Shown here: in pieces, positions 1 through 64,000 of the stretch
How the letters are laid out: each line of letters starts with the position of its first letter
Position numbering within the stretch: position 1 is the stretch's first letter
NCBI GenBank assembly: GCA_022711115.1
Contig: JAKLFP010000002.1
Coordinates: forward strand, 143,674 to 207,673
Source: Candidatus Omnitrophota bacterium
Lineage (GTDB): Bacteria; Omnitrophota; Omnitrophia; Omnitrophales; Aquincolibacteriaceae
Length of the DNA: 64,000 nucleotides
Reading direction: 5' to 3'
Translations under genes and position numbers: made by a program
The notes under the pieces: model-generated
Databases searched by the model: none
Seen by the model: only the letters and a program-made list of their open reading frames with translations
What the model was told of the DNA's origin: nothing

Positions 1-1153
1 GCGCCCCTGCAAGAAGTCCCTTAACAACCTGTATCACTTTATGGACCTCTCGATGAGTCATTTCAAAGAAAATAGGCAAAGACAAAGTATCCGCATAATA
101 GTGCTCAGCCTCAGGACAATTGCTGCGGTAGCCTAAACGGCGATAATAAGGCTGCGTGTAAATGGGGATGTAATGGACCTGGCTACCCACTCCTAAGTTC
201 TGAAGTTTGCTCATGAACTCGGTCCGCGACAATCCTATTTGTTTAAAATCAATCCGAAGAGGATAGAGATGATAAACATTTATTCGGTCTTTCAGGTCAA
301 GAGGTGTTTGGACGCCAGAAAGTTTTTTAAATGCCTGGTCATAAAGAGCGGCAATTTCGCGGCGACGTTTCACAAAAGCGTCCAGCTTTTGCAACTGTGA
401 AATCCCAAGTGCTGCTTGAATATCCGTAAGGCGATAATTAAATCCGAGATCTGTCATGGCGTAATACCAAGGTCCCATACGCCGGGACAATGCCGGGGTT
501 CGAACCACTCCATGGCTTCGCAGCGATAAAAGCTTCTCATACAGTTTTCTTGAATTGGTGGTAATCGCGCCACCCTCGCCTGTCGTAATATGTTTGACCG
601 GATGAAAACTGAACACCGCCATATCCGAATGCGCACAGGATCCTACCTTAAACCACGAACCGTTGCTCTTATAACGCGCCCCAAGCGCATGGCAAGCGTC
701 TTCCACAACAAAGAGATCACGCTTTTGCGCTAGTTTGTGGATCGAGGGCATATCGCAAGGCAATCCTCCAAAATGAACAGGAAAAATAGCTTTTATGCGT
801 GACCGCGCGATGAGTTTCTGAAGACACAAAACAGAGATATTGGCAGTGGCATAGTCGACGTCGCAAAATACGGGTTTTGCTCCGACATACAGAGCAGCGT
901 TCGAGGTAGCTAAAAAAGAAATCGGCGTTGTGAGGACTTCATCTCCTTTTTTGAGACCAAGAGCTAAGGCCGCCAGATGTAAAGCAGCAGTTCCAGTTGA
1001 AACAGCCACCGCATATCGAGCGCCACATTGATGAGCCAACTTCGCTTCAAAACCATCGATAAGAGGCCCTTGCGTGATCTTCGGAGAGCGGAGAGCCCGG
1101 ACCACTGAATCAATATCGTCTTGATCGATCGATTGTTTACCGTAGGGTATCAT
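1..1153 (-). CDS. DegT/DnrJ/EryC1/StrS-family PLP-dependent sugar aminotransferase; the C-terminal end runs off the window edge. It is absent from the ORF track because it has no bounding stop on that side
   Basis: I translated the minus strand from the ATG at 1153 (MIPYGKQSIDQDDIDSVVRALRSPKITQGPLIDGFEAKLA...). The reading frame stays open to position 1. It carries the family PLP-lysine motif (FSFHPVKHITTGEGG) and typical DegT blocks (YYAMTDLGFNYRLTDIQAALG). The start overlaps the stop of the adjacent dehydratase. Confidence 0.85.
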   Translation of the reverse strand, partial: MIPYGKQSIDQDDIDSVVRALRSPKITQGPLIDGFEAKLAHQCGARYAVAVSTGTAALHLAALALGLKKGDEVLTTPISFLATSNAALYVGAKPVFCDVDYATANISVLCLQKLIARSRIKAIFPVHFGGLPCDMPSIHKLAQKRDLFVVEDACHALGARYKSNGSWFKVGSCAHSDMAVFSFHPVKHITTGEGGAITTNSRKLYEKLLSLRSHGVVRTPALSRRMGPWYYAMTDLGFNYRLTDIQAALGISQLQKLDAFVKRRREIAALYDQAFKKLSGVQTPLDLKDRINVYHLYPLRIDFKQIGLSRTEFMSKLQNLGVGSQVHYIPIYTQPYYRRLGYRSNCPEAEHYYADTLSLPIFFEMTHREVHKVIQVVKGLLAGA

Positions 1154-2156
1154 TGCCAGAGTATTCGCTTTTAAGCCAGGCTTGAAGTTGTTCCTTGGTC
1201 ATCCATTCCTGGTTGTTTTCACTGGAATAGCTGAAACCATCCGCGCATTTTTTTCCGTTGCCGATTCGCTGAGTGCATTTGTGCCAATTATAAATATCCG
1301 GCAAAATCTTGAAAAAAGTGCGATACTCATAGGTGTGGCGAGCATCGTCTTCACCAATCATAAATTCATGGAGTTTTTCTCCAGGACGAATCCCGATGAT
1401 TTTCTGCTTTGCCTTGGACGAAATAGCTTTGGCAATATCCACCACCTTCATCGATGGGATTTTAGGCACATAAATTTCGCCGCCCACGCAATCCTCCAAC
1501 GCAAACCAGACGAGCTCAACCGCTTGTTCCAATGTGATCATAAAGCGGGTCATCCGCTTGTCCGTGATGGGAATTTCACCGGTCTTAGCTCTTTCATTAA
1601 AAAACGGAATGACGGAACCGCGACTGCCCATGACATTCCCGTAGCGAACCACCGCAAAACGGATGTCATGCGCACCGGCATAAGCATTCCCGGCAACAAA
1701 TAATTTATCCGAGCATAGCTTGGTGGCACCGTAAAGATTAATCGGGTTACAGGCCTTGTCCGTACTGAGGGCAATGACACGCTTCACTTTTTGAGCAATG
1801 GCCGCCTCGATGACATTCATCGCGCCATGAATATTGGTCTTGATAGCTTCAAAAGGATTGTATTCGGCCGTCGGAACGATCTTGGTTGCCGCAGCGTGGA
1901 TCACATAATCCACTTCCTGAAACGCCAAATTGAGTCGTTCACGTTCACGAACGTCGCCTATGAAATAACGAAGTACTCCTTTTTTATCATGAGGAGCAAA
2001 TTCCTTCTGCATATCCCACTGCTTCATTTCATCCCGGGACAGCACGATCAGTTTTTTGGGAGAAAACTTTTCAAGCGTCATCCGGACAAATTTCTTCCCG
2101 AAAGAACCCGTTCCGCCCGTAATAAGAATTGATTTGTTATCCAATAGATTTTTCAT
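1137..2156 (-). CDS. pseB: UDP-N-acetylglucosamine 4,6-dehydratase, short soluble PseB/FlaA1/CapD-like SDR
   Basis: 339 aa. Rossmann motif ITGGTGSFGK, catalytic YGATKLCSDK (YxxxK), and the PseB-like block PITDKRMTRFMITLEQAVELV. It is immediately followed by a DegT aminotransferase, the classic dehydratase/aminotransferase pair. Confidence 0.75.
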   Translation of the reverse strand: MKNLLDNKSILITGGTGSFGKKFVRMTLEKFSPKKLIVLSRDEMKQWDMQKEFAPHDKKGVLRYFIGDVRERERLNLAFQEVDYVIHAAATKIVPTAEYNPFEAIKTNIHGAMNVIEAAIAQKVKRVIALSTDKACNPINLYGATKLCSDKLFVAGNAYAGAHDIRFAVVRYGNVMGSRGSVIPFFNERAKTGEIPITDKRMTRFMITLEQAVELVWFALEDCVGGEIYVPKIPSMKVVDIAKAISSKAKQKIIGIRPGEKLHEFMIGEDDARHTYEYRTFFKILPDIYNWHKCTQRIGNGKKCADGFSYSSENNQEWMTKEQLQAWLKSEYSGNDTLR

Positions 2157-2173
2157 AGATTTCCTCTGAAAGG

Positions 2174-2416
2174 TTATCCATCAATATCCTTATGAACCCA
2201 ATGCCTTGCTTTGTTATAGGCTTTCCCGACTTTATCTTCAAGCTCAGGCGATAAAACACGCAAAAGCTCTTTGCCCATGATCCGATATTGTTTCCCGACT
2301 TTGGCCGCGCGGATCAATCCCTTTTTGATCATGCGCGTCATGGTGCTGGAACTGATTTTGAGTAATTTCTGGGATTCTTTTGGGGTATAAACTGCATTCT
2401 CTTCAATCGCTGGCAT
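2174..2416 (-). CDS. Small HTH_17 / excisionase-family DNA-binding protein
   Basis: 80 aa. The core LLKISSSTMTRMIKKGLIRAAKVGKQYRIMGKELL matches the Xis/MerR-like HTH_17 signature (...G.I.A.KVG.QYRI). ATG verified at 2416. Confidence 0.6.
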   Translation of the reverse strand: MPAIEENAVYTPKESQKLLKISSSTMTRMIKKGLIRAAKVGKQYRIMGKELLRVLSPELEDKVGKAYNKARHWVHKDIDG

Positions 2417-2540
2417 AGCATCTCCTCATCAAGTGAACTTATAAAGAAGTATAGCTATCAATTCATATTATGTCAATAGATGTCATTGATAGTCATTGGA
2501 CGCCAAAAACCACTGACAATATTGCTCTAACCTATTGAAT
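2417..2540. promoter_or_regulatory. AT-rich intergenic region with imperfect palindromic/direct repeats (tgtcaatagatgtcattgatagtcattgg). Candidate promoter/operator upstream of the HTH gene
   Basis: Repeated gtcattg units and a tcaatag...tcattga near-palindrome sit directly 5' of the minus-strand HTH gene. Confidence 0.25.
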
Positions 2541-4903
2541 TACAATGGGTTAAATCTTAAAGACAAAACATACCGTCCTGCCCTTGAAATCCAAATCCCC
2601 TGAAAAAGCCCATGGGCATAGAGGATGGATTGTTTTTGTCCGTTGAGCGTTGCATGCCAACCCGGATATAAGGTATTTGAGATGACAAAAAATCCCGGAC
2701 GATCCGTTTCGATTTCCCATTGCTGCCGAGAAGTCTCATTGATCGTGCGGTGAAACGTGGCACGCGCGTCGGTGTTATCCGGAGAAGAGAAATTTTTTAT
2801 TTTTTGCAACTCGGATTCTTCAAAAAGAACGGCTCGCCGCGGGTCAAATCCGGAAGCCATGAATTGATTCTTGAGCTCCTCCCATCCCTTGACGATTTGA
2901 CATTGCGTCACAAAGAAAGCACGGGCATGATCTCCCTGATTTCGATAAAGGTAATAAGCCTTTGCAGGGTCGGAGAACTCAAGAGAAAGGTCGGGATGAT
3001 GGAAAGGCTGTGTGGATACCACAAATGCGACATCCAGGAAATTCAAAAGATTCAGATGATTCAGAACAAACTGCGGCGAAGGATTAACGATGAAATTGGA
3101 ATCGTTGACATTACCAAGTTGGCCGATGGTTTCATAATACCTCGAAAAAACAAACGGCGAATAAGCCCCGATTTCTTCAATGCCATACAGCATATTGGCA
3201 TTCGGCGTCAGAGGCAGTAACTCTCCGGTCTGGCGAAACCCATAAATCCTGCCCGGGGTTTGCTCTAATGCTTTGGCCAATTTCTCAGCAAATACGGCCT
3301 TGGATTTTAAATGCTCATAGCTATCAAAATCGGTTTTGATATCAAAAAAAGAAAACGCATAGAGATCCAGAAAGAGAAATACGAAGCCAGCAACTAGCCA
3401 ATACTGAATTCGTATCTTAAGACGCCGCAAACCCAATGTAAAAAGAACCCCGATCCCTAGAATGAAATAACTCCATAAGCTCCATGAATTTTTAAAAGAA
3501 AAAACGGGATAAAGGGTACGCAAATAGCCCTGCATCTTTTCTTGATACATCAACAAACTATGCGGATGGCCTGGCTTTTGGAAAAGAAAATGACGAATGA
3601 ACCAATCCCCTGCTTGCTGCATCAGGGCGGGATATTGTTGAACAACACAAAGTACCAACGCAACAAGCAGACAGAAACCGACGATCAGCATAAAAAAAGC
3701 CTTGGAAACTTTTGTTCGGAGCATTTGTGAATCTTGATCATCGCTTGAAAGCCAGGCTTTTTGAAAACCGATCCCGGATAGCATCGAAAGCGAGAAACAA
3801 ACAAAAATTAAAAATTTGGCGGGTGTCCGAAATGAATAAAAATGCGTCAACTTGATCAAACCGATATAAAGCGGACTCCATTGTCCCAATGCCAAAAGAA
3901 GTGTTAAAACCGCAATACAAACCCATAGTCGGAAAAGCTTTTGTTCATCTTTGGTTTTCGATGAAAAAAAAGCAAAGAAAATCAAAAAGAGCGAGAAAAT
4001 CCCCATATAAAAGCTGTTGCCGCGAAAAAGAATTTGAGTCAACGGAAAGATCAGGGTTGCCAAAGCCCCCGGAAACAAGGAGCCCACATAGGCATAACCT
4101 TCAACCGCCAGAGCACGATTGGATCTCATCGCCAAATCAAAGGTTAAAAGAAGTTGCGGCAAGGAAATAAGTACGGCTATGCCCAGAGTGCAAAAAATGC
4201 CTCCGACTCCAATGATTGTCTTGCGTATGCCTTGAACCTCATCATCAGGAAATAAAAAAAGGCGCAGGAATCCATAAAGCACAAAAACAAATAATGCCAA
4301 AATCGCGATCTGAAGATAACCCGCCAAAAGGACCAAGGAACCTAAAAAGCCAAGGGCCACAACATACAAGAACTTGCGCGTTTTGTAGAAACGTTCAAAA
4401 ATAAAAAGCAGCCAAGGAAACCACGTCAGCGCTTTTAACGAAGTCACATTGTAGTAAGCACCGCCATAAGAGGTCCCGAATACGTAAATAAAGGCAACCA
4501 TAAAAGCCGCGAGGGGAATCAATTTCATCTGCCTCGCGTAGGCATAAGTCCCCCACCCCACAAGCAGATAATGGACAGCATGCATATACGTATAAGCCCA
4601 CTGAATCGGAAGGAGTCCGTAGAGAAGCAAATTCGGGAGGTAAAAAATACCGATCTGACCCTCCGCCGCAATCGGGAATCCGCATTGAATCAACGGTGTC
4701 CAAAACGGCAGAACGCCCCGGTGCAGGGATTGCCATAAAAGATCGGCCCAGGGATAATGCTGTTCCAGATGATCCGCGATCAAAGCGCCGGATCTCGCTA
4801 GAAAAAGTTCGGGATAAAAGATGACGAGAGAAACCAGAACGGCAAAAAAAGCGAGTTTATCTTGAAAACTTTCATCATCGAAACGTTGCTGGGTTAGCGC
4901 CAT
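2540..4903 (-). CDS. Polytopic membrane protein, YfhO-like / putative GT-C-fold glycosyltransferase
   Basis: 787 aa. More than 12 hydrophobic helices fill the N-terminal two thirds, followed by a soluble C-terminal domain. The architecture resembles YfhO-type polyprenyl-P-sugar-dependent transferases. Its stop and the upstream gene's start share a TGATG overlap at 4903. Confidence 0.45.
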   Translation of the reverse strand: MALTQQRFDDESFQDKLAFFAVLVSLVIFYPELFLARSGALIADHLEQHYPWADLLWQSLHRGVLPFWTPLIQCGFPIAAEGQIGIFYLPNLLLYGLLPIQWAYTYMHAVHYLLVGWGTYAYARQMKLIPLAAFMVAFIYVFGTSYGGAYYNVTSLKALTWFPWLLFIFERFYKTRKFLYVVALGFLGSLVLLAGYLQIAILALFVFVLYGFLRLFLFPDDEVQGIRKTIIGVGGIFCTLGIAVLISLPQLLLTFDLAMRSNRALAVEGYAYVGSLFPGALATLIFPLTQILFRGNSFYMGIFSLFLIFFAFFSSKTKDEQKLFRLWVCIAVLTLLLALGQWSPLYIGLIKLTHFYSFRTPAKFLIFVCFSLSMLSGIGFQKAWLSSDDQDSQMLRTKVSKAFFMLIVGFCLLVALVLCVVQQYPALMQQAGDWFIRHFLFQKPGHPHSLLMYQEKMQGYLRTLYPVFSFKNSWSLWSYFILGIGVLFTLGLRRLKIRIQYWLVAGFVFLFLDLYAFSFFDIKTDFDSYEHLKSKAVFAEKLAKALEQTPGRIYGFRQTGELLPLTPNANMLYGIEEIGAYSPFVFSRYYETIGQLGNVNDSNFIVNPSPQFVLNHLNLLNFLDVAFVVSTQPFHHPDLSLEFSDPAKAYYLYRNQGDHARAFFVTQCQIVKGWEELKNQFMASGFDPRRAVLFEESELQKIKNFSSPDNTDARATFHRTINETSRQQWEIETDRPGFFVISNTLYPGWHATLNGQKQSILYAHGLFQGIWISRAGRYVLSLRFNPL

Positions 4904-6672
4904 CAGGCAAAACTCTTTTCAATTTTTTCTAAAACAGCATGATTCTTTTTCAAATCATAAGTGCCCCGATAGTAACTCCGATCCGGGTACGCGGCAAAAA
5001 GCTCTTTATTGCGTTCGCCAAGGTCATGGGCATATAGAATACGCCCATCGAGGAACGGGCTGTTCCGGACAGAATCTTCTTCTGCAATGATAAGACGATT
5101 GCCCAGATGTCCATGGATGAAAACAATGGTAGGCTCGTGGATGGTTTGTTCCACAAGATCAAAGAGCGCCCGCCTCTGGCGGCTTGCCTCTTCAGTAAAG
5201 GCCGCATGTTTTGCAAAAAGGACGCCCGAGGTAGCCAATGAGGCCATGACAAAAACAAGAAGAAATTTCCGGATCCGTAAACCGCCATCACGCCATCGGA
5301 TTACAATCCAATCCGCTACCGCAATACAAAGAAAGGGCATGCCTTCCCACCAATAGCGCGGTCCCCACTGGTTTCCGCCCCAGGAATAATAGAGGAAATA
5401 CGCAAAAGCAAGAAAGACCATGCTAAGTCGAAAAAGATTTTTCAAAACATCCTCTCGAATTCGCTTCATCCATCCAGGCATCAAAAACAAATAACATCCC
5501 ACAAAGGCCGGCGCAAACCAGTCCATAAGATAAAAAATGCGTCCTAACAGAAAAACAAGCGCATCGATGGGCGTGTAGTGACCTTTTTTAAATCCAAGCC
5601 GCTCCCAAGACTGATGATACTTTGTAGGAGGCTTCAGCATTTTTCCGGTCACGAGATAGTTTTGAGCAAGGATTAAAATCATAAACATGCCTATGCTCCC
5701 GATGACGATCCAGTCGCCTTTCCGAAGCTGAGGACGTTTCAATGAAAAAGGCATCCATCCGAAGCGACCATGACTTGGAAATTGTTTTTTAAAGCCTTTC
5801 CATTCAAAAAAGATAGGTAAAAAATGATACAGGAGAAATGGCCCGGCGATCGCGGCCATAGTCAGGTATCGGGTCATCAGACCATAACCAACCGCAATCC
5901 CGCAAACAATTGCCCACCCCACGGGATCTTTTCCTTCCGCATAGGCCTCCCGCCATCTCAAGAACGAATAAAGAAAGATCGCGATCATCAGAAGACAAGT
6001 TCCATGAGAAAAATAGGATGCCGCCGTAAACATAAAAAAAGGACTCAAACCCATGATCGTCAGTCCGAGAATCGCGGAGGACCGACCAAAAAGTTTTTTG
6101 CCTGAAAGATATAAAAAGAAAACAGCCACAGAAGACATAACGGGATTGAGCCAGTCCACGATATTAAACTGTAGCCCCAAAATCCATATCAAGGGCCAAC
6201 CCGGAGGATAAACACTGAACCATTTCCCGTCGCGCATCCCGACATTTACCACTTTGAAAAAATCGGCAAGCGGGGGTTTCTCGACATACAATTTTCCTTT
6301 TCGAAGACACTCCGCCAAGAAATAACAGGAATGTTCATCCGCCGAACTGAGAAAGGAATGGAGAATGTGCCGGTTCACCCAAAGCAGGATAAAAACCAAT
6401 CCGGCAAGAGCCAGAATACCGATAGGGATGCTAAGATTTTTTGTATGACTTCGGCTGAAGTCCAATATCCCCTTCCGCACTAAAAAATCAGGCAGAAGAT
6501 AAGAAGCAAGAAGCGATATCAGAAGCGTCACGCCTAAAAGTGAAACCGCCTCAGGGGTTAAAAATATTCCATGCCCGGCAATGGTCGGCACGCGAGATGC
6601 CCATAGGGACGCCAAAGAAAAAAATGCACCCCAAGAAAAAATCACTGCCACTTTAAAATATTTTTTGTCCAT
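4903..6672 (-). CDS. ArnT/PMT-family (GT39/GT83-like) GT-C membrane glycosyltransferase
   Basis: 589 aa polytopic membrane protein. The loop motif SADEHSCYFLAECLRKGKLYVEKPPL matches the ArnT/PMT DE..Y...A.EML...YFEKPPL signature. Confidence 0.6.
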   Translation of the reverse strand: MDKKYFKVAVIFSWGAFFSLASLWASRVPTIAGHGIFLTPEAVSLLGVTLLISLLASYLLPDFLVRKGILDFSRSHTKNLSIPIGILALAGLVFILLWVNRHILHSFLSSADEHSCYFLAECLRKGKLYVEKPPLADFFKVVNVGMRDGKWFSVYPPGWPLIWILGLQFNIVDWLNPVMSSVAVFFLYLSGKKLFGRSSAILGLTIMGLSPFFMFTAASYFSHGTCLLMIAIFLYSFLRWREAYAEGKDPVGWAIVCGIAVGYGLMTRYLTMAAIAGPFLLYHFLPIFFEWKGFKKQFPSHGRFGWMPFSLKRPQLRKGDWIVIGSIGMFMILILAQNYLVTGKMLKPPTKYHQSWERLGFKKGHYTPIDALVFLLGRIFYLMDWFAPAFVGCYLFLMPGWMKRIREDVLKNLFRLSMVFLAFAYFLYYSWGGNQWGPRYWWEGMPFLCIAVADWIVIRWRDGGLRIRKFLLVFVMASLATSGVLFAKHAAFTEEASRQRRALFDLVEQTIHEPTIVFIHGHLGNRLIIAEEDSVRNSPFLDGRILYAHDLGERNKELFAAYPDRSYYRGTYDLKKNHAVLEKIEKSFA

Positions 6673-6687
6673 CGACGCGTCACACCT

Positions 6688-7761
6688 CTAGAAAGACTTT
6701 TGAATGACTTCCGCTGCCAACTGATGCCCCTTGGCGGTCCAATGCCAATCCCCTTTGATGTAGTATGCCTCAAGGCCGTCTTTGGCAACCGCTTCATTGA
6801 ACGCGGGCTTCAAATTGATCAGTTTCACTTTTTCCCTTTCCGCGAATCGAAGAAGCGAACGTTCCAGGGAAGTTTTTCGAGTGCTTTCCGCCCAATCTTG
6901 CGGCGGCATCAACACCAGCACTGGAACAGCTCCGTCTTTTCGAACCTCAACGATCAATTCATGCAAAACAACTCGGCCGATGATCCATTCCTCGCTAGAA
7001 TCGGGATCGATCAAACGTATATTTTTTGCAAGTTTTATGAGCGGCTTTCTCGCCAAACGGTATAACACGCTTTGATCCAGTAATTTTTGTACCATGTTCT
7101 GCTCAAGAAGCGGTGGAAATTGATTCGAATTTAACGAAAATGGCGGCGGCACAGGCACATTATGGAGCTTCAGCTTGCCATTTTCCGTGAGCGTGAAATA
7201 GGGCTTCACATGTCCTGAATCCGTGAAGGAACGCGTGCATCGCCAAAAATCTTCCGGGAAAATACCGATCATGACAATATCGGGATGATAAGGCCGGGCG
7301 ATCTCCTTATAGCTTAAATAGATCTGATCCACACCATATCCCGGAATACCCAAATTCAAGACTTCCCGGTTCTTGTCCGCAGCTTCAAGCAGAGCCGGAA
7401 ATGTCGCGTCATCCGGTACGCCAAACCCAAATACGAAACTATCTCCGAGCACAACCGATCGGATGACACCACTTGGTTTTTCCCGAGCATATTCGCGAAG
7501 CCCGCGAAACCCTGCGGCATTGGTGTGAATGCTCACTTCCGGGAAGTTCGGGTTTGTAAGAACCGCCGTCTTATTTTTCTGAGAGTACCAACCAAGCACC
7601 GAATGATGTTCAATCCAGATATTTTCAGGGACCGAAACCCAACTCATCCGCGTTTTTTCTTGGAACTTTATTCGATCGAGGCCCACGAAACGCAAGACGA
7701 TTTCCGCTATGGACAACGCCAATAACAATGAAAGGATTGCTAAAATTACGTTCTTTTTCAT
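6688..7761 (-). CDS. SGNH/GDSL-family hydrolase (AlgX/AlgJ-like glycan O-acyl transferase or esterase), secreted. The start was moved to the ATG at 7761 (MKKNVILAIL...)
   Basis: Signal/anchor helix. GDS block LGDSFVFGFGV and C-terminal DWHWTAKGH (D-x-x-H of the SGNH triad). Paralog of 8580-9719. Confidence 0.55.
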   Translation of the reverse strand: MKKNVILAILSLLLALSIAEIVLRFVGLDRIKFQEKTRMSWVSVPENIWIEHHSVLGWYSQKNKTAVLTNPNFPEVSIHTNAAGFRGLREYAREKPSGVIRSVVLGDSFVFGFGVPDDATFPALLEAADKNREVLNLGIPGYGVDQIYLSYKEIARPYHPDIVMIGIFPEDFWRCTRSFTDSGHVKPYFTLTENGKLKLHNVPVPPPFSLNSNQFPPLLEQNMVQKLLDQSVLYRLARKPLIKLAKNIRLIDPDSSEEWIIGRVVLHELIVEVRKDGAVPVLVLMPPQDWAESTRKTSLERSLLRFAEREKVKLINLKPAFNEAVAKDGLEAYYIKGDWHWTAKGHQLAAEVIQKSF

Positions 7762-7824
7762 AGCCTTATAGATCACTTTTGGGAGTTGATAGCTCAAATT
7801 GAAACATAGGGTAACAGAAATCCC

Positions 7825-8622
7825 ATGACTCGGCAATTGACAATGCTCATGAAAAACATTAATCTTTGCCCTATGAATCCAACGCCTTTTATCACTTTTA
7901 TCACGCCGGTTTACAATGAAGAGCTGAACATCGCAAGAATGCTTAAAAATCTCTTTGCGGTGCTGAATGCCCATACGGAATGGAACTGGGAAGTCATTCT
8001 GATTGAAGACGGCAGCAAAGATAACACGCGCGCGGTACTTCAGGCCGAAGTCCTGAAGTACCCCAACACGAAATTACTCATCCACGAGGTCAATCGAGGA
8101 TACACCCAATCGCTGAAAGACGGCCTTCAGGCCGCACGAGGTCAATATTTGATGTATGTCGGCGCGGACGAAGAATTTGATTCTTCCGAAATCCCGAATT
8201 TCGTGGAGATCCTGCGCAAGGGTGAGACCGACATCCTTTTAGGCGTCCGGTGGCAGAGAAACGCCTATCAGCTTTTCCGCTTTTTTCTTTCCGTGATCTA
8301 TATCTTTTTCCTGAACTGGATGTACAAGATCCGTATCAATGATTACAACTGGTCGCAGGCCTGGAACCGGAAGGTCTTTCAAAAGATTGAACTCAACTCG
8401 AAATCCCTTTTCATCCTCCCCGAGATCATCGTCAAGGCTCATGACTTGGGATTCCGCATCAAGGAAATCCCCTCCAACCACCGCGGCCGTCAGGCAGGAA
8501 AATCTTCGGTAAATCTTAAGATCATGGGAACGGCCTTGTGCGATGCCATCCAATTCGGTATTTTCCGTCGATCACGCCGCTACGTCCCCGCTTCCGATAA
8601 ACCGTTTCTCGCCAGCCTCTGA
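7825..8622 (+). CDS. GT2 polyprenyl-phosphate glycosyltransferase (Dpm1/ArnC/GtrB-like). The start is uncertain (ATG at 7825, 7843, 7849 or 7873)
   Basis: ITPVYNEELNI...EVILIEDGSKDNT...VGADEEFD are the GT2 DxD/Dpm1-type motifs. About 250 aa with a C-terminal amphipathic tail. Confidence 0.7.
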   Translation: MTRQLTMLMKNINLCPMNPTPFITFITPVYNEELNIARMLKNLFAVLNAHTEWNWEVILIEDGSKDNTRAVLQAEVLKYPNTKLLIHEVNRGYTQSLKDGLQAARGQYLMYVGADEEFDSSEIPNFVEILRKGETDILLGVRWQRNAYQLFRFFLSVIYIFFLNWMYKIRINDYNWSQAWNRKVFQKIELNSKSLFILPEIIVKAHDLGFRIKEIPSNHRGRQAGKSSVNLKIMGTALCDAIQFGIFRRSRRYVPASDKPFLASL

Positions 8623-9719
8623 GTCTGATCCAACTCCGTTTCCCTATTGTGTCCCGCCAGATACTGCTGGATCATATCCGCTGCTAAAACATGCCCTTTC
8701 GGGTTCCAGTGCCAATCGAATTTGATAAAATTATCCAATGCTCCCTGTTTCGGATTGGGTAACTTAAATACCGGCATCAGATTGATGACATCCACTCCTT
8801 CACGTTCCGCAAAACGCAGGTAGGCATTGGTTATCGGTTCGCGACGATTCAGAAGCGTTTCATCCGCAGACGGTAAAATCAAAAAAACAGGCCGTGCCCC
8901 ATCTCTTCGAATGGCCTCAACAAGTTGAAGAAGAATCGCTTTTCCGATCCGCCACTCATCTGAGTTTTCCGGATCACCCCAGCCAAAATTTCCCGCAAAG
9001 TTCAAAATAAGCCTTCGAAGCTTTCGGTACAACATGCTTCTGTTGAGTATTTTTTCAAAGATATTTTCCTCAAAGAGTGCCGGGAATTGGCCTTTTTGCA
9101 TGGAAAAAGGCGGCGGGACAGGCACATTATGAAGTGCCAATTTCCCTTGTTTATTAAGTGAAAAATAGGGTTTTGCATGCCCCGAATCGGCAAAGGCACG
9201 CGTCGAACGCCAAAAATCCATAATAAAAATGCCAATCAGAACAATATCCGGTTTATAGTGATACGCGATCGTCTGATAGCAGAGACTGATTTGGTCATAG
9301 CCATACCCGGGCACACCAAAATTCATCACCTCAAGACTGTTGTCTCTAGCTTCCAGAACGGCAGCAAAAGTCTCGTGATCCTGGACGCCAAACCCGAATA
9401 CTAAACTGTCTCCAAGCGCAGCAATGCGAGTGATTCCTTTTGGTTTTTCAAGTAAATATTCTCGCATCCCGCGCGCACCTGCAGAGTTTGTGTGGACATA
9501 AACCGTTGGAAAGCTAGAGTCTTCCAAAACTGCCGTCTTGTTTTTTTGAGGATACCAACCGAGAATCGGATGATATTCGACCCAAATATGCTCGGGAACT
9601 TGGATCCAATTTTTCTTGGCCTGGTGAGTCGGCTCCGGATAAGCGACACGCAATCCCAGTTCCGCAACGGCAAAGGCAATCAAAGTTGACAGAATTGCTA
9701 AAAGAATGTTTTTTCGCAT
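8580..9719 (-). CDS. SGNH/GDSL-family hydrolase, paralog of 6688-7761
   Basis: N-terminal anchor MRKNILLAILSTLIAFAV, then LGDSLVFGFGV and DWHWNPKGH. Colinear similarity to the other SGNH gene runs the full length. Its 3' end overlaps the convergent GT2 gene by about 43 bp. Confidence 0.55.
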   Translation of the reverse strand: MRKNILLAILSTLIAFAVAELGLRVAYPEPTHQAKKNWIQVPEHIWVEYHPILGWYPQKNKTAVLEDSSFPTVYVHTNSAGARGMREYLLEKPKGITRIAALGDSLVFGFGVQDHETFAAVLEARDNSLEVMNFGVPGYGYDQISLCYQTIAYHYKPDIVLIGIFIMDFWRSTRAFADSGHAKPYFSLNKQGKLALHNVPVPPPFSMQKGQFPALFEENIFEKILNRSMLYRKLRRLILNFAGNFGWGDPENSDEWRIGKAILLQLVEAIRRDGARPVFLILPSADETLLNRREPITNAYLRFAEREGVDVINLMPVFKLPNPKQGALDNFIKFDWHWNPKGHVLAADMIQQYLAGHNRETELDQTQRLARNGLSEAGT

Positions 9720-9809
9720 AAAACCTCAAAAGGATTCGCAATCATCTGAACTGCCCTAAGCTCCTTTTCCTGCGCCGCATCACAACGAAACAGACAAAAT
9801 CAATTTGAT

Positions 9810-11483
9810 TTAATCACGGAGCTTGTAGACAGCGATCGGATAACCGTTCCGTTCTCGCGCAGCGATATCCTTCCAGAGAAACGGACCGCCCGTCAACGAT
9901 TGTGCGTCATAAATGCGCGTGGAGATCTTATTTCTATACGGAGAAAAACTCACTAGCCGAGTCGCATGGTTCTGTAATTCCGAAAAGAATAAATCCCCTG
10001 CAGCATACAATGGTTCAACAACGAGCACATACTCCACGTTCTTTTGTTTTAAAACACGCATATCAAAAGGAATTTGCGGCTCCCCAAACAAAAAACGCGG
10101 TGTCTGAGGATCCGGGCTCAAGAAATATTGTTCATACGATGGCTCATGCCCCTTAGCAAGCAGTGCGTCGACACGGCGGATTTTGGATCGTGCCTGCAGC
10201 TGTTTTTGAGCAAGAGCTTTCTTTTCCTCAAGCTGCTTTGTGGAAAAAGCCAACCGCGGCATAAAAAAATCATGGCTCATCGCGATCCGGCTTCCGTTTG
10301 GAATATTATCTTCCACCCACTCCCTCACAAGCGTCCGCATATCCTTGGCCGTCATGAGTTGGTCCCAAGCAACAATTTTTATCAACGGCGGCAAAACAAC
10401 CACGAGGATCAAAAAAACAAACAAGGGCCTTGACCAAATCTTAAGCTTTAAAAGAACTTGTGAGGCCGCAAAAAGCATCAACGGTATAAGTGGAAGTACA
10501 TACCGGTCATAAGATTGGCCCCAATGACAAAGCACAAGATAATAACCCACCACAAAAACCGAAACAGCTTCTTGTCTGGGATCCCTCACAAAAAATGATC
10601 CTATCATCCCTAGCAATGAAATCAGGAGCAACGGCCATCCGAGAGCTCCGCCAAGTGAATAAGTCAAATGATGAAACCATGGAACCCCGCTATTCGCCTG
10701 GGACTGTTCCGTAATTTCCTTTAAAAAAAACGAGGAATCAAAGATGGAATAGGGATTCAGCGCAAGGAACACGAAAACAGCAGCCATACTTGCCAACGCC
10801 CAGCAAGGCAGCCATTTTCTCCATGGGATGGTTCGAAAACATATCCAGGCATAGGGCATCGCAAGAAAAATCCCGTTATATTTCACAGCCGCTGATAATC
10901 CAATCAAAACACCGACGAGCACATGCCGTTTCCACGATACGGGATTTTGGGGAATCTTGAAAATCACGCTAAATCCGAGCAAAAACGTCAAGACAAGCGG
11001 AATGTCGGCATAAATGTAATGGGAATCGCGGGCGTGCAAAAAATTGATTGCAAGAAAAAAGGCCGCCCAAAGACCCGCTTCGACATTCCAAAAAAGTTTG
11101 ACAAGACGATAGAGGATATACACAGAAATCGTACCGGCAAAAACGCCGAATATGATTCGAGCGATAAGGTAGAACAATGTTGGATCAAAATAGAAAAGCT
11201 GCTCGAAATCACGGACAGTATGAAAAAATCCGATGCCTTTGCCCAAAATGAAAAAAAGACCGTAGCAGACAAAAAGTAAATAGCTTACAAGAGGCGGGAT
11301 CTTGAAAAAGTGCGGGTTCAAATCCCCCGATCCATAGGCGAGCGCATGGTTCACCACAATCGGTTCATCCGCGTGATAAAGAAAAGGCAGGCCGAAATGG
11401 ACAGCCCAAATTCTTAAGGCCAATGCCAGGGTCAGAATAGCAAAAAGAAGGAACGTTTCACGGGATAGGCGAACAACTCTCAT
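9810..11483 (-). CDS. ArnT/PMT-family GT-C membrane glycosyltransferase. The ATG start is at 11483; the track start at 11519 is TTG
   Basis: Polytopic. The first loop has HADEP...A......G......FKIPPL (the GT-C DE/KPPL motif pattern). The ATG overlaps the stop of the upstream GT2 gene (ATGA). Confidence 0.55.
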   Translation of the reverse strand: MRVVRLSRETFLLFAILTLALALRIWAVHFGLPFLYHADEPIVVNHALAYGSGDLNPHFFKIPPLVSYLLFVCYGLFFILGKGIGFFHTVRDFEQLFYFDPTLFYLIARIIFGVFAGTISVYILYRLVKLFWNVEAGLWAAFFLAINFLHARDSHYIYADIPLVLTFLLGFSVIFKIPQNPVSWKRHVLVGVLIGLSAAVKYNGIFLAMPYAWICFRTIPWRKWLPCWALASMAAVFVFLALNPYSIFDSSFFLKEITEQSQANSGVPWFHHLTYSLGGALGWPLLLISLLGMIGSFFVRDPRQEAVSVFVVGYYLVLCHWGQSYDRYVLPLIPLMLFAASQVLLKLKIWSRPLFVFLILVVVLPPLIKIVAWDQLMTAKDMRTLVREWVEDNIPNGSRIAMSHDFFMPRLAFSTKQLEEKKALAQKQLQARSKIRRVDALLAKGHEPSYEQYFLSPDPQTPRFLFGEPQIPFDMRVLKQKNVEYVLVVEPLYAAGDLFFSELQNHATRLVSFSPYRNKISTRIYDAQSLTGGPFLWKDIAARERNGYPIAVYKLRD

Positions 11484-12190
11484 TGGGAATGAAGGCGGCG
11501 GATCTTCAGGACATCCCAAAACATCAGCAACGGATCCCGAAGAACCTGCACCCGGCTTTGCGCGGAATTCCGCCAGATCACCGGTAGTTCGAGTATCCGG
11601 TAGCCGTGTTTTTGTGCTAAATAAAGGATCTCCACATCAAAACTAAAACCATCCAGTTTCTGCTCGCTGAAAAGCTTATGCGCAACATCCCCCCGAAAGC
11701 CCTTGAACCCGCACTGGGAATCATGGATACCTTTGAAGGCCCAAGCCCGCGCGATCAGATTAAAGGTTTTTCCCATCAGCTCGCGCAGAAAGTTCTGATG
11801 GACCTCGACCTTGGAATCCGGCATGGCCCGCGAACCGATCACAACATCGCAATCATGCTTAAGGCGTTCCAGAAATCGGCTTACCTCTTCGATGGGCGTG
11901 GAAAGATCCGCGTCCGTGAACAGGATATATTGCCCGGCAGAAACAAGCACTCCCTGGCGGACCGCATGGCCTTTGCCTCGATTTTGGGAAGTGATCAGAA
12001 TGCGGTGATTGAAGTTCCTCAATTTTTCCTGGGCGATCGCCACGGTACCATCCTGGCTGCCATCATCAGAAACGATGATTTCGGAATCAAATTCTTGCCG
12101 TTTAAGAAAACCAAGAATTGTATTCAAGGTTTGGGGCAAACGCTTTTCTTCATTGAAAGCCGGAATCACCACAGACAAAAAAGGAGCCAT
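11480..12190 (-). CDS. GT2 undecaprenyl-phosphate glycosyltransferase (ArnC/GtrB/Dpm1-like)
   Basis: LSVVIPAFNEE...IIVSDDGSQDGT...FTDADLSTP...DSQCGFKGF are the canonical ArnC/GtrB motifs. About 236 aa. Confidence 0.75.
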   Translation of the reverse strand: MAPFLSVVIPAFNEEKRLPQTLNTILGFLKRQEFDSEIIVSDDGSQDGTVAIAQEKLRNFNHRILITSQNRGKGHAVRQGVLVSAGQYILFTDADLSTPIEEVSRFLERLKHDCDVVIGSRAMPDSKVEVHQNFLRELMGKTFNLIARAWAFKGIHDSQCGFKGFRGDVAHKLFSEQKLDGFSFDVEILYLAQKHGYRILELPVIWRNSAQSRVQVLRDPLLMFWDVLKIRRLHSQ

Positions 12191-12192
12191 CG

Positions 12193-13143
12193 CTATTTTT
12201 TCCCCAACGCTTCTTTAAAATACTCCACGGTGAGTTTGAGCCCATCTTCCAAAGCAACCTTCGGGTCCCAAGACAAAAGTTTTTCTGCCTTTCGAACATC
12301 GGGTTGCCGGACCTTAGGATCGTCCACGGGCAATGGTTTATGAATGATCCGGCTGGAACTATTTGTGATTTTAATAATTTTTTGAGCCAGCTCCAGCATG
12401 GAGATTTCGTCGGGGTTTCCGATATTTACCGGTTCATTGACTTTGGAAAGTAACAGGCTCTCAATCCCGTTTACCATATCATCGATATAACAAAGACTTC
12501 GGGTCTGCTGCCCGTCGCCGAAAACCGTGAGCGGTTCCCCCGTCAAGGCCTGGGAAAGAAACGCCGGAATGGCACGCCCATCCCGGAGGCGCATCCTGGG
12601 GCCGTAGGTATTAAAAATGCGGATGATCTTGGTATCCATTTTATGGGTGCGGTGATAGGCCATGGTTAATGCTTCGGCATAGCGTTTGGCTTCATCATAA
12701 ACACCTCGCGGACCGATCGGATTGACATTCCCCCAATATTCTTCCGGCTGAGGATGAACCAACGGATCGCCATAGACTTCCGATGTGGAGGCTAATAGAA
12801 AGACCGCTTTTTTTTCTTTCGCCAAGCCGAGAGCATTATGGGTTCCCAAAGCTCCGACCTTTAAGGTCTGTATGGGAAACTGAAGATAATCAAGAGGACT
12901 GGCGGGAGACGCGAAGTGAAGCACATAGTGGACAGGACCCGGAATCCGCAAATGCAGGCTGATATCATGGCGGATCAATTCAAAAGCCGGATGCCCCATC
13001 AGTGGTTCAATGTTTTTTTCATTCCCGGTAAGGAAGTTATCGACCACGATGACGCGAAATCCGCGATCGATGAATCTACCGCATAAATGAGACCCCAGAA
13101 ATCCCCCGCCTCCGGTGATCAAACAGGTTTTCATGGAAGTCAT
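12193..13143 (-). CDS. UDP-glucuronate decarboxylase (UXS / ArnA C-terminal-domain-like SDR)
   Basis: [21 protein letters not shown] (YxxxK), and the UXS-family block [18 protein letters not shown]. Its start overlaps the rmlD stop (ATGA). Confidence 0.75.
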
Positions 13144-14117
13144 CCGGCCGTGTTTTCCTTTTCCGCAGCCTGGGCTTTGGATCTTTCATCCTGAGCGGCC
13201 AGTTCCCGCTTCAGGCGGGGTAGAAACAAACGAGTGGCGTCTTGCCATGACGGCAGTTCAAGCGCAAGTTCATGCTTTAATTTTTCGAGTGAAAGCACGG
13301 AATTCAAGGGACGAGGAGCCGGGCGTTTTAATTGAGTACTGGAGATATCCTCAATCTTGACCGAACCTAAATTAGATTCATTCAAAATAAAACGTGCAAA
13401 ATCCGCCCAATTCACGGTTCCCATATTTCCAAGATGAAAGATCGTAGGTTTTTGGTCGAATACAAACTCTCGTTTTTTGAGCAGTACGGACTTCATAGCT
13501 TCCGCGACATCCCACGAATAAGTGGGACGACCTACTTGATCATTGACTACGGTCATTTTCTTGGCGTCCGCGGCCTGACGCAGGATGGCTTTGGGAAAAC
13601 AGCGCCCCCAAACCCCGAAAAGCCAGGTAATGCGGAAAATCACTGCTTGTTTGGCCTGCGCCAAAATATATTGTTCGGCCTGAAGCTTTGTGTTGCCGTA
13701 GAAACTGATCGGATTGGGTGTATCCTCTTCGGTATATTCCCCCTTTTTTTGGCCGTCAAAAACATAATCCGTACTGTAAAAAATAAGCGCCGCATTCACA
13801 TCATTGCAGGCATCCACCACATTCTTCGTCGCACCGACATTTTGTTCGATGGCCTCCTCATGATGGTCTTCACAATAGTCGACATCGGTCAGCGCCGCTG
13901 CATGAATCACCAGATTCGGCTGATGGCTTACTATCGCATCCCGCGTCTTCCGGGCATGCGTCAGATCACAGATATCATACGGAACCGTGAGATGCGTCAC
14001 GGGTCTCTTGTCCAGTCCCACAACCTCAAAATCGTCCTTTAGAACAGCGGCAAGATCGGATCCGAGCATACCGCCCGCACCTGTGATGAGGATCTTAAAA
14101 GTCTTCTGGTTTGGCAT
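13140..14117 (-). CDS. rfbD: dTDP-4-dehydrorhamnose reductase
   Basis: [23 protein letters not shown]. Length and colinearity match RmlD. A C-terminal charged tail is present. Confidence 0.85.
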
Positions 14118-14118
14118 C

Positions 14119-15096
14119 TTATTTAACCGTATATTTATCTTTTTTAAGAGGCTGCCACCAACCGGGATTTTTCCTGTACCAATCTGCGGTCACAGCCAGC
14201 CCTTTTTTGAAATTCCATTCGGGTTTGAACCCGAGTTTTCGAAGTTTATTAAAATTGAGCGCATAGCGCAGATCATGCCCCGGACGGTCCTTCACATATC
14301 GAATCATCTCGGGTCCTTTTTTGAAATGCTTGAGAACCTTATGTGTCATCTCCAAATTGCTCATTTCCTGATGCGAACCGACATTGTAAATTTCTCCTGA
14401 CTTCCCTTTCTCAAGCACCAGAAGCACCGCCCGGCACGCATCCTCGACAAAGATCCAATCCCGGCGGTTTTGCCCATTCCCATAAAGCGGCACCGTTTTA
14501 TTCTCCAAAAGATTCGTCACAAAAAGCGGTATGACTTTCTCGGGGAACTGATAGGGTCCGTAATTGTTCGTACAGCGAATGATCATGGCGGGATGCCGGA
14601 AAGTCTCCTGAAATGACCGCACCAAGAGATCGGCACCTGCCTTTGAGGCTGAATAAGGGCTATTGGGTAAAAGATGCGCACACTCATCCACAAAACCTTT
14701 TTTGATCGAGCCATAAACCTCGTCGGTGGACATATGAACAAAACGTTTGATCCCGCAGGCTAAAGAAGCCTCGAGCAAGGCCGCAGTCCCCATGATATTT
14801 GTTTTGAGGAAATCATCCGCGCTTTCGATGGAACGGTCCACATGAGTTTCTGCGGCAAAATGTACCACCGCCGAAACCTTTTTCATCAGCTTTAAGACAA
14901 GTTTCTTATCCGTGATGTCCCCTTTGACAAATTGATAGCGGGAAGATCCTTTGAGATCTTGAAGATTGGCCGGATTACCGGAGTAACTCAGCTTATCAAG
15001 ATTCAGAACGCTCCAACCAGGACGATGGGCAAAAATATAATGTATAAAATTCGAGCCAATAAAACCGCAGCCACCTGTCACAAGAATTTGCTTCAC
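14119..15096 (-). CDS. rfbB: dTDP-glucose 4,6-dehydratase. GTG start overlapping the rmlA stop (GTGA)
   Basis: VTGGCGFIGSNF, STDEVYG, YSASKAGAD, and RmlB-type C-terminal blocks. Confidence 0.9.
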   Translation of the reverse strand: MKQILVTGGCGFIGSNFIHYIFAHRPGWSVLNLDKLSYSGNPANLQDLKGSSRYQFVKGDITDKKLVLKLMKKVSAVVHFAAETHVDRSIESADDFLKTNIMGTAALLEASLACGIKRFVHMSTDEVYGSIKKGFVDECAHLLPNSPYSASKAGADLLVRSFQETFRHPAMIIRCTNNYGPYQFPEKVIPLFVTNLLENKTVPLYGNGQNRRDWIFVEDACRAVLLVLEKGKSGEIYNVGSHQEMSNLEMTHKVLKHFKKGPEMIRYVKDRPGHDLRYALNFNKLRKLGFKPEWNFKKGLAVTADWYRKNPGWWQPLKKDKYTVK

Positions 15097-15821
15097 TTTC
15101 GTTGTCTCCCATGTTTTTCAACCAGAGTCCCCGCTTTAAAAAGAGATTCGAATGTTCCGGCATCCGTCCAAAATCCCTTCAAAATGTCATATTCAAGTTT
15201 CCCTTGCTTTAAGTACCAATTATTGACATCCGTGATCTCAAGCTCCCCCCGTTTGGAGGGTTTTAAAGTTTTGATGAAATTAAAAACGGTCGCATCATAC
15301 ATATAGATGCCAATAACCGCATAAGAACTTTTTGGGTTTTTGGGTTTCTCGATGATCTCGGTGATCTTCCCCCACTTTAAAGTGGGCACGCCGAACCTTT
15401 CGGGATCCGGAACTTTTTTCAAAAGAAGCCGTGCACCGCTCTTCTGTTTCTCAAAATGCTGCACGTGAGTCGTAATATCTTCCTGAATGATATTATCACC
15501 CAAGATCACAACAATCTTATCGCCTGCCGCAAAGTGTTTTGCAAGACCAAGGGCATGAGCAATCCCGCCCTCACCTTCCTGATAAGTGTAATTGATATGG
15601 TGAAGCCCGAATTGCGCACCGTTCCCGAGCAGTCTCAGAAAATCTCCAGCTGAATTGCCTCCCGTAACGATTAAAATATCCTTAATGCCCGCCTGCACCA
15701 GCGTTTCAATCGGATAATAGATCATGGGCTTATCGTAAACCGGAAGCAAATGCTTATTGGTGACTTTCGTCAGGGGATGCAACCGACTGCCGAGCCCCCC
15801 CGCAAGGATAACACCTTTCAT
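15093..15821 (-). CDS. rfbA: Glucose-1-phosphate thymidylyltransferase (short form)
   Basis: MKGVILAGGLGSRLHPLT (GGxGxRLxPxT) and a nucleotidyltransferase fold of about 240 aa. Sits with rmlB and rmlD. Confidence 0.8.
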   Translation of the reverse strand: MKGVILAGGLGSRLHPLTKVTNKHLLPVYDKPMIYYPIETLVQAGIKDILIVTGGNSAGDFLRLLGNGAQFGLHHINYTYQEGEGGIAHALGLAKHFAAGDKIVVILGDNIIQEDITTHVQHFEKQKSGARLLLKKVPDPERFGVPTLKWGKITEIIEKPKNPKSSYAVIGIYMYDATVFNFIKTLKPSKRGELEITDVNNWYLKQGKLEYDILKGFWTDAGTFESLFKAGTLVEKHGRQRK

Positions 15822-15839
15822 AGAAATGGACCTCCTGTG

Positions 15840-17138
15840 TTAAGCAGATGGACGACCGATACTTGTGTAGTTGAAACCGTGTTTTTTCATTTCAGGAGCG
15901 GAAAACATATTGCGTCCGTCGAAAAAGAATTTCCCAGTCATCTGACGCTTGAGTCGGGACCACTCCAGATTTAAAAACTCACTCCATTCCGTAAGCACAG
16001 CAACCGCGTGGGCGCCCTTGGCCGCATCGTAGGCATTGGCTGCCAATGTCACATTTTTAAATATTAACTTTGCTTTTTCCATCGCTTGAGGATCATAAGC
16101 CTGGATACGCACTCCCTCCCGCTGAAGCATTTGAATGATCGGGATCGAAGGCGCCGAGCGCATGTCATCGGTATCGGGCTTGAAAGCCAGCCCAAGCACC
16201 GCAATGGTTTTTCCTTTAAGCGAGCGCAAGGTGTTCTGTATTTTCTGCACAAAGTACTTCGCCTGAAATTCATTAATACGCAACACGCCGGCCAAAAGCT
16301 CGAAACGAGCGCCTAACTGTTCTGAAATATGCAGAAAGGCACTCAGATCCTTGGGAAAACAAGATCCCCCAAATCCGATACCAGCCTTGAGAAACTGCGC
16401 GCCGATACGGGGGTCGAGCCCCATACCAAGCACCACTTTTTCAACATCCGCACCCACGGCATCGCAGATCCGCGACAAGCCGTTTGCAAAAGAAATTTTT
16501 AGAGCAAGAAAGGAATTCGAAGCGTGTTTAATCAGTTCGGCACTTTTGATGTCCGTCACAATCATCGGAGCTTTCAAAGGACCGTAGAGTTCCCGGAAAA
16601 TTTTTTCCGAACGTTCATTGGCCACTCCGATGACGATCCTGTCCGGCTTGAGAAAATCATGGATCGCAGACCCCTCTCTTAAGAATTCCGGATTCGAAGC
16701 CACATCAAAATGAACGCCTTTTTTGATGTTTCGCTTGATGGTCCGGAAAACCCACTCGCCGGTTTCGACCGGCACGGTGCTTTTTTCAACGATCAGACAA
16801 TACTTGCGCAGATTTTTAGCAATTTGACGCGCCACTTTATCCACGAAAGTAAGATCGGCTTCCCCGTTGGCTCTGGACGGGGTATGAACACAAATAAAAA
16901 GGACTTCACACCGATTGACAACCTTCGCAATGTCCCCGACGAAAGAAAGCCGCTTCGCTTCCACATTGGTCAGCACCATCTCTGACAAACCGGGCTCATA
17001 AAAAGGCACTTTCCCCGTTTTCAGTGTGCGGATCTTATTTTCATCATGATCCACACACGTCACGGTATGTCCCAGATGCGCCAGACAAGCACCCGTCACT
17101 AAACCGACATAACCTGAGCCGATGATTCCTATTTTCAT
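15840..17138 (-). CDS. ugd: UDP-glucose 6-dehydrogenase
   Basis: N-terminal GSGYVGLVTG and the catalytic Cys block GFGGSCFPKD. Full-length colinearity of about 430 aa. Confidence 0.9.
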   Translation of the reverse strand: MKIGIIGSGYVGLVTGACLAHLGHTVTCVDHDENKIRTLKTGKVPFYEPGLSEMVLTNVEAKRLSFVGDIAKVVNRCEVLFICVHTPSRANGEADLTFVDKVARQIAKNLRKYCLIVEKSTVPVETGEWVFRTIKRNIKKGVHFDVASNPEFLREGSAIHDFLKPDRIVIGVANERSEKIFRELYGPLKAPMIVTDIKSAELIKHASNSFLALKISFANGLSRICDAVGADVEKVVLGMGLDPRIGAQFLKAGIGFGGSCFPKDLSAFLHISEQLGARFELLAGVLRINEFQAKYFVQKIQNTLRSLKGKTIAVLGLAFKPDTDDMRSAPSIPIIQMLQREGVRIQAYDPQAMEKAKLIFKNVTLAANAYDAAKGAHAVAVLTEWSEFLNLEWSRLKRQMTGKFFFDGRNMFSAPEMKKHGFNYTSIGRPSA

Positions 17139-17162
17139 GAGATCCGTCCTATTTCTTTGAGG

Positions 17163-19562
17163 TTAAAACTGCGAAGCTCTTGGGTTATACCACGATTCAT
17201 CCATAATGGATGAAAAACGGCCGCCTTCGTGATTAGCCCCCGCAACGGTATCACCGATACGCGGTTCCGAAAAGGTCGCACGACCGTTGCCGCCGCTTAG
17301 CGCCAAGTTCGGAAGCGCTTTCATACGAAATGTAAAGAAGAGAGTGTTATTGTTAGAATCGATGAGGGAATTACGAACACTGTAACCGAAGTCGAGAACA
17401 AAGTCATGCAAGTCACGAGACGCGGAGACCTGCCATTCGTTGTAGGAATTCGACGCGGTATCCCATCGGATGTAACCGCCTACTGCCCACAAATGGTTAA
17501 GCCGATATTGGAGATCAAAGACAAATTCATGGCTCGTCGAAATATCCTGATCCGTGTACCAATCATAATAATCATGAACATACCGTTGGCCAAAAAGAAA
17601 CCGCCACTTTCCAGTCCGGATCGCGATATCATGATTCCAAAACTTGATATACGACATATACGTCCGAGAAAAATCAAAGGTTGCCCGAGCCTGATACTGC
17701 AACCACTCATAGGGACGAAGCGTTAATTCATTTTCGGAAAGCGTAAATTTATTGCCGCCGACATTCGCATCTTCCGGAGAAATCTCAAAATGCAAAAACG
17801 TGTTAAAACTGACAATATCGACCCGTTGGTTTTTTCCGCTAACCACGCGTTTGGTCTGAAGCCGGTTTTCTAAACCTAAAATAACCTGAGAAGCGTCATC
17901 AATCTTGTCCGTAGTGTCAAAATGATTAACGTGGTAACTGCTTAATGAAGAACTTGTTCCTTTAAAAACAACGCTCGGTTCGGCAATGTGCCTTAGCTGG
18001 TTCACTTCGATGCCAATTTTATTAAAACTGACATCAAGGGTTTTATAAAAATGAGTCCTCAAATCCGTGCCATACTCCATGACATTGCGATAAACCGATG
18101 CATCGGTGGTCAATTGCCGGCTATATTCCGTGCCCCGATAACCGGCAAACGGTGTAAAACTGAAATCATTCCAGCGTAACGGCATAAAAAATCGGCTATA
18201 TGCATCCGTCCGCAGAGCTGTATGATCAAAATCATTGCGGCTTAAGGGAAATTCGGATAAATTGTCGAACTGGACACGGCTTTCGTTGTAAATAAGTTCT
18301 TTAACCACCGGCTGATTCTTCCAATCCAGGCGTATTTCCGGTAAACGTTCTACCATGGTTTCATAAGAATTCATTTTTTTCTCAAGATGGATCATGGCAC
18401 CGTAGCGTTCGGTATTATGATTGGCCGTTAGAAAAGAAGTCGGCTGAACGTTGGCACGGTATTCATTTTCAAAAAAATCCTGAAGGAAATACTCATCCGC
18501 CGCGCGGTGATAGCGCAGAAGGATATTGGTATTGTCATCAATATCGGTGCGATGTTTCCACGTAATGCGACCTCGATTGCGGTCTTCACGTTGATCGTAA
18601 GGGTTTACCTCCGTTGATGAACCCGGAGGTTTATAGCCCGGGGTTGGGGCTTTCTTGTCTTGCGTTCCATAAATTTTAATACTGCCCTTTGCATATTTTC
18701 CAAATTCGTAATACTGATCCCATCCCGCGCCAAAACCCCGCTTGGAGCGCCAATCAATGTGTGCTTTTCCCCAAAGATGTTTGTTAAACGTCACACCCTT
18801 CAGCAATTCGATATACGCCCCATACTCCGAACTATAGCCAGCTGTCGCTTGAACCGGGATATTAGGCCAATTCAAGGGTATGTCGATAACAGGAAACCAA
18901 AAAACGGGCTTCCCAAGCACATAAATCGTCGCATTGTACATAATGAGTTTTTCACCCGTATACAAAGTCGCTTTTTTGGAGCGAATCTCATAATGAGGCT
19001 TGTCCAAATTACAGGTGGTCACACCCCCGTTTTTGATCTTGTTCACACCCTCCCGGATCTGTCGGATTTGTTCACCGCGAGCATACCATGGCGCGCTGAA
19101 TGGCTCGGATCTGCTGATTGCCCGCCCATTCGGAAAATTTCCAGTATGCTTCCCAAAATCATAATAAACCTCCTCGCCACGGACAGTCGGAGTGTCGTTT
19201 TTAAATACAATCACATGCCCCTTGGCATAAGCTTGATTGGCATCCGATTCGACCTCCGCATAGTCGGCAAGCAATTTATAATTTTGGTAAGTAATGACCG
19301 CATTCCCGCGAGCAATAAGTTTTTTTGAATCTTTTTGATATTCTAAGCTGTCCGCAACAGCTTCAACCTTGCCAGTTTTCCGGTCATAAAAATCCTGGAC
19401 AGGCGTCGATCGCACCGCCGCCGGCACCGATGCGGAAGATTTGGGAGAGGACTCCTGCAGGTCAGAATTTTCTGCAAAAAGGGAAGGACAAAGAAACGGC
19501 CAAAAACCAAAAATGATCAAAAATGCGAACACATTTTTTGTGATAAAAAAAAATTTTTTCAC
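17163..19562 (-). CDS. lptD: LPS-assembly outer-membrane protein LptD (OstA family). GTG start overlapping the upstream GGDEF gene stop (GTGA)
   Basis: Signal peptide, an N-terminal OstA-like beta-jellyroll (RGNAVITYQNYKLLADYAEV...), then about 600 aa of beta-barrel-type sequence ending in an aromatic residue. Confidence 0.6.
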   Translation of the reverse strand: MKKFFFITKNVFAFLIIFGFWPFLCPSLFAENSDLQESSPKSSASVPAAVRSTPVQDFYDRKTGKVEAVADSLEYQKDSKKLIARGNAVITYQNYKLLADYAEVESDANQAYAKGHVIVFKNDTPTVRGEEVYYDFGKHTGNFPNGRAISRSEPFSAPWYARGEQIRQIREGVNKIKNGGVTTCNLDKPHYEIRSKKATLYTGEKLIMYNATIYVLGKPVFWFPVIDIPLNWPNIPVQATAGYSSEYGAYIELLKGVTFNKHLWGKAHIDWRSKRGFGAGWDQYYEFGKYAKGSIKIYGTQDKKAPTPGYKPPGSSTEVNPYDQREDRNRGRITWKHRTDIDDNTNILLRYHRAADEYFLQDFFENEYRANVQPTSFLTANHNTERYGAMIHLEKKMNSYETMVERLPEIRLDWKNQPVVKELIYNESRVQFDNLSEFPLSRNDFDHTALRTDAYSRFFMPLRWNDFSFTPFAGYRGTEYSRQLTTDASVYRNVMEYGTDLRTHFYKTLDVSFNKIGIEVNQLRHIAEPSVVFKGTSSSLSSYHVNHFDTTDKIDDASQVILGLENRLQTKRVVSGKNQRVDIVSFNTFLHFEISPEDANVGGNKFTLSENELTLRPYEWLQYQARATFDFSRTYMSYIKFWNHDIAIRTGKWRFLFGQRYVHDYYDWYTDQDISTSHEFVFDLQYRLNHLWAVGGYIRWDTASNSYNEWQVSASRDLHDFVLDFGYSVRNSLIDSNNNTLFFTFRMKALPNLALSGGNGRATFSEPRIGDTVAGANHEGGRFSSIMDESWYNPRASQF

Positions 19563-20941
19563 GATCTCTTCATATCCTTATAAAGACAGACTCGATTGCG
19601 CCCTTCCTCTTTGGCGCGATACATAGCTTCATCAGCCTGTTGGATCAGTTCTGAAGCAATAAGTTTTGTATCCGCTGTTTCCAAATCCGCGAACGAATCT
19701 CCCTCAAAAACCGCGATCCCTTGACTGACAGTCACTTTGGTTTTGTCATTATAGACTTGGAAATCATGGCGCGCGATATTCGAGCGAATACGTTCCGCAA
19801 CTTCTGCTGCATTGGCCACCCTCGTTTCCGGCATTGCAACGATAAACTCTTCTCCGCCATAGCGGCCTACGAGATCCACGCGCCTCAAATTTCGTTTCAG
19901 CAGATCGGCCACCTCTTTGAGCGTTGCATCACCTACAAGGTGTCCGAATTCGTCATTATATCTTTTGAAATGATCGATGTCTAACATTAATACGGTCAGC
20001 GGTAACTTAAACCGTAGACTGCGTTTAAGCTCCTCTTCCAACCGCTCCATAAAATGGTGGCGTACAAAAACCTGCGTCAGCTCGTCAATAATCGAAAGCT
20101 CCCGAACGGTCTCATACAATTTGATTTTTTTGATCAGAAGAACGAGATAAGCGCTCAAGACTTCAACCCTGGCAAGATCTTCCTCTTGAATCCCATGGAT
20201 TGAGAAAACCGCGATCATTTCATTTCCCTCTAAAATCGGAAAAGACCACCCATTGTCACGACGCAACATGGTCTTGGTGTTCTTCATCGCATTGAAGTCC
20301 GCCCGTTCCTGCGCTGCTAGCTCCCGTTCCTCTTCCTGAATACCTTCGGGCAGCATCTCATAGATTTTGACTCGAACCGCCTCGTCTTCCTGTCCAGGCT
20401 TCAAAATCAAAAAAATCCTCATCGTTTGAAATGCAAGTTCCGACTTTAATTTTTTCAGCAAAAATTCCGCAAGCGTTTCAAAATCCATACATTCGCTAAA
20501 ATCCCTAGCAATCTCAAACAGGTTCATGAGACTTCCAACTTGCGTCTCAAGATGACGCAAACTATTCAAACGCATCTGATACTTCCCTTGAAGTGATTCC
20601 AGATTTTTTCGTACATTCTCTTTTCTTTCGTCCGCAATCTTGAAAAAACGTCTCAGTTCCCAGAAGTACGTACAAAACGCAAAAAACAAAGCGCCCTGTA
20701 CCATCAAAAGCATGAACATGCGGGGTTGAGGATGCTGGAATAAAAACCAACCGTGTATCAAAACCATCCCTGCCAAGCAAAGGACAAATAGTAAGTAGAT
20801 TTTTTCTTTCAAAAAATAAAATAGCGGAAAAAGCCAGAGAGGCGAAAGAAGATAATAGACCAGCAAAAGCTCCCGTGCTTGAAAGAAAACGAAAACCGCC
20901 ATCCCCAAAAAGACGGCGAAAATCAGGAGATGCTTACGCAT
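19559..20941 (-). CDS. Membrane-anchored GGDEF diguanylate cyclase
   Basis: N-terminal TM helices plus a sensor region. The GGDEF domain has RYGGEEF and the upstream DxLTGL-type block (DELTQVFVRHHF). Overlaps the next GGDEF gene by 19 nt. Confidence 0.85.
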   Translation of the reverse strand: MRKHLLIFAVFLGMAVFVFFQARELLLVYYLLSPLWLFPLFYFLKEKIYLLFVLCLAGMVLIHGWFLFQHPQPRMFMLLMVQGALFFAFCTYFWELRRFFKIADERKENVRKNLESLQGKYQMRLNSLRHLETQVGSLMNLFEIARDFSECMDFETLAEFLLKKLKSELAFQTMRIFLILKPGQEDEAVRVKIYEMLPEGIQEEERELAAQERADFNAMKNTKTMLRRDNGWSFPILEGNEMIAVFSIHGIQEEDLARVEVLSAYLVLLIKKIKLYETVRELSIIDELTQVFVRHHFMERLEEELKRSLRFKLPLTVLMLDIDHFKRYNDEFGHLVGDATLKEVADLLKRNLRRVDLVGRYGGEEFIVAMPETRVANAAEVAERIRSNIARHDFQVYNDKTKVTVSQGIAVFEGDSFADLETADTKLIASELIQQADEAMYRAKEEGRNRVCLYKDMKRS

Positions 20942-22386
20942 ACGCGGTTCCTTCCTTCACGTTTTGCCCGGTACAGCGCTTGATCGGCTTTTTGAACCAA
21001 AACTTCGAGATCCATCGTGTCATCCGGCAGATTCGCCAATCCAACCGACACAGTCATATTGACCTGTTCCCTGCGGATAAAAAATGACGTCTTCTCAACA
21101 GCCTTGCGGACTTGTTCCGCAACCTTCAACGCCTCGGCTTTTTCCGTTTCAGGAAGAAGGACCGCGAATTCTTCGCCACCATACCGCGCCAAAATCACAT
21201 TCTTCAGATTCTTTTGAAGAATTTCGGAAAACTGCACAAGCATCAGGTCGCCGCCTTGGTGGCCAAAACGATCATTACATTCTTTAAAATGGTCGAGGTC
21301 ACACATAAGAAGCGACATGGTTTTTTTATTAAGAAGCGTACGGCGATGTTCTTCTTTGAGACGGTCAAAAAAATACCGGCGGACAAAAAGTCCTGTCAAT
21401 GCATCTTTAATCGCCAATTCTTCCGTCTTCTCATACAGCATGGCATTAGAAATCGCGGAAGAAGCTAGCGTGGCAATGGCATCAAGAAGACGCAGGTCGT
21501 CATGGCTAAAAACGTTCGGGCGCGTGGCATGAATGGCCAAAGTCCCCATCACACGACCTTCGTGAAAAAGCGGCGCCACAATAAGGCTTCTGATGTTTTC
21601 TTTTTTCTCCACATCGCCCAACACAAAACGAAAATCTTCCTGGCTATCCATCACAATAAGCCGCCGACGATTTTTGATGCACCAAAAATCAAAAATATCT
21701 CCCTGCTTGGCGCTCCAACTGCCTACAGGTCTCATCCGACGTCTTGCAACCACCGGCAATTTTCTCTCTTCAGCGTAGGCAAGCGTTACTTTTGAATAGT
21801 CACCTCGCGGAATGAAATCCATCGAACGATCCACGGTTTTTTGAGCGAGTTCTCCCCAGGAAAGACTTACCGTTAACTCTTCGGCCAGCTTCCTGAGATT
21901 GTAATAAGTGGAGTATTTTTCAAAAAAAGTGCTGATTCCTTCGCCCTTGGCCTTGAATGTGACCTCAAGATTATTCAATTCATCTTGATATTTTTCTTGC
22001 TCGATACCCACCATGGCAATATGGGTCTCAAAGTATTGCTCCACGCGATAAAGGATGACAAGAATCCCGCCATAGACAAGAAAAGACCAGAAAAAAACAG
22101 GAAATTTTGTAATTGAAACAATAAAAAGGACCATCGGGATAAGAAATCCCAGAATCAGGATATTCACCCCAATCCACTTAAACCGCCACCAGGTCGTAAA
22201 AACAGGCAGGGCAAAAGCCACTAGACAAAGCGCCATGCGGTGAAGGTATATCTCCGGAATCACAGAATCCCCAAGATGAGAGAGAGAGTAAACGATAAGA
22301 TAGGTGAGGAGAAAAATCAAACCGACGCCTACCGCAAAAGCAATCTGACGTCGGGTTCGGGAGCCCATAGTCCAGGTCATCTGCAC
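20923..22386 (-). CDS. Membrane-anchored GGDEF diguanylate cyclase with a GAF-like sensor. Track start GTG at 22386; ATG at 22380
   Basis: DALTGLFVRRYF...RYGGEEFAVLL...YRAKREGRNRV. N-terminal TM segments. Confidence 0.85.
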   Translation of the reverse strand: MQMTWTMGSRTRRQIAFAVGVGLIFLLTYLIVYSLSHLGDSVIPEIYLHRMALCLVAFALPVFTTWWRFKWIGVNILILGFLIPMVLFIVSITKFPVFFWSFLVYGGILVILYRVEQYFETHIAMVGIEQEKYQDELNNLEVTFKAKGEGISTFFEKYSTYYNLRKLAEELTVSLSWGELAQKTVDRSMDFIPRGDYSKVTLAYAEERKLPVVARRRMRPVGSWSAKQGDIFDFWCIKNRRRLIVMDSQEDFRFVLGDVEKKENIRSLIVAPLFHEGRVMGTLAIHATRPNVFSHDDLRLLDAIATLASSAISNAMLYEKTEELAIKDALTGLFVRRYFFDRLKEEHRRTLLNKKTMSLLMCDLDHFKECNDRFGHQGGDLMLVQFSEILQKNLKNVILARYGGEEFAVLLPETEKAEALKVAEQVRKAVEKTSFFIRREQVNMTVSVGLANLPDDTMDLEVLVQKADQALYRAKREGRNRVCVSIS

Positions 22387-23492
22387 TACGAAATTGCAAT
22401 ACCCGTGAGAGGATCGAAGAAATGTGCCTTGCTCATATCAAAAACCACCTGCAGATCCTGGTTCATGGTGGCCGTATCTTGATTGGAAACCCGCACTACA
22501 AAGTTATTGCTGCCGGAAGTGACATACAAATAGATTTCAGAACCCATCGGCTCCACCACATCTACCGTAGCGGTGATAGTGAACTCTGGCCTCGCGTCCT
22601 GCGCGAAAATTTTATCGTAGATGTCTTCGGGGCGAATCCCCATCGTAATGGTTTGCCCTTTAAATTGGGCAATTCGGGAATAAAAATGAGGCAAAATGCG
22701 CAGTTTAATATTGCGATCGCTAAAGAAATAGTCGCCGTCCTCAGCAAGAATGGTGCCCTTCAGGAAGTTCATTGGTGGAGAACCGATAAAACCGGCCACA
22801 AATTTATTGTTTGGCCTTTCATAAAGATTCACGGGATCGGCCACCTGTTGGACAATGCCGTGATGCATGACTACAATGCGATCTCCAAGCGTCAAAGCTT
22901 CCACTTGGTCATGGGTCACATAGATCATGGTCGATTGCAACCGGTTGTGAAGTTTTTGAAGTTCCATGCGCATCTGAACGCGTAATTTCGCGTCAAGATT
23001 GCTGAGAGGCTCATCGAAAAGAAACACTTTCGGCTTGCGGACAATCGCGCGCCCAACCGCAACACGTTGCCGCTCCCCTCCGGAGAGCTCTTTCGGACGG
23101 CGCTTGAGCATTTCTAAAGTAAGCCCCAGGATCTCCGCAGCCTCATGAACACGTCGCTCGATCTCTTTAGCCGGATAGCGGCGCAATTTTAATCCGAACG
23201 CTAGATTTTCATACACCGTCATGTGCGGGTAAAGTGCATAATTCTGAAAAACCATGGCGATATCGCGATTCTTGGCAGGCACATCATTGACAAGCACGTC
23301 TTCGATGAAAATCTCACCTTGGGAAATATCTTCCAGACCGGCAATCATCCGCAACGTGGTTGACTTGCCACAACCGGAAGGTCCGACAAGGACTACAAAT
23401 TCGCGGTCATGGATTTCGAGATTGACATTATTAACGGCGCGGACATCATCTTTGTAGATCTTCGAAAGGTTCTTCAGTGAAACATTCGCCAC
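22386..23492 (-). CDS. ABC transporter ATP-binding protein, MalK/UgpC/MsmK family, with a C-terminal TOBE regulatory domain. GTG start
   Basis: Walker A GPSGCGKST, signature LSGGERQRVA, Walker B LFDEPLSNLD, H-loop VTHDQ, and a MalK-type C-terminal domain. No permease or binding protein is adjacent. Confidence 0.9.
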   Translation of the reverse strand: MANVSLKNLSKIYKDDVRAVNNVNLEIHDREFVVLVGPSGCGKSTTLRMIAGLEDISQGEIFIEDVLVNDVPAKNRDIAMVFQNYALYPHMTVYENLAFGLKLRRYPAKEIERRVHEAAEILGLTLEMLKRRPKELSGGERQRVAVGRAIVRKPKVFLFDEPLSNLDAKLRVQMRMELQKLHNRLQSTMIYVTHDQVEALTLGDRIVVMHHGIVQQVADPVNLYERPNNKFVAGFIGSPPMNFLKGTILAEDGDYFFSDRNIKLRILPHFYSRIAQFKGQTITMGIRPEDIYDKIFAQDARPEFTITATVDVVEPMGSEIYLYVTSGSNNFVVRVSNQDTATMNQDLQVVFDMSKAHFFDPLTGIAIS

Positions 23493-23515
23493 TTGGCTGA
23501 TCCCCTTTTAGGCCT

Positions 23516-24352
23516 TCATGCAAGATATTCGAGCAAAAGCCCGAGCTTTTGTTTCAAATTTTTCCGTTCGACCACCATGTCCACAAAACCATGCTCCATC
23601 AAAAACTCGGAAGTCTGGAAATCTTCGGGAAGTTTTTGCCGGATGGTCTGCTCGATCACGCGAGGCCCCGCAAAGCCCAAAAGAGCATGCGGTTCCGCAA
23701 TGATTAAATCCCCCAACGATGCAAAACTTGCCATGACACCACCCATCGTCGGATTGGTAAGAACCGAAATAAAAGGAAGTTTCTCTTTCTGAAAACGATT
23801 CAACACCACCGAAGTCTTGGCCATTTGCATCAGGCTGAGGGCCCCCTCATACATGCGGGCACCACCGCCGGAACCAGAGACAATAATCAGCGGAAGTTTT
23901 TTCTCCAAGGCATATTCAACAAGCCTTGTGATTTTTTCTCCGACCACGGAACCCATCGAACCCATGATGAATCGGGAGTCGGTCACTCCCAGGGCACAGC
24001 CTTTGTTTTCAATTTTCGCTTCACCCGTGACACAGGCTTCTTTGAGGCCTGTTCTTTTCTGATCTTGCTTGATCTTCTCTCGATAAGATTTGACTGCGGA
24101 AAATTTAAGAGGATCTTCGGAAACCAGGTCGGCGTTGATCTCCACAAAAGACCCTTCATCGACAAGATGGCGGATACGCTCCCAAGCCCCCATGATAAAA
24201 TGATAAGAGCACTTCGTACAGACCAGAAGGTTCTCTTTAAGAGTCTTATTGAACATCACCGTCTGACAATTCGGACATTTGGTCCAAAGTCCAGCAGGCA
24301 TGTTTTTCTTTTTAAGACCCTTCGTTGTCAAAAGGGCTGGTGCTTGCGCCAT
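23516..24352 (-). CDS. accD: Acetyl-CoA carboxylase carboxyltransferase beta subunit
   Basis: N-terminal Zn ribbon CPNCQ...CTKC followed by the carboxyltransferase domain (GGARMYEG, SVLTNPTMGGV). Confidence 0.9.
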   Translation of the reverse strand: MAQAPALLTTKGLKKKNMPAGLWTKCPNCQTVMFNKTLKENLLVCTKCSYHFIMGAWERIRHLVDEGSFVEINADLVSEDPLKFSAVKSYREKIKQDQKRTGLKEACVTGEAKIENKGCALGVTDSRFIMGSMGSVVGEKITRLVEYALEKKLPLIIVSGSGGGARMYEGALSLMQMAKTSVVLNRFQKEKLPFISVLTNPTMGGVMASFASLGDLIIAEPHALLGFAGPRVIEQTIRQKLPEDFQTSEFLMEHGFVDMVVERKNLKQKLGLLLEYLA

Positions 24353-24570
24353 CAAAATACATCCCTCTCAAAACCGATATAGTCATCATCGGTTGATGAA
24401 AAAAAACCACGAGTGAATATCTCTCGGAATCCTTTCCCGTGGTAGGCATTTTTTATTTGTAACACGCAACCATTATAAAAAATTAGCGCGGTGTGTCAAT
24501 TTCTTTCTTCCCTGTAAGTATCGAAATCTCCTGACTTTACAACATTTTTTTTGCATGGTATGTTCTTTAT

Positions 24571-26001
24571 ATGGATCCCAAGCTCAATCAAACACAATCT
24601 CAGAAAATGCAGCTTTCACCGCAAATGCGCGAGTACCTGAGACTTCTTCATTTACCGATCGCCGACCTGCGTCTTGCTGTCGAAGAGGCGTTGGAGGCCA
24701 ACCCGATGTTGGAGGAAGTTTCGCGATCCGTCGAGATTGAATATCCGGACGTAACCGCCTCAAAACCAAAGGACATCGAGGATGATAGCGGAGACGGAGA
24801 AGCTCTTTCCGGCGATTGGACTGATAAAGAGCCGCTTTTATTTCCTAAGACACCGATTGACCTTTCCCGGCGAAATGCGGATGACCTTCAAAAAATCAAG
24901 GACTTCCAAGAGACTCTCATCACAAGACCCGAGAGTCTTTTTGATTATCTTGAATGGCAGCTCCATTTTTTAGATCTCGATGAGAAGCAAAAAAAAATAG
25001 CCGAACAAATCATCGGCAATATCGACCAGGATGGCTACCTGAAAGTTTCTCTGGAAGAAATTGCTTCGGAAGCAAAATCGACTATCCCCGAGGCACAAGA
25101 CATTCTCGACAAGATCCAGAAGCTGGATCCCCCAGGAATCGGCGCCCGCGATCTCCGGGAAGCACTTTTGATCCAGCTTCAACGGCACAAGACCGGAACA
25201 ACGCTTGCGAAAGAAATTGTCCAAGATCATCTCGGATTAATCGCCAAAAGAGATTTCAGAATTCTTTCAAAAATCTTCAATGCCAGCGAAGAAGAAATTA
25301 AAAGGGCCGTCAGTCTTATTTCAAGACTCGAGCCGAAACCTGGGCGAAGCTTTTACGTTGAAGAACCTATCGCAGTCACTCCCGACGCGACGATCTCGAT
25401 CAAGGACGGTACGGAAGAAGGCCTCGAGATCGAAATCCATAATGAACTCATTCCAGAGATCCGCATTAATCACGAGTATCGAAGTTTGATGCGCGATAAA
25501 AACACCGACAATAAAACAAAAGAGTTCCTTCGGACTCGGCTCGCAAGCGGTGTCGATTTCTTAAAGGCGTTGGAACTGAGAAAATCCACCTTACGTTCCA
25601 TCACGGAAGAAATCGTACGAGCTCAACCGCTTTTTTTTACACGAGGTTTCTCGCAGCTACGTCCACTGCGACTTAAAGATATTGCCGAACGCCTTGGGCT
25701 CCATGAATCAACCATCAGCCGAGCCATTCATGCCAAGTACTTGAAAACACCGCAGGGCACTATTCCCTATAAAAGCTTTTTTTCGCAAAAAATAGAGACG
25801 GAAGATGGCGAGAGCGAATCTCAAAAAAGCATCCTGGAGCGGATTCGAATGCTCCTCGAAAAGGAAAATGCCAAAAAACCTTGGAGTGATCAAGCCATTG
25901 TAAGATTGTTAAAAGAGGAAGGGATCCCTATTGCAAGGCGAACGGTCACAAAATACCGAGAACTGCTCAAGATACCTCCCTCCCACCTGCGCCGCAACTA
26001 A
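24571..26001 (+). CDS. rpoN: RNA polymerase sigma-54 factor
   Basis: Gln/Leu-rich N-terminus (LSPQMREYLRLLHLP), a core-binding region, the C-terminal HTH, and the RpoN box ARRTVTKYRE. Confidence 0.9.
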   Translation: MDPKLNQTQSQKMQLSPQMREYLRLLHLPIADLRLAVEEALEANPMLEEVSRSVEIEYPDVTASKPKDIEDDSGDGEALSGDWTDKEPLLFPKTPIDLSRRNADDLQKIKDFQETLITRPESLFDYLEWQLHFLDLDEKQKKIAEQIIGNIDQDGYLKVSLEEIASEAKSTIPEAQDILDKIQKLDPPGIGARDLREALLIQLQRHKTGTTLAKEIVQDHLGLIAKRDFRILSKIFNASEEEIKRAVSLISRLEPKPGRSFYVEEPIAVTPDATISIKDGTEEGLEIEIHNELIPEIRINHEYRSLMRDKNTDNKTKEFLRTRLASGVDFLKALELRKSTLRSITEEIVRAQPLFFTRGFSQLRPLRLKDIAERLGLHESTISRAIHAKYLKTPQGTIPYKSFFSQKIETEDGESESQKSILERIRMLLEKENAKKPWSDQAIVRLLKEEGIPIARRTVTKYRELLKIPPSHLRRN

Positions 26002-26038
26002 AAGCATTCCACGCTTCGCAGCAAGTTCACACGAGGTT

Positions 26039-26722
26039 TCATCGTGACCTCATCTTCCAAAGACGTATGAGACGTATCTGCTGCGGGTCATTCATCCTAT
26101 CAATCAGCAGTTGCGCATCCCGTTCGAAGAACTTCGAAGTCTCATCGCCGCCGAAATCTTTCATTTTTAATTTTAAAGACGAAAGTATCATGTTGGTCTT
26201 ATAGGAGGCAATCACAAGTTTTCTGACTCGATCCTCGAAATATCGGATCTGGATATTTTTTTCGTCGGGAGAATTTGTCTTTTCGAAAACAAGGATCAAG
26301 TATTCATCCGGAAAATTCTCAATACGCTGTTTGTACTCACTCACTTTAGGCGAAGAAAAATAAATGGAGGCGGGCATACTCAAATACCGGAGATCATCGC
26401 TTTCACGAAATATCCTGTAGACCGTAACACGAATTCCAGGCACGCGAACAGCTAGCTCGGCAGTCACATCATCTCCGATCCGAACTCCGACCGCATAGAC
26501 GCTGAAGAAATGATCACCTCGAAGTTTATTGTTCCGATTGACCAGAATCCTCAAGGGACGAGTGCCAAGACCGGATAGATCCTGCACCGTCACATGAGCT
26601 GGTTTGCCATTCAAGAAAATTCTCGGTGTGTCCGAATCCGCCTCAAACGCCAAGGACGAACTTGAGACAATAACCAGCAAAAAAAATAGGAAAGAAATAC
26701 TGCCTGAAATTTTTTTAAACAT
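26039..26722 (-). CDS. Hypothetical secreted protein
   Basis: Signal peptide MFKKISGSISFLFFLLVIVSSSSLA. I recognise no motif. Confidence 0.4.
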   Translation of the reverse strand: MFKKISGSISFLFFLLVIVSSSSLAFEADSDTPRIFLNGKPAHVTVQDLSGLGTRPLRILVNRNNKLRGDHFFSVYAVGVRIGDDVTAELAVRVPGIRVTVYRIFRESDDLRYLSMPASIYFSSPKVSEYKQRIENFPDEYLILVFEKTNSPDEKNIQIRYFEDRVRKLVIASYKTNMILSSLKLKMKDFGGDETSKFFERDAQLLIDRMNDPQQIRLIRLWKMRSR

Positions 26723-26786
26723 AGTTTATTTTAAATTAATGAAGATTAAAAAACATCACAAACCGCCCGATATGGAAATGATCGAT

Positions 26787-27363
26787 TTACACTTTGCCTT
26801 GAGGTCTTTGATCTATTTCGCTCAAAATCTCCTGAAAAGTAAGTTGTTTAGGGACACCTGTCGTTGAAGTGGATACCGCGGTATGAGTATAATGCTCATC
26901 GCCTGGTTTCACATGCATCTCATACGCAACTGTGCCCGCAGTCCCGACAGCAATGGCCACTCCGGTTGCACCGTAGAACCCCGCACCGCCCGTGGCACCC
27001 GTCGACGCTGCCGCCGCAGGCAATGCCGCTGCGGCCACCATACTTCCGGCTACCCCAAGTGTTGCGATCGTCGCGGCAAACACATAAACCTTGGTCCGAT
27101 CGCTGACCGGACCATCATAAGGGATGCCCTTTGCATAAGCATCCAGCATTTTATAATCCGGACGCACCTCCCGCTTGACAAAACCTTTGAAAGGATCCGC
27201 GGGATTGTTTTCAGATCGAATACTTACAAACGGTTTGCCGGTTTGAGGATGCTCGCGGATAAAAACATCCGCCATCGGTTTTCGCATGGCTTCATTTTCC
27301 ATTCCAAAAGAAAAACCATGAAACGAAAGAAGACATATGACAATTGCGGTTATCTTTTTCATG
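26787..27363 (-). CDS. Putative glycine-zipper (Gly/Ala-rich) outer-membrane lipoprotein or secreted protein. ATG at 27363 preceded by a GGGAGG Shine-Dalgarno
   Basis: Signal peptide MKKITAIVICLLSFHGFSFG. The central segment ATLGVAGSMVAAAALPAAAASTGATGGAGFYGATGVAIAVGTAG resembles glycine-zipper 2TM domains. Confidence 0.4.
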
Positions 27364-27982
27364 CCTTTCCTCCCTGCCAACGATTGCTGCGAATCGCATC
27401 CTGAATGTGGAGGATCATGGTTTCAACGTTGTTTTCAAGCGAAGCATTTAAATTGATCTGAGGTCCTCCTTTTTTAGCAAAAACCCGCCGTGCGTCACTC
27501 GATCCTGTATTTTGGAACCGATCCATCAAATTTAAGTTCTGGTCAAAAACTAGGGTTTCCGTTTCAAATGACAGTGCCTGACCTTTCAAGGTGACGTCAT
27601 TCAAAAATGCCCTGGGTCTGATATAAACAAGATAGGGCACAGCGTATCTCGAAAGTATTTCTTGAGAAGGCTCGTTCTCGATGAGAATAAATTCGCTGAA
27701 TCCCTGCTGGAATCCTTCGATAAGGATCGGAATGTACGCCTCTCCAATGTGATAAGTTTGCGGGTCGGCAAAACGGCCGCCTTTATTTTTAGAGATAAGA
27801 CCGGGCAGAGAGGGATCCAAATAGACTGCCAACCGCTGATTCTGCGTTTGCACGTGTGTATAGAAGCGCTGTGAAAGGACGGCTGGGGCGTGGATATCCC
27901 AACCAAACAATGTCGCGCATCCCGAAAAGGCCAAACACGCGAATACCGCCACACAAGATTGTCGCCAAAAAAGAATCCTCAT
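27359..27982 (-). CDS. Hypothetical lipoprotein. ATG at 27982; lipobox LAFSGC
   Basis: MRILFWRQSCVAVFACLAFSGCATLF is a typical signal peptidase II substrate. The rest has no recognisable motif. Confidence 0.4.
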   Translation of the reverse strand: MRILFWRQSCVAVFACLAFSGCATLFGWDIHAPAVLSQRFYTHVQTQNQRLAVYLDPSLPGLISKNKGGRFADPQTYHIGEAYIPILIEGFQQGFSEFILIENEPSQEILSRYAVPYLVYIRPRAFLNDVTLKGQALSFETETLVFDQNLNLMDRFQNTGSSDARRVFAKKGGPQINLNASLENNVETMILHIQDAIRSNRWQGGKA

Positions 27983-28172
27983 CGCTTTTATTTTATCATG
28001 AAAACAACTCGTCAACGACTCGAAGAATAACCGACAGACCATCAAGGCCTCCAACTTATTAAAAATTAAAATGTATCCGGCATTTAAATCTATTTCAATT
28101 TTTATTGATTTCCATTAGTCTGTTATCAAATTCTTGGTCATTCAGCAGCCAGAAAGTCACATACACCAATCA

Positions 28173-29720
28173 ATGAAACTTAGCATCCCGAGCACGATCA
28201 GTTTAACATCCCGAAACCCTTCGGCGTTAATTTTCAGAGCGTCTTTGATTTTTTTTCTAATCATCAATGCCATTTTTTTACGGTTTAACTTTTTATCTTT
28301 TTTTGAACCGATGGACTCGGGAGGATTTCAGGCCCTCGCCTACAGGCTTCTGGAACACCAGAAACCCTACGTCGATTTTCTTTATCACAGCGGCCCTGTG
28401 TTTCCTCTGACCATGGCATTATTTATGACCCTTTTCGGGTTCGGGAAAGCTGCTATTTTCGCCCATTTATTATTCACAAGTTCTGCTTACATTCTTTTTA
28501 CCTATTGGATCGCAAAAAAATTCCTTCCCCCTGCATTTGTTTTCTTTATCTTGCTTGTCACCACGGTTTCTTTCCACTGGTTCTATCCTTTTCCCAATTT
28601 CGGAACGGATGCCCTGCTGTGGAGTCTTATCGGAGTTTGGTTTTTATTACGTGCGGAACCTTTTAAAAATCCTTCGAGTGCCTTTGTGCATCATTTCGGA
28701 TGTGCGCTCTCCGGAGTTTTAGCTTGTTTTACGAAATATAATTTGGGCCTTCCTTTTGTGTTGTTTTTCTTTATCGTCTCTTTCTTTTCATCTTTCCGTC
28801 CCGCCGCCTTGCTCGGGTTCCTGCTCGGTATGTTTTTAACCGTCTTCCTTTTGCGTATTTTCTTAATACCGGACTTTCACGCATTCCTTTTTGGCAACCT
28901 TCTGCCTTACACCATCACCCAAAGCAATCGTATCGCGGACATTTTAAAACCCCAGACGCTCATGATTCACGCATACTTTCCTGTGCTCCTTGTAACCCTT
29001 TTTTATATTTTTCCGCACACAAAACAATTTCTCAAATTAACCGTTCTCCTAACGCTAAGCACTTTAGGCGCCATTATCTTTTTCTCTACGAATTCCGCCC
29101 ATTTTTTTTCAAATGTGCCACTCCTCCTGGGATTCATTCTTATCTGCCAAACATACGGGAGTGATCAGAACTCTGAGATGAGAACAGGTCTTCGACAATT
29201 CAAGTATGGTTTGGCAGCTTTGTTTGTATTAGGGATATCCGTCATGGCATATTTTTCGGCCTTTACTCTCGCTCTTTTAAAAGATTACCATCGCCAAAAT
29301 ACCTATAAACTTCAGACCGAACCCCTAAAGGGATGGTCGAGTCCCTCTTCCTGGGGGCCGGCCCTTGATCATCTCGTCCCTCTCATTCGCCAGCAGATAC
29401 CTAAGACCGATTCGATGGCTGTTTTAACTGAAATGGAAATTCTTTATCCATTGACAGGTCATAAGAGCTTCAAAGGGCTTCCCCTGAATTTTTTTATGCC
29501 GCACCTGGAAAGATCCGAAAAAACTCAATCTGACATCCGAAATGCGATTATTCTGAACCCGCCTGACTGGATTATTACGGAAAACCGACATTATCCCCTT
29601 TTCCCCTTTAACGTCATCGTCCATATCACAGGTCTGGATAATTTTCTTCTCCAAAACTACAGAACTGTTCACACATTTGGTTATTATGTTGTGTTAAAAA
29701 AAATCAATCATCAAATCTAA
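28173..29720 (+). CDS. Polytopic membrane protein, probably a fourth GT-C (ArnT/PMT-like) glycosyltransferase. ATG at 28173; the track start at 28134 is TTG
   Basis: At least 12 hydrophobic helices. The first loop MDSGGFQALAYRLLEHQKPYV fits the GT-C D..Y...A..LL..KP pattern. A soluble C-terminal domain follows. Confidence 0.4.
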   Translation: MKLSIPSTISLTSRNPSALIFRASLIFFLIINAIFLRFNFLSFFEPMDSGGFQALAYRLLEHQKPYVDFLYHSGPVFPLTMALFMTLFGFGKAAIFAHLLFTSSAYILFTYWIAKKFLPPAFVFFILLVTTVSFHWFYPFPNFGTDALLWSLIGVWFLLRAEPFKNPSSAFVHHFGCALSGVLACFTKYNLGLPFVLFFFIVSFFSSFRPAALLGFLLGMFLTVFLLRIFLIPDFHAFLFGNLLPYTITQSNRIADILKPQTLMIHAYFPVLLVTLFYIFPHTKQFLKLTVLLTLSTLGAIIFFSTNSAHFFSNVPLLLGFILICQTYGSDQNSEMRTGLRQFKYGLAALFVLGISVMAYFSAFTLALLKDYHRQNTYKLQTEPLKGWSSPSSWGPALDHLVPLIRQQIPKTDSMAVLTEMEILYPLTGHKSFKGLPLNFFMPHLERSEKTQSDIRNAIILNPPDWIITENRHYPLFPFNVIVHITGLDNFLLQNYRTVHTFGYYVVLKKINHQI

Positions 29721-29835
29721 TTTGTTATCCCACCAAATAAGTTTCTCAATGGAGAATAGTTCTGTCAGAAAAAATGCTGAGTGCTTTTGGAAATTTTTGT
29801 ATCTGGAGGATTGTTTTGAGAAATAGCGGAAAACA

Positions 29836-29908
<73 letters not shown>

Positions 29909-29956
29909 ATGAGGGAATTATAGCACTATTGCTATGCAAAATACGACAAGGTCTAC

Positions 29957-31384
29957 CTAAGACTTAAGAAAAGAATCGATTGCCTGCGCGGCCTGACGTC
30001 CCTGGCTGATGGCCCACACCACAAGCGAAGCACCGCGAACAGTATCCCCAGCCGCAAAAATTCCGGGGACCGAACTCATATAATTTCCGTTCGTTGCGAC
30101 ATTGCCGCGAACATCAAATTGAACACCGAGATCGGCAAGAAATTTTGAGTGTTCGACATGGACAAAACCCATGGCCAGAAGCACCAGATCCACTTGAACC
30201 ACAAAATCAGATCCCGGGATTTCCTTCATGAGATATTGTCCCGTAGTTTTATCCATTTCCCAATGAACTCGTTTGCAATGAGCTTCTTTGACCCTTCCGT
30301 CTGCGCCGACAAACTTGCTAGTCGTAATGGCCCAGTCGCGATCACAACCCTCTTCATGGGAAGTGGAAGTTCGAAGGATCTTCGGCCAGTTCGGCCATTC
30401 CGGATTCCATGGTTCCTTCCAATCCAACGGTTTGGGAAGAATTTCAAATTGATAAACCTTGGATGCCCGCTGGCGGTTCGACGTGCCCACACAGTCCGAT
30501 CCCGTATCGCCGCCGCCAATCACCAACACATTTTTTCCTTCGGCAGAAATGATCTGCCCCGCATGAACCTCTCTGGCAATTAATTTATTAGAAAGCGTTA
30601 AGAACTCGAGTGCAAAATGAACGCCTTGCAACTCACGCCCCGGAATTTTGAGGTCACGGGGTTCGCCGGCTCCCATGGTTAAGAGAATGACGTCAAATTT
30701 TTTCTTTAATTCCGCGGCCAAAACATCGACCCCGACATGAACCTTTGTCTCAAACCTGACACCTTCACTTTTCATTTGCTCGAGGCGACGGTCGATCACC
30801 CATTTCTCGAGCTTGAAATCCGGGATCCCATACCTCAAAAGCCCGCCGATTTTTGCTGATTTTTCAAAAAGCGTCACTGAATGGCCCATGCGACGTAGCT
30901 GTTGGGCTGCCGCAATTCCAGCAGGGCCAGATCCGATGACCGCTACTTTTTTCTTTGTTTCAATTGCGGGAGTCTTCGGCCTGACCCAGCCTTCGGCAAA
31001 CGCCTTTTCAATGATGGCAAGTTCAATTTGTTCAATAGTGACGGGTGCTGAGTTAATCGACAAGGTGCAAGCCGTTTCACACGGTGCAGGACAAACGCGC
31101 CCTGTGATCTCCGGCAGATTGTTTGTAAGACTCAAGCGCTCATAAGCTTCTTTCCACTGCCCGCGATAAACCGCATCATTCCACTCTGGAATCAAATTAA
31201 AAACGGGACAGCCAAGTGCATGACAGAATGGAATCCCGCAATCCATACATCGTGCACCCTGCTTATGGATTTCCTCTGAAAGCAACGGTGCTGTGATTTC
31301 TTTATAATCCTTAAGGCGTTCCGCAATTGCCCGCTTTCCGGATAGAACCCGCTGATATTCTAAAAAACCATCCGCTTTCCCCAT
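29957..31384 (-). CDS. gltD: Glutamate synthase (NADPH) small subunit
   Basis: 4Fe-4S Cys clusters (CMDCGIPFC...CPAPCETAC), FAD/NAD Rossmann motifs (VAVIGSGPAGIAAA, VIGGGDTGSDC). Its start overlaps the gltB stop (TAATG). Confidence 0.9.
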   Translation of the reverse strand: MGKADGFLEYQRVLSGKRAIAERLKDYKEITAPLLSEEIHKQGARCMDCGIPFCHALGCPVFNLIPEWNDAVYRGQWKEAYERLSLTNNLPEITGRVCPAPCETACTLSINSAPVTIEQIELAIIEKAFAEGWVRPKTPAIETKKKVAVIGSGPAGIAAAQQLRRMGHSVTLFEKSAKIGGLLRYGIPDFKLEKWVIDRRLEQMKSEGVRFETKVHVGVDVLAAELKKKFDVILLTMGAGEPRDLKIPGRELQGVHFALEFLTLSNKLIAREVHAGQIISAEGKNVLVIGGGDTGSDCVGTSNRQRASKVYQFEILPKPLDWKEPWNPEWPNWPKILRTSTSHEEGCDRDWAITTSKFVGADGRVKEAHCKRVHWEMDKTTGQYLMKEIPGSDFVVQVDLVLLAMGFVHVEHSKFLADLGVQFDVRGNVATNGNYMSSVPGIFAAGDTVRGASLVVWAISQGRQAAQAIDSFLKS

Positions 31385-34300
31385 TATGGAAAAACCTCCT
31401 CGGTCATGTCCGCTACTTCCGAGCTCCTCATTTGACGTTCTTTGAGTCTTGCAAGTGCTTTTTTATAGTCCATGGGCATCACTTTCACAAAACGCGGGAG
31501 CATTTCATCCCAGCTCGCAAGAATGCCTTTGGCATACTGACTACCGGTAAATTTGACATGACGTTCAATATGTGATTTCAGGAATTTCTGGTCCTCTGGA
31601 TCCACAACCGGCTCAATATCAACCATCTCAAGATTGCAACGCGTATCAAATAGCTGGTTCTCATCCAGTACATAGGCAATGCCACCGCTCATCCCGGCAG
31701 CAAAATTCACACCGGTTTCACCAAGGATAATCGCCCTTCCCCCTGTCATATATTCACAGCCATGATCACCAACGCCCTCGACGACCGCAAGCGCCCCGCT
31801 GTTTCGCACACAGAACCGCTCACCGGCCCGTCCGTGGATATAAACTTCGCCGGACGTGGCACCAAAAAGGTTCACATTTCCTGTAATAATATTATCCTGA
31901 GGCCTGAAGGTTGCAGAGCGGGAAGGATAAACGATGATGCGACCTCCCGAAAGGCCCTTCCCAAAATAATCGTTTGCGTCCCCTTCGAGTTCAAAAATAA
32001 TCCCATGCGCGAGAAAAGCCCCGAAACTCTGCCCGGCAGATCCGTCAAACTTGATATGCAGGGTATCTTCGGGCAATCCCTGCAAACCATACCGTTTTGC
32101 GATTTCATAGCTCAAGGTCGTTCCCACCGTCCTGTTGCAATTGCGGATCCTTTGTTCAAGCACCATGGGTTGTTTGAACTCGATGGCGTTCTTCGCTTTT
32201 CGAATCAGAGCGGGATCCAACGAAAGCGAAAAGTCAGGCTGAGGACTTGTGAGACAGCGAACCGATCCACCTTCCGGAACTTCAGGTTTTGCCAAAACCT
32301 TCGTAAAATCAAGCCCTTTAGCTTTGTAATGTTCGATGGCATCATTCACTTCGAGGAGATCCACGCGACCGACCATATCTTCAAATTTTCTGAAGCCCAG
32401 TTCGGCCATAAGCTCGCGGACCTCTTGCGCGACAAATTTCATAAAGTTCATCAGGTGCTCGGGTTTTCCTGCAAAACGTTTCCGCAATTCCGGGTTTTGC
32501 GTCGCCACCCCGACCGGACAAGTATTTAAATGACACTTTCGCATCATAATGCAGCCCAGCGACACGACCGAAGCCGTACCAAACCCGAATTCTTCGGCCC
32601 CAAGCAATGCGGCGATCACAACATCTCGTCCTGTTTTAAGCTGACCATCCGTCTGAACTCGAATGCGGCCACGCAGTTTGTTCCTAATTAACACCTGCTG
32701 CGTTTCAGCCAAACCGATCTCCCACGGCGAGCCGGCATATTTGATCGAAGAAACCGGCGAAGCGCCCGTTCCCCCATCATGGCCGCTGATAAGCACCATA
32801 TCGGCTTTTCCTTTCGCAACACCGGCTGCCACAGTGCCAACACCGACTTCTGAAACAAGCTTTACCGAGATGCGGGCTTCGGGATTTGCGTTTTTGAGGT
32901 CGAAAATCAATTGTGCCAAGTCTTCGATGGAATAAATGTCATGATGAGGCGGCGGCGAAATCAGCATTACACCCGGTGTGGAATGGCGCACTTTTGCGAT
33001 CATCTCATCAACTTTATGTCCCGGCAACTGACCTCCTTCACCCGGCTTTGCACCCTGAGCCATTTTGATCTGAAGCTCTTTGGAATTCACAAGATAATTG
33101 ATGGTCACGCCAAACCGCGCGGAAGCGACTTGTTTGATCGCGCTTTTTTTGGAATCGCCATTCGGCAACGGCTCATACCGCACTTCATCCTCGCCCCCTT
33201 CGCCGGAATTACTGGCAGCTCCCAAACGGTTCATGGCAATGGCCATGGTTTCGTGTGTCTCTTTGCTGATTGAACCGAAGGACATGGCGGAAGACACAAA
33301 GCGTTTGATTATGGAATCCGCAGATTCCACCTCCTCGATAGGAACGGGCGAACCTTTTTTAAAACGGAAAAGCCCTCGGAGCGTGCAAAGATTTTTCTGA
33401 ATATCATTGACTTCGGACGAATATTTTTTAAAAGCCGCATAATCCCCCTCACGAACCGCTTTCTGGAGGAATGTCACGGCGAGCGGCGACCAAAGATGCT
33501 TTTCCGAAAAAAGCCTGTATTGGTAATTGCCGCCGGAATTCAACGTTTCAACAGGCGCTTGAGGTTCTTTAAATGCTTCCTGAAATCGCATGAGAGTTTC
33601 TTTTTCAATGACCTTGATACCGATCCCGTTGATACGTGAAGCCGTACCAGGAAAATACTTTGCCACAAATTCATCATTCAAGCCGACCGCCTCAAAGATC
33701 TGAGCTCCACGATAACTGCGGATCGTGGAAATACCCATTTTAGACATCACTTTAAGCAAGCCTTTTTTAATCGAGGTAATGTAATTTTCAATCGCAGCTT
33801 CGAGGGTTAAACCCGCGGATAACACATTGCGGTTTTTTAAATCTGCCAATGTCTCAAACGCCAGATAAGGGTTGATGGCATTAACCCCATAAGCAATCAA
33901 ACAGGCAAAATGCTGGACTTCACGCACCTCGCCCGTTTCCAGCACAAGCCCGACAAGATAACGCTTCCCTCGTCGGATCAAATATTGATGAACGGCCGTA
34001 GCAGCCAAAAGCGCGGGAATCGGCGCATTTTCGGGACCCACCTCACGATCACTGAGAATCACCAGAGAACATCCTTCATCGACTTTTTTCTCTACTTCCT
34101 TGCAAAGCATCTCCACAGCATTTTCAAGACCTTCGATAACGGCCTTGGGATTAAAAATCATGGAAAGTGTCGCAACCTTTAAATGTTCAAGCGTCGAATT
34201 CCTTAACCGGTGCACATCATCATTCGTTAAAACAGGATGGGACAATTTAAGCTGGCGGCAATGCTCCGGAGTTTCGTCAAGCAGGTTCCATTGGCGTCCC

Positions 34301-35907
34301 ACAAAGCTCATCAAGGACATGACAAGATTTTCACGATACGGATCGATCGGCGGATTGGTGACTTGGGCAAAAAGTTGCTTGAAATAATTGTAAAGGAGTT
34401 GCGGACGAGTTGATAACACGGCAAGCGCCGCATCGTTCCCCATGGAACCCACGGGCTCTTGCGCATTTTCGGCCATCGGTCTGAGAATTATATTTTCGTC
34501 TTCAAGCGTATACCCAAAAATGCGCTGACGGACCGCCAGCGTTTTTTGATCGACCTCCACCGGCCCTGGAACCTGCAATAATCCCCGCAGTTCGATCTTG
34601 TTCTCTTCAAGCCACTGCCGGTACGGTCGGTGCCTTGAGATGGCGGATTTGATCTCATTGTCCTTGATCACCCGTTTTGACGCCGTATCCACCAAAAACA
34701 TTTTCCCTGGGGCGAGTCGTCCCTTTTCAAGAATATCCGGAGGATTCAAATCCAGCACACCCACCTCAGAAGCCATCACCACAAGCCCGCTTTTAGTGAT
34801 CACAAACCGCGCAGGCCGGAGACCGTTTCGGTCTAGTGTGGCGCCGACCTTCACTCCGTCCGTGAATGCAATCGCCGCAGGACCGTCCCACGGCTCCATA
34901 ATAGCCGCATGGTATTCAAAAAACGCACGCTTGGCCTCGCTGATGTGGTATTTAGCGCCAAAGGCCTCCGGCACCATCATCATCATCGAATGTTCCGCCG
35001 AACGTCCTCCCATTGTCAAAAGTTCGAAGACATTATCAAAAATAGCGGAATCGCTTAAAGAGGGATTGATGATTGGTAAAAGCTTTTTGATTTCAGCGCC
35101 GAATAAATTGGAAGAAATCCGGACTTCGCGGGCCATCATCTTATTAATATTCCCGCGGAGGGTATTGATCTCACCGTTATGCGCCAAAAAACGGAACGGG
35201 TGCGCGAGAGGCCAGGATGGAAAAGTATTCGTGGAATAACGCTGGTGAACGACCGCAAGAGCACTGATAAAATCGGTATCAAGAAGATCCGGATAGAAAT
35301 CCGCAAATTGCGGAGCGGCAAACATGCCTTTATAAACAATCGTACGGCACGAAAGCGAAGGGATATAGAAATCCTCCACAGACCATCCTAGGCTTATGGC
35401 CTCGTTCTCTAGAACCTTTCGCAGAATATAGAGTTTACGCTCAAGAGCGATAGCTTCAAGACCTTCAAAAACAACAAAGACCTGCCAAATGGACGGCATG
35501 GCAGCACGCGCCATTTCGCCAAGACAATCCGGCTGAATCGGGACTTCACGCCACCCAAGCACCTTGCCACCTTCTTTGGCAGTCTGTGCCGCAATCATTT
35601 TGCGAGCGCGTTCGGAATCGTTTTCACTGCGCGGCAAAAACACCATTCCCGTACCATATTGGCTTTCCCCGGGAAGTTTGAAATTCAGAGTTTTGCCGAA
35701 AAACTTGTGCGGCATTTGGATGATCATGCCTGCACCGTCACCGGTCTTGAGATCACCTCCGACGGCACCTCGATGCACCAGGTTACAAAGGATCTTCACC
35801 CCGTCCCGGACAATCTGATGGGAACGCGTCCCGTCAATCCTGACGACAAAACCTACCCCGCAAGCATCATGCTCATAACTGGGATCATACAATCCATTAT
35901 GTTCCAT
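31384..35907 (-). CDS. gltB: Glutamate synthase large subunit. ATG at 35907; the track start at 35919 is TTG
   Basis: N-terminal amidotransferase with the Cys nucleophile (EHDACGVGF), the FMN/TIM-barrel domain, and the C-terminal GXGXG beta-helix domain. About 1507 aa. Confidence 0.95.
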   Translation of the reverse strand: MEHNGLYDPSYEHDACGVGFVVRIDGTRSHQIVRDGVKILCNLVHRGAVGGDLKTGDGAGMIIQMPHKFFGKTLNFKLPGESQYGTGMVFLPRSENDSERARKMIAAQTAKEGGKVLGWREVPIQPDCLGEMARAAMPSIWQVFVVFEGLEAIALERKLYILRKVLENEAISLGWSVEDFYIPSLSCRTIVYKGMFAAPQFADFYPDLLDTDFISALAVVHQRYSTNTFPSWPLAHPFRFLAHNGEINTLRGNINKMMAREVRISSNLFGAEIKKLLPIINPSLSDSAIFDNVFELLTMGGRSAEHSMMMMVPEAFGAKYHISEAKRAFFEYHAAIMEPWDGPAAIAFTDGVKVGATLDRNGLRPARFVITKSGLVVMASEVGVLDLNPPDILEKGRLAPGKMFLVDTASKRVIKDNEIKSAISRHRPYRQWLEENKIELRGLLQVPGPVEVDQKTLAVRQRIFGYTLEDENIILRPMAENAQEPVGSMGNDAALAVLSTRPQLLYNYFKQLFAQVTNPPIDPYRENLVMSLMSFVGRQWNLLDETPEHCRQLKLSHPVLTNDDVHRLRNSTLEHLKVATLSMIFNPKAVIEGLENAVEMLCKEVEKKVDEGCSLVILSDREVGPENAPIPALLAATAVHQYLIRRGKRYLVGLVLETGEVREVQHFACLIAYGVNAINPYLAFETLADLKNRNVLSAGLTLEAAIENYITSIKKGLLKVMSKMGISTIRSYRGAQIFEAVGLNDEFVAKYFPGTASRINGIGIKVIEKETLMRFQEAFKEPQAPVETLNSGGNYQYRLFSEKHLWSPLAVTFLQKAVREGDYAAFKKYSSEVNDIQKNLCTLRGLFRFKKGSPVPIEEVESADSIIKRFVSSAMSFGSISKETHETMAIAMNRLGAASNSGEGGEDEVRYEPLPNGDSKKSAIKQVASARFGVTINYLVNSKELQIKMAQGAKPGEGGQLPGHKVDEMIAKVRHSTPGVMLISPPPHHDIYSIEDLAQLIFDLKNANPEARISVKLVSEVGVGTVAAGVAKGKADMVLISGHDGGTGASPVSSIKYAGSPWEIGLAETQQVLIRNKLRGRIRVQTDGQLKTGRDVVIAALLGAEEFGFGTASVVSLGCIMMRKCHLNTCPVGVATQNPELRKRFAGKPEHLMNFMKFVAQEVRELMAELGFRKFEDMVGRVDLLEVNDAIEHYKAKGLDFTKVLAKPEVPEGGSVRCLTSPQPDFSLSLDPALIRKAKNAIEFKQPMVLEQRIRNCNRTVGTTLSYEIAKRYGLQGLPEDTLHIKFDGSAGQSFGAFLAHGIIFELEGDANDYFGKGLSGGRIIVYPSRSATFRPQDNIITGNVNLFGATSGEVYIHGRAGERFCVRNSGALAVVEGVGDHGCEYMTGGRAIILGETGVNFAAGMSGGIAYVLDENQLFDTRCNLEMVDIEPVVDPEDQKFLKSHIERHVKFTGSQYAKGILASWDEMLPRFVKVMPMDYKKALARLKERQMRSSEVADMTEEVFP

Positions 35908-36077
35908 GGACAGCCTCAATCTGATAAAACTTTTTAAAAACGTTAAACGAAAAAAATATCGGACAGCACATTAGCTATTCAGATGATGCAAGATTAGGGC
36001 AGAGGCAGGCAGATGCTATTCTACAGATTTTTAGTACTGCTTCAAGATTAAATTTCAAACACTTTTTGTAATTATAA

Positions 36078-36611
36078 TTAATGAGAATTTTTTAAATAAA
36101 AAAAACCGATCATGGTTTTACCGTCCACAATTTCCCCCTCCCGGATCATCCTTCCGATCTCGGAAAGGCTGAATTTCCCCAATTCAAAATCCTCATCTTC
36201 ATCTTTAGGCGCTGTCGCCGGCTTTAAGGCGGAAGCCAAGAAAAGATGCATGCTTTCCCCGGAAACTCCCGGGGTCGGATAAAACTGAAGAAGCTTTTGG
36301 AGTTTGCCAGGCTTGTGACCAATTTCCTCCATCAATTCGCGTTGGGCGGCAGCCGCAAAACTTTCACCGGCTTCCCGACCTCCTGCCGGAAATTCCCAAA
36401 GCCGTTTTCCGATAGGAAAACGAAACTGCCGGACCAAGACATAAACATCCGATGCAATCCTCGGGATAATCACGACGCATCCCGGATGTTCCAAAATTTG
36501 TCTCGATAAAATCTTCCCATGCGGAGTACGAACCTTGCAATCCACAAGATGGATCGGTCCTTTTGAGAAAATCGTTTTTTTGTCAAAAATTTGATACTGT
36601 TTGCTTCTCAT
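36078..36611 (-). CDS. NUDIX hydrolase (ADP-ribose pyrophosphatase-like)
   Basis: Nudix box GGREAGESFAAAAQRELMEEIGH (GX5EX7REUXEEXGU). Confidence 0.85.
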   Translation of the reverse strand: MRSKQYQIFDKKTIFSKGPIHLVDCKVRTPHGKILSRQILEHPGCVVIIPRIASDVYVLVRQFRFPIGKRLWEFPAGGREAGESFAAAAQRELMEEIGHKPGKLQKLLQFYPTPGVSGESMHLFLASALKPATAPKDEDEDFELGKFSLSEIGRMIREGEIVDGKTMIGFFYLKNSH

Positions 36612-36732
36612 AAAAATCGGCCCCCTTCAGACGAGCCGGTTAGATTTTGCTGTGTGCCTACAAGATGTAGCGATAAAAACCCGCTTATTTAAAAAGTTCT
36701 ACTCTCGTCCTTGCGATTTTTCCTTATAAAAC

Positions 36733-36768
36733 AGCGCTCCCCGCCCGTAAAGGCGGGGAGCTTTTGCC
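36733..36768. terminator. Bidirectional rho-independent terminator hairpin
   Basis: gctccccgcc-cgtaaa-ggcggggagc is a GC-rich stem with U-tracts on both strands. It lies downstream of the minus-strand small secreted gene. Confidence 0.5.
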
Positions 36769-36866
36769 GCACTAGATATTTTTTTCTTTTGTATTTCACC
36801 AGTATGACTTCAACAAACCAATCTCGATCATACCAGCCGACATTTCATTTAAATTAAAATATTCCC

Positions 36867-37238
36867 CTACTTCTTAGCTGTGGAACCGCATCCACAACAA
36901 GTGGCAAACTGAACACCGTTATCAGGAAGCGGCAAATCCAGCACCAATGGGAATGTGAGCAAATGAATCGCACCGCCAACCTCGTTTACAATCGCATCCG
37001 TAAGTCCTTTGCCAAGCCCCGTCCATAGGCTGTCACAACTTTCACACTTCTTGGAGGCGCGAATCGGCTCAAAGAAAAGATCTGTCCATCCCAGAAGAGT
37101 GTTTGTTAAACCAAACTGGAGTTTTCCGGAAACTTTATCGCCATACGTCGCTTCTTCTGTCCACGGACTGGCTGCAAAACCTACCGCTGGTAACACCAGC
37201 ATCGCTAACAAAAGCAAAAAAGTCGTCGCTTTTTTCAT
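36867..37238 (-). CDS. Small secreted cysteine-rich protein of unknown function
   Basis: Signal peptide MKKATTFLLLLAMLVLPAVGFAA. A CESC pair and a C-terminal CCGCG cluster. 123 aa. Confidence 0.45.
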   Translation of the reverse strand: MKKATTFLLLLAMLVLPAVGFAASPWTEEATYGDKVSGKLQFGLTNTLLGWTDLFFEPIRASKKCESCDSLWTGLGKGLTDAIVNEVGGAIHLLTFPLVLDLPLPDNGVQFATCCGCGSTAKK

Positions 37239-37409
37239 GTTAATCTCCTTTTTTTATGTTCACTAAAACCCTTACGATTCCGCTCCAAATCGGTGCCAGT
37301 TTAGCTCTATCTGTTTTATTCTGTCAAGCGTGTTACTTCCGTTTCCGTTCGAAAACACGATAGACTTCTTTTACATCAAGTATGTCTTGTGTCGATTGCT
37401 AAGAAAAAA

Positions 37410-37480
37410 AGCGGGATACGGGAATCGAACCCGTCTGACCAGCTTGGGAAGCTGGGACATTACCACTATGCTAATCCCGC
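37410..37480 (-). tRNA. tRNA-Gly (anticodon CCC)
   Basis: The reverse complement GCGGGAT-TA-GCAT-AGTGGTA-ATGT-C-CCAGC-TTCCCAA-GCTGG-TCAG-ACGGG-TTCGATT-CCCGT-ATCCCGC folds as a cloverleaf with T-loop TTCGATT and anticodon CCC. Confidence 0.85.
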
Positions 37481-37610
37481 TTGTTATTCTTTGACATTCC
37501 TGGGGAAGAGGAATCATCCCCAACGCATTTTTTCGTTAAACAAAGTTAGAACTAGATCCGTCTACCACCACCGGTAAGGCTTAACCTAAAGAAACCTCAT
37601 AAAAACCTTA

Positions 37611-38525
37611 TTAAATTTTACAGATTTTTTTCAAAACTTCCAGCCGTTTATCAAAGTTCTCGCGCTTCACTTCGCGGAGTCTTTCGAGACCGAATTTCTC
37701 GACCGTAAACGAGGCCACAATACTGCCATAAGCGATGGCTGTTTTCATGGTTTTTAGATTTACCTTTCGGGCAGCAGCGAGGTAACCCATGACACCCCCC
37801 GCGAAGCTATCCCCAGCACCTGTCGGATCAAAAACGGTTTCAAGCGGATACGCCGGATAGATAAAAACACCTTCATGGCTGTAAAGAAGAGCTCCATGCT
37901 CTCCTTTTTTGATAATCACATATTCCGGGCCCAAATGATGAATGTACTGCGCCGCTTTGATGAGATTGACTTCCCCCGTCAGCTGACGCGCCTCTCCGTC
38001 GTTCATGAAAACCGCGTGGACACGGCCCAGAACTTTTTTTACGGCATCACATTTGTTCTTGATCCAAAAATTCATCGTGTCACAGGCAACGAACTTCAGC
38101 GACGATCCATGGACCTGATCCAGGACTTCAAGCTGGAGATCCGGATCGATGTTCGCTAGAAAAACAAATTCGGGTGTTTTGCTGTAATGGATCTTTGGCT
38201 TGAAATCCAAAAGGACGTTCAAGTCGGTTTGAAGCGTAATGGCAGAATTCATGTCCGTCTCATACTTGCCCTTCCAGTGAAAAGTCTTTCCGGGCAGCAC
38301 CTCCAAATGGCTCAGGTCGATATCCCGTTCCTCAAGGACTTGCCGATATTCCTCGGGAAAATCCTTCCCGACCACTGCGACAACTCCCACTTTTGTAAAA
38401 AAACTTGCGGCATATGAAAAGTAAGAAGCAGATCCTCCGAAAACTTTCTGCTCGACGCCAAACGGTGTGGACAATTCGTCGATAGCTACGGTTCCGATCA
38501 CGATCAAATACGGGGGTTTTAACAT
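37611..38525 (-). CDS. pfkB-family carbohydrate kinase. In this context it may be the heptose-7-phosphate kinase (HldE domain I) that pairs with the adenylyltransferase. ATG at 38525; the track start is GTG
   Basis: Ribokinase-fold motifs, including the anion hole/catalytic block DPTGAGDSFAGG. It lies 4 nt downstream of thiE, in an operon with the hldE adenylyltransferase domain and gmhA. Confidence 0.7.
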   Translation of the reverse strand: MLKPPYLIVIGTVAIDELSTPFGVEQKVFGGSASYFSYAASFFTKVGVVAVVGKDFPEEYRQVLEERDIDLSHLEVLPGKTFHWKGKYETDMNSAITLQTDLNVLLDFKPKIHYSKTPEFVFLANIDPDLQLEVLDQVHGSSLKFVACDTMNFWIKNKCDAVKKVLGRVHAVFMNDGEARQLTGEVNLIKAAQYIHHLGPEYVIIKKGEHGALLYSHEGVFIYPAYPLETVFDPTGAGDSFAGGVMGYLAAARKVNLKTMKTAIAYGSIVASFTVEKFGLERLREVKRENFDKRLEVLKKICKI

Positions 38526-38529
38526 GATT

Positions 38530-39174
38530 TTATCCTTTAAGTGATTTTTTAAGAAATTGAGCTGCTTTTTCCGGATCTTTCGCGCCAAGCACCGCACGCA
38601 CCACAGCGACCCGGCTTGCTCCCGCTGCGATTACAGTTTGAATATTTTGGAGATCGATCCCGCCAATGGCCACGCAAGGAATCCGAACTTTATCAGACAC
38701 CTCACACACCAATTTCAGCCCTACCGCATTGGCAGACGGCTTCGTCGGCGTCAAAAAAACAGGCCCGAACCCAATGTAATCGGCACCTTCTTTTTCAGCT
38801 TTCAGTGCCTGATTCATCGTATGCGTCGACCTGCCAATCCAGAGCCTTTTAGCAGCTTGGCGGACTATTTTGATTGCCATCTTTTGAGGCATATCCTCCT
38901 GCCCCAGATGAACGCCGTCCGCATCCGTCGCCAACGCCAGATCGATGCGGTCATTTACAAAAAAAAGTTTGCGATACCGCGTCGCAATCTTCCGCATCTT
39001 CAGTCCGAAACGAATCATCACTGCATCGGGAAGAACCTTGGATCGAAGCTGAACGATATCCGCTCCGCCGCGATAGGCTTGCTCGATCTTCTGTAGCATG
39101 GCATCCGGCGCAGCTTTTAAATCGGTCACAACACAAAGCGTGAAGTCCTTAAAAACCTTTTCGCGCCAATCCAT
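38530..39174 (-). CDS. thiE: Thiamine-phosphate synthase
   Basis: ThiE blocks: CVVTD, GADIVQLRSK, FFVNDRIDLALATDADGVHLGQED, GADYIGFGPVFLTPTKP, VAIGGI. About 214 aa. Confidence 0.8.
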   Translation of the reverse strand: MDWREKVFKDFTLCVVTDLKAAPDAMLQKIEQAYRGGADIVQLRSKVLPDAVMIRFGLKMRKIATRYRKLFFVNDRIDLALATDADGVHLGQEDMPQKMAIKIVRQAAKRLWIGRSTHTMNQALKAEKEGADYIGFGPVFLTPTKPSANAVGLKLVCEVSDKVRIPCVAIGGIDLQNIQTVIAAGASRVAVVRAVLGAKDPEKAAQFLKKSLKG

Positions 39175-39178
39175 GAAA

Positions 39179-39652
39179 CTACGCCAGCTTTAGCATCTTA
39201 ATGACACGCGTCGAAGATCGGCCCTTGACCAGAGGGATGCGCTTTACTTTCCCGCCCCACGCCATCACTTCCCGCGCTCCGACAATATCCCTAAGGGACC
39301 AATCCGCGCCTTTCACAAGGACATCCGGCTGAATCGCCAGAATCAGTTTCAGGGGCGTCGGATCACTGAAGAGTATCGCAAAATCCACACAGGACAGAGC
39401 TGTCAACACCTTGATGCGATCTTGCTCGGGATTCACGGGACGGGTGGGATCTTTATACGTCTTGACGGATCTGTCGGTATTCACACCAACCACAAGCACA
39501 TCTCCGAAAGCCTTGGCCTTCTGGAGATAAGTCACATGACCCAAATGAAGGATGTCAAACGTCCCATTCGTAAAAACAATCCGCTTCCTCTGGGCTTTGA
39601 GACGACGGATCACCGATGAAATTTTTTTATACGTCAGGATTTTGGTTTTCAT
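39179..39652 (-). CDS. D-glycero-beta-D-manno-heptose-1-phosphate adenylyltransferase (RfaE/HldE domain II, cytidylyltransferase fold)
   Basis: The RIVFTNGTFDILHLGHVTYL nucleotidyltransferase (T/H)xGH motif and the ...VNTDRSVK... block. 157 aa, standalone domain II. Confidence 0.8.
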   Translation of the reverse strand: MKTKILTYKKISSVIRRLKAQRKRIVFTNGTFDILHLGHVTYLQKAKAFGDVLVVGVNTDRSVKTYKDPTRPVNPEQDRIKVLTALSCVDFAILFSDPTPLKLILAIQPDVLVKGADWSLRDIVGAREVMAWGGKVKRIPLVKGRSSTRVIKMLKLA

Positions 39653-39676
39653 CGTCTCAAATGGAGCGTCGGCCTC

Positions 39677-40249
39677 TTATTCAAAAAGAATATTTTCCAC
39701 GGCTTCGCAGATCGCGTGCAGTGCGGTAATATGCATTTCCTGAACATGCGTGGTTTTATTCGCCTTGGCAATGAAACAGAGATCGACCGCGTCTTTCAGA
39801 ATACCTCCGTCCTTGCCCGTAAAACCTATGGTCAAAATACCTTGCTGTTTGGCCTGCCCGATCGCTTCCAGGATATTCGGCGAACGACCGCTTGTGGAAA
39901 TGGTGATCAGGACATCCCCTTTTTTCCCAAGGCCTTCGATCTGTCGCGAAAAAACCTTGTCGAATCCATAGTCATTTCCAATCGCGGTCAACGCCGCCGT
40001 ATCCGCGGTCAGCGCGATCGCCGGCAAGCTGATGCGTTCCGTTGAAAACCGGCCTATAAATTCTGCGGCCACATGCTGAGAATCGCTGGCAGATCCACCA
40101 TTCCCGCAAATCAGGATCTTGTTCCCGGATTTCAGCACATTGACAATTGCGTGCGTGATCTTATGCAGAACTTCGATCTGCGCAGGAACAAAAGTCTTGT
40201 CAAATGCTTCTTGATGCCCTTGGATGAGAGAAGCGAAGTGATTTTTCAT
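39677..40249 (-). CDS. gmhA: Phosphoheptose isomerase (SIS domain)
   Basis: SIS-domain blocks ILICGNGGSASDSQHVAAEF and DVLITISTSGRSPNI. About 190 aa. Confidence 0.85.
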   Translation of the reverse strand: MKNHFASLIQGHQEAFDKTFVPAQIEVLHKITHAIVNVLKSGNKILICGNGGSASDSQHVAAEFIGRFSTERISLPAIALTADTAALTAIGNDYGFDKVFSRQIEGLGKKGDVLITISTSGRSPNILEAIGQAKQQGILTIGFTGKDGGILKDAVDLCFIAKANKTTHVQEMHITALHAICEAVENILFE

Positions 40250-40252
40250 AGA

Positions 40253-41281
40253 TCAACCAAAGAAAACTTTTGCGAGTTCATACATATCCGCCGGAACGGT
40301 TTTGAGTTTTCCAACCGCAGACGAAAGAGCGACCGAGACGATATCTCGTCCGCAAAGACTTACCATTTGACCGAATTTACCGTCTTTCACGAGCTGAACA
40401 GCTTTGACGCCAAAACGTGTCCCGAGAACACGATCAAAGGCAGTTGGCGAACCGCCGCGCTGGATATGGCCAAGCACCGTCGCCCGAGTTTCGAATCCTG
40501 TTTCTTTCTCGATCAATTTTGCCAGGCGTTCCCCGACACCGCCTAGATGAACATGGCCGAAAGCATCAAGTGTTTTCCCTGTCGTCACTATCTTTTCACC
40601 CTTGATAATGAATCCTTCCGCGACCGCAATGACACTGAAATTCTTCCCGCGCGCATGGCGCTCTTCAATGTAACCGCAAATATCCTTTACGGTCATCGGT
40701 ACCTCGGGAATCAGCACCACATCAGCACCGCCGGCAATGCCTGCTTCAAGCGTGATCCATCCCGCATGACGCCCCATGATCTCCACCACCATAATGCGGT
40801 CATGTGAGTCTGCGGTGGTATGGAGGCGATCAATACATTCCATCGCAATATTCAGGGCTGTGTCATAGCCAAAAGTGTAATCCGTCGCATTGAGATCGTT
40901 ATCGATCGTTTTGGGGACACCAATCACCGGAATCCCATCTTTATAAAGCTTGTTCGCGGCACCAAGCGTGTCTTCCCCTCCGATGGCAATCAAGGCATCC
41001 AGCTTATTCAACTTCATCGTGCGCCGAATCTTTGCCACATCCCCGTCCTTCTTGTAGGGATTCGTCCGCGAAGTCCCGATGATCGTTCCTCCACGTTGCA
41101 AAATCCCCGAGGTGGAGTTGAGATCCAACTCAACGAATTCATTCTGGATAATACCCCTCCAGCCGCGCCGAAATCCGATCACGGCCCAGTTTTCCATTCT
41201 GGCTGTTCGCACAATTGCGCGAATCACTGGATTAAGCCCTGGACAATCACCACCCCCTGTAAGAACACCAATGCGCTTCAT
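40253..41281 (-). CDS. 6-phosphofructokinase, probably pyrophosphate-dependent (Pfp-type)
   Basis: MKRIGVLTGGGDCPGLN and MGRHAG. The residues aligned to E. coli Gly104/Gly124 are Asp (GGEDT) and Lys (PKTIDND), the signature usually linked to PPi rather than ATP use. Confidence 0.85.
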   Translation of the reverse strand: MKRIGVLTGGGDCPGLNPVIRAIVRTARMENWAVIGFRRGWRGIIQNEFVELDLNSTSGILQRGGTIIGTSRTNPYKKDGDVAKIRRTMKLNKLDALIAIGGEDTLGAANKLYKDGIPVIGVPKTIDNDLNATDYTFGYDTALNIAMECIDRLHTTADSHDRIMVVEIMGRHAGWITLEAGIAGGADVVLIPEVPMTVKDICGYIEERHARGKNFSVIAVAEGFIIKGEKIVTTGKTLDAFGHVHLGGVGERLAKLIEKETGFETRATVLGHIQRGGSPTAFDRVLGTRFGVKAVQLVKDGKFGQMVSLCGRDIVSVALSSAVGKLKTVPADMYELAKVFFG

Positions 41282-41376
41282 GGTTGACTCCTTATAACGT
41301 TAATTTTTGCCCTAGTGAGAAACCTTCGACTTCCGAGCATTCTCTATGGCGTTGTTTGAAATAAAATGTTAAATGA

Positions 41377-41940
41377 TTACTGTTCTGTTTCACTATCCAA
41401 ACCGTTCGAGCCGGCATCATCAATCCCCCGAACATCACAAGTCACCGCAAGAATCGAATCCGGCCCGAGTAATCGCTTTTCCCGATTCAGAACCTCTTGT
41501 TGCACCTCCGCTAAAAAAGTAGAAACATTAGCTCCCGACCAAAGCACCAGGCGCAACCGTATTTCTACATTCTTGCCTGACAAGATCACTTTGACCTTGC
41601 AGTTTTTGACAAGGGAAAACCGTTTGATCGCCTTAATCGCCGTGTTTTCAATCGTTTTTGACGAGACAACCACCGGGCCCGATTCACCCTGGAAAATAAT
41701 AGCCTCGTTGGGCCTTCCTTCCTTAACCAGCATCTTGGCAAACATGAGTCCGAGAATGATAAAAACCATTCCGACAACACCGGATTGCACCGACCGCACA
41801 GGATTCTGATAAATTTCCTGGACTTTTAAAATGGCATCATCAAATGAAAGCAGGTGAAGCGACACAATCAAAAGCAAACTGCCCAAGGTCAAAAAAGAAA
41901 AAACGGAAAAAAGAAAGGCAAAGGCATTCGCAACTTTCAT
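41377..41940 (-). CDS. Membrane-anchored Asp23/AmaP-like protein (alkaline-shock family anchor)
   Basis: Two N-terminal TM helices followed by an Asp23-like soluble region. Weak similarity only. Its start overlaps the accC stop (ATGA). Confidence 0.35.
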
Positions 41941-43322
41941 TTCTTCCCCTTTTCCTCAGTAGAAGTTTCTGACTTGCCGGCACCAAAAATAACATTCTCG
42001 ATGAACTTGGTATTGACCCCGCTTTGACGGAACCTTGGATTGCTCAGGATTTTTTCATGAAGAGAAATCGTGCTCTTGATCGGCGCGATTTTCATTTCAC
42101 GAAGCGCCCTCAGCATGACCGCAAGGGTCTCCTGACGGTTCGCTCCATGTGCAATGATTTTGGCAAGCATGGAATCATAAAACGGCGGCATGCTATAGCC
42201 TGGATACCCGTGGCTGTCAATGCGGATGCGCGGTCCGCCAGGCATCTGCCAAACATCGATTTTCCCGGGCGACGGCATAAAATTATTGTCGGGATCTTCC
42301 GCATTGATGCGACATTCAATGGCATGTCCGTGAAACTTTACATCCACCTGAGAAAAGCTTAGTTTTTCACCTGCCGCAATTCGCAGCTGTTCTTTCACAA
42401 GATCCAATCCCGTTACCATCTCCGTCACCGGATGTTCCACTTGAAGCCGCGTGTTCATTTCCATGAAATAAAACTCTTCATCATGATCCAGCAAGAATTC
42501 GATCGTCCCGGCGTTCTCATATTTGAATGCCTTCGCGGCCCGGATAGCCGCCTCCCCGATTTTACGCCTTATCTTGGCGCTCAGACCAGGCGCCGGAGAT
42601 TCCTCAATCAATTTCTGATGGCGCCGCTGCACCGAACAATCACGCTCCCCGAGATGCACCACATTCCCAAAGCTGTCCGCGATGATCTGCACTTCGATAT
42701 GTCGCGGTTCCTCGATGCACTTTTCGATATAAACTTCCCGGTTCCCGAACGCCGCTTCGGCTTCGGTCTGAGCGGTCAAAAACGCACTAATAAGTTTCCC
42801 GTCATTGTGAGCGATCTTGATTCCCTTCCCGCCGCCGCCCGCGGATGCCTTGATAATCACAGGGTAGCCTAATTTTTTGGCAATACGCAAAGCCTCTTCC
42901 TGATCCTTGACCGTTCCCTTGCTCCCGGGAATGATCGGAACACCGACTTTTTTCATTTCGTCTCTGGCCACAGCTTTATCGCCGGCCAAACGGATGCTCT
43001 CCGGTTTGGGGCCAATGAATTTAATCTGGCAGGATTCGCAAATTTCCGCAAAATGAGGATTTTCCGCAAGAAACCCGTAACCCGGATGGATCGCTTCCAC
43101 ATCCGCGATTTCTGCCGCGGAAATAAGCGCGGGAATATTCAAATAACTTTCGCTGCTCGGCGCTTCCCCGATGCAAATGGCCTCATCGGCCAGTGTGACG
43201 TGCAAGGATTCACGATCCGCTTTGGAGAAAACCGCCACGGTCTTGACGCCGAGTTCCCGGCATGCGCGAATGATACGAATGGCAATTTCGCCACGATTTG
43301 CTATTAGGATTTTTGAGAACAT
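41937..43322 (-). CDS. accC: Acetyl-CoA carboxylase biotin carboxylase subunit
   Basis: [21 protein letters not shown]..., the ATP-grasp blocks, and [14 protein letters not shown]. 461 aa. Confidence 0.95.
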
Positions 43323-43368
43323 AAAATTTTTCCAGTCTGAGTCGTTAAAGTAATCGCAGGTTAAAGGA

Positions 43369-43854
43369 TCAAGCTTTTTTAATCTTCAGGATCGGCTGAT
43401 CATATTCCACGGTTTGACCGTTTTGTACCAGAATCTCCGTCACGGTGCCGCCGCCTTCGGCCTTGATCTCGTTCATCAGCTTCATGGCTTCAATGATGCA
43501 CAGAACATCTCCGTCCTTGACCACCTTCCCGACCGAAACATACGCGGGTTGATCTGGTGCCGGCGCCGCATAAAATGTCCCGACCATCGGCGAACGCACG
43601 ATGGTCACACCGTCTTCAACCGCCGACGGAACTGCCGCCGCAGCACTCGAAACAGAAGCAATCTGGGCGGGCGCCGCCACCACCGTCTGGATGGGAGGCA
43701 TCATCGCAGTCATTGGCTGTCCATGTTCCATCATGATCTTCCCGTTCGGCATCTTCCGAAGCTTGATCTTCATGTTGTCTTTCTCGATCTCAATCTCAGA
43801 GACATTATGATCGGCCATCAATTCTAGAAGTTCTTTGATCTCTTTAATGTTCAT
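43369..43854 (-). CDS. accB: Biotin carboxyl carrier protein
   Basis: Ala/Pro-rich linker and a C-terminal biotinyl domain with the biotinylation motif EAMKLMNEI. Its start overlaps the aroQ stop (ATGA). Confidence 0.9.
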
Positions 43855-44330
43855 TTGGCTTTCCTCTTGGAGTGGACTTTTTTAATAGGTTTTTGTTGAG
43901 AGCAATAGGCCACAAGCCCCATCAGGCCCAGATTATAGCTATCCTTCCCGAACCCCGTCACCTGGGCAACACATGCCGGAGCGGTCATGGAATGCTGACG
44001 AAAATCTTCACGCTTGTAGATATGGCTGAGATGAACCTCGACGGCGGGCAGTCCCGAAGCCGATAAGGCATCCCGGATGGCAACGCTGGTATGCGTATAA
44101 GCTGCCGGATTGATAAGAATCCCGTTAAAAAGCCTCTTAGCACTTCCAATCCGGTCGACAATTTCCCCTTCATGGTTGCTCTGGGTGATTTGCAGTGAAA
44201 CGCCGAGTTTCTGCGCCTCTTTTTGAAGGCCTTCATTGATTTGACGAAGTGTTACCTGCCCATAGACCGAAACTTCGCGTTCGCCTAGAAGCTGCAGATT
44301 CGGCCCATGAATCACGAGTATCTTTAGCAT
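43851..44330 (-). CDS. aroQ: 3-dehydroquinate dehydratase, type II
   Basis: [16 protein letters not shown]...[16 protein letters not shown] are the type II DHQase signature residues. It sits in the conserved aroQ-accB-accC arrangement. Confidence 0.9.
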
Positions 44331-44400
44331 AAAAAAATTCCCCTTTTAAAAATGAGTCTTGCTGATCCCCAAAACGGCTTCTTGTAAGCTTTTCCTTCTG

Positions 44401-45375
44401 TTATCGCATTATTTCCGCTTGCACATCACTTTTTTTCAAACCACCGCGGAATGCATAAACGATACCCGCGCCAAAGCTGAAAGAATAAGTCAAAATATCC
44501 ATCAAAACCGTCAAGGCCAATGCCCGTTCCGGGGGTAGGTAACGGCTAAAAAGATAAATCACGCTAGCTTCGCGGACACCGAGTCCGCCGATCGAAGGTG
44601 CCATACTAACGATGCCGATGACAGGTATCAAGATAAAAAATTTCCAATAGACAATATTCGCGCCAAGGCTCACAGCCAACCAATAGTTGGTCGTGATAAA
44701 AACAGCCTGGCTGATGAAGGAGAGCAAGAGCGCCACAAAAACAGGCCAGTGGTGGTGGCGGTAACCGTAAATCGCATGATAAACCTCTGCCAATCGTGAC
44801 TTCCATTTTTCACTGGGGATGAGACGCCCCACCCCCTTGAACAGTCGGGCGAAATGCCGGCTGGCGAAAAAGGCCGTAAAAAAAAGCAAGAAGCCAAAAG
44901 CTCCATAAACGGCATAATCGACATAAGCACTTTCCACTTCCTTGCTGAAATACAAAAGCCCCAGGAACGCCATCACAATCAGAGCGATAAAACCGAGAAC
45001 ACGGTCCAAAAAAATCGAGGTTGCGGATTCGATCTTTTTTCCCGAATGTTTATAGGCATAGTAAGCCTTGGCGACATCTCCGCCGACCGCTGAAGGAAGG
45101 AAAAGGTTATAAAAAAGCCCGACAAACCCGAGATAATAGCAGGATAGAAAAGTGATGTGGATTTCCTGAACCCGGAAAACCCATTGAAGCCGTATCGCAA
45201 TAAGAGCAAGGCCAATCGCATAGCCAACCGCCGCTGCCGCAACCCATCCCCACTGTACCTCATGGCGAAGAATCGCCATGGCGTCATGGAGCTTGTCTCT
45301 CATAAAAAAAACAATGATCCCGATCGCGGCAAAACTGATAAAAAAACGGATGATCTTTCCCTTGATACCGTTCAT
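44401..45375 (-). CDS. Polytopic membrane protein of the UPF0104/LPG-synthase-TM (flippase-like) family
   Basis: About 8 TM helices with a lysylphosphatidylglycerol-synthase-TM-like topology. Weak motif support. Its start overlaps the DUF1844 stop (ATGA). Confidence 0.45.
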   Translation of the reverse strand: MNGIKGKIIRFFISFAAIGIIVFFMRDKLHDAMAILRHEVQWGWVAAAAVGYAIGLALIAIRLQWVFRVQEIHITFLSCYYLGFVGLFYNLFLPSAVGGDVAKAYYAYKHSGKKIESATSIFLDRVLGFIALIVMAFLGLLYFSKEVESAYVDYAVYGAFGFLLFFTAFFASRHFARLFKGVGRLIPSEKWKSRLAEVYHAIYGYRHHHWPVFVALLLSFISQAVFITTNYWLAVSLGANIVYWKFFILIPVIGIVSMAPSIGGLGVREASVIYLFSRYLPPERALALTVLMDILTYSFSFGAGIVYAFRGGLKKSDVQAEIMR

Positions 45376-45755
45376 GAATTCTGGGCGGCCTGGGCGAATT
45401 TGAATTGCAGCTGGGTCAGGAGAGCTTTGAGCATATCGGCTTCCTCCGCGCTTAAATTCCCCTTTGTTTTATCACGAAGCGCGATTAAAAGGTCGATGGA
45501 CTCCTTGGCGGATTCCAATTGGACCTCGCGTTCGTTCGTCATGGGATTGGGTATTTCCCCCAAATGCATGAGGGCTTGGTAGCCAAGAGATTGAATCAGA
45601 CTCAGGAAAGACTGGGAAGTTTCAGGTATTTTCTCCGCTTCCCTGGGCGCAGGCGCTTTTTCTTTGACGTTTTCCACCTGTTCCTTCCAGCTTTCATCGA
45701 CTTTCTTTTCGGAAAATCGGATATCTCTGTCCATTGTTATCCACTCCTGCTTCAA
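45372..45755 (-). CDS. DUF1844-like small acidic protein. The track start at 45755 is TTG; the first ATG is at 45734
   Basis: The central block FLSLIQSLGYQALMHLGEIPNPMT resembles the conserved DUF1844 core. Otherwise charged and low-complexity. Confidence 0.4.
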   Translation of the reverse strand: MKQEWITMDRDIRFSEKKVDESWKEQVENVKEKAPAPREAEKIPETSQSFLSLIQSLGYQALMHLGEIPNPMTNEREVQLESAKESIDLLIALRDKTKGNLSAEEADMLKALLTQLQFKFAQAAQNS

Positions 45756-45774
45756 AATTCCTGCTGCCAGTTAA

Positions 45775-45850
45775 AAAAAAGAGGTTCGTGACCGAGTGGG
45801 GATCTGGTGGCCACGAACCTCTGCAGGTGAGTCGAGACCCGTAAGTCTCG
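45775..45850. terminator. Two stem-loops: a 13-bp stem flanked by an A-run that reads as a U-run on the minus strand, plus a short cgagac/gtctcg hairpin. Probable terminator of the transposase transcript
   Basis: gaggttcgtgacc...ggccacgaacctc has 1 mismatch. On the minus strand it is followed by TTTTTTTT. Confidence 0.4.
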
Positions 45851-45900
45851 CAATGGTTAAACTATACTCCATAAATGGCATTTTGTCACGAAAAAAATAC

Positions 45901-46742
45901 CTAACCTACCCTGGCAAATCCGGGTATTGCCAGGGTTAGTCCACCAAGCAGCTTTTTATAATCTGAAGTTCTCTTTGCGTATCTTGATGCTCTGCCACAA
46001 ATTTCTCGTATGCCCTAGGGACTATTGAGAAGACATGGTCGAAATGGCATAAATCTTCGCCTTGGTTTTTCTGGATATATTCCCGATAAGATGAATACTC
46101 CCAGTCCGAAGGCGATGAAACTAGCCCTGCAGAACATGGATTTATATGAATGTAACGCGACAAATGCAACGCCTGAGCATCGTTGTTGACAAGAACATAT
46201 TGGAATCGCGATTCCCAAAGCGTACCTTTTCGGCGGATTTTGAGATTGAAATAGCGCGAGTAACTATGAAGTACAAGCCGCATAAAATCCGATATACCCC
46301 TTTGCGTAACCTGCGCCAAAAGCAAATGCAAATGAGTCGGCATAACGCAATAGGCAATAATTTCAATACGTTCATCACTTTGAGAATTTCTTTTATCATT
46401 TTTATCATCTAAAAGAGAAGGCCGTTGGGACTTGGAAAAAGAGGTCTTGGGATGGGCGCTTTTGTAAAACCGAAGCGTTTCAATCATCCTCAGGAATTCG
46501 TCAGGATAGCGAAATATTTCAAATCCCGCGATACTTCGAGCGAAGACGTGATAAAAACAACCCGTTACAAGCGGAACTTTCCGTTGGGGCATATTCGCGT
46601 TGTCAAAATACCTTTCTTGATTGTCAGTGGGGCTACCGACCCCTTGTCAAATCCTGGATTTGACAAAACTAAGAGTATCATAATATTGAATAAAAATCAA
46701 ATATAAATTGAAGAAAAAGCATGTCAAATCCCGGATTTGACA
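45901..46742. mobile_element. REPtron-like unit: the RAYT gene flanked by REP-like hairpins at 45901-45939 (cctggcaa...ttgccagg stem with an aatccgggta core), 46645-46665 (tgtcaaatcctggatttgaca) and 46722-46742 (tgtcaaatcccggatttgaca)
   Basis: Two perfect 21-nt palindromes differ by one base, and a third related hairpin overlaps the RAYT stop. The shared core is aaatcc(c/t)gg. Confidence 0.5.
45936..46592 (-). CDS. IS200/IS605-like HuH tyrosine (Y1) transposase of the REP-associated (RAYT) type
   Basis: HuH motif YCVMPTHLHLLL, catalytic-Tyr region LSRYIHINP. About 218 aa, with no second (TnpB) ORF. Flanked by REP-like palindromes. Confidence 0.8.
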   Translation of the reverse strand: MPQRKVPLVTGCFYHVFARSIAGFEIFRYPDEFLRMIETLRFYKSAHPKTSFSKSQRPSLLDDKNDKRNSQSDERIEIIAYCVMPTHLHLLLAQVTQRGISDFMRLVLHSYSRYFNLKIRRKGTLWESRFQYVLVNNDAQALHLSRYIHINPCSAGLVSSPSDWEYSSYREYIQKNQGEDLCHFDHVFSIVPRAYEKFVAEHQDTQRELQIIKSCLVD

Positions 46743-46777
46743 GGGTTTTCAAGGAGGAAGATAAAAACGGCAGAAAA

Positions 46778-46815
46778 AAAGAGGGGCAAGTCCCCTTCCT
46801 TGCCCCTCTTTTTGA
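46778..46815. terminator. Bidirectional rho-independent terminator immediately 3' of the giant gene
   Basis: aaaaaaa-agaggggcaag-tccccttc-cttgcccctct-ttttt is a perfect 11-bp GC-rich stem with an A-run and a T-run on either side. Confidence 0.6.
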
Positions 46816-46832
46816 TCCCCAAATTGTTTGGA

Positions 46833-49800
46833 TTACGCGGCTTTCGACGTCGCCTGGATCGTCAGGATATCGGACCAGAGCTTCGCCAAACCCGCTAATT
46901 TCATCTCATCGATGCCAAAGTACGCCTTCACCCGCTTCAGAACATCATCGCCAAGCTGACGGTTCAAAAGCGCCATGGCATCCATATTCTTGATCGATAC
47001 GTTCAGTTGTGCCGCCTTCATGGCCAAGAGACCTCTCAGACCCGCGTAGGCCTTGTTCCCTTTTTGGCTGTCAAACACCGTTCCGCTGAATTCCTTGTCT
47101 AGCATCTCCGGCATATCTTCGATCAAAAGAACCAGATGCTCTCCTCGATCCATCTCGGCAGTCAAGGCAGGATCCATCTTCCGAAGGTCACGGAAAACCT
47201 CACCCTCCGCCGTGCGGATCGCTTGGGCCGCTTGAAGCGTATTCGCAAAATTAATCGTCATACGGTTATCGATCAGCGAGCCTCGATAATCCGTCGTCTG
47301 CTGGATATTATCCCTGATATCCGCTTGGATTGCCAACTGCTCCGCTACCGAAACCTTATCGTTAACAACCAAAATACGGACAACCGCTCTGGGGTTCATT
47401 CCCAGCTGAAGTTTCAACTCATTCAGCCTCGCGGCATCGGGCAGTTCTTTCATCACGATCAGCACACCGCCAATATCGGTCGAAACAGAAATCACGGCAT
47501 TCGTCATGATCGACTTAGCAACCTCGGATTCGAGGAACTTGGTCCAATCCATTTCTCCGGTCTTGAGTGCGACCAATGTCGTCAAGGCAGTCACAACTTG
47601 TTCCACAGTCGGATTGCCAAAGGCAGGCACTACGATTTTCGCGACCACATCATTCAGAGTATCTGTTCCATACTTAAAAGGTTCACTTTCCAATTTTCTC
47701 AGGATTTCCGGTGCTAGCAGCCTCCTGACCTGATCAACCAATTCCTGGCGGACTTCGATCTCCAACTTGATCACCGGCAATTGAGGCCCCGCCTCCCTCA
47801 CCTCGGAGCGGGTCAATCGCCCCTTCAGTGCTAATTTAACAGCTTCGATAGTTCCAGGTCGCTGGCTCCGATCAGTTTCAGCTTTTAGGATACTATCTTC
47901 AAGAGCATTCATGCTGTTCGCAAAAAAGTCATTCCTCGTTTCCAACACGGCCATATGATGCAAGCTAGGGTATGATCCAGTCCTGATGGCAAAAGCGTCC
48001 AACCAATGCATGACATCTTCCTCACGAGTTTGGATCGTGTCAGCCGCAGCTATCGTTATTTCCCATGCGCTGACCACGCGATCAATGGTCTGCATTATGT
48101 TCGCAGATAATTTCCCCCTCACCTCGGAGCGGGCAGGACTGCGATATACAGTTTCTCCGCGCAATGTAATTTGCGCCGGTAACATTAAACCATCCGTTGT
48201 TTCTATCCGTAATTTGGAAAATTTTCCGCCAATATCTCGAAAGGGCACATGCCTGGCTTCGTCAAGATCAGTGACGAGTATACGCATCATTTTCCCTACC
48301 GATTTTCCTTTAGCATCAAGGGCCGTGACAAACATAACACTCCCTGCATTTAAACCATTTTGACGGATCGGATTAAGATTCAGTCGAACAAGATCTTTGG
48401 CATTGATCGGCTGATCTAGCCGCAGGGTGTATTCTCTTGCCTGCGTTGTTTTTCCATCCACGTGTCCAGTTATGATTTGGGTACCTAAGCCTATCACATG
48501 GAATTGACTCATTCTTACTTCGGAACGAGGCCCTCCTAAAAATCCTTCTGCCCCTCCTCCTCCGATGTCCGGCGTAAAGTCATATCGGCCTTGTTTCACA
48601 TTGATGGTTGCCGATTCAGGGCCTGTTAACGTAAATGAAAAGGTTCTCGCTTCGTGCACATTGATCCCCTGAACATTATTGATGTCAATCGTGTAATTCT
48701 GAGGCGTGTTCAAAACTCCAGTCAAATTAGCACGCCAGGTCTTCCCTTCGGCATCTTGAATCTCATAGCCGACAACGGGAGCGTTTGTACTCCCTAAGGA
48801 AAAGGTGATCCCATTGGGAAACTGCGTCGGGAGATCCACATTATTGGTGTAATTTGCAAAAACACCCCCAAAACTCGCCGTATTTTCTCCCACATAATTG
48901 AATGTGAATGTGTTCGTCTCCGTAACCTTGAGCTCCCCAACCACATTCGTACTGCTCACAAAATTACCCAACCCAACAAATGGCAATGGCGTGACGCTGG
49001 CAGTTTGATTCCCAGGCGGAACATCGGGAGCAAAATTCCAAGAACCCATGACTAGATCAGCGTTCTTAGGACCTTGCCCTTCAAAAACATAGACCATCTG
49101 ACGGACCTGCGTCGGATCAATCTTACGAGCCATTTGGTCCAAAGGCAGCGTGTATTTTTGCGAGCTGGGAGTAATACCGCTTAAAATGCCTGTCCAAGTA
49201 TTCGTATTGGCATCTTTAACCTCGACCTTCAAATGATCCAGATTGGGACTCGCAATCGAAAAGGTTAATCCGTTCGGATAAAGACTTTGAAAGTTAATAT
49301 TATTGGTATATTCAAACACCGTTCCCGCATAACCGGTAGCATTCGTGCTCGAGTAACTCATGCTCATGGTGTTTGTCCCGGTAATATTATTGAAAACCAC
49401 TTCACCTCCTGGCCCTGTGAAATTCATCGGATTAACTTGCGGCAGCGGTGTAATGGCAGCACCCTGATTGCCAGGAGGAATCGAGGGAACATAATCCCAA
49501 GATCCTAAAACAAGATCCGCGCTCTTGGGACCTTGCCCTTCAAAAACATAGACCACCTGCCTCACCTGAGTCGGATCAATCTTTTGTTGAAGGAGGTTGA
49601 GCGACAGCGTGTATTTTTGTAAACCCGGAGTGATGCCGCCAAGCATCCCTCTCCAAGTGTTGGTATTCGCATCTTTGACCTCCACTTTCAAGTGATTCAG
49701 ATTGGGGCTTGCGATCGAAAACGTCAGACCATTCGGATAAAGACTTTGAAAGTTAATGTTATTGGTATATTCAAACACAGTGCCCGCATATCCCGTAAAA

Positions 49801-52800
49801 TTCGTACTCGTATAACTCGCAGTCAGCGTATTGGTGCCCGTGATATCATTGAAAACCGATTCACCAGTCGGACCTGTAAAGGTCGTCGGATTCACTTGCG
49901 GCAGCGGCGTGATGGCAGTACTTTGATTTCCGGGCGGAATGATAGGAACGTAATCATAAGGACCAAGCTCAATCACATAGGTCTTCTGCCCTTCTCCTGC
50001 GGCGGTGAACACAATCTCCCGGATCTTGGTCGTATCGATCCCGTATATCTGATTCAAATTCACCGTGTATTTCTGAGGCGTCTCGGTAATGTCGCTAACA
50101 TTGCCACGCCAAGATCTTCCGTTCTCATCCTTGATCTCGAGAACCAACGAAGTGGCATCCAAACTGCCTACCGAAAAGGTAAGTCCATTCGGGAATTGAC
50201 TCGCAAAATCCACGTTATTGGTGAAACTTGAAAAAACACCCCCGAAGCTCGCGACATTGATACCGCTGTAACTCAAACGAAGAGCATTGGTCCTGATCAC
50301 CGTAACATCGGCAACCGTGTTCGTGCTGTCGGTGTAACTTCCCGTATTATTATTGACAGGCAACGGCGTGATCAAAGCACCCTGATTGGCTGCGGGCAAA
50401 ATCGGAGGAACATAGCTGTAGGGTCCAAGTTCGATCACATAGGTCTTCTGCCCTTCCCCTACCGCAGTGAAAACGATCTCTCGGATCTTAGTCGTATCGA
50501 TCCCGAATATTTGATTCAAGTTGACCGTATGCTTTTGAGCAGTCGCGCTAATACCGCTGATATTCCCACGCCAAACGTTCCCGTTCTCATCCTTGATCTC
50601 AATGCCCAAAATCGTCGCATTCGTGCTGGAAACTGAAAAGGTAAGACCATTGGGAAATGCGCTTGCAAAATCGACGCTATTAGTAAAACTTGAGTAAACC
50701 CCTCCATAACTATCCGCACTCGGTCCCGCATAATTCAGCATCACAACATTGGTGTTTTGCGCTGTGGCCAGAACCGATGCGTTCGTGCTATTAAAAGTAC
50801 CGAAGTTATTAAACGGCAAAGGGGTGATGTTGGCCGCTTGATTCCCAGGCGGAATATCGGGAATAAAATTCCAAGAGCCCATGACAAGATCGGCACTCTT
50901 CGGGCCTTGCCCTTCAAAAACATAGACCATCTGACGGACCTGCGTCGGATCAATCTTCCGAGCTATTTGGTCCAAAGGCAGCGTGTACTTTTGCTGATCC
51001 GGCGTGATGCTGCTAAGCATGCCAGTCCAGGTGTTGGTATTGGCATCCTTAACCTCGACTTTTAAATGATCCAGATTGGGACTGGCAATCGAAAAGGTCA
51101 GACCATTCGGGTAGAGATTCTGAAAGTTGATATTATTCGTGTATTCAAACACTGTCCCCGCATAACCGGTGGCATTCGTGCTCGCATAACTCATGCTCAG
51201 GGTATTGGTCCCAGTCACATTATTGGTAACTACCTCGCCTGTTGGTCCTGTAAAAGTGGTGGGATTGACCGTTGGAAGCGGTGTAATGTCCGCGGTTTGA
51301 TTGCCGGGAGGAATCGACGGAATATAGTTAAAATTTCCCCAATCCACATAGAGCGTTTTCTGTCCCTGACCTTCGATCACAAGCGTGATTTCCGTGATAT
51401 GCGTCTGATCAAGCGCTGGAGCATATTGCGTCATAAAACTGAGCGGAATATTAAAGCCTTTTCCTGAAGGCGTCAGATTGGATAGATATGCCGCAAAAAC
51501 ATTACCTCTCCCGTCCTTGAACTCAATCTTCACCCTTGAAAGATTGGGACTCGCTGCGAAGAGTCTCAAACCAGTCGGATAATTGGTCACCAAATTGATG
51601 GGGTTGTCTGCAAAATTGAATGCGGGACCCGCATAACTGGCAGTTCTGGCGCCGTTGACATTCACGGTCAAAAAGTTTTGCTCGTTTACCGTGTTCGTGA
51701 TCGTCGTACCGTCGTTGGAGTCAAAACTCCATAAATTCTGAACGGTCGGAAGCGGAGTCGCGGCTTTCTTCACGGCGCGGTAAACCTGCATGGGATTCAG
51801 CGAGAAATTTTGAATGAAATCAAGCGGCTGACCGGGTAAAACGAATTGATTGGTAACCAAAGTTCTCCACGGGCCGTTCACCTGCGCTGCGGCTTGAAGA
51901 TCAATGGCTCCAGGGCTGTAAGGCGCTTCCACGCGTACAGTTCCATTTTCACTAATAGACATCTGAGGCGGCATGAGCCCAGCCTCTGCGGCGTTTGTCA
52001 TTGTCACAGGCGCTTGGGATATTCCTACCACACTCATCAAACCAAACATAAGGGTCCGCAAAAGCGACGGCCTCATACTTCTGACAAACTGCTCTTGCGG
52101 CTGCGCCATCTCTTGACCCCTCATCTCCGAACGCATGCGGCTCCGAATAGCTTCATCAAGCGCGCGCAATGCGGGCTCATCTATTAGACCAAATTCAACT
52201 AATTTTTCCTCCACTTGCCTGCTTGCGTTCGCCAGTGCGAGGGCATTCCGCACGGCCCTCGTCGGATCAATTTTGAAAGCTACAACATCCGCCACTGTTT
52301 CGAGAGCCCAATCCGACTCGTCTCCCTGCACCCATTGCAAAAATTTCTCGATACCCGCATCAACCGCCCCCCTCACTTCGGATCGGGAGGCAACAGCGGT
52401 TTTGACCGCATCGACAAGTTGAACACCTGAAAAGGGCTTTGACAAAAATCCAACACTGGATTGTGCTACTGCTTTTCCTTCCACTGCGCTCAACCCTTCT
52501 GTCCCACCGCTCATCACAAGTGCCGCAATCGAATTGTTTTTAGCCCGGGCAGCTTCGACAATAACACTTTTTATAACCCCATCGCTTTTTTGAAAGGTAT
52601 CCTGACCATGCAGGATCCTGTCCGTGACCAGTACGTCAAAATCGTTTTCACTGATGGCTTGACGAGCGCCGTCAACCGTATCTGCGAATATCACGATCGC
52701 CCCTTCGCTCTCAAGTATTGCTTTTACTACTTCAAGAATCATGGGCTCATCATCAACAGCAAGAATCCGTTTTCCCGCAAGATTGATATCCGTAGGCAGA

Positions 52801-55800
52801 ACCGCCCTCACCTCGGAGCGGGTGGATTCGTCATATCCCTCAAGACGGATGTGGAGAGGCGATTGCCATTGCATCGTGGGGGTACTTGAACCAGTCCAGG
52901 AATTATATTGGGAAATTTTGTTGATATGCCCCTTGGGGTCTATCTCAAGCAGATAAAGCTGGTCCCCTAGCCGCTGGGGCGCTGTGTCCCTGAAACGTGC
53001 CAATTTAACAGAGAACTTTCCGCCTTCCCAGGAAATCCGACCTACGATCAGCATACCGCGCCAACCGAAATGCAATATACCGCCAAGCGGCTTGGACAGA
53101 ACCAAATCCTGACCCCAAAGACCTCGTAATAGCGTAAACCATGGCCTTGTAATCATCCTGAAACCGAAATCGACCCCACGAGAAATCGGCGCTAACAGAC
53201 GAAAGCCAGAAACACTTGTTAATGAACGAAGCAATTTGTTATCAGCCTCTGGATCTCTTCCATTCCCTACAAGCATCGGCGATAGCGGACGTCCTGTGGC
53301 ATCGAGATTGTCTGTCGCTTTCAAAAAGGCTCTCTGCAGACGCTGATAAATTTCATAACTTGGCATGGCACGTCCATAAGCCAACCACACCAGAAAAGTC
53401 AAAAAGATAAAATCATGCCGCTTGAGATAAATGACCTGGTTGTTCGCGGTAACCAAAAATGCCCGGCTTGATTCGCTCAAACGTCCGGCAATGCTCTGAA
53501 TCGTCTGTCTGGGAACGACGCTTTCATCATTCGCAAGCGCGTCTTTTTCCAGTTGTTGGATAAACGGCCTCCAATTTTCCTGATCCGTTGCCAGCATTTC
53601 GATTGCCGTGTCGATATTAGACCTCACCTCGGAACGGGCGGATTCGTCGCGTTTCATTCGTTCTTGTCTGGCTATGAACCACTTCCCAAAATAGTAGAGG
53701 CTGGTGCCCGCTAAAATTGCCGCCGGAACCACCATAGCCCCACGAATGATCCTGCCGAGTGAAGCAAAATTTATGACCGCACGATCCGATAGTGAAGCCT
53801 TGCCTTGCGGAGGTCTGACATTCACAACATCACGAATGAATGCCGTTGCGGCAGGATATCCGGGCTTACTGAACGGAAAAGTCGTCAGCCCTTTTAATAC
53901 AAAATCAATTTGGCCGCGTGTATTTCTTTGATGCTCATCCCATGCCATCACAAGGATCATGGCCCGCATGACTGTGAATTCCGATTCGGGGTGCACGGTC
54001 ACGCGGGTTGCGCCGCCGGTCCGTACCAGCCGCGTCCCACTGATCATTCCAATCCGTGTCGGAATGCCCCCGGCTCCGACCACTTCGGCTCTTTCCAAAT
54101 CGCTTTGATTGATAATAAAATCCCGGGAAATGAGACTTCCGAAGATTCGCGCATTCCAGAGACTGATGAGCCACAAGGCCCTCTGGTCCATCTCCGAAAA
54201 ATTTCTCACGGCCGGGTATTTAGCCAGAAATTCCGATTTTTTCTGAGCCCAGAGATTGTTGATATGCCCATTGACTGTCTGGACACGTTCTACCGGTGTC
54301 TTTTCCTCAAAATAGGTCCAGGCATGAAAGCGCTGATACTTTCGAGCGTCATCGATCCACTGATTCACTGACGGATAGGCCTTCCCAAGCCGGTATTCCT
54401 GAAATTGAGGAAAACCTTGCGCCTTGAGCGCGGCAGCACCTGCCGACTGCACAGGTCCTTGTGTTCTGGGAGCCTCCCCTGCTTCCACGGTTAAAGCACT
54501 TGCCAAAAGACCCAAACTGGCGGCAAAAAAAGTACGTCGCGTCACGGGCTGAAGTATTTCACGTTCTGACACTCTCAGTTCGGATCGCAAATTTTCTCTC
54601 GTCTCTCGAGCGCTTTCAATCAACGTCCCAAGTCTTTGGAACTCACTCGGCATGTTCAACGAAACGCCTGGCTGGGCCCGCAATCTTTCCGCAGCGGTTA
54701 TCATGGCTGCTAATTGCCCGTCTGCCTCTGCATCAACTGTTCCGCTTTGGACACGATCCTGTAATGCCCAAAATTGGCGTTCCAATTTTTTCACATCATC
54801 CGGCGTCGCCCTCAATTCGGCACGGGCCGCCCCAGAAGAAGAAAAGCCTAAACGACGTTCAAAGAAAGCGCGAGCTGCCCCTGCATAGTCGCGAAACTCC
54901 GGTCTACCGCTTGCCGGTTGATACGGAATTTCGGAAACTCGAAGTTCGTTTCGTCTTGTCGAATCCGCATGGGCAACCACAAGACTTGCGCCCAAGGCCA
55001 TCGCATCATATAAATGCGTCACATGAAACGCCTGCATTTCCTGACCCGGCTTAAAAAGCTGAGGAAAACTGACGACGAGACCGGAAACTGCCTGACCCTT
55101 TTGATCAACCGCCCTTGATTCCGCACGGAGTTCGATCGCTTTTATTCTGCCTGTTGCTTTCAGTTTATCGATCAGTGTGTTAATATCGGCAATGTCAAGC
55201 GTCCGCAGTTCCGAGCGGCCGGTAGATGTTCCTATGAAAGGGCGAAAACCGTTAACCCTCTCCCCAAGCGCCCAGCGAAACTGTTTGACAATGAACGCCG
55301 GAACCGCCGCTTGATACAGATGGATCATGTTTAACATTTCACCAAGAAAATATCGCAGTCTCTTGCCCCGTAATTCCGAGCGGCCGGTCGTTGCGCCAGT
55401 CTTTTCAATCTTCATTTCTCTCAGAGAACTGTCATTAGCATCATTCACAACTATCGTTTCACGCCCACTCCTGATAAACATTTCTTGAACATTAGCGGGC
55501 AAATCCTGCATCGTCAGACTAGATGCCGGTAAGTCCATCTTGGTTACTGGCGCGTTCGGCGTCGTGCCCCCCGCAACATTCACAGCCATCTTTGTGCCAG
55601 CCGTCGTATTCGTAGAGCTGAGCCGTGCAAGCGCCGGAGAATTCGTCGAAAAGATGAAAACACCACCATCTCCTTTATTTAAATAATATCCGGACCGAGC
55701 CTCCCAATTCATCAGATTATGTGTCTCTTCCGTTCTTACACCATTTATGGCAACCTCAAACGTTGTCGCCATCCGTCCATTCGGTAGTTGGAACAAATTC

Positions 55801-57983
55801 GGTGACATCGTGCCTGCATTCCCTTGCGCTCGCGCCACGTTGAGTGACAACGCCAAACCCATCAACGCTAACCCTATCTTCTGCCACCAATTCGATCGCA
55901 GCTCAGAACGACCTGCTAATGCCGGAGCCGGAGTTTTAGCCGCTGTCTCGACGAGCGCCAATGATGGTACTGCAATGGATGTTGCTCTGGAAGCCGGCGC
56001 AGTCGCATTCACAATCGTCGCTTTTTCTCCCATGACCGCAGATTGACTTGTTGCGGTCGCGGTACGAATCATGGCGGTCGTGCCTTGCTGAACGGCTATA
56101 TCCCATGTCTTGGTACTATCATTAAATACAAGCGTTCGAGTTCCCGTTTTACCATCTACCACGTACGTCATCGACCCTCCGCGCGTGGTCATGATCGGTA
56201 CTGCGCCTTTATCCGCCATATATCGGAAATTCTGATCCATAGTTGCGGTCGTTGTGATATCAGCCGCTGCGTCCAAGGCCGCGCTGACCACGAGTCGAAG
56301 CGTTTTAGAGCCGTCCTTGCCCATCGGATCTCCAGTCATCGTGACAGCATTTTCAATGGTCGCAATGTCAAAACGGGTCTTGGTGCGCTGTAACATGGTA
56401 TCGCGGTAAAGCTTCTCATCACTTTTTTCGCTGAGACGCGGCGTGACGATCCCGTAGCTGATGTCATGATCGCGGAAGATCTCGCTCAAACCGTCCGTGT
56501 GATAACCCCCGGTAATCAGAACCGCTTTGCCGATATTTTCTTCTGAAAGTTTTTTTTGGATTTGCACAAAAAAGGCATCTTCACGTTTCCTCGCGAGATC
56601 ATAGAAATCAATGCCGCTTGTGAAAAGTTCGGACATGCGTTTGGAAAAATCGGGCGGCATGACTTTCTGTTTCATAAGCGATTCGTCATTTTTGGAGACG
56701 GCCACCGCCTCCGTCAAACGCCCGACCATGGACTCGATGGTGAGGATCTTTTGTTTGTCCTGCACTTTGCGCGATTCCGTGCGGTTGAGTTCCAGGTGCA
56801 GCAGTTTGCGGAGGAGTTCGCCATCCCGATAAAGTTCGAGAAGATTCTTCTGCGCGGGCTCCTTGGCCAAGGTATCAAGCATTTTAGCGAAAAGGAATTC
56901 GATCTCTTCAAAAAGAGCTTTCGGATCCAGTTCATTTTTGAGGACCACATAACCGGCATAAAGACTGAAATTCGGATAATCGCTGAACTTGAATCCTCTG
57001 GGTCCGGCTTCCGCCGCCAGTTGTTCCAGAACCCATCGGGGCAATATTTCTTTCGCATCCTTACCCGTACCGGCCCTGCCCATACTGATATTGCCTTCCT
57101 GAAAATTTTCGATGGCCCGGACAAGTGCCTCCGAAGTTCTTTTTTCGCGAAGAAACTTCACGAGGGAATCCCGTTCGGCCAGCGCCTTGTTCCGCTCCAC
57201 GTCTTTTTCCATTGTCTGAATAACAAGAAGACGCGTGATTTGCGGCCAACCGACCTGGGCGAACAGGCTTTCCAGGTCCACGTTCAGAACCTTCTTCGCT
57301 TGTTTGACAAGCGATTTTACATAGGGCAAAAATTCGCGCCGCCCCATCTCAAAGCTTTTCCAATCCGCGATAAGCCCGCGTGTATCCGGTGTAAACGTTT
57401 TGGACGCAACTTGCTCCAGCCTCACGTCGAAAACTCGAAAGAATTTTTCCACATCCGTTTCGGCCCCAAAGACTTTCTTCAAGGCGTTGTAATTTTGTTT
57501 ATAGAGGGAAGCATTTTCGATACCGATCGCCTCCACTTCCGGCGGTGCCTCCAGCAAATAAAGTTCGGCACCCGTCAATTCGCCCTGTTTTGCCAGATTA
57601 TCGGAAAGCTTCAGATTGCGTTCCTTGTCCGGGAAAAGACGGAGATAATCCGCATTCAGTTTTTCAGAAGCGCCTTCCACGAACACGGTTTTGATCGCGT
57701 ATTTTTTGTTCAGGTATTCCAGGAGCTGCTTGATCTTGATTTGCGCCTGATAATTGGCGTGGGCATTCTGAATGTGAAGCACAAATTTCGGATCTTGTTT
57801 GACTGGCGCCTCATAAATTTCATCGATGCTTGCAAGGTCCGCAGGAATATCAAGGCTCAGAAAATTAGGGATTTCCCGAGGGTTGGCTATTTCGATGCGA
57901 GCGCCCGGATCTGCCCATGTGCACTGCGTGGTCAAAAAACAAACTACTGTTATTATCGCGACCACTTTTAAATACTTTTTCAT
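46833..57983 (-). CDS. Giant modular protein (3716 aa) of unknown function. It has an N-terminal signal peptide and an embedded CheY-like receiver domain. About 7 tandem 150-aa beta-sandwich repeats are present. At least 13 RSE[LV]R junction motifs occur, and internal Sec/Tat-like hydrophobic segments follow some of them
   Basis: An uninterrupted 11.15-kb frame. ATG at 57983 is preceded by a GGGGG Shine-Dalgarno. The signal peptide is MKKYLKVVAIITVVCFLTTQCTWA. The receiver domain is RILAVDDEPMILEVVKAIL...VLVTDRILHG...LSKPF. See findings for the repeats and motif. Confidence 0.8.
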   Translation of the reverse strand: MKKYLKVVAIITVVCFLTTQCTWADPGARIEIANPREIPNFLSLDIPADLASIDEIYEAPVKQDPKFVLHIQNAHANYQAQIKIKQLLEYLNKKYAIKTVFVEGASEKLNADYLRLFPDKERNLKLSDNLAKQGELTGAELYLLEAPPEVEAIGIENASLYKQNYNALKKVFGAETDVEKFFRVFDVRLEQVASKTFTPDTRGLIADWKSFEMGRREFLPYVKSLVKQAKKVLNVDLESLFAQVGWPQITRLLVIQTMEKDVERNKALAERDSLVKFLREKRTSEALVRAIENFQEGNISMGRAGTGKDAKEILPRWVLEQLAAEAGPRGFKFSDYPNFSLYAGYVVLKNELDPKALFEEIEFLFAKMLDTLAKEPAQKNLLELYRDGELLRKLLHLELNRTESRKVQDKQKILTIESMVGRLTEAVAVSKNDESLMKQKVMPPDFSKRMSELFTSGIDFYDLARKREDAFFVQIQKKLSEENIGKAVLITGGYHTDGLSEIFRDHDISYGIVTPRLSEKSDEKLYRDTMLQRTKTRFDIATIENAVTMTGDPMGKDGSKTLRLVVSAALDAAADITTTATMDQNFRYMADKGAVPIMTTRGGSMTYVVDGKTGTRTLVFNDSTKTWDIAVQQGTTAMIRTATATSQSAVMGEKATIVNATAPASRATSIAVPSLALVETAAKTPAPALAGRSELRSNWWQKIGLALMGLALSLNVARAQGNAGTMSPNLFQLPNGRMATTFEVAINGVRTEETHNLMNWEARSGYYLNKGDGGVFIFSTNSPALARLSSTNTTAGTKMAVNVAGGTTPNAPVTKMDLPASSLTMQDLPANVQEMFIRSGRETIVVNDANDSSLREMKIEKTGATTGRSELRGKRLRYFLGEMLNMIHLYQAAVPAFIVKQFRWALGERVNGFRPFIGTSTGRSELRTLDIADINTLIDKLKATGRIKAIELRAESRAVDQKGQAVSGLVVSFPQLFKPGQEMQAFHVTHLYDAMALGASLVVAHADSTRRNELRVSEIPYQPASGRPEFRDYAGAARAFFERRLGFSSSGAARAELRATPDDVKKLERQFWALQDRVQSGTVDAEADGQLAAMITAAERLRAQPGVSLNMPSEFQRLGTLIESARETRENLRSELRVSEREILQPVTRRTFFAASLGLLASALTVEAGEAPRTQGPVQSAGAAALKAQGFPQFQEYRLGKAYPSVNQWIDDARKYQRFHAWTYFEEKTPVERVQTVNGHINNLWAQKKSEFLAKYPAVRNFSEMDQRALWLISLWNARIFGSLISRDFIINQSDLERAEVVGAGGIPTRIGMISGTRLVRTGGATRVTVHPESEFTVMRAMILVMAWDEHQRNTRGQIDFVLKGLTTFPFSKPGYPAATAFIRDVVNVRPPQGKASLSDRAVINFASLGRIIRGAMVVPAAILAGTSLYYFGKWFIARQERMKRDESARSEVRSNIDTAIEMLATDQENWRPFIQQLEKDALANDESVVPRQTIQSIAGRLSESSRAFLVTANNQVIYLKRHDFIFLTFLVWLAYGRAMPSYEIYQRLQRAFLKATDNLDATGRPLSPMLVGNGRDPEADNKLLRSLTSVSGFRLLAPISRGVDFGFRMITRPWFTLLRGLWGQDLVLSKPLGGILHFGWRGMLIVGRISWEGGKFSVKLARFRDTAPQRLGDQLYLLEIDPKGHINKISQYNSWTGSSTPTMQWQSPLHIRLEGYDESTRSEVRAVLPTDINLAGKRILAVDDEPMILEVVKAILESEGAIVIFADTVDGARQAISENDFDVLVTDRILHGQDTFQKSDGVIKSVIVEAARAKNNSIAALVMSGGTEGLSAVEGKAVAQSSVGFLSKPFSGVQLVDAVKTAVASRSEVRGAVDAGIEKFLQWVQGDESDWALETVADVVAFKIDPTRAVRNALALANASRQVEEKLVEFGLIDEPALRALDEAIRSRMRSEMRGQEMAQPQEQFVRSMRPSLLRTLMFGLMSVVGISQAPVTMTNAAEAGLMPPQMSISENGTVRVEAPYSPGAIDLQAAAQVNGPWRTLVTNQFVLPGQPLDFIQNFSLNPMQVYRAVKKAATPLPTVQNLWSFDSNDGTTITNTVNEQNFLTVNVNGARTASYAGPAFNFADNPINLVTNYPTGLRLFAASPNLSRVKIEFKDGRGNVFAAYLSNLTPSGKGFNIPLSFMTQYAPALDQTHITEITLVIEGQGQKTLYVDWGNFNYIPSIPPGNQTADITPLPTVNPTTFTGPTGEVVTNNVTGTNTLSMSYASTNATGYAGTVFEYTNNINFQNLYPNGLTFSIASPNLDHLKVEVKDANTNTWTGMLSSITPDQQKYTLPLDQIARKIDPTQVRQMVYVFEGQGPKSADLVMGSWNFIPDIPPGNQAANITPLPFNNFGTFNSTNASVLATAQNTNVVMLNYAGPSADSYGGVYSSFTNSVDFASAFPNGLTFSVSSTNATILGIEIKDENGNVWRGNISGISATAQKHTVNLNQIFGIDTTKIREIVFTAVGEGQKTYVIELGPYSYVPPILPAANQGALITPLPVNNNTGSYTDSTNTVADVTVIRTNALRLSYSGINVASFGGVFSSFTNNVDFASQFPNGLTFSVGSLDATSLVLEIKDENGRSWRGNVSDITETPQKYTVNLNQIYGIDTTKIREIVFTAAGEGQKTYVIELGPYDYVPIIPPGNQSTAITPLPQVNPTTFTGPTGESVFNDITGTNTLTASYTSTNFTGYAGTVFEYTNNINFQSLYPNGLTFSIASPNLNHLKVEVKDANTNTWRGMLGGITPGLQKYTLSLNLLQQKIDPTQVRQVVYVFEGQGPKSADLVLGSWDYVPSIPPGNQGAAITPLPQVNPMNFTGPGGEVVFNNITGTNTMSMSYSSTNATGYAGTVFEYTNNINFQSLYPNGLTFSIASPNLDHLKVEVKDANTNTWTGILSGITPSSQKYTLPLDQMARKIDPTQVRQMVYVFEGQGPKNADLVMGSWNFAPDVPPGNQTASVTPLPFVGLGNFVSSTNVVGELKVTETNTFTFNYVGENTASFGGVFANYTNNVDLPTQFPNGITFSLGSTNAPVVGYEIQDAEGKTWRANLTGVLNTPQNYTIDINNVQGINVHEARTFSFTLTGPESATINVKQGRYDFTPDIGGGGAEGFLGGPRSEVRMSQFHVIGLGTQIITGHVDGKTTQAREYTLRLDQPINAKDLVRLNLNPIRQNGLNAGSVMFVTALDAKGKSVGKMMRILVTDLDEARHVPFRDIGGKFSKLRIETTDGLMLPAQITLRGETVYRSPARSEVRGKLSANIMQTIDRVVSAWEITIAAADTIQTREEDVMHWLDAFAIRTGSYPSLHHMAVLETRNDFFANSMNALEDSILKAETDRSQRPGTIEAVKLALKGRLTRSEVREAGPQLPVIKLEIEVRQELVDQVRRLLAPEILRKLESEPFKYGTDTLNDVVAKIVVPAFGNPTVEQVVTALTTLVALKTGEMDWTKFLESEVAKSIMTNAVISVSTDIGGVLIVMKELPDAARLNELKLQLGMNPRAVVRILVVNDKVSVAEQLAIQADIRDNIQQTTDYRGSLIDNRMTINFANTLQAAQAIRTAEGEVFRDLRKMDPALTAEMDRGEHLVLLIEDMPEMLDKEFSGTVFDSQKGNKAYAGLRGLLAMKAAQLNVSIKNMDAMALLNRQLGDDVLKRVKAYFGIDEMKLAGLAKLWSDILTIQATSKAA
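48540..51950. repeat. About 7 tandem coding repeats of about 456 bp (152 aa) inside the giant gene, in two alternating sequence subtypes
   Basis: Units begin ...IPPGNQ.A.ITPLP and end ...(F/Y)(I/V)P. Subtype 1 carries TFTGPTGE...KVEVKDANTNTW; subtype 2 carries IKDENG..WRGN. Several units are at least 85-90% identical at protein level. The antisense frames repeat as well (MIQIGACDRKRQTIRIK... at 49692 and MIQIGTGNRKGQTIRVE... at 51066). Confidence 0.8.
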
Positions 57984-58178
57984 TACACCCCCCTTTGCGG
58001 TGTCTTTGAGAAACTCTTTTTAAGACTATATTAAAACTATTTAAAGAGTAACACCTTTTTGACAATTTTCAAGGGACAATGATTAACATTCTTCCTAATA
58101 CAACATCTATCAAAATAAAATATTTAAGGTCTATATTCATTCTAGATAATGACTCTAAATTGTTACAGATCCTGGATT

Positions 58179-58910
58179 TCAAGTTTTTTCAACAAAACGG
58201 ACAGCCAGACCTAATTGTTCCTTTCGAACTTCCTTGCGGCATATCTCCCCTGAAATTTGATATTCTTCCGGAAAGTTTGCGCTCGGAAATATATGGATCT
58301 CAACCTTAAGGCCCTCGATAGGATTCAACGCATCAATCCTATGAGAAACCCCAAGGTCAAGATATTCCCCGAAAAGCCCCCCCTCACTGATATTTGTCGC
58401 AATGGCGGTGGTTTGGATCATTTCTCCGCTTGCGGTAAATATCTTTAATTCCAGCGGAACCGCAACGTGCATGCGGTGGCTCCGCCGCTGTTCTAGCTGA
58501 TAGCCAAGCGACTCCTGGGGGGTTTTAACACCCTTGGCCATAATCTTCTTGTCGGGATCCTTAACGAAAAGAAAGGGCCCAAAAGATTCGGCCACCTGCT
58601 TCTCATCCGAGCAGATATCCACTTTCCCCGAGGGAAAGTTATCCTCGATACAGTGGGCCATTTCTGGCGTCACCCCGTAAAGCACGCTATGCTTGGGACG
58701 GATGCAAACCGTCAAAAGACGTCGCATCCCTATCGCATCCAGAGGACCCGACTCTTGGAAGTTTAGGATAATCTGCTGCAAGCCGTAGCGCCGGATGTTT
58801 TTCTGAATCTTCCAGGCTACCTCCTGCACCGATTCAAAGGTCGGCATGCCCTTGAGATCAAAAACCGAAACCCCGCCGATTTCTCGCGTTGAATAATGGA
58901 ATTTAGTCAT
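58179..58910 (-). CDS. STAS (anti-sigma-antagonist-like) - PilZ fusion protein; putative c-di-GMP receptor. ATG at 58910; the track start at 58997 is GTG
   Basis: N-terminal STAS-like fold (MTKFHYSTREIGGVSVFDLKG...). C-terminal PilZ motifs QRRSHRMHV (RxxxR) and NISEGGL (D/NxSxGG). Confidence 0.6.
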   Translation of the reverse strand: MTKFHYSTREIGGVSVFDLKGMPTFESVQEVAWKIQKNIRRYGLQQIILNFQESGPLDAIGMRRLLTVCIRPKHSVLYGVTPEMAHCIEDNFPSGKVDICSDEKQVAESFGPFLFVKDPDKKIMAKGVKTPQESLGYQLEQRRSHRMHVAVPLELKIFTASGEMIQTTAIATNISEGGLFGEYLDLGVSHRIDALNPIEGLKVEIHIFPSANFPEEYQISGEICRKEVRKEQLGLAVRFVEKT

Positions 58911-59341
58911 AACGCATCTTCCTCTTTTTGAACCGTTCGACCCTCCAAAGAATTCGGTGGATTCTGGGATAGATGTACCCTGAAAGAATATCTCCACGCT
59001 GGATGACGTAGGCCAATTGAGGACCCCCTTTCCCGTTCATTTTCATACTGCGAAAATCTTGAAGATCATGTGTCATTTTCATCACTCCTCTTTTTCAAAT
59101 TGTCCATAATATCATTTAACAACTTTTACTATGTTCTAACAAAAACATAACTCAGTAAAATACTTTTGTCAATATGTTATATATATAAAATATTTAATTA
59201 TATATTTTATTAATATTTATAAATATATATATCAAAAACAAGCAAATACATAACAAAAATGAGCCAAATTGACTCACTCTAAAAAACTTAAATCACTACC
59301 TTGGAAAGTCCTTGCCGGAGGCAAGAAGATTTTTAGAAGAT

Positions 59342-60694
59342 TTATTTAGGAGGCATTTGGAGCTTTTTCAGACGCTCCGAAAGGATTTTTTCAAAACCAA
59401 CTTCAACGGGACGGTAATAGCTGTTTTTTTTGCGGATGTAAATCTGATCCAGCTTCTGACCAGGATGGTCGTGCGGGTAAATATAACCAACGCCATGGCC
59501 GAGCGCCTTGGCACCGTGATAGGCAGAGCTTCGTAAATGCTGCGGCACCTGCTCGGATTTTTGATTCTGGACATCCTCAGTCGCCAGTTCAATAGCCCGA
59601 TAACTTGCATTGCTCTTCGGGGCAAGGGACAAATAACTCACGACTTGCGACAGGATAATTCTTGCTTCCGGCATCCCAACAAATTCGATCGCGGTGAAAC
59701 CGCTTGCGGCAAGCATTAGCGCCTGCGGATCCGCATTCCCGATATCTTCACTCGCAAAGATCATCATCCGCCGCATGATAAACCTTGGATCTTCTCCGGC
59801 GTAAAGCATCTTGGCCAGCCAGTAAATGGCGGCATCAACATCCGAACCGCGCATACTTTTGATGAACGCGCTGATGGTGTCGTAATGGAAATCTTCGTCC
59901 CAGTCATAATGCACGATCTTTTTTTGGCAGGACTCTTCCCCAACCGCGGGCGTAAAATGGATCACGTTTTTTTCATCAGGCGGCGTTGTCAAAACGCCGA
60001 TCTCCAGCGCATTCAACGCCCGCCGGGCATCCCCGGAAGATTGTTTTGCGATATGGCTCAATGCCGCAGGATCGATTTCGACTTTCAAATTTCCGAATCC
60101 GCGCTCTTTGTCCCCCACCGCGCGTTTCAGGATCTGAACCAGGTGAGATTCTTCATGAGGCTTGAGCTCACAGACGAGCGACCTTGAAAGAAGCGGCCCC
60201 CGGATCGCAAACGAGGGGTTCTGCGTGGTAGCACCGATCAGGATGATCACACCCGTTTCGACATCCGGCATAAGAATATCCTGCTGGGCTTTATTGAACC
60301 GATGGATTTCATCGATAAAGAGAACTGTTTTTTTGTGAGCATGCCTCAGCAGGCGCCGCGCATCAGCCTGAATCTTCCGCATCTCGGCCACATTGCTCAA
60401 AACCGCATTAATCGAAACGTAATGCGCAGCGGTCATCCGTGCAATCACAAGCGCGACGGTGGTTTTCCCGGTCCCTGGAGGACCATACAGAATAAGGGAA
60501 CTCAAGCGATCCGATTCGAGCGTGCGCCGGAGAAGCTTTCCTTTACCAAGAAGATGCTCCTGGCCCACAATCTCATCCAGGGAAACCGGCCGCATACGAA
60601 CTGCCAGTGGCGCATCTGGCGGAAGCTGGAGAACATCATCCACTTCGGATGGCTGAAACAACTCTCCGGAGGACATAGGATTTTTATTTGACAT
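59342..60694 (-). CDS. rarA: Replication-associated recombination protein A (AAA+ ATPase, MgsA/RarA)
   Basis: LRPVSLDEIVGQEHLLG..., Walker A GPPGTGKTT, Walker B VLFIDEIHRFNKAQQD, and the MgsA C-terminal domain. Confidence 0.9.
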   Translation of the reverse strand: MSNKNPMSSGELFQPSEVDDVLQLPPDAPLAVRMRPVSLDEIVGQEHLLGKGKLLRRTLESDRLSSLILYGPPGTGKTTVALVIARMTAAHYVSINAVLSNVAEMRKIQADARRLLRHAHKKTVLFIDEIHRFNKAQQDILMPDVETGVIILIGATTQNPSFAIRGPLLSRSLVCELKPHEESHLVQILKRAVGDKERGFGNLKVEIDPAALSHIAKQSSGDARRALNALEIGVLTTPPDEKNVIHFTPAVGEESCQKKIVHYDWDEDFHYDTISAFIKSMRGSDVDAAIYWLAKMLYAGEDPRFIMRRMMIFASEDIGNADPQALMLAASGFTAIEFVGMPEARIILSQVVSYLSLAPKSNASYRAIELATEDVQNQKSEQVPQHLRSSAYHGAKALGHGVGYIYPHDHPGQKLDQIYIRKKNSYYRPVEVGFEKILSERLKKLQMPPK

Positions 60695-60744
60695 TGAGGG
60701 TCCTTGGCTTTCACCCTGCCGATTCCGTAAACGACCTGGGCAGA

Positions 60745-62811
60745 CTATTTGCCGTTCTGAAAAGCAGCTTGATATTTTTGAACCAGCGTTTGTGCGATCG
60801 AATCGTGCAGTTTTTGTATTTCATCAGAAATCAAGGTCCGGTCCGGAGACTGGTAAATGATCCGGAATGCGAGGTTCTTGTACCCCTCGGGCACACGCTT
60901 CCCTCGAAAAAGATCGAACAACACGACTTCACAGATCAGCCCTTTTCCCATACCGCGAATCTCGGCCATCAGATCCCCGCAAGAGACAGATTCCCTGACC
61001 ACCAGCGACAGATCGCGGTCTATGGCAGGATAACGAGGCCATTCCTTGAACTTCCGGATGCGTGCGACATGCTGCAAAAGTTTTTCAAGCGAGATCTCGG
61101 CATAATAAACAGGCTCTTTGATCCCCCATTGTTTCAGAAGCCCTGCGCCGACTTTCCCCAAAAAAGCTACCGGCGTCTGCCAGATCCGCACCTCCTCGGA
61201 AGCGGTGGTATCAAAATAACTTTTCGCAGCTTTTGCGGCACATAAATCAACACAGCCGCAACTGGCCAGAACAGTCTCGACAATGCCTTTCAGATCATAA
61301 AAAGTTACCGCCCGAGCCGCATCGAGCCAGGTCTGGACAGCTTTTTTCCCATAAAGGGCCATCGCGCAAACCCGCTCTTCCACCGGATGTTTGTGAACAT
61401 CCGGCATCCTATAGATATTCGCGATCTCGAAAACAGGCACCGAATCAGCCCCGGCGTTAATGTTTTTTTGAATCACGGTCAACAGACTGGTCACAAGTGT
61501 CGGGCGCATCCAATGCAGGCCGTGGTGCAAGGGATTCACGATCTGCACGGCCTGTTTGAGATCCTTCTCAGGATCCAAACCGTCGTCCGAAACGAGACTG
61601 AAAGTTACTGCCTCCGATAACCCGATACCGCTCAATAAATAGCGGAGCTTTTGCTCTAGGGAGAGCCGCGGATTTTCTCCGACAGAAATCGGTGCTCGTT
61701 GGGGTAAGGTTTCCGGGATATTCTCATAGCCATAAATACGCGCCAGCTCTTCGACTAGATCCACGGGCCGTGTCAGATCCGGCCGAAACGATGGAATCCC
61801 AACCTTCCAGCTCCCTAGCGCATGTTGCTTCACGTCGAGTCCAAGGCGCCCCAGGATCAACGCGACCTGATTCGGTTTGATCTCGATCCCAAGCACTTGT
61901 TTGATTTCTTCGCTGCGCAAATGGATCGTTTTGATCGCAAGCTGCGGTTTTTCACCCGCTTTGATCACTGCACTGATGTGCCGCGGTTTCGCATATTTCC
62001 TGATCAAGGCCAGAGCGCGCTGCCGGCCGATATCGACTGCTTCCGGATCGACGCGTCTCTCAAACCGATAGGAGGATTCCGAAGCGAGCTGATGCCATCG
62101 CGATGTCTTGCGAACACGGCCCGGATCAAAAAAAGCGGACTCCAAAAAAACATTGCGCGTCCTATCCGAGATTTCGGATTCCTTCCCGCCCATGACCCCG
62201 GCAAGAGCGATGGCCCGGTCACTATCGGCCACCACAAGGTCATCCGCCTTAAGTTCGATTTCTGCGCCATTGATAGCCAAGAACTTTTCGCCAACCTTGG
62301 CCTTGCGCAGCTGAATTTCTTTGTCCCGAACAAGATCTGCGTCAAAAGCATGGAGCGGTTGCCCCACTTCCAGAAGCACATAATTCGTAATATCCACGAT
62401 CAGATTGACACTGCGGATACCGCAAGCCAGCAGACGCTCCACGATAAAATCAGGAGGCTTGGTTTCCGTAATGCCTTCGATCAAAACACCCGTATAATAA
62501 GGGCAGCCGTCAACATCCTTGATCTTGATCTTCCAACCGGGAGGAGGCGGTGTGCGGGCCAAATCAGGATCGATTACCGGATTTTTGTGTGAGATATTTT
62601 CCACCGCAGCGATTTCGCGCGCCACGCCCCAATGGGAAAGCCAATCCGGGCGATTCGATGTGATCTCGATTTCAAAAATTGTGTCTTGCGGATTGGAAAG
62701 CTGCTCGCATTTTTTGACTTCGAGACCGGCCAGCGTCAGACGCTCAGCAATGCGCGAGAGCGGGGGCGCCAGTTCTACAAAATCTTTGAGCCAATTCGTG
62801 CTGATTTTCAT
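60745..62811 (-). CDS. pheT: Phenylalanine--tRNA ligase beta subunit
   Basis: The N-terminus MKISTNWLKDFVEL matches the PheT start. B3/B4 and B5 domains, then the C-terminal FDX-ACB. 688 aa. Confidence 0.9.
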   Translation of the reverse strand: MKISTNWLKDFVELAPPLSRIAERLTLAGLEVKKCEQLSNPQDTIFEIEITSNRPDWLSHWGVAREIAAVENISHKNPVIDPDLARTPPPPGWKIKIKDVDGCPYYTGVLIEGITETKPPDFIVERLLACGIRSVNLIVDITNYVLLEVGQPLHAFDADLVRDKEIQLRKAKVGEKFLAINGAEIELKADDLVVADSDRAIALAGVMGGKESEISDRTRNVFLESAFFDPGRVRKTSRWHQLASESSYRFERRVDPEAVDIGRQRALALIRKYAKPRHISAVIKAGEKPQLAIKTIHLRSEEIKQVLGIEIKPNQVALILGRLGLDVKQHALGSWKVGIPSFRPDLTRPVDLVEELARIYGYENIPETLPQRAPISVGENPRLSLEQKLRYLLSGIGLSEAVTFSLVSDDGLDPEKDLKQAVQIVNPLHHGLHWMRPTLVTSLLTVIQKNINAGADSVPVFEIANIYRMPDVHKHPVEERVCAMALYGKKAVQTWLDAARAVTFYDLKGIVETVLASCGCVDLCAAKAAKSYFDTTASEEVRIWQTPVAFLGKVGAGLLKQWGIKEPVYYAEISLEKLLQHVARIRKFKEWPRYPAIDRDLSLVVRESVSCGDLMAEIRGMGKGLICEVVLFDLFRGKRVPEGYKNLAFRIIYQSPDRTLISDEIQKLHDSIAQTLVQKYQAAFQNGK

Positions 62812-62878
62812 CTAAAAAGTTTTTTTTTGCATTGTGTTTTGATTTCAAGACCCTGTCCAAGACCGGGTCTTGAAAAGG

Positions 62879-63853
62879 TCATGAAAATTGTTTCAAGAAA
62901 CGCAAGTCGTTTTCAAAAAAATGCCGTATATCCGTGATCCCGTGACGGAGCATGGCAATGCGTTCCACGCCGAGCCCGAATGCAAACCCGCGCACCACGC
63001 TCTTATCATATTTTACTTCGTCAAAAACATTCGGGTCTACGCTGCCCGCGCCCAAAATCTCAAGCCAGCCTTTTCCCCACTGGATGTCCACCTCGACGCT
63101 AGGTTCGGTAAACGGAAAAAAGTGGGGCCGGAAACGTATTTTTGTTTCAGAACCGAAAAGCGCACGCAAAAAAACATGGAGAACTCCTTTCAAATCGCTG
63201 AATGTGACCGCATCATCCACCATCAAGCCTTCGATCTGATGGAACATGAAGGAATGGCTCGCATCCACCGTGTCCGGCCGGTAAACACGCCCCGGAGCAA
63301 TGATCTTTAAAGGCGGCTTGCGATTCTGCATCACGCGAATCTGGACGGTCGAGGTCTGAGAACGCAAAAGCTGTCCGTGCGTGGTATAAAAAGTATCAAA
63401 GGCATCGCGCGACGGATGATCCAGAGGGATGTTCAAGGCCGTGAAATTATGAAATTCCGTTTCGATCTCGGGACCTTCGACGATCTCGAAACCCATACGA
63501 TTAAAAATTGTCGAGATTTCTTGGATGGTTTGCTGCAGGAGATGAATGCTGCCGCTTGACGGTCGAATACCGGGAAGCGAACCATCAAAAGTTTCTTTTC
63601 CCGAAACTTGCTGAGGCGCCTCTTGTTTCGCTGTTTCCACCGAGGCTTCGAGCCACTGTTTCAAACGGTTCAACTCGGCACCCACGGATTTTTTTTCTTC
63701 CGGGGCCACCGTGCCCAGCTGTTTAAATAGTTCGGTCAGCTTCCCTTTTTTTCCAAGATAGGCAATCCGAAAAGCTTCCGCCATTTCAGCAGAGTCGATT
63801 CGTGCCAGATCCTCTCGGGCCTCGTTTTCCAGATGATTTATCTGATCCTTCAT
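62879..63853 (-). CDS. pheS: Phenylalanine--tRNA ligase alpha subunit
   Basis: Class II motifs, including FFPFTEPSVEVDI and GAGSVDPNVF. 324 aa, upstream of pheT. Confidence 0.95.
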   Translation of the reverse strand: MKDQINHLENEAREDLARIDSAEMAEAFRIAYLGKKGKLTELFKQLGTVAPEEKKSVGAELNRLKQWLEASVETAKQEAPQQVSGKETFDGSLPGIRPSSGSIHLLQQTIQEISTIFNRMGFEIVEGPEIETEFHNFTALNIPLDHPSRDAFDTFYTTHGQLLRSQTSTVQIRVMQNRKPPLKIIAPGRVYRPDTVDASHSFMFHQIEGLMVDDAVTFSDLKGVLHVFLRALFGSETKIRFRPHFFPFTEPSVEVDIQWGKGWLEILGAGSVDPNVFDEVKYDKSVVRGFAFGLGVERIAMLRHGITDIRHFFENDLRFLKQFS

Positions 63854-63871
63854 AAGATGCCGGTCTCAAGT

Positions 63872-63947
63872 CCGTCATCCTAAGCAAATCGAATCATTTC
63901 GCCCCGATTCTTTGGCTGCCAAAATTCGTTAGATCTCAGGATGACGG
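63872..63947. promoter_or_regulatory. A 10-bp inverted repeat (ccgtcatcct ... aggatgacgg) in the 5' leader of pheS. Candidate attenuator, or the terminator of the upstream gene
   Basis: A perfect 10-bp stem with a loop of about 56 nt. It lies 20-95 nt upstream of the pheS start on the coding strand. Confidence 0.25.
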
Positions 63948-64000
63948 CTGGAAATTCTTTCTAAGCTTTTTTGACGAATTTGACGATTTCTTGAAAGGTC

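Follow-up and report, generated by a model that had tools for sequence, protein, structure and literature searches.

Gene content of the locus

The window, a 64,000-nucleotide stretch of the genome of an uncultivated Candidatus Omnitrophota bacterium, contains a tightly packed gene cluster from position 2540 to ~19562. All the gene classes listed in a preliminary description were found in the window at or near the positions given there. Coordinates below refer to the window, and genes lie on the minus strand unless indicated otherwise. The most upstream gene (17163–19562) encodes a 799-aa LptD-like outer-membrane LPS assembly protein that matches PF04453 (LptD), the LptD structure 7omm (E = 1.5e-8) and, weakly, OstA/LptD_N; its sequence has a signal peptide and a C-terminal Phe. 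It directly precedes ugd (15840–17138), with which it is probably co-transcribed. Ugd, a UDP-glucose 6-dehydrogenase of 432 aa, contains all three UDPG_MGDP_dh domains and scores 472 bits against the NCBIfam nucleotide-sugar dehydrogenase model (cut-off, 190 bits) and 529 bits against the TuaD model.

A 6-deoxyhexose cassette comprises genes for a short (242 aa) RmlA-like sugar-1-phosphate nucleotidylyltransferase (15093–15821; NTP_transferase, 199 bits), the dTDP-glucose 4,6-dehydratase RmlB (14119–15096; TIGR01181, 439 bits with a cut-off of 365) and a 325-aa RmlD-family 4-ketoreductase (13140–14117; TIGR01214, 254 bits with a cut-off of 224), which among PDB entries resembles solved RmlD structures most closely (149 bits). 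The RmlA-like protein scores ~250 bits with the RmlA models, below their cut-offs of 320–361 (251 bits compared with 361 for RfbA). As described previously, rmlA, rmlB, and rmlD are not accompanied by rmlC; a search with an E. coli RfbC sequence detected no rmlC in either the window or 33 related loci. The gene at 12193–13143 encodes a 316-aa UXS-type SDR protein that, judging from sequence comparison, is predicted to be a true UDP-xylose synthase (UDP-glucuronate decarboxylase): it aligns with human UXS1 at 348 bits (E = 4e-103; 52% identity over 309 columns) but with ArnA-C at only 77 bits, and the alignment with UXS1 contains a shared 10-residue motif, YDExKR and RIFNTxGPRM.

Two genes encode Dpm1/ArnC-like GT2 enzymes, namely GT2_236 (11480–12190; Glycos_transf_2, 104 bits) and GT2_265 (7825–8622, plus strand; NCBIfam matches to PgfS, ArnC, AglJ, and PpgS). 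GT2_236, a Dpm1/PpgS/ArnC-like polyprenyl-phosphate sugar synthase, aligns over its full length with the PpgS model and has no hydrophobic segment or membrane helices. Its best PDB matches are DPMS (5mlz, 1.9e-17), ArnC and GtrB, and the same three structures are matched by GT2_265. Both enzymes score far below all NCBIfam equivalog cut-offs (e.g. 63 bits against 529 for ArnC), and their sugar specificity can therefore not be read from the sequence. The stop codon of GT2_236 and the called start of the downstream GT-C gene, GTC557, share a 4-nt overlap suggestive of translational coupling.

Two paralogous proteins of the SGNH/GDSL type, SGNHa (6688–7761; 357 aa from the called start; Lipase_GDSL_2, 40.7 bits) and SGNHb (8580–9719; 379 aa; 36.4 bits), exceed the Lipase_GDSL_2 cut-off of 32.9 bits and share 52% identity, with a predicted N-terminal membrane anchor in each. 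SGNHb, a hydrolase or acyltransferase-like protein with a weak match to AlgX and a hydrophobic anchor at its N-terminus, is probably periplasmic. SGNHa is transcribed divergently from GT2_265, with 63 nt between the two genes, and this divergent placement recurs in most related loci. The two SGNH genes, lptD, and a small HTH_17 gene (see below) are additions to the preliminary description.

Intergenic distances range from −40 to +24 nt for the genes running from lptD to GTC557; those flanking GTC589, a second GT-C gene, are −1 and +15 nt. Inspection of the genes from lptD to X787 revealed no Leloir-type glycan-elongating glycosyltransferase, no Wzy and no initiating transferase, and no flippase gene of the GtrA, SMR or MATE type was found in the locus. 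A PF03706 protein encoded at 44401–45375, distant from the locus, is a weak flippase candidate.

GT-C membrane proteins

Four membrane proteins encoded in the window are of the GT-C type on the basis of Pfam matches, family-level matches or predicted folds, in agreement with the number reported earlier. GTC557 (9810–11483; PMT/PMT_2 type) and GTC589 (4903–6672; PMT_2 type) score 30.8 and 37.1 bits, respectively, against PMT_2 (cut-off, 26.1 bits). GT-C enzymes are expected to carry invariant acidic loop motifs, and such motifs are present in GTC557 (YHADEP; D39 and E40) and GTC589 (SADEHSCYF; D112 and E113). Members of the GTC557 family bear PF02366 and PF13231, and homologs of GTC589 in Omnitrophota are annotated as ‘glycosyltransferase family 39’. 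The two proteins show no similarity to one another by BLASTP, and hhalign gave a probability of only 46%. The AF2 model of GTC557 (pLDDT 87) matched STT3 (1e-8), ALG9/12, and ArnT (7e-7) in Foldseek searches with TM values of 0.51–0.54.

X787 (2540–4903; 787 aa) is a divergent YfhO-like protein with a C-terminal beta-rich domain. It has no Pfam match itself, and YfhO (PF09586) was matched by 13 of the 32 members of its family (best E = 6.4e-14). The best 20 Foldseek matches of its AF2 model (pLDDT 88) are all GT-C proteins, including AftD (7e-6), STT3, AftA, PglB, Emb, and Pmt, and no significant match fell outside this fold class. The fourth protein, Y528 (528 aa), is encoded outside the locus, past unrelated genes, at 28134–29720 on the plus strand. 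This divergent PMT_2-like protein has at least nine hydrophobic segments and likewise no Pfam match of its own; PMT_2 was matched by 20 of 38 family members (best E = 6.3e-10), and hhalign related its family to that of GTC557 (91% probability, E = 9e-7). The GT-C proteins thus fall with PMT_2, YfhO, STT3, ArnT, and ALG folds rather than with O-antigen ligases or polymerases. Whether lipid A, a glycan or a protein serves as acceptor cannot be told from the fold matches.

A separate pseudaminic acid operon

The PseB-like dehydratase and DegT aminotransferase of the preliminary description are present at the left end of the window; the assignment of the aminotransferase to an aminoarabinose-like gene set was not supported. 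The aminotransferase (2–1153), the last few codons of which lie past the window edge, scores 491 bits against the PseC model TIGR03588 (cut-off, 423.5) and 281 bits against the ArnB model (cut-off, 631), and the inverting UDP-GlcNAc 4,6-dehydratase PseB (1137–2156) scores 517 bits against TIGR03589 (cut-off, 408). A called small HTH_17 gene (2174–2416; PF12728) heads this operon, preceded by a promoter-like site at 2448–2476 (TTGACA-17-TATACT, 11 of 12 positions), although the overall count of such sites is not above chance. The operon extends beyond the left edge of the window, where genes with CTP_transf_3, methyltransferase, WbqC plus GNAT, NeuB, Wzx, and Capsule_synth domains follow pseC. 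PseB and PseC thus open a separate and complete pseudaminic acid operon (PseF-like, NeuB/PseI, GNAT, and Wzx), set off from the GT-C genes by a 383-nt gap, the small HTH gene and the promoter-like site, and have no part in the glycosylation locus.

Conservation in related loci

Related loci (n = 36; phylogenetically dependent) all come from Omnitrophota where a name was available. The enzymes of the window are encoded in an operon-like arrangement, and the gene order is conserved across this phylum. Two modules recur: one containing genes for Ugd, an optional 6-deoxyhexose cassette, UXS, a GT2 and a GT-C, and the other containing a divergently transcribed GT2, an SGNH protein and a GT-C, usually followed by a YfhO-like GT-C gene. 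The preliminary description regarded several GT-C enzymes in one locus as unusual, which overstates the case since the arrangement is kept in many Omnitrophota genomes; rgtA–D of Rhizobium and the mycobacterial emb/aft genes are other multi-GT-C examples.

The UXS gene lies no more than two genes upstream of the GT2_236–GTC557 pair in all 13 assessable loci. Two loci, L023 and L029, which may represent one lineage, contain only LptD-Ugd-UXS-GT2-GTC557-GTC589-X787 and lack deoxyhexose genes, and UXS is therefore the sole sugar-nucleotide enzyme always tied to GT2_236. Variants include L016 and L020, in which Gmd and an SDR replace the deoxyhexose cassette, and L013, which has a GTC557-like gene without an upstream UXS or GT2. 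The second GT2 is present in all 10 cassette-bearing loci and absent from both cassette-less loci. The pairing of GT2_265 with GTC589 is not strict, since L023 and L029 retain GTC589 and X787 but lack GT2_265. The LptD gene immediately precedes ugd in the window and also in L023, L029, and L036.

Proposed function and alternatives

We consider it somewhat better than even (probability, roughly 0.55) that the locus encodes several extracytoplasmic, lipid carrier-dependent glycosylation systems of the general Gtr, Arn, and CsbB/YfhO kind, a reading drawn from gene content and order. Most likely, the cluster serves to link sugars to a lipid carrier in the membrane and then attach them to the envelope outside the cytoplasm; the sugars are probably xylose and a 6-deoxyhexose. 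One of the systems is probably fed by UDP-xylose: Ugd and UXS would produce the nucleotide sugar, the soluble GT2_236 would transfer the pentose to polyprenyl phosphate and, after flipping, GTC557 would pass it on, at the periplasmic face, to an acceptor in the envelope. In the second module, GT2_265 would load another sugar, probably a 6-deoxyhexose made by the RmlA-like protein, RmlB, and the RmlD-like protein, for transfer by GTC589 and/or X787. This sugar would be L-rhamnose only if RmlC is encoded elsewhere and otherwise a 6-deoxy-D-hexose. The SGNH proteins may add an acyl group to, or remove one from, the donor or product.

LPS (its lipid A, core or O-chain) is the probable target and appears the most likely acceptor, given that the LptD gene lies immediately before ugd in four lineages. 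Heptose-pathway-like genes at 37.6–40.2 kb were also counted toward this link. The same lipid-carrier machinery might instead act in a PMT-like way and O-glycosylate proteins that are secreted or located at the surface, e.g. the giant proteins typical of the phylum. Both PMT_2 proteins belong to a family that includes protein O-mannosyltransferases, with PF02366 (PMT) among its members, the matches to STT3, PglB, AglB, and Pmt4 folds are at least as strong as those to ArnT, and a 3716-aa ORF is present in the same window. This alternative is nevertheless unlikely, given the retained LptD–Ugd adjacency, the lack of a conserved acceptor protein gene in the locus and the fact that the YfhO-type enzymes characterized so far act on glycopolymers, not proteins (PMC5836110).

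A mixed glycan island, in which UDP-xylose and the dTDP-deoxyhexose supply cytoplasmic Leloir glycosyltransferases encoded elsewhere (for O-antigen or capsule) while the GT2 enzymes load Glc, GlcNAc or Man for the GT-C proteins and adjacency reflects shared regulation only, is less probable still. It accords with the unreadable specificity of the GT2 enzymes and with the hexose or HexNAc substrates of characterized Dpm1/GtrB-type enzymes (PMC11127046 and PMC5836110), and the literature searched contained no precedent for a lipid-linked donor of xylopyranose or rhamnose. However, the UXS-GT2_236-GTC557 core is invariant in the 13 assessable loci, including those in which every other sugar gene is missing, and the lptD–X787 genes include no elongating, polymerizing or initiating enzyme for such a glycan.

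An incomplete aminoarabinose-like pathway placing a non-formylated amino-pentose on lipid A, as proposed initially, is largely refuted and very improbable: Ugd, a decarboxylase, a DegT-family gene with residual similarity to ArnB, ArnC-like GT2s, and ArnT-like folds do lie within 17 kb, but the aminotransferase is a PseC of another operon and never occurs in the Ugd-UXS-GT2-GT-C module of related loci, which leaves an amino-pentose without a dedicated transaminase, and enzymes of the UXS family reduce the 4-keto intermediate rather than releasing it for transamination. Of the products suggested initially, the xylose-type modification is thus the one favoured by the UXS assignment. The reported lack of a formyltransferase or deformylase was borne out, as a scan of the larger ORFs of the window and of 10 kb past its left edge gave neither a formyltransferase nor a deacetylase, and neither ArnA-N nor ArnD lies next to the locus.

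The missing precedent for a lipid-linked xylopyranose donor lowers the prior probability of UDP-xylose-fed, lipid carrier-dependent glycosylation and at the same time raises its interest. The Omnitrophota locus is best read as a variant of a well-known type of system and not as a defective pathway for aminoarabinose.

Gene organization of the locus

The locus is firmly predicted to encode a lipid-carrier-dependent extracytoplasmic glycosylation machinery organized as one conserved operon, comprising enzymes of sugar-nucleotide synthesis, a pair of polyprenyl-phosphate sugar synthases, and three GT-C transferases. From position 19562 down to 2540, its genes encode LptD, Ugd, a short RmlA-like protein, RmlB, an RmlD-like protein, a decarboxylase (UXS; 12193–13143), the Dpm1/ArnC-like GT2 enzyme GT2_236 (11480–12190), the GT-C-type membrane protein GTC557 (9810–11483), the SGNH/GDSL protein SGNHb (8580–9719), a second Dpm1/ArnC-like enzyme, GT2_265 (7825–8622), a second SGNH/GDSL protein, SGNHa (6688–7761), and the GT-C-type membrane proteins GTC589 (4903–6672) and X787 (2540–4903). 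All of these genes lie on the minus strand except that for GT2_265, which is on the plus strand. They are nearly contiguous apart from a 90-nt gap at 9719–9810 and the GT2_265 region; the intergenic distances from lptD through the GTC557 gene range from −40 to +24 nt, and the called start of GTC557 overlaps the GT2_236 gene by 4 nt. Past X787, a 383-nt gap containing a small HTH_17 gene (2174–2416) is followed by pseB and pseC. The best promoter-like site of the region (2448–2476) lies in this gap, immediately before the HTH gene, and was the only usefully placed site in a promoter and terminator scan, the total site counts of which were not above those of shuffled sequence. All gene classes named in the preliminary description are present, but the SGNH/GDSL pair, the HTH_17 gene, and the 799-aa LptD-like gene directly upstream of ugd had been overlooked.

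Several other features were found around the locus. Two tandem genes for GGDEF diguanylate cyclases, one with a GAF domain (19559–22386, minus strand), overlap lptD from directly upstream, and the same GGDEF-GGDEF-LptD order recurs in one related locus (L023). Three small ORFs (227, 197, and 231 aa; 26039–28054, minus strand) lie between rpoN and the gene for a fourth GT-C-type protein, Y528 (28134–29720, plus strand); each product has a single hydrophobic segment, which in two cases is N-terminal, and none matches a Pfam or NCBIfam family. Genes for a PfkB-family kinase, a cytidylyltransferase-like protein, and a SIS-domain protein, with a TMP synthase gene interleaved, are arranged in a row at 37611–40249 (minus strand), an arrangement reminiscent of ADP-heptose synthesis (HldE/GmhA-like) for the LPS core. 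A giant ORF of 3716 aa (46833–57983, minus strand) adjoins an IS200-like Y1 transposase gene (45936–46592); at E ≤ 1e-5, Pfam recognizes in it only one domain, a response-regulator receiver around residue 1800.

Sugar-nucleotide enzymes

The SDR encoded at 12193–13143 scored 348 bits against human UXS1 and 77 bits against ArnA. It shares 52% identity with human UXS1 over 309 columns (full length), and catalytic motifs, one of 10 protein letters (not shown) and YDExKR, are common to the two proteins in the alignment. The NCBIfam ArnA model gave 80 bits (cut-off, 777). Judged from its sequence, the decarboxylase is plainly a UDP-xylose synthase. In Ugd, all three dehydrogenase domains are present.

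RmlB, RmlD, PseB, and PseC exceeded the NCBIfam equivalog cut-offs, whereas the short RmlA-like protein (242 aa) did not reach its own. RmlB abuts RmlD, leaving no space for an additional gene between them. A tblastn search for RmlC with an E. coli RfbC query yielded nothing in the window or in related loci L001–L033, a negative result that is only moderately strong. The deoxyhexose would be L-rhamnose only if RmlC is encoded elsewhere; the parallel cassettes of Gmd plus a reductase in related loci would also allow a simple 6-deoxy-D-hexose.

Pseudaminic acid genes and the Ara4N-like reading

PseC, the DegT aminotransferase of the preliminary description, scored 491 bits against its equivalog model (cut-off, 423.5) and 281 bits against the ArnB model (cut-off, 631). 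It is the only aminotransferase, and its gene is part of a complete pse operon. Past the left edge of the window, the next 10 kb encode a protein with a CMP-sugar synthetase domain (CTP_transf_3), a 351-aa protein without a Pfam match, a methyltransferase, a WbqC+GNAT fusion, a NeuB-type synthase (NeuB+SAF), a Wzx flippase, and a Capsule_synth protein. PseB, PseC, and these left-flank genes constitute a full predicted pseudaminic acid pathway, in which the PseB and PseC equivalogs are followed by a cytidylyltransferase and a NeuB-type synthase. In the coordinates of L003, which covers this flank, the WbqC+GNAT fusion has 746 aa (14632–16872), and the genes for the Wzx-type flippase and the Capsule_synth (KpsC/KpsS-like) protein come after it (19408–21020).

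It had been proposed that the gene set mirrors the Ara4N pathway and may yield a xylose-type or non-formylated amino-pentose modification. With PseC as the aminotransferase and UXS as the decarboxylase, the Ara4N-like reading is rejected; the amino-pentose idea thereby loses its transaminase, and only the xylose-type alternative is left. Neither a formyltransferase nor a polysaccharide deacetylase was found in the scan of the larger window ORFs or in the 10-kb left flank. Two outcomes had been named as speaking against the preliminary description, an ordinary Arn operon and membrane proteins of the ligase or polymerase type, and neither was observed: the left flank contains no ArnA-N/ArnD-type genes, and the membrane proteins group with GT-C enzymes by sequence family or predicted fold.

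Polyprenyl-phosphate sugar synthases, GT-C transferases, and SGNH proteins

Two genes of the locus, those for GT2_236 and GT2_265, encode polyprenyl-phosphate sugar synthases of the predicted Dpm1/GtrB GT2 type. The best PDB matches of both enzymes include DPMS (5mlz), ArnC, and GtrB, and both scored 50–63 bits against the ArnC model, the cut-off of which is 529.

Among the GT-C-type proteins, GTC589 and GTC557 matched PMT_2 (PF13231) with 37.1 and 30.8 bits, respectively (gathering threshold, 26.1), whereas X787 and Y528 had no Pfam match of their own even at E ≤ 10. The assignments made for the latter two in the preliminary description are nevertheless backed at the family level: 13 of 32 X787 homologs (39–59% identity) match YfhO (PF09586; best E, 6.4e-14), and 20 of 38 Y528 homologs match PMT_2, the support for Y528 being at this level only. 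The family profile of Y528 also aligns with the GTC557 family with 91% probability. The structural model of X787 (pLDDT 88) gave significant matches to AftD, STT3, AftA, PglB, Emb, and Pmt and to nothing else; that of GTC557 (pLDDT 87) matched STT3, ALG9/12, ArnT, AglB, PglB, and Pmt4. The match of GTC557 to the ArnT fold has a TM score of ~0.52, and STT3 and ALG9/12 match as well or better. GTC557 had no sequence-level match in the PDB, and PDB sequence searches with the GT-C proteins and their family profiles returned nothing useful. Invariant acidic residues occur in the N-terminal loop of each GT-C family of the locus (YHADEP in GTC557, SADEH in GTC589, and D44 and E81 in X787).

An O-antigen ligase or polymerase identity of the membrane proteins can be dismissed, as no such Pfam matches were obtained and all significant fold matches are GT-C. 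A direct relation between GTC589 and GTC557 was found neither by BLASTP nor by hhalign, which gave a probability of only 46%; by these sequence comparisons, the two are not recent paralogs.

No dedicated flippase of the GtrA, SMR, or MATE type was found in the locus, which has no unassigned ORF between LptD and X787. The only candidate is a PF03706 (LPG_synthase_TM, flippase-like) membrane protein encoded 27 kb away (44401–45375, minus strand). In locus L034, a PF03706 gene (952–1893) is located exactly between the GT2_236 and GTC557 orthologs, suggesting that this family may flip the lipid-linked donor. However, the window protein shares only 23% identity with that of L034 and thus stays a weak lead.

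SGNHa and SGNHb are paralogous, membrane-anchored SGNH/GDSL proteins. Both have an N-terminal GDS motif and a terminal D-W-H-W, that is, Asp-x-His in place of the usual Asp-x-x-His. The D-W-H-W region yields a weak match to the AlgX acetyltransferase, and the two proteins may therefore be acyltransferases rather than esterases.

Conservation of the locus in Omnitrophota

The window proteins were compared by tblastn with a set of 36 loci that includes three contigs of the window itself, and called-gene tables were added for three more distant homologs. The 30 related loci in GTDB species representatives are all from MAGs, and all those with a taxon name belong to Omnitrophota. Because the loci are related to each other, the counts given here are not independent.

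Two modules can be recognized. The first comprises Ugd, an optional cassette, UXS, GT2_236, and GTC557, and UXS is found no farther than two genes ahead of the GT2_236-GTC557 pair in each of the 13 loci that extend far enough upstream. One exception is L013, in which a 40%-identical GTC557-like gene stands by itself. Between Ugd and UXS, the window and seven other loci carry RmlA-RmlB-RmlD as the cassette, which L023 and L029 lack. In the more distant Omnitrophota loci L016 (2789–4727) and L020 (2607–4582), it is replaced by Gmd and another SDR, which looks like a swap between dTDP-based and GDP-based supply of a 6-deoxyhexose.

The second module consists of the divergently transcribed GT2_265, SGNHa, and GTC589, usually followed by X787 within a few kb. 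The second GT2 gene is present in every locus with a deoxyhexose cassette; L023 and L029, which are without the cassette, are also without the second GT2 and SGNH genes and retain GTC589 and X787. The gene next to ugd on its upstream side is lptD in the window, L023, L029, and L036. Two variants of the GT2_265 neighborhood were also observed: in L016, a DUF2079 membrane protein (204 bits; 8038–9693) is encoded between the GT2_265 and GTC589 orthologs, the place of SGNHa in the window, and in L035 (10470–12283), genes for a 2OG-Fe(II) oxygenase and a TylF-type methyltransferase adjoin the GT2_265 ortholog, which hints at further sugar tailoring in that lineage.

Comparison with known systems

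The Arn pathway resembles the locus in the formation of UDP-GlcA by Ugd, decarboxylation by an SDR, and the predicted loading by a Dpm1-like GT2 and predicted periplasmic transfer by a GT-C enzyme; ArnT is also among the significant fold matches of GTC557. Four parts that define the Arn pathway are, however, absent. The decarboxylase of the locus is of the UXS type and not ArnA-C, and there is no dedicated transaminase, formyltransferase, deformylase, or ArnE/F. Because neutral xylose would be expected in place of cationic Ara4N, polymyxin-type charge masking is not expected.

In Rhizobium, RgtE and RgtA/B/C/D place galacturonic acid on lipid A and the core from Ugd-derived UDP-GlcA, which is 4-epimerized so that the uronic acid is kept. 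A single Dpm1-like synthase, RgtE, serves several LPS-decorating ArnT-like GT-C enzymes, providing a precedent for multiple GT-C genes with one purpose. The SDR of the locus is, by contrast, a decarboxylase.

The closest systems in general kind are the three-component periplasmic systems GtrA/GtrB/Gtr* of Shigella and Salmonella and CsbB/GtcA/YfhO of Bacillus and Listeria (PMC11127046, PMC5836110, PMC7389260). They likewise combine a polyprenyl-phosphate sugar synthase of the GT2 type with a GT-C transferase, including a YfhO-like member; their logic, modification of an envelope glycopolymer after its assembly by transfer of a single sugar from a polyprenyl-phosphate donor, would apply to the locus as well. 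Unlike them, the locus has no GtrA/GtcA-type flippase, carries built-in sugar-nucleotide genes (Ugd/UXS and Rml-like) in its operon, and joins two synthases, three GT-C enzymes, and SGNH proteins; its YfhO-like protein is too divergent to match the Pfam model itself.

In Citrobacter youngae, a polyprenyl-phosphoribose synthase, a MATE flippase, and a GT136 GT-C enzyme add ribofuranose or xylofuranose to the O antigen, and the donor is made from PRPP by a phosphoribosyltransferase/phosphatase and an epimerase (PMC11127046). As proposed for the locus, a pentose is transferred there extracytoplasmically from a polyprenyl-phosphate donor to LPS by a GT-C enzyme, with the furanose form of xylose as one product. 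In the Omnitrophota locus, no MATE flippase was seen, and the predicted route from UDP-GlcA through UXS to a Dpm1-like GT2 implies xylopyranose instead.

Proposed pathway and implications

As the boldest reading, we tentatively propose, with a probability of roughly 0.3, an undescribed Arn-like route in which Ugd and UXS feed the synthesis of polyprenyl-phosphate xylopyranose, a PMT_2-type GT-C enzyme co-transcribed with lptD xylosylates LPS in the periplasm, and a second synthase produces a lipid-linked 6-deoxyhexose. In the mechanism considered most likely, GT2_236 would act on UDP-Xyl, GTC557 would use the xylose thus linked to the lipid, and GT2_265 would handle the 6-deoxyhexose. The SGNH proteins, probably periplasmic, may add an acyl group to the donor or the product, or remove one. 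Two observations suggest LPS as the acceptor, namely the conserved position of LptD beside Ugd and the presence of heptose-pathway-like genes in another part of the window; the fold matches do not tell acceptor classes apart. In a full-text literature search, with most subscription journals outside its coverage, no report was found of a polyprenyl-phosphate xylopyranose or rhamnose donor, of UXS linked with ArnT-like enzymes, or of such Omnitrophota loci.

The sugars known to be carried on polyprenyl monophosphate include Glc, GlcNAc, Man, Ara4N, GalA, GalN, Araf, Ribf, and Xylf. If the first module works as proposed, a neutral pentopyranose would join this short list, and the Arn-type logic of Ugd, decarboxylase, GT2, and GT-C enzyme would exist in a non-amino, UXS-based form. 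For genome annotation, clustered genes for Ugd, an SDR, DegT, and ArnC-like and ArnT-like proteins do not by themselves indicate a lipid A modification of the polymyxin-resistance type. The locus is conserved in the phylum, and its distinctive trait is the UXS-fed module beside lptD. The Omnitrophota are widespread, uncultivated, and very small in cell size; to our knowledge, next to nothing has been reported on the chemistry of their surface, and the proposed route provides a first concrete hypothesis on the decoration of their envelope. A lipid-linked xylopyranose donor that decorates LPS would, if true, be a worthwhile and directly testable addition to bacterial glycobiology.

What the first reader, a model, noticed from the sequence alone, without database searches (positions are those of the whole stretch)
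45901..46742. REP-associated tyrosine transposase (RAYT) with flanking REP-like palindromes directly 3' of the giant gene, and a partial REP-like core at its 5' side
The HuH/Y1 transposase (YCVMPTHLHLLL ... YIHINP) has no partner TnpB ORF, which is typical of domesticated RAYTs. Two perfect 21-nt palindromes, tgtcaaatcc(t/c)ggatttgaca at 46645 and 46722, lie between it and the giant gene stop. A related hairpin at 45901-45939 (core aaatccgggta) overlaps the RAYT stop. The same core (atcctggattt) recurs at 58163-58181 in the spacer on the 5' side of the giant gene. The giant gene is therefore bracketed by REP-like sequence. This is consistent with an island of accessory origin. It also offers a substrate for RAYT-mediated rearrangement.
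Basis: partly seen in the sequence, partly recalled or inferred. Interest (0 to 1): 0.6.

Follow-up and report, generated by a model that had tools for sequence, protein, structure and literature searches.

The report
RAYT-like nuclease gene with private hairpins
This is an intact RAYT-like DNA-cutting enzyme gene in an uncultured Omnitrophota bacterium, flanked by three copies of its own hairpin sequence; the hairpins are not spread through the surrounding DNA and the neighbouring giant gene is not a recent insertion, so the locus is an ordinary example of a known kind, with one odd lead, namely that relatives of this gene keep turning up at the ends of giant genes.

Summary
The observation mostly holds. 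ORF 45936-46592 (-) is an intact 218-aa Y1 HUH protein. It is closer to RAYT/TnpA_REP than to IS200 transposases. Two perfect 21-nt palindromes lie upstream and a related hairpin abuts the stop codon. The "core" at 58163-58181 is a chance-level match, so the giant gene is not bracketed.

No further palindrome copy occurs in 82.7 kb of this genome. The block PilZ-giant-RAYT-DUF1844-aroQ-accBC is syntenic in a relative whose neighbouring proteins are 61-87% identical, and GC content is flat. It is therefore not an accessory island.

All ten independent homologue loci carry genome-specific hairpins on both sides of the gene. The window and its orthologous locus L020 differ by compensatory stem changes. 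Only two dispersed copies turned up in about 195 kb across the ten loci.

The best reading is a vertically inherited REPtron/TIRtron-type module: a RAYT-like nuclease with essentially private cognate hairpins. It belongs to a large family that the RAYT classifications I read do not place.

One lead remains unexplained. Three apparently independent homologues sit directly 3' of giant genes (3,716, 7,211 and 37,921 aa), and a fourth sits at the 5' border of a giant-gene cassette.

The parts
45936..46592 (-). RAYT-like (class-2 TnpA_Y1) HUH/Y1 nuclease gene, 218 aa, intact. HUH motif at H87/H89, catalytic Y147, signature YIHINP.
   Evidence: The catalytic residues are invariant in the 45-sequence alignment. 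AF2 model has pLDDT 90.2. Top fold match is 4er8_A.
46717..46746 (-). Distal upstream hairpin 'b'. On the gene-sense strand it reads ACCCTG-TCAAATCC-G-GGATTTGACA, a perfect 10-bp stem (46722-46742) with a 5' ACCC foot.
   Evidence: Its orthologue in L020 sits at the same relative position and shows compensatory stem changes.
46639..46666 (+). Proximal upstream hairpin 'a': ACCCC-TTGTCAAATCC-T-GGATTTGACAA. Its foot is on the opposite strand to that of 'b', so a and b form an inverted, REPIN-like doublet with 77 nt start-to-start spacing.
   Evidence: The 116-nt doublet folds as one long hairpin, -20.4 kcal/mol, z = -6.0.
45908..45937 (.). Downstream 'double-foot' hairpin 'c': ACCCTGGCAA/TTGCCAGGGT stem with a 9-nt loop, abutting and overlapping the stop codon.
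   Evidence: A hairpin follows the stop codon in all ten homologue loci: it abuts the stop in most, and lies 10-40 nt beyond it in L024, L031 and L032.
46700..46727 (-). Sigma70-like promoter match TTGACA-16-TATATT (11 of 12). Its -35 hexamer lies inside hairpin b, and hairpin a would lie in the 5' leader.
   Evidence: This is a consensus match only, and no equivalent match was found in L020, so it is weak.
46776..46813 (-). Context: strong intrinsic terminator of the giant gene (15-bp stem plus T-run), lying between the giant-gene stop and hairpin b.
46833..57983 (-). Context: 3,716-aa giant gene (Response_reg domain, internal repeats of about 459 nt) directly upstream of the module.
   Evidence: Orthologous to the 2,878-aa gene of L020.

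Best explanation
The locus is a resident, vertically inherited REPtron/TIRtron-type module. It consists of one intact RAYT-like Y1 HUH single-strand-DNA nuclease gene plus three copies of its cognate hairpin: an inverted doublet upstream and a double-foot hairpin at the stop codon.

Shown:
- The protein has a RAYT-type sequence and a RAYT-type predicted fold.
- Every homologue examined carries its own genome-specific hairpins on both sides.
- Between the window and its orthologous locus L020, the hairpin stems have changed by compensatory substitutions.

Inferred by analogy with E. coli TnpA_REP: the protein binds these hairpins when the DNA is single-stranded (at replication forks or in extruded cruciforms). 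It then cuts and rejoins next to them through a 5'-phosphotyrosine on Y147.

In this genome the hairpins have essentially not been disseminated, so they are private to the module. The module behaves as a slowly evolving, very-low-mobility unit. It has kept its place since the split from a relative with about 77% protein identity, but in a third relative it sits on the other side of the PilZ+giant-gene cassette.

Inferred and weak: the hairpins may also act in cis, insulating the gene from read-through out of the giant gene and possibly serving autoregulation.
For: Protein:
- Pfam Y1_Tnp.
- NCBIfam REP_Tyr_transpos at 2e-19, with no IS200 hit. 45 of 45 family members hit the RAYT model and only 2 of 45 weakly hit the IS200 model.
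- PDB search: 4er8 at 3e-9 against ISDra2 TnpA at 9e-5.
- AF2 model with pLDDT 90.2. Foldseek top hit is 4er8_A with TMt 0.74; IS200/IS605 TnpAs score about 0.6.
- H87, H89, Y147, H149 and N151 are invariant in the alignment.
- Y---NP is the class-2 signature of Quentin et al. 2018 (PMC6006769).

Module:
- Ten of ten independent loci have cognate hairpins on both sides.
- Five of the ten stem pairs differ by compensatory changes between the window and L020, and 91.7% of cells are paired.

Vertical inheritance:
- L020 has the same gene order. RAYT is 54% identical; the neighbours are 61-87% identical.
- The identical protein sits in the same context in 4 assemblies.

Paralogues:
- The two copies in L031 are 41% identical and have different hairpins. 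This is the class-2 pattern, not the IS pattern.

Low dispersal:
- 0 extra copies in 82.7 kb of this genome.
- 2 dispersed copies in about 195 kb across the ten loci, both intergenic.

Precedent:
- RAYT-like genes flanked by non-dispersed inverted repeats or hairpins (TIRtrons, and REPtrons in species that lack REP families) are described in PMC3733652.
Against: - No biochemistry exists for this family.
- The whole-genome copy number of the palindrome is unknown, because the source genome is absent from both scanned collections.
- The protein scores 69.9 bits, below the 80-bit NCBIfam equivalog cutoff.
- The hairpins lack the canonical 5' GT[AG]G foot.
- Perfect dyad symmetry and compensatory changes fit a dsDNA operator for a dimeric protein as well as they fit an ssDNA hairpin.
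- The different position of the module in the P0006 genome shows that it is not completely immobile.
Confidence: 0.6

Rival explanations
1. It is an autonomous, single-copy IS200-like insertion sequence of about 840 bp, running from about 45908 to 46746. The flanking hairpins are its left- and right-end subterminal structures, and it can still excise and insert as a unit.
For: - The hairpins hug both ends of the gene in all ten loci, and the right one abuts or closely follows the stop codon.
- In the P0006 genome the unit lies 5' of the PilZ+giant cassette rather than 3' of it. This implies at least one move of the whole unit.
- Homologues occupy unrelated contexts in other genomes.
Against: - The Y motif is Y---NP, not the Y---Q of IS200 subclass 1.1, and the protein is 218 aa against about 152 aa.
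- Only 2 of 45 members reach the IS200 model, and weakly.
- The position is unchanged in a genome whose proteins are only about 77% identical.
- No second copy exists in 82.7 kb.
- The intragenomic paralogues in L031 are 41% identical, not near-identical.
- There are two hairpins upstream in inverted orientation, rather than one per end.
Confidence: 0.15
2. The palindromes are mainly double-stranded operator sites, for the HUH protein itself or for another dimeric regulator. They control transcription of the gene and are not recombination substrates.
For: - A sigma70-like promoter has its -35 hexamer inside hairpin b, and hairpin a lies downstream of it.
- The palindromes have perfect dyad symmetry.
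- An upstream doublet recurs in L020, L026 and L036.
Against: - A cognate hairpin also sits at or just past the stop codon in every locus.
- Cognate copies occur in unrelated intergenic regions 3-9 kb away in L028 and L031.
- The promoter match is not reproduced in L020.
- The closest solved relative binds a single-stranded REP hairpin (4er8).
Confidence: 0.1
3. One reading: a domesticated RAYT serves a genome-wide dispersed REP family, and REP-like sequence brackets an accessory island that contains the giant gene.
For: - The protein is RAYT-like.
- The palindrome doublet looks like a REPIN.
- Relatives show a few dispersed copies.
- The genome-wide count is untested.
Against: - No extra copy in 82.7 kb. 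By my arithmetic, at an E. coli-like density of about one per 8 kb (from memory) about 10 would be expected, giving P of about 3e-5.
- The 58163 'core' is at chance level.
- The block is syntenic in L020 and in the P0006 contig.
- GC content is flat.
Confidence: 0.08
4. It is a decaying relic: an inactive transposase gene and leftover hairpins with no current function.
For: It appears to be single-copy and its hairpins are not dispersed in this genome.
Against: - The ORF is intact.
- All catalytic residues are invariant across 45 homologues of 33-56% identity.
- The fold prediction is confident.
- The perfect stems are maintained by compensatory change.
- The family comprises 1,776 50%-identity clusters at E <= 1e-30.
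Confidence: 0.05

Closest known systems
E. coli TnpA_REP (RAYT) and its REPtron (PDB 4er8; Quentin et al. subclass 2.2)
   Same: - Y1 HUH fold; it is the best sequence and fold match.
- Y---NP tyrosine motif, WE motif and C-terminal W..SS motif.
- No TnpB partner.
- The gene is flanked by inverted copies or doublets of a cognate palindrome.
- Low copy number and vertical inheritance.
   Different: - 218 aa against 165 aa, with an extra insertion at residues ~45-70 and a helical C-terminal tail of about 50 aa.
- HuH motif is THLH, not DHLH.
- Scores below the NCBIfam equivalog cutoff.
- The hairpins have an ACCC(T)G foot instead of GT[AG]G.
- The hairpins are not dispersed at REP-like density.
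TIRtrons/TIRYTs, and REPtrons in species lacking REP families (Di Nocera et al. 2013, PMC3733652; mostly Quentin subclass 2.1, Bertels Group 1)
   Same: - RAYT-like gene of about 215-240 aa.
- Flanked by element-specific inverted repeats, some of them self-complementary.
- The repeats are absent or rare elsewhere in the genome.
- Y motif Y[IV]HLNP and W[EQ] match the subclass 2.1 consensus.
   Different: - No Pfam-detectable C-terminal HTH or Bac_DnaA_C domain.
- The GGGGWSAS motif is not consistently present in the flanks printed (read by eye).
- The flanks here are true stem-loops, including an inverted doublet.
- The taxa (Omnitrophota, Patescibacteria, Elusimicrobia) are not listed for any subclass in the papers' tables that I read.
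IS200/IS605 TnpA (IS200, IS608, ISDra2; Quentin subclass 1.1)
   Same: - HUH/Y1 catalytic core.
- Subterminal hairpins next to both ends of the gene.
- The whole unit has evidently moved at least once.
   Different: - Y---NP, not Y---Q.
- About 65 aa longer.
- The IS200 HMM is essentially not matched.
- No identical copies were found.
- Position conserved across deep divergence.

Membership tests
RAYT / TnpA_REP (class 2 TnpA_Y1) | HUH motif plus a single catalytic tyrosine on a Y1 transposase fold | tested here: met
   H87-L-H89 and Y147 are invariant in 45 homologues. Pfam Y1_Tnp. AF2 plus Foldseek top hit is 4er8.
RAYT / TnpA_REP (class 2 TnpA_Y1) | Class-2 tyrosine motif Y---NP, as opposed to the Y---Q of IS200 (PMC6006769) | tested here: met
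   YIHINP in the window protein; the family consensus is YIHLNP.
RAYT / TnpA_REP (class 2 TnpA_Y1) | Scores above the curated NCBIfam equivalog threshold for REP-associated tyrosine transposase (NF047646) | tested here: not met
   69.9 bits against a cutoff of 80. The best E-value among 45 members is 4.7e-21. The family is related, but outside the curated equivalog.
RAYT / TnpA_REP (class 2 TnpA_Y1) | Gene flanked on both sides by its cognate palindromes (REPtron arrangement) | tested here: met
   Two upstream and one downstream in the window. The same holds in 10 of 10 homologue loci, each with genome-specific sequences.
RAYT / TnpA_REP (class 2 TnpA_Y1) | The flanking palindrome belongs to a family dispersed at high copy number in intergenic DNA of the same genome | tested here: inconclusive
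   0 further copies in 82.7 kb of this genome, allowing up to 4 mismatches in 21. Relatives show 2 dispersed copies in about 195 kb.
RAYT / TnpA_REP (class 2 TnpA_Y1) | Canonical 5' GT[AG]G tetranucleotide at the foot of the hairpin | tested here: not met
   The feet are ACCCTG or ACCCCT. These count as 'atypical secondary structures', as in subclasses 2.6 and 3.
RAYT / TnpA_REP (class 2 TnpA_Y1) | Single or low copy number with vertical inheritance (housekeeping-like behaviour, PMC5581495) | tested here: met
   One copy in the window plus extensions. Same position in L020, with neighbours 61-87% identical. The copy number for the whole genome was not tested.
IS200/IS605 insertion sequence | TnpA of about 150 aa with Y---Q motif that matches IS200 models | tested here: not met
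   218 aa, Y---NP. NF033573 is matched by 2 of 45 members at E about 1e-3.
IS200/IS605 insertion sequence | Multiple near-identical copies per genome | tested here: inconclusive
   None in 82.7 kb. The only intragenomic pair seen (L031) is 41% identical. The whole genome was not available.
TIRtron / TIRYT (subclass 2.1) | C-terminal HTH-like domain (Bac_DnaA_C, HTH_23 or HTH_28) and GGGGWSAS-type terminal inverted repeats | tested here: not met
   Pfam finds only Y1_Tnp. The C-terminus is helical but unassigned. GGGGWSAS fits 8 of 8 only in L020's RBS region and is absent or imperfect in the other flanks (read by eye in the flanks printed).

The most novel reading that the evidence does not exclude
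A clade of RAYT-like HUH nucleases in Omnitrophota is specifically linked to the borders of giant genes. In three apparently independent cases the module (cognate hairpin, then the gene) begins 3-95 nt after the stop codon of a giant gene: 3,716/2,878 aa in the window and its orthologue, 7,211 aa, and 37,921 aa. In a fourth genome the module sits at the 5' border of the PilZ+giant cassette. If this is real, the hairpin/HUH module may have a role tied to giant genes. Possible roles are 3'-end insulation or mRNA protection, single-strand DNA processing at the end of very long transcription units, or mobilisation and rearrangement of giant-gene cassettes.
Probability: 0.2. Interest if true: 0.7.

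Novelty: new member of a known kind. Interest (0 to 1): 0.4.

Why it matters
- It corrects an attractive but wrong reading. This giant gene is not on a REP-bracketed accessory island. It sits in a block conserved among related Omnitrophota.
- It documents a large family of RAYT-like proteins: 1,776 clusters at 50% identity, seen here in Omnitrophota, Patescibacteria and Elusimicrobia. NCBI's curated RAYT model does not capture the family, and none of the subclass consensus motifs or taxon lists in the published RAYT classification fits it cleanly.
- All ten family members examined carry cognate hairpins. The stems keep their pairing through compensatory change between the window and its orthologue L020, and the hairpins are hardly ever disseminated. 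The family is therefore a useful natural contrast to high-copy REP/REPIN systems for asking what RAYTs do when they do not spread REPs.
- The recurrent placement at giant-gene ends is cheap to test on the 176 complete Omnitrophota genomes now available. If it holds, it would add a new element to the unexplained biology of giant genes.

Tried and rejected
1. I scanned genome contigs and metagenome contigs for GTCAAATCCNGGATTTGAC.
   - The result was 7 and 10 singleton hits in unrelated taxa. None lay near a Y1 gene or matched the window.
   - One hit (L016) is a fold-back artefact at a contig end.
   - The source contig itself was not returned, so these scans say nothing about dispersal in the source genome.
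2. I extended the window with look-ups of its terminal genes. This added 8.9 kb and 9.9 kb with no new copies.
3. A relaxed search for CAAATCC-N(1-9)-GGATTTG, and a window-wide repeat search, found no other dispersed palindrome family.
4. The 58163-58181 'core' was rejected as chance. The rarA-PilZ spacer holds only AT-rich sequence and no cognate hairpin.
5. Rfam on 45600-47000 gave only sub-threshold miRNA-like hits that reflect generic hairpins.
6. A viral-contig scan with the family alignment found one distant (30%) relative, which was not useful.
7. The idea of a promoter inside the hairpin has an 11/12 match in the window but is not reproduced in L020. I kept it only as a weak inference.
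8. Alignment A3 contains a made-up placeholder row and was discarded. Only A4, built from real coordinates, is used.
9. I found no mention of IS200/RAYT genes next to giant genes in the two Omnitrophota giant-gene papers.
Full report
**1. What is in the sequence**

ORF 45936..46592 on the minus strand encodes an uninterrupted 218-aa protein that contains YCVMPTHLHLLL and RYIHINP.
- It matches Pfam Y1_Tnp at 38.4 bits, above the 23-bit cutoff.
- Its only NCBIfam hit is REP_Tyr_transpos (NF047646), at 2.1e-19 and 69.9 bits. That is below the 80-bit equivalog cutoff.
- Its best solved relative is E. coli TnpA_REP, 4er8, at 5e-7. The ISDra2 transposase scores about 1e-4.

The palindrome TGTCAAATCC[T/C]GGATTTGACA occurs at 46645-46665 and 46722-46742. 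The expected count is 0.01 per window. A third, related hairpin (ACCCTGGCAA / 9-nt loop / TTGCCAGGGT) lies at 45908-45937 and overlaps the stop codon. All three fold well as single-stranded DNA, with z-scores of -3.8 to -4.7. The upstream pair can also fold as one 116-nt hairpin, at -20.4 kcal/mol and z = -6.

The neighbours are the 3,716-aa gene (46833..57983, with a Response_reg domain) and a DUF1844 gene. There is no TnpB. A strong terminator at 46776-46813 separates the giant gene from the palindromes.

The claimed fourth 'core' at 58163-58181 is AGATCCTGGATTT. That is a 13-mer with one mismatch, of which 0.76 are expected by chance. It has no comparable stem, so I reject it.

**2. Source and dispersal**

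The identical protein is encoded on a 340-kb JGI contig (Ga0116241_10000065) and three other contigs, always in the same context. NCBI names it a transposase of a Candidatus Omnitrophota MAG.

Scans of the genome and metagenome collections for the 19-mer core returned only singleton hits in unrelated organisms.
- None lay next to a Y1 gene.
- None showed similarity to this locus: the only BLAST match, in L007, is to window 22777-23088.
- The source contig itself was not returned.

These scans therefore say nothing about the source genome.

Look-ups of the terminal genes of the window extended the sequence by 8,864 nt (100% identical overlap) and 9,853 nt (99.98% identical). In the resulting 82.7 kb there is no further copy of either hairpin variant, allowing up to 4 mismatches in 21. 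No other dispersed palindrome family is present in the window either. A REP family at E. coli-like density (about one per 8 kb, from my own knowledge) would give about 10 copies. A low-density family cannot be excluded.

**3. Synteny**

The homologue P0004 (54% identical) lies in the same gene order: PilZ, giant gene (2,878 aa), Y1 gene, DUF1844, LPG synthase, aroQ, accB, accC, PFK and onward.
- Twelve flanking proteins are 61-87% identical between the two genomes. The Y1 protein, at 54%, is the most diverged.
- The two giant proteins are orthologous, at 61% identity in the N-terminus and 31% in the C-terminus.

In the genome carrying P0006 (53% identical) the order is pheS, pheT, rarA, Y1 gene, 55-aa gene, PilZ, giant gene (3,744 aa). 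The cassette therefore sits at the same chromosomal place, but the Y1 module is on its other side.

GC content is flat at 0.44-0.52 across 36-64 kb.

The giant-gene block is thus conserved among relatives and is not a recent island. The Y1 module is mostly inherited vertically, but it has moved as a unit at least once.

**4. The family and its hairpins**

I obtained context for ten independent homologues of 44-54% identity. They include one from Patescibacteria and one from Elusimicrobia.

Every one is flanked on both sides by its own genome-specific hairpin. Examples:
- TGTACACACC-N-GGTGTGTACA in L020
- TTCCACTT-CGT-AAGTGGAA in L026
- CGTAAACAAACCT-CGT-AGGTTTGTTTACG in L030
- CCCCGACTGC-G-GCAGTCGGGG in L037

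The downstream hairpin abuts the stop codon in most loci and lies 10-40 nt beyond it in three. Several loci have an inverted doublet upstream, as the window does.

The window and L020 hairpins occupy orthologous positions. They share the ACCCTG foot and the outer and inner stem bases. They differ at five of ten stem pairs, each by a compensatory double change, and 91.7% of cells are paired. Slid-register controls score between 9.5% and 54%.

This co-variation of protein and hairpin is what is described for RAYT/REP pairs (PMC6006769).

Cognate hairpins are nearly confined to the gene flanks. Outside ±500 nt, about 195 kb in ten loci holds only two copies: L028 542-562 and L031 3107-3129. L028 also has an extra doublet 400 nt downstream. 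All of these are intergenic.

L031 carries a second family member that is 41% identical and has different hairpins. That is the class-2 pattern, not the near-identical copies expected of an IS.

**5. Classification**

- All 45 aligned homologues match the RAYT model, and only two weakly match the IS200 model.
- The family profile finds 4er8 at 3e-9 and ISDra2 TnpA at 9e-5.
- The AlphaFold model is confident: pLDDT 90.2, pTM 0.86.
- Its best Foldseek hit is 4er8_A, TnpA_REP bound to a REP hairpin, with TM 0.74 on the target. IS200/IS605 TnpAs follow at about 0.6.
- H87, H89, Y147, H149 and N151 are invariant. A C-terminal W..SSY.E motif and a helical tail are conserved.

In the scheme of Quentin et al. 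2018, the Y---NP motif places the protein in class 2, the TnpA_REP-like class. The YIHLNP and WE consensus resembles subclass 2.1, but no HTH domain is detected. The THLH HuH motif, the stem-loop flanks and the host phyla fit none of the published subclasses cleanly.

The family is large: 1,776 representatives at 50% identity score E <= 1e-30.

Di Nocera et al. 2013 already describe RAYT-like genes flanked by element-specific, sometimes self-complementary inverted repeats that are rare or absent elsewhere in the genome. They call these TIRtrons, or REPtrons in species that lack REP families (PMC3733652). Bertels et al. 2017 found that only RAYT groups 2 and 3 carry highly abundant flanking 16-mers (PMC5581495). 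The locus is therefore a new member of a known kind, possibly of an undescribed subclass.

**6. Mechanism**

Shown:
- an intact RAYT-fold HUH/Y1 protein
- cognate, structurally constrained hairpins on both sides
- vertical inheritance with rare relocation
- almost no dissemination of the hairpins

Inferred from the established biochemistry of TnpA_REP and IS608/ISDra2 TnpA (my own knowledge, plus the abstracts listed): the protein recognises the hairpin and adjacent foot bases on single-stranded DNA. It then cleaves and religates through a 5'-phosphotyrosine on Y147.

Weakly inferred: the hairpins may also act in cis. A promoter-like TTGACA-16-TATATT has its -35 hexamer inside hairpin b, but L020 shows no equivalent. 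In L030 and L037 the upstream hairpin starts 19 nt and 3 nt after the giant-gene stop, where it could act as a terminator or insulator.

Rivals:
- A still-active single-copy IS200-like element.
- Palindromes acting mainly as duplex operators.
- A decaying relic.

Each is weighed in its own section of this report.

**7. The unexplained lead**

Four homologues lie directly 3' of, and co-oriented with, very large genes:
- the window, 3,716 aa
- L020, 2,878 aa, orthologous to the window's giant gene
- L037, 7,211 aa, with Transgly, Transpeptidase, Bac_transf and HEAT domains
- L030, a called gene of 37,921 aa. The 9.8 kb that I hold of it is one open frame.

P0006 lies at the 5' border of a PilZ+giant cassette.

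The last ~3,270 aa of the L030 and L037 giants show no BLASTP similarity to the window's giant or to each other. The giant-linked Y1 proteins are not monophyletic in a star-like NJ tree. Downstream contexts differ in each case.

L026 and L028, whose phylum I did not determine, and the Patescibacteria and Elusimicrobia loci show no such neighbour. L036 is cut by a contig end.

If genes of 2,800 aa or more make up 1% of genes or less (my assumption), three of six independent contexts has a probability of about 2e-5. The caveats:
- The sample is small.
- I chose homologues on long contigs.
- Hidden shared ancestry is possible.

The two giant-gene papers do not mention Y1/IS200/RAYT neighbours. 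One of them does note many transposase-type flanks in general.

**8. Verdict**

The RAYT-like call is right at the level of protein family and local architecture. The dispersed REP family is not seen, and the accessory-island and bracketing ideas are refuted. Interest is moderate and rests mainly on the giant-gene association, which needs a proper survey.

Noticed in passing
window 45773-45852 (-), with a promoter-like site at 45861-45889 (-); L020 10735-10815: An 80-nt block between the RAYT-like gene and DUF1844 is 100% identical in the L020 genome, although the flanking intergenic DNA is unalignable and the neighbouring proteins are only about 77% identical. It has its own sigma70-type promoter (12/12 in L020, 10/12 in the window). 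It folds into a 7-bp hairpin, a single-stranded UCACCUGC linker, and a 14-bp terminator hairpin with a C-rich loop and a U-run (-33.6 kcal/mol, z = -5.3). There is no significant Rfam match. It is probably an undescribed small RNA.
   Followed up: partly
L030 1-10669; L037 1-10696; L020 1137-10648; window 45936-57983; P0006 context: RAYT-like homologues recur directly 3' of giant genes (37,921, 7,211, 2,878 and 3,716 aa), or at the 5' border of a PilZ+giant cassette. The giant genes' C-termini are not alignable with one another. The two Omnitrophota giant-gene papers I checked do not report this.
   Followed up: partly
window 55203-55393, compared with L035 18631-18651: The 99.98%-identical NCBI assembly (GCA_035390585.1) encodes a giant protein of 3,771 aa instead of 3,716 aa. 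The difference is one extra 165-nt (55-aa) repeat unit, so the giant gene shows copy-number variation of an internal repeat between assemblies of the same population.
   Followed up: partly
window 48789-51303: The giant gene contains diverged tandem repeats of about 459-462 nt (roughly 153 aa), at 60-83% identity.
   Followed up: no
L024 2546-3610, compared with the 287-kb contig: Two contigs encode the identical P0006 protein, the 55-aa gene and PilZ, but differ just downstream. One continues into a 3,744-aa gene. The other continues into a Peptidase_M28 gene on the opposite strand. This is either a presence/absence polymorphism of the giant gene or a misassembly.
   Followed up: no
L031 3107-3129 and 3597-4904: In the Patescibacteria locus, a dispersed copy of the RAYT's cognate hairpin (about 40 nt, with the loop triplet inverted) lies about 470 nt upstream of an IS110-family (Transposase_20) gene. 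From memory, IS110-family elements are known to target REPs in Pseudomonas.
   Followed up: no
L016 1-66: The metagenome contig Ga0116152_10135424 begins with a perfect palindrome of about 63 nt centred on the searched 19-mer. It looks like a fold-back assembly artefact at a contig end, not a REP copy.
   Followed up: yes
L020 11023-11052: The second downstream hairpin of L020 again supplies a -35-like hexamer (TGTACA-18-TATATT), this time just upstream of the DUF1844 gene. Hairpin copies may double as promoter elements for neighbouring genes.
   Followed up: no

Follow-up and report, generated by a model that had tools for sequence, protein, structure and literature searches.

The window, a 64,000-nucleotide stretch of DNA from a Candidatus Omnitrophota MAG, contains an open reading frame of 3716 codons plus a stop (46833..57983; this and all features below lie on the minus strand), in DNA with a GC content of 47%. 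The ATG start is preceded, at a distance of 4 nucleotides, by a GGGGGG run resembling a Shine-Dalgarno sequence (57988..57993). Residues 1–24 (57912..57983; MKKYLK, VVAIITVVCFLTT and QCTWA) resemble a Sec signal; the N-terminus, MKKYLKVVAIITVVCFLTTQCTWA, reads as a putative signal, is modelled as a helix and has hydrophobic counterparts in relatives. Between 10 and 65 nucleotides 3' of the stop codon, an intrinsic terminator hairpin (46768..46822) with a 15-base-pair stem, an A-run upstream and a U-run downstream has a free energy of −29.6 kcal/mol (z = −4.55). An earlier, sequence-only reading had claimed a real, long modular frame with a credible ATG and G-rich Shine-Dalgarno sequence, a secretion-type N-terminus and a strong terminator, and all of this is borne out. 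A near-identical protein, HOW58948.1, carries the NCBI name "response regulator" and the label Candidatus Omnitrophota.

Residues 25–640 (56064..57911) form a conserved N-domain, with a predicted alpha/beta core of the TIKI/TraB/ChaN/Ere type. The core, which contains the parallel beta-sheet characteristic of that superfamily, is made up of residues ~50–155 and ~485–515; it is split by an all-helical insert of ~320 residues and extended by a small beta-rich tail subdomain. His75, Glu103, Arg467 and His495 are invariant in 44 family sequences. The 28-residue spacing between His75 and Glu103 is that of His85 and Glu113 in Bcr135 and of His3902 and Glu3930 in RRSP (PMC6254334), the equivalence of residues being drawn from spacing and motif context, not from structural superposition. 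The nearest kin of the N-domain is the TIKI/TraB-PrgY-GumN/ChaN/erythromycin-esterase superfamily, which includes the RRSP endopeptidase of MARTX toxins and the HopBA1 effector. With these it appears to share the His-Glu spacing, a C-terminal histidine in a G-x-x-H context and an arginine, but it differs in lacking sequence-profile similarity, in the helical insert and in having Asn73 at the position of Glu3900, the first glutamate of the 2His/2Glu set of RRSP. By its predicted fold and the His-Glu...His arrangement, we place the N-domain in this hydrolase superfamily; it is hydrolase-like, with a putative role as a peptidase, an esterase or a simple binding domain. This replaces the former description of the N-terminal ~640 residues as uncharacterised. 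Pfam yielded no match for the N-domain of the window protein at E ≤ 0.1 (TraB_PrgY_gumN, Erythro_esteras and Cofac_haem_bdg included) nor for that of 33 relatives at E ≤ 1, an N-domain profile found nothing among PDB sequences, and two metagenome scans returned no relative closer than 62% across the full N-domain.

The interior starts with a Thr/Ala-rich linker (residues 641–691; 55911..56063), disordered in the model (pLDDT below 50 over residues 643–696), and a first copy of the pentapeptide RSELR (residues 692–696; 55896..55910). Thirteen cassettes follow, each ending in a version of this peptide. Residues 697–872 (55368..55895) have a Sec-signal-like start, SNWWQK-IGLALMGLALSL-NVARA/QG, and end in RSELR. 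The next, numbered cassette 3 (residues 873–927; 55203..55367), measures 55 residues including its RSELR and is flanked by direct copies of the 15-mer ACCGGCCGCTCGGAA. Four short cassettes (residues 928–1015, 1016–1031, 1032–1058 and 1059–1137; together 54573..55202) end in RNELR, RPEFR, RAELR and RSELR, respectively. A cassette with a Tat-like start, TRRTFFAASLGLLASALTV, and a hydrophobic segment at residues ~1406–1430 (residues 1138–1454; 53622..54572), an orphan sequence (residues 1455–1726; 52806..53621) and a CheY-like receiver (residues 1727–1871; 52371..52805) all close with RSEVR, while residues 1872–1955 (52119..52370) close with RSEMR. The cassette of residues 1956–3157 (48513..52118) opens with the signal-like LLRTLMFGLMSVVGI and continues with a leader of ~100 residues and seven repeats of 153 residues (residues 2072–3141; 48561–51770); it ends in RSEVR, as do the two cassettes after it (residues 3158–3289 and 3290–3396; 47796..48512). 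The linker, the receiver, about seven tandem repeats and the separation of modules by a conserved peptide had all been noticed before and are found here in this form.

The receiver is matched by PF00072 (E = 8e-11; 42.5 bits against a cutoff of 30.2) and by NCBIfam response-regulator models. Inspection by eye shows its DD, D, S and K residues to be preserved, in VDDEP, VTD, MSGG and SKPF. With 145 of the 3716 residues, and as one of 13 interior cassettes, it does not organise the protein; searches at E ≤ 1e-4 or 1e-6 matched it to no family protein, and the interiors of the orthologues lack it. The module-by-module search with profile models that had been recommended, made with Pfam and NCBIfam on ten segments of the protein, recovered Response_reg alone; these libraries show no link to adhesins, RTX, NRPS/PKS or Rhs proteins, in line with the initial judgement. 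Among the repeats, protein identity ranges from 29% to 88% and nucleotide identity reaches 83% at most. Single repeat units have no Pfam match, and the whole repeat cassette has none in Pfam, PDB sequences or the protein database (residues 1956–2529 in the protein search). Nothing was retrieved by a protein-database search with residues 3158–3716, nor by a HMMER search of 1.84 billion representatives with residues 697–1726. These protein-library results apply to proteins of ordinary length only, because the libraries missed the query's own protein and any family member longer than 1125 residues.

The last ~560 residues, in which no motif had been recognised, consist of the two small cassettes described above and a family-wide conserved C-domain (residues 3397–3716; 46836..47795), an alpha/beta module ending in ...SKAA. 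It is supported by BLAST, iterated HMM searches and the P0001 model: BLAST matches fall on the extreme C-termini of orthologues and the iterated HMM recovers 50 family sequences. Foldseek gave nothing significant for the C-domain model.

A frame of this size might be a pseudogene, be open by chance or stem from chimeric assembly. The cassette interiors that lack homologues in two protein-database searches and in the 1.84-billion-sequence library would fit such an origin, as would the variable copy number of one cassette among assemblies. Against it stand 3716 stop-free codons at this GC content, the in-frame conservation of both caps and, as described below, a syntenic slot kept in at least 17 species. 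Contigs from two JGI metagenomes, assembled independently, contain the identical 11,151-nucleotide gene; in an NCBI/ENA MAG it is found with one extra, tandem copy of the 165-nucleotide cassette 3. A chimeric or accidental origin is scarcely credible. As the cassette is duplicated in the sister MAG, its copy number is either polymorphic or collapsed in short-read assemblies; a collapse artefact is possible for cassette 3, but unlikely for the seven 153-residue repeats, given their limited nucleotide identity.

The gene is a member of an undescribed, Omnitrophota-specific family of "capped cassette" proteins. More than 250 relatives were found, with positional orthologues in many species, and the named source records of N-domain relatives are all Omnitrophota or Omnitrophica MAGs, except for one partial protein labelled Verrucomicrobiae. 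The chromosomal slot, between pheST-rarA and aroQ, is conserved in at least 17 species (flanks were checked in 18 loci). Complete syntenic orthologues encode 1575–3684 residues and one contig-cut copy more than 3932, compared with 3716 in the window; as 16 relatives continue past the edge of the 10-kb flank at more than 3500 residues, the greatest length seen in the family is a lower bound. Every member has a signal-like start followed by the ~600-residue N-domain with intact His-Glu...Arg...His, and complete members mostly end in the ~310-residue alpha/beta C-domain with a terminal -SA or -AA. Between these caps lie from none to more than 13 unrelated modules, each closed by R-[S/A]-E-x-R in a flexible linker. 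Minimal members of ~1000 residues keep the presumed catalytic residues, with the motif mostly absent; in them, no membrane segment separates the C-domain from the exported N-domain to which it is fused. The recurrent neighbours are housekeeping genes and a STAS/PilZ protein; no conserved neighbouring protease was found, and a scan of 2.9 million viral contigs turned up no relatives.

The modules evolve as units. At a shared chromosomal position, orthologues have differing, unrelated interiors, 205 of 300 interior cassettes are without a BLAST partner, and 23% of the ends of interior homology blocks fall within 5 residues of the motif, against 3.5% at random. Beside exported modules, relatives have cassettes for ATP- and SAM-dependent enzymes, with matches to PfkB, APH, methyltransferases, radical SAM, UDPGP, Response_reg and ART-PolyVal.

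The delimiter peptide is the most interesting element of the protein; the sequence-only reading noticed it and left it uninterpreted. In the window protein it takes the form R-[SNPA]-E-[LVMF]-R, with variable codons, and occurs 14 times (as R[SA]ExR, 14 or, strictly, 13). Of the 14 occurrences of R[SA]E[LVMI]R in a six-frame translation of the 64-kb window, 12 are in the frame of the gene and two on the opposite strand. In 80 family proteins there are 338 instances of R[SA]ExR, where composition predicts about nine, and other long reading frames of the same loci have zero. The number of motifs scales with protein length (r = 0.80) and the first lies just past the N-domain, at a median of residue 668. 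The residues flanking the motif show no conservation, with an abundance of Ala, Ser, Pro, Gly and Glu; in both predicted models (the N-terminal part of the window protein and P0001), the motif is located in low-confidence, disordered stretches. A literature search for RSEVR, RSELR and RSEMR returned unrelated text only.

Residue x is genome-specific. Two motifs have the same x with a probability of 0.13 when they come from different genomes, compared with 0.30 inside one protein and 0.31 among paralogues of a genome (permutation p = 0.0005). All are Ser in three CAZDVO paralogues and Lys or Arg in both DAOPYQ paralogues; single entries have Ser in nine of nine motifs (L013), seven Lys and two Arg (L004) or six Ala (L002).

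The DNA of the motif is also biased: its first Arg is encoded by CGY in 81% of cases, against a background of 42%, and Ser by TCC in 51% and AGY in only 6%. The motif could then be the translated footprint of a DNA junction, such as a microhomology or recombinase site for cassette shuffling, without a role in the protein. Besides the codon bias, this would account for homology blocks that stop at motifs and for the sole difference in the gene between the sister strain and the window, the 165-nucleotide duplication, whose crossover lies inside the motif-coding 15-mer ACCGGCCGCTCGGAA common to two motifs. However, the R, S/A, E and R are kept in all 338 instances among proteins whose N-domains are only 32%–62% identical, a distance over which a neutral footprint would have decayed, while synonymous positions and the codon for x vary (0.3–0.55 bit at third positions). 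Moreover, x switches genome-wide (from V or M to S, K or A) in non-homologous cassettes, which points to selection on the peptide, and 15 nucleotides explain slippage between adjacent motifs but not the gain of unrelated modules. We regard a pure DNA footprint as improbable; as a secondary property of the motif, a role as DNA junction is compatible with the polyprotein reading discussed below.

Two translational roles were considered. The codons for RSEVR contain GAGGTGAGG, which resembles a Shine-Dalgarno sequence, but those for RSELR and RSEMR do not, and this possibility was rejected. The codon for x is often ATG or GTG (119 of the 219 motifs with a hydrophobic x, R[SA]E[LVMI]R), and several products read from x begin with Met-Arg and then a typical signal peptide, as if the gene were an operon without stops, its modules translated separately from internal starts. 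Such an arrangement is very hard to reconcile with the many genomes in which x is Ser, Ala, Thr or Lys and cannot initiate, on which ground it was rejected; no purine-rich element is conserved at Shine-Dalgarno distance (0.17 bit or less at −15 to −1), and ribosomes that had started upstream would continue across the motif.

Sec- and Tat-like signals tend to follow the motif directly. Hydrophobic segments starting 0–20 residues after a motif number 25, with 5.9 expected, and those ending within 20 residues before a motif number one, with 5.1 expected. The post-motif stretches are short, with a median of 14 residues, and some delimiters are followed by textbook Tat motifs (SRRSFLKLLGAAAG, NRRQFLGIF and, in the window, TRRTFFAASLG). 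Tat twin-arginine signals work at a free N-terminus. A signal-like segment follows about 7%–12% of the motifs only.

The gene product may be a single, uncleaved, membrane-threaded multi-domain chain, in which the hydrophobic stretches act as signal-anchor and stop-transfer sequences and blocks lie alternately inside and outside. R[SA]ExR could then be a non-cleaved linker: a docking site for a partner, possibly the protein's own C-domain, a hinge or a modification site. The four internal hydrophobic segments of the window protein, at residues ~703, ~1155, ~1412 and ~1978, give a consistent topology, with the N-domain outside, the receiver inside and the repeats and C-domain outside, and both caps end up on one side of the membrane, as in the minimal members. 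A genome-specific x would suit any co-evolving binding partner, not a protease alone. A 2026 survey of Omnitrophota giant proteins leans towards architectures anchored in the inner membrane, their regulatory and metabolic domains facing the cytoplasm (10.64898/2026.06.07.730766). Such a chain is less easily squared with hydrophobic stretches that are short, confined to the downstream side of the motif, never immediately before it, and in several cases canonical twin-arginine signals. With both caps outside it predicts even numbers of segments. Odd numbers were the commoner among those complete members in which any hydrophobic segment was counted, but the predictor was crude and missed the segments of the window protein itself, so that the count is too coarse to tell a threaded chain from a cleaved one. 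Overall, we consider the threaded chain less likely than not, and the main rival of the polyprotein reading.

The explanation we prefer, at somewhat below an even chance, is that the gene product is a polyprotein processed at R[SA]ExR; starting from a conserved linear motif at module boundaries, every further step towards cleavage is one that we infer. In its favour we count the statistics and context of the motif, the genome-specific x, the signals behind motifs, the invariant N-domain residues, the modularity and the occurrence of ATP- and SAM-dependent enzymes beside exported modules. The motif would be a recognition site for a protein that co-evolves with it, and such a reader would explain why x is shared by paralogues of one genome and differs between genomes. 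Most likely, this reader would be an endopeptidase, and the precursor would be split into individual products. Modules with Sec or Tat signals might then be exported, with the receiver, and in relatives the kinases, methyltransferases and radical-SAM enzymes, staying in the cytoplasm. The N-domain, related to the TIKI and RRSP endopeptidases, would be one candidate for the protease, a trans-acting enzyme being equally possible. As its signal peptide should take it out of the cytoplasm, it would be an awkward protease for linkers beside cytoplasmic-type modules, and the retention of the presumed catalytic residues by minimal members, most of them devoid of the motif, suggests that it has another primary role. 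The gene would work as an operon in one reading frame, its content easily reshuffled at the motif-coding junctions. The complete scheme, in which R[SA]ExR is a processing signal by which up to a dozen or more proteins are cut and sorted to the cytoplasm, Sec or Tat, the protease co-evolves and the 15-nucleotide junction doubles as a recombination handle, is put forward tentatively.

Further points speak against a polyprotein: the C-domain would be left without a signal of its own after cleavage, the threaded topology built on the four hydrophobic segments of the window protein is coherent with no cleavage at all, and the share of motifs followed by a signal-like segment is small.

The phylum is known for giant mosaic proteins, among them the "Archaeovorin" and "Dockerin-type" proteins (West-Roberts et al. 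2023, bioRxiv 10.1101/2023.11.21.568195) and a catalogue of proteins of at least 10,000 residues (Nielsen & Lui 2026, bioRxiv 10.64898/2026.06.07.730766), so the earlier remark on the rarity of giant genes in bacteria makes this one seem odder than it is. The giants share with the window protein one reading frame that tiles unrelated domains (receivers, methyltransferases, radical SAM, kinases), mostly unique sequences and the usual presence of signal peptides or transmembrane segments; post-translational cleavage has been proposed for the giants, with no cleavage points known, and authors state that they are unable to say whether, or where, the products are cut. At 3716 residues, the window protein is far below the size cut-offs of these studies (more than 30,000 residues in West-Roberts et al., at least 10,000 in Nielsen & Lui), and Pfam and NCBIfam find in it none of the giants' hallmarks: C39/S8 peptidase, SecA-DEAD, dockerin, TSP3, glycosyltransferase and NUDIX. 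The cassettes of relatives likewise hold scattered enzymes and none of these hallmark domains. The texts of the two papers do not mention SELR, polyprotein or linker, and their accessible parts contain no description of a TIKI-like N-cap or a C-cap ending in -SA or -AA.

Other systems offer partial parallels. In MARTX toxins, conserved N- and C-regions also surround variable effector cassettes, which recombination exchanges and which are set free by cuts in the inter-cassette linkers. The window protein differs in having no RTX repeats, cysteine protease domain or type I secretion signal (by Pfam and NCBIfam) and an N-terminal Sec-type signal instead, in its delimiter, a defined pentapeptide and not a Leu-X site, and in being encoded by a core syntenic gene among housekeeping genes; this comparison draws in part on the abstract of PMC6254334. 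The polyvalent proteins of phages and conjugative elements combine many unrelated enzymatic domains in one polypeptide, and their autoproteolytic processing has been discussed (Iyer et al. 2017, PMC5512222); a cassette of one relative matches their ART-PolyVal ADP-ribosyltransferase family. Unlike the present family, polyvalent proteins have no common delimiter motif or end caps, and the gene described here is chromosomal, not on a mobile element. In multi-core RiPP precursors, such as the cyanobactin PatE, and in viral polyproteins, repeated short recognition sequences flank variable cassettes and direct a protease. The likeness is an analogy only: the present cassettes span 50–1200 residues and are whole domains or proteins, not cores of 6–8, no cognate protease was found and there is no viral context.

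Omnitrophota are ultra-small and probably predatory or parasitic, and their giant genes, repeatedly reported since 2022, are still unexplained. That this phylum makes giant mosaic proteins with receiver, methyltransferase and similar domains is already known; the novelty seems to lie in the family architecture, with a hydrolase-like head, variable cassettes ended by R[SA]ExR and a conserved C-domain. The window protein is a tractable, mid-sized example of 3.7 thousand residues, with two conserved caps and a five-residue delimiter at every module boundary, and its locus provides direct evidence of module gain at the delimiter. R[SA]ExR may mark where such giant proteins are cut; were it a cleavage site, the family would represent a polyprotein strategy that is bacterial and chromosomal, with module shuffling built in, and the database name "response regulator" of the near-identical protein would be corrected. 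Should the motif also punctuate the proteins of 10,000–147,000 residues of the phylum, the missing "cleavage points" would be at hand, along with an explanation of how genes of this kind can be functional.

The giant gene runs on the minus strand from 57983 to 46833, where an ORF search of the window returned one open reading frame with an ATG and 3716 codons. A GGGGGG run lies 4 nt upstream of the ATG, so direct reading bears out the single stop-free frame, its start and its G-run, as the sequence-only reading had them. The amino-terminus, MKKYLKVVAIITVVCFLTTQCTWA, resembles a Sec signal, in line with the Sec-type export proposed before. The stop codon is followed, 10 to 65 nt on, by a 15-bp hairpin between an A-run and a U-run (ΔG −29.6 kcal/mol; z = −4.55 versus shuffles); the earlier description of a strong bidirectional terminator holds as far as the hairpin, the two runs and the free energy are concerned. 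The same 11,151-nt gene is present, identical, on contigs from two JGI metagenomes, and the ENA/NCBI metagenome-assembled genome (MAG) GCA_035390585.1 contains it with one additional cassette. An assembly chimera, against which the earlier reading had cautioned, is therefore excluded for practical purposes. A 471-aa open frame at 56556–57971 (+), antisense to the coding region of the N-domain, is probably a shadow ORF of the giant gene.

In a scan with one genome per GTDB species, relatives of the N-domain (residues 25–640) were found to be encoded at 252 loci, of which 79, frequently several from one genome, were fetched. The homologous 560–640 or so residues form the amino-terminus of the ORF in all 79. 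The taxonomic range, which the sequence-only reading had left to homology searches, is narrow: relatives of the amino-terminal 696 residues that carry a named taxon all come from Omnitrophota MAGs, except for one partial protein labelled Verrucomicrobiae. The near-identical HOW58948.1 is named "response regulator [Candidatus Omnitrophota bacterium]" at NCBI. Family members range from 923 to over 3900 aa, the upper end being a lower bound, as 16 ORFs are already longer than 3500 aa where they leave the 10-kb flank. Complete ORFs nearly all end in -SA or -AA. The last 320 residues of the window protein match the extreme carboxy-termini of eight close relatives by BLAST, and an iterated profile places a C-domain core of about 235 residues at the very carboxy-terminus of 50 family sequences, including "minimal" members of about 1000 aa. 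The carboxy-terminal 560 or so residues, previously described as lacking a known motif, thus contain a family-wide conserved end of 320 residues. In the minimal member P0001 (1014 aa), a disordered linker with RAETR at residue 691 joins an N-domain to a C-domain; the window protein is this plan with about 2700 residues inserted between its first and last motif. Some family genes seem split by a stop or frameshift (L035:13066–21615 (+), L063 and L079:15112–21654 (+)); the L035 protein, P0003, has the abnormal ending ...WRFKIV, and behind it, in a different frame, lies an ORF exceeding 2850 aa that contains motifs. Pseudogenisation, sequencing error or recoding may account for such cases.

The amino-terminal 640 or so residues, called uncharacterised in the sequence-only reading, can now be assigned a fold. 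An AlphaFold model based on an alignment of 44 sequences (pLDDT 79, pTM 0.75) and the family alignment, in which His75, Glu103, Arg467 and His495 are invariant, indicate that the N-domain has the fold of the TIKI/RRSP superfamily and probably its catalytic apparatus as well. The 28-residue spacing between His75 and Glu103 equals that of the catalytic His-Glu pairs of Bcr135 (H85/E113) and RRSP (H3902/E3930) (PMC6254334), and His495 is part of a GGxH motif resembling the second catalytic histidine. We limit the assignment to the same fold rather than to membership of a curated family, because sequence profiles (Pfam, also with 33 relatives, and a PDB-sequence profile search) did not detect a relationship to TIKI-type families and because a helical insert of about 320 residues interrupts the core. 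The C-domain is a three-layer alpha/beta structure, for which a structure search returned generic neighbours only.

Between these two domains, the conserved peptide noticed earlier as a module separator is confirmed: the window protein contains 14 copies of R-[SNPA]-E-[LVMF]-R with varying codons, starting at residues 692, 868, 923, 1011, 1027, 1054, 1133, 1450, 1722, 1867, 1951, 3153, 3285 and 3392. A six-frame translation of the 64-kb window contains R[SA]E[LVMI]R 14 times, 12 in the giant-gene frame and two on the opposite strand. A de novo search of long members without the hydrophobic version yielded RSESR, R[SA]EKR and RSETR, which generalises the motif to R[SA]ExR. In 80 family proteins (170 kaa) it was counted 338 times, where composition predicts about nine, and its count correlates with protein length (r = 0.80). 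The first motif is located just past the N-domain (median residue 668, with just four motifs within the first 500 residues) and the last, in many members, 300–320 residues from the carboxy-terminus. Other long ORFs in the same loci lack it, namely glutamate synthase and two ORFs of 3233 aa (L073:231–9929 (+)) and 2323 aa (L079:490–7458 (+)); the latter two, which served as negative controls, adjoin family genes and have different carboxy-terminal endings. The flanks are unconserved and linker-like, and in both models, of the window N-domain and of P0001, the motif is predicted to be in unstructured, low-confidence stretches. As judged from the sequences, R[SA]ExR delimits modules throughout the family, as a linear motif under strong selection at every boundary. 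Its codons are unevenly chosen: CGY encodes the first Arg 81% of the time (background 42%), TCC accounts for 51% of the Ser codons and AGY for just 6% (background 33%), and among 219 motifs of the R[SA]E[LVMI]R form 119 have ATG or GTG at x. Common ancestry, selection on nucleotide microhomology or a signal in the RNA may lie behind this bias.

Two of the modules named in the sequence-only reading are equally real. The CheY-like receiver scores 42.5 bits against PF00072 (cutoff 30.2), and by eye its cassette (residues 1727–1871) retains the DD, D, S and K residues. The tandem repeats, estimated at about seven, number seven units of 153 residues (residues 2072–3141), with protein identities of 29–88% and DNA identities of at most 83%.

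The gene is surrounded by housekeeping genes: upstream are pheS, pheT, rarA and a STAS/PilZ protein, downstream an IS200-like gene, DUF1844, an LPG-synthase-like protein, aroQ and accB/accC. Positional orthologues exist in at least 17 species, in the common order pheS-pheT-rarA-STAS/PilZ-[gene]-DUF1844-LPG synthase-aroQ, with flanking proteins 57–94% identical. Completely sampled orthologues measure 1575, 1825, 2008, 2228, 2306, 2407, 2878, 3097, 3482, 3665 and 3684 aa, next to 3716 aa in the window and more than 3932 aa in one cut by its contig end; their interiors are unrelated. The gene directly upstream (58179–58997 (−)) encodes a protein of about 243–272 aa with a PilZ domain (PF07238) and an amino-terminal half that looks STAS-like by eye; of 18 syntenic loci checked, 16 have it in the same upstream position next to the family gene, and a functional link, for instance via c-di-GMP, would be conceivable. 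Two perfect 19-nt palindromes, GTCAAATCC[T/C]GGATTTGAC, at 46646–46664 and 46723–46741 (0.05 expected by chance), separate the giant-gene terminator from an IS200/Y1-transposase-like ORF (45936–46592 (−), PF01797). They resemble hairpin termini or REP-like sites belonging to that element, and one also scores as terminator-like. Among the fetched loci, other same-strand neighbours recur: by eye, one cluster of 28 loci resembles a UvrD/PcrA-type helicase, and further clusters, of about 15–24 loci each, resemble GcvT, GcvH, GcvP and lipoate-protein ligase, which would point to one or more additional paralogue lineages with conserved synteny in the core genome.

Turnover of the interior is modular. 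BLAST comparison within the family leaves 205 of the 300 interior cassettes that measure 50 aa or more without a relative in other member proteins; for the window cassettes, no relatives were detected in protein libraries, from which long proteins appear to be missing. When 149 cassettes of relatives were run against Pfam, only scattered PfkB, APH, methyltransferase, radical SAM, UDPGP, Response_reg, ART-PolyVal, TPR, WD40 and DUF218 domains turned up. Interior homology begins and ends at motifs: 23% of homology-block ends (n = 109) fall within 5 aa of one, versus 3.5% at random, and 57% within 20 aa, versus 13%. In pairwise comparisons entire cassettes are inserted, deleted, duplicated or moved; by this sequence evidence, cassettes are the units of evolution. 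The sister MAG provides the clearest example: over 11 kb its gene matches that of the window at every nucleotide, apart from a tandemly duplicated segment of 165 nt, corresponding to cassette 3 (residues 873–927), of which the window has one copy (55203–55367 (−)) and the sister locus two in tandem (L100:3617–3946). The junction copy carries the 3' half of motif 2, placing the crossover inside the 15-mer ACCGGCCGCTCGGAA (T-G-R-S-E) that motifs 2 and 3 have in common. Either the strains genuinely differ in copy number, or short reads collapsed the repeat in the window assembly. A purely DNA-level role for the motif is contradicted by a peptide conserved while its codons vary and seems highly improbable; it is compatible as a secondary property.

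The variable residue x follows the genome. The probability that two motifs have the same x is 0.31 between paralogues of one genome and 0.30 within one protein, versus 0.13 between genomes (permutation p = 0.0005); x is nearly always Ser in three paralogues of one MAG and Lys or Arg in two paralogues of another. The cassettes bearing genome-typical motifs are non-homologous to each other, which argues for selection by a putative genome-wide reader of the peptide, not simple copying. An internal translation start at x is contradicted by the lineages in which x is S, A, T or K.

Export signals are asymmetrically placed around the motif. Using a simple hydropathy window, 25 hydrophobic stretches start within 20 aa after a motif, versus 5.9 expected (median 14 aa, the length of a signal peptide), and one ends just before a motif, versus 5.1 expected. 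The former appear to include canonical Sec-type leaders, and three twin-arginine motifs follow motifs: SRRSFLKLLGAAAG, NRRQFLGIF and, behind motif 7 of the window protein, TRRTFFAASLGLLASALTV. Window cassettes 2 (residues 697–872), 8 (1138–1454) and 12 (1956–3157) open with a signal-like stretch; such a stretch is absent from the start of the receiver cassette and of several others. The main rival to cleavage holds that the chain stays intact and is threaded through the membrane; the four hydrophobic segments of the window protein would give it a self-consistent topology, with the receiver inside and the caps and repeats outside; a crude and unreliable family-wide parity test does not favour it, and we regard it as rather unlikely.

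Giant mosaic proteins are documented in Omnitrophota, and the accessible text of those papers speculates on proteolytic processing and states that the cleavage points are unknown. The window protein shares their phylum and mosaic style, but is smaller and has none of their hallmark domains. In that text we found no mention of a TIKI-like cap, an -SA/-AA cap or an R[SA]ExR delimiter, and a full-text literature search for three motif strings did not turn up the delimiter either. The closest functional analogues include MARTX toxins and polyvalent proteins (PMC5512222). Membership of the former is excluded because the window protein has no RTX repeats or CPD (Pfam, NCBIfam), consistent with the earlier view that it is not an RTX protein, and of the latter because the gene has a chromosomal core location and no relatives were found in 2.9 million viral contigs.

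The family thus combines a cap-cassette-cap plan, a motif at every boundary, a genome-level x and modular turnover with recombination at a motif-coding junction. We tentatively propose, at somewhat less than even chances, a polyprotein cut at the motif. R[SA]ExR would be read by a protein, and an endopeptidase cutting there would be the simplest reader, because of the asymmetric export signals and because one frame mixes ATP- and SAM-dependent enzymes with modules that are exported. A candidate for the protease is the N-domain, by its TIKI/RRSP-superfamily fold; since it has its own signal peptide and is conserved in motif-less members, another enzyme may do the cutting. The released modules would then each follow their own targeting information.
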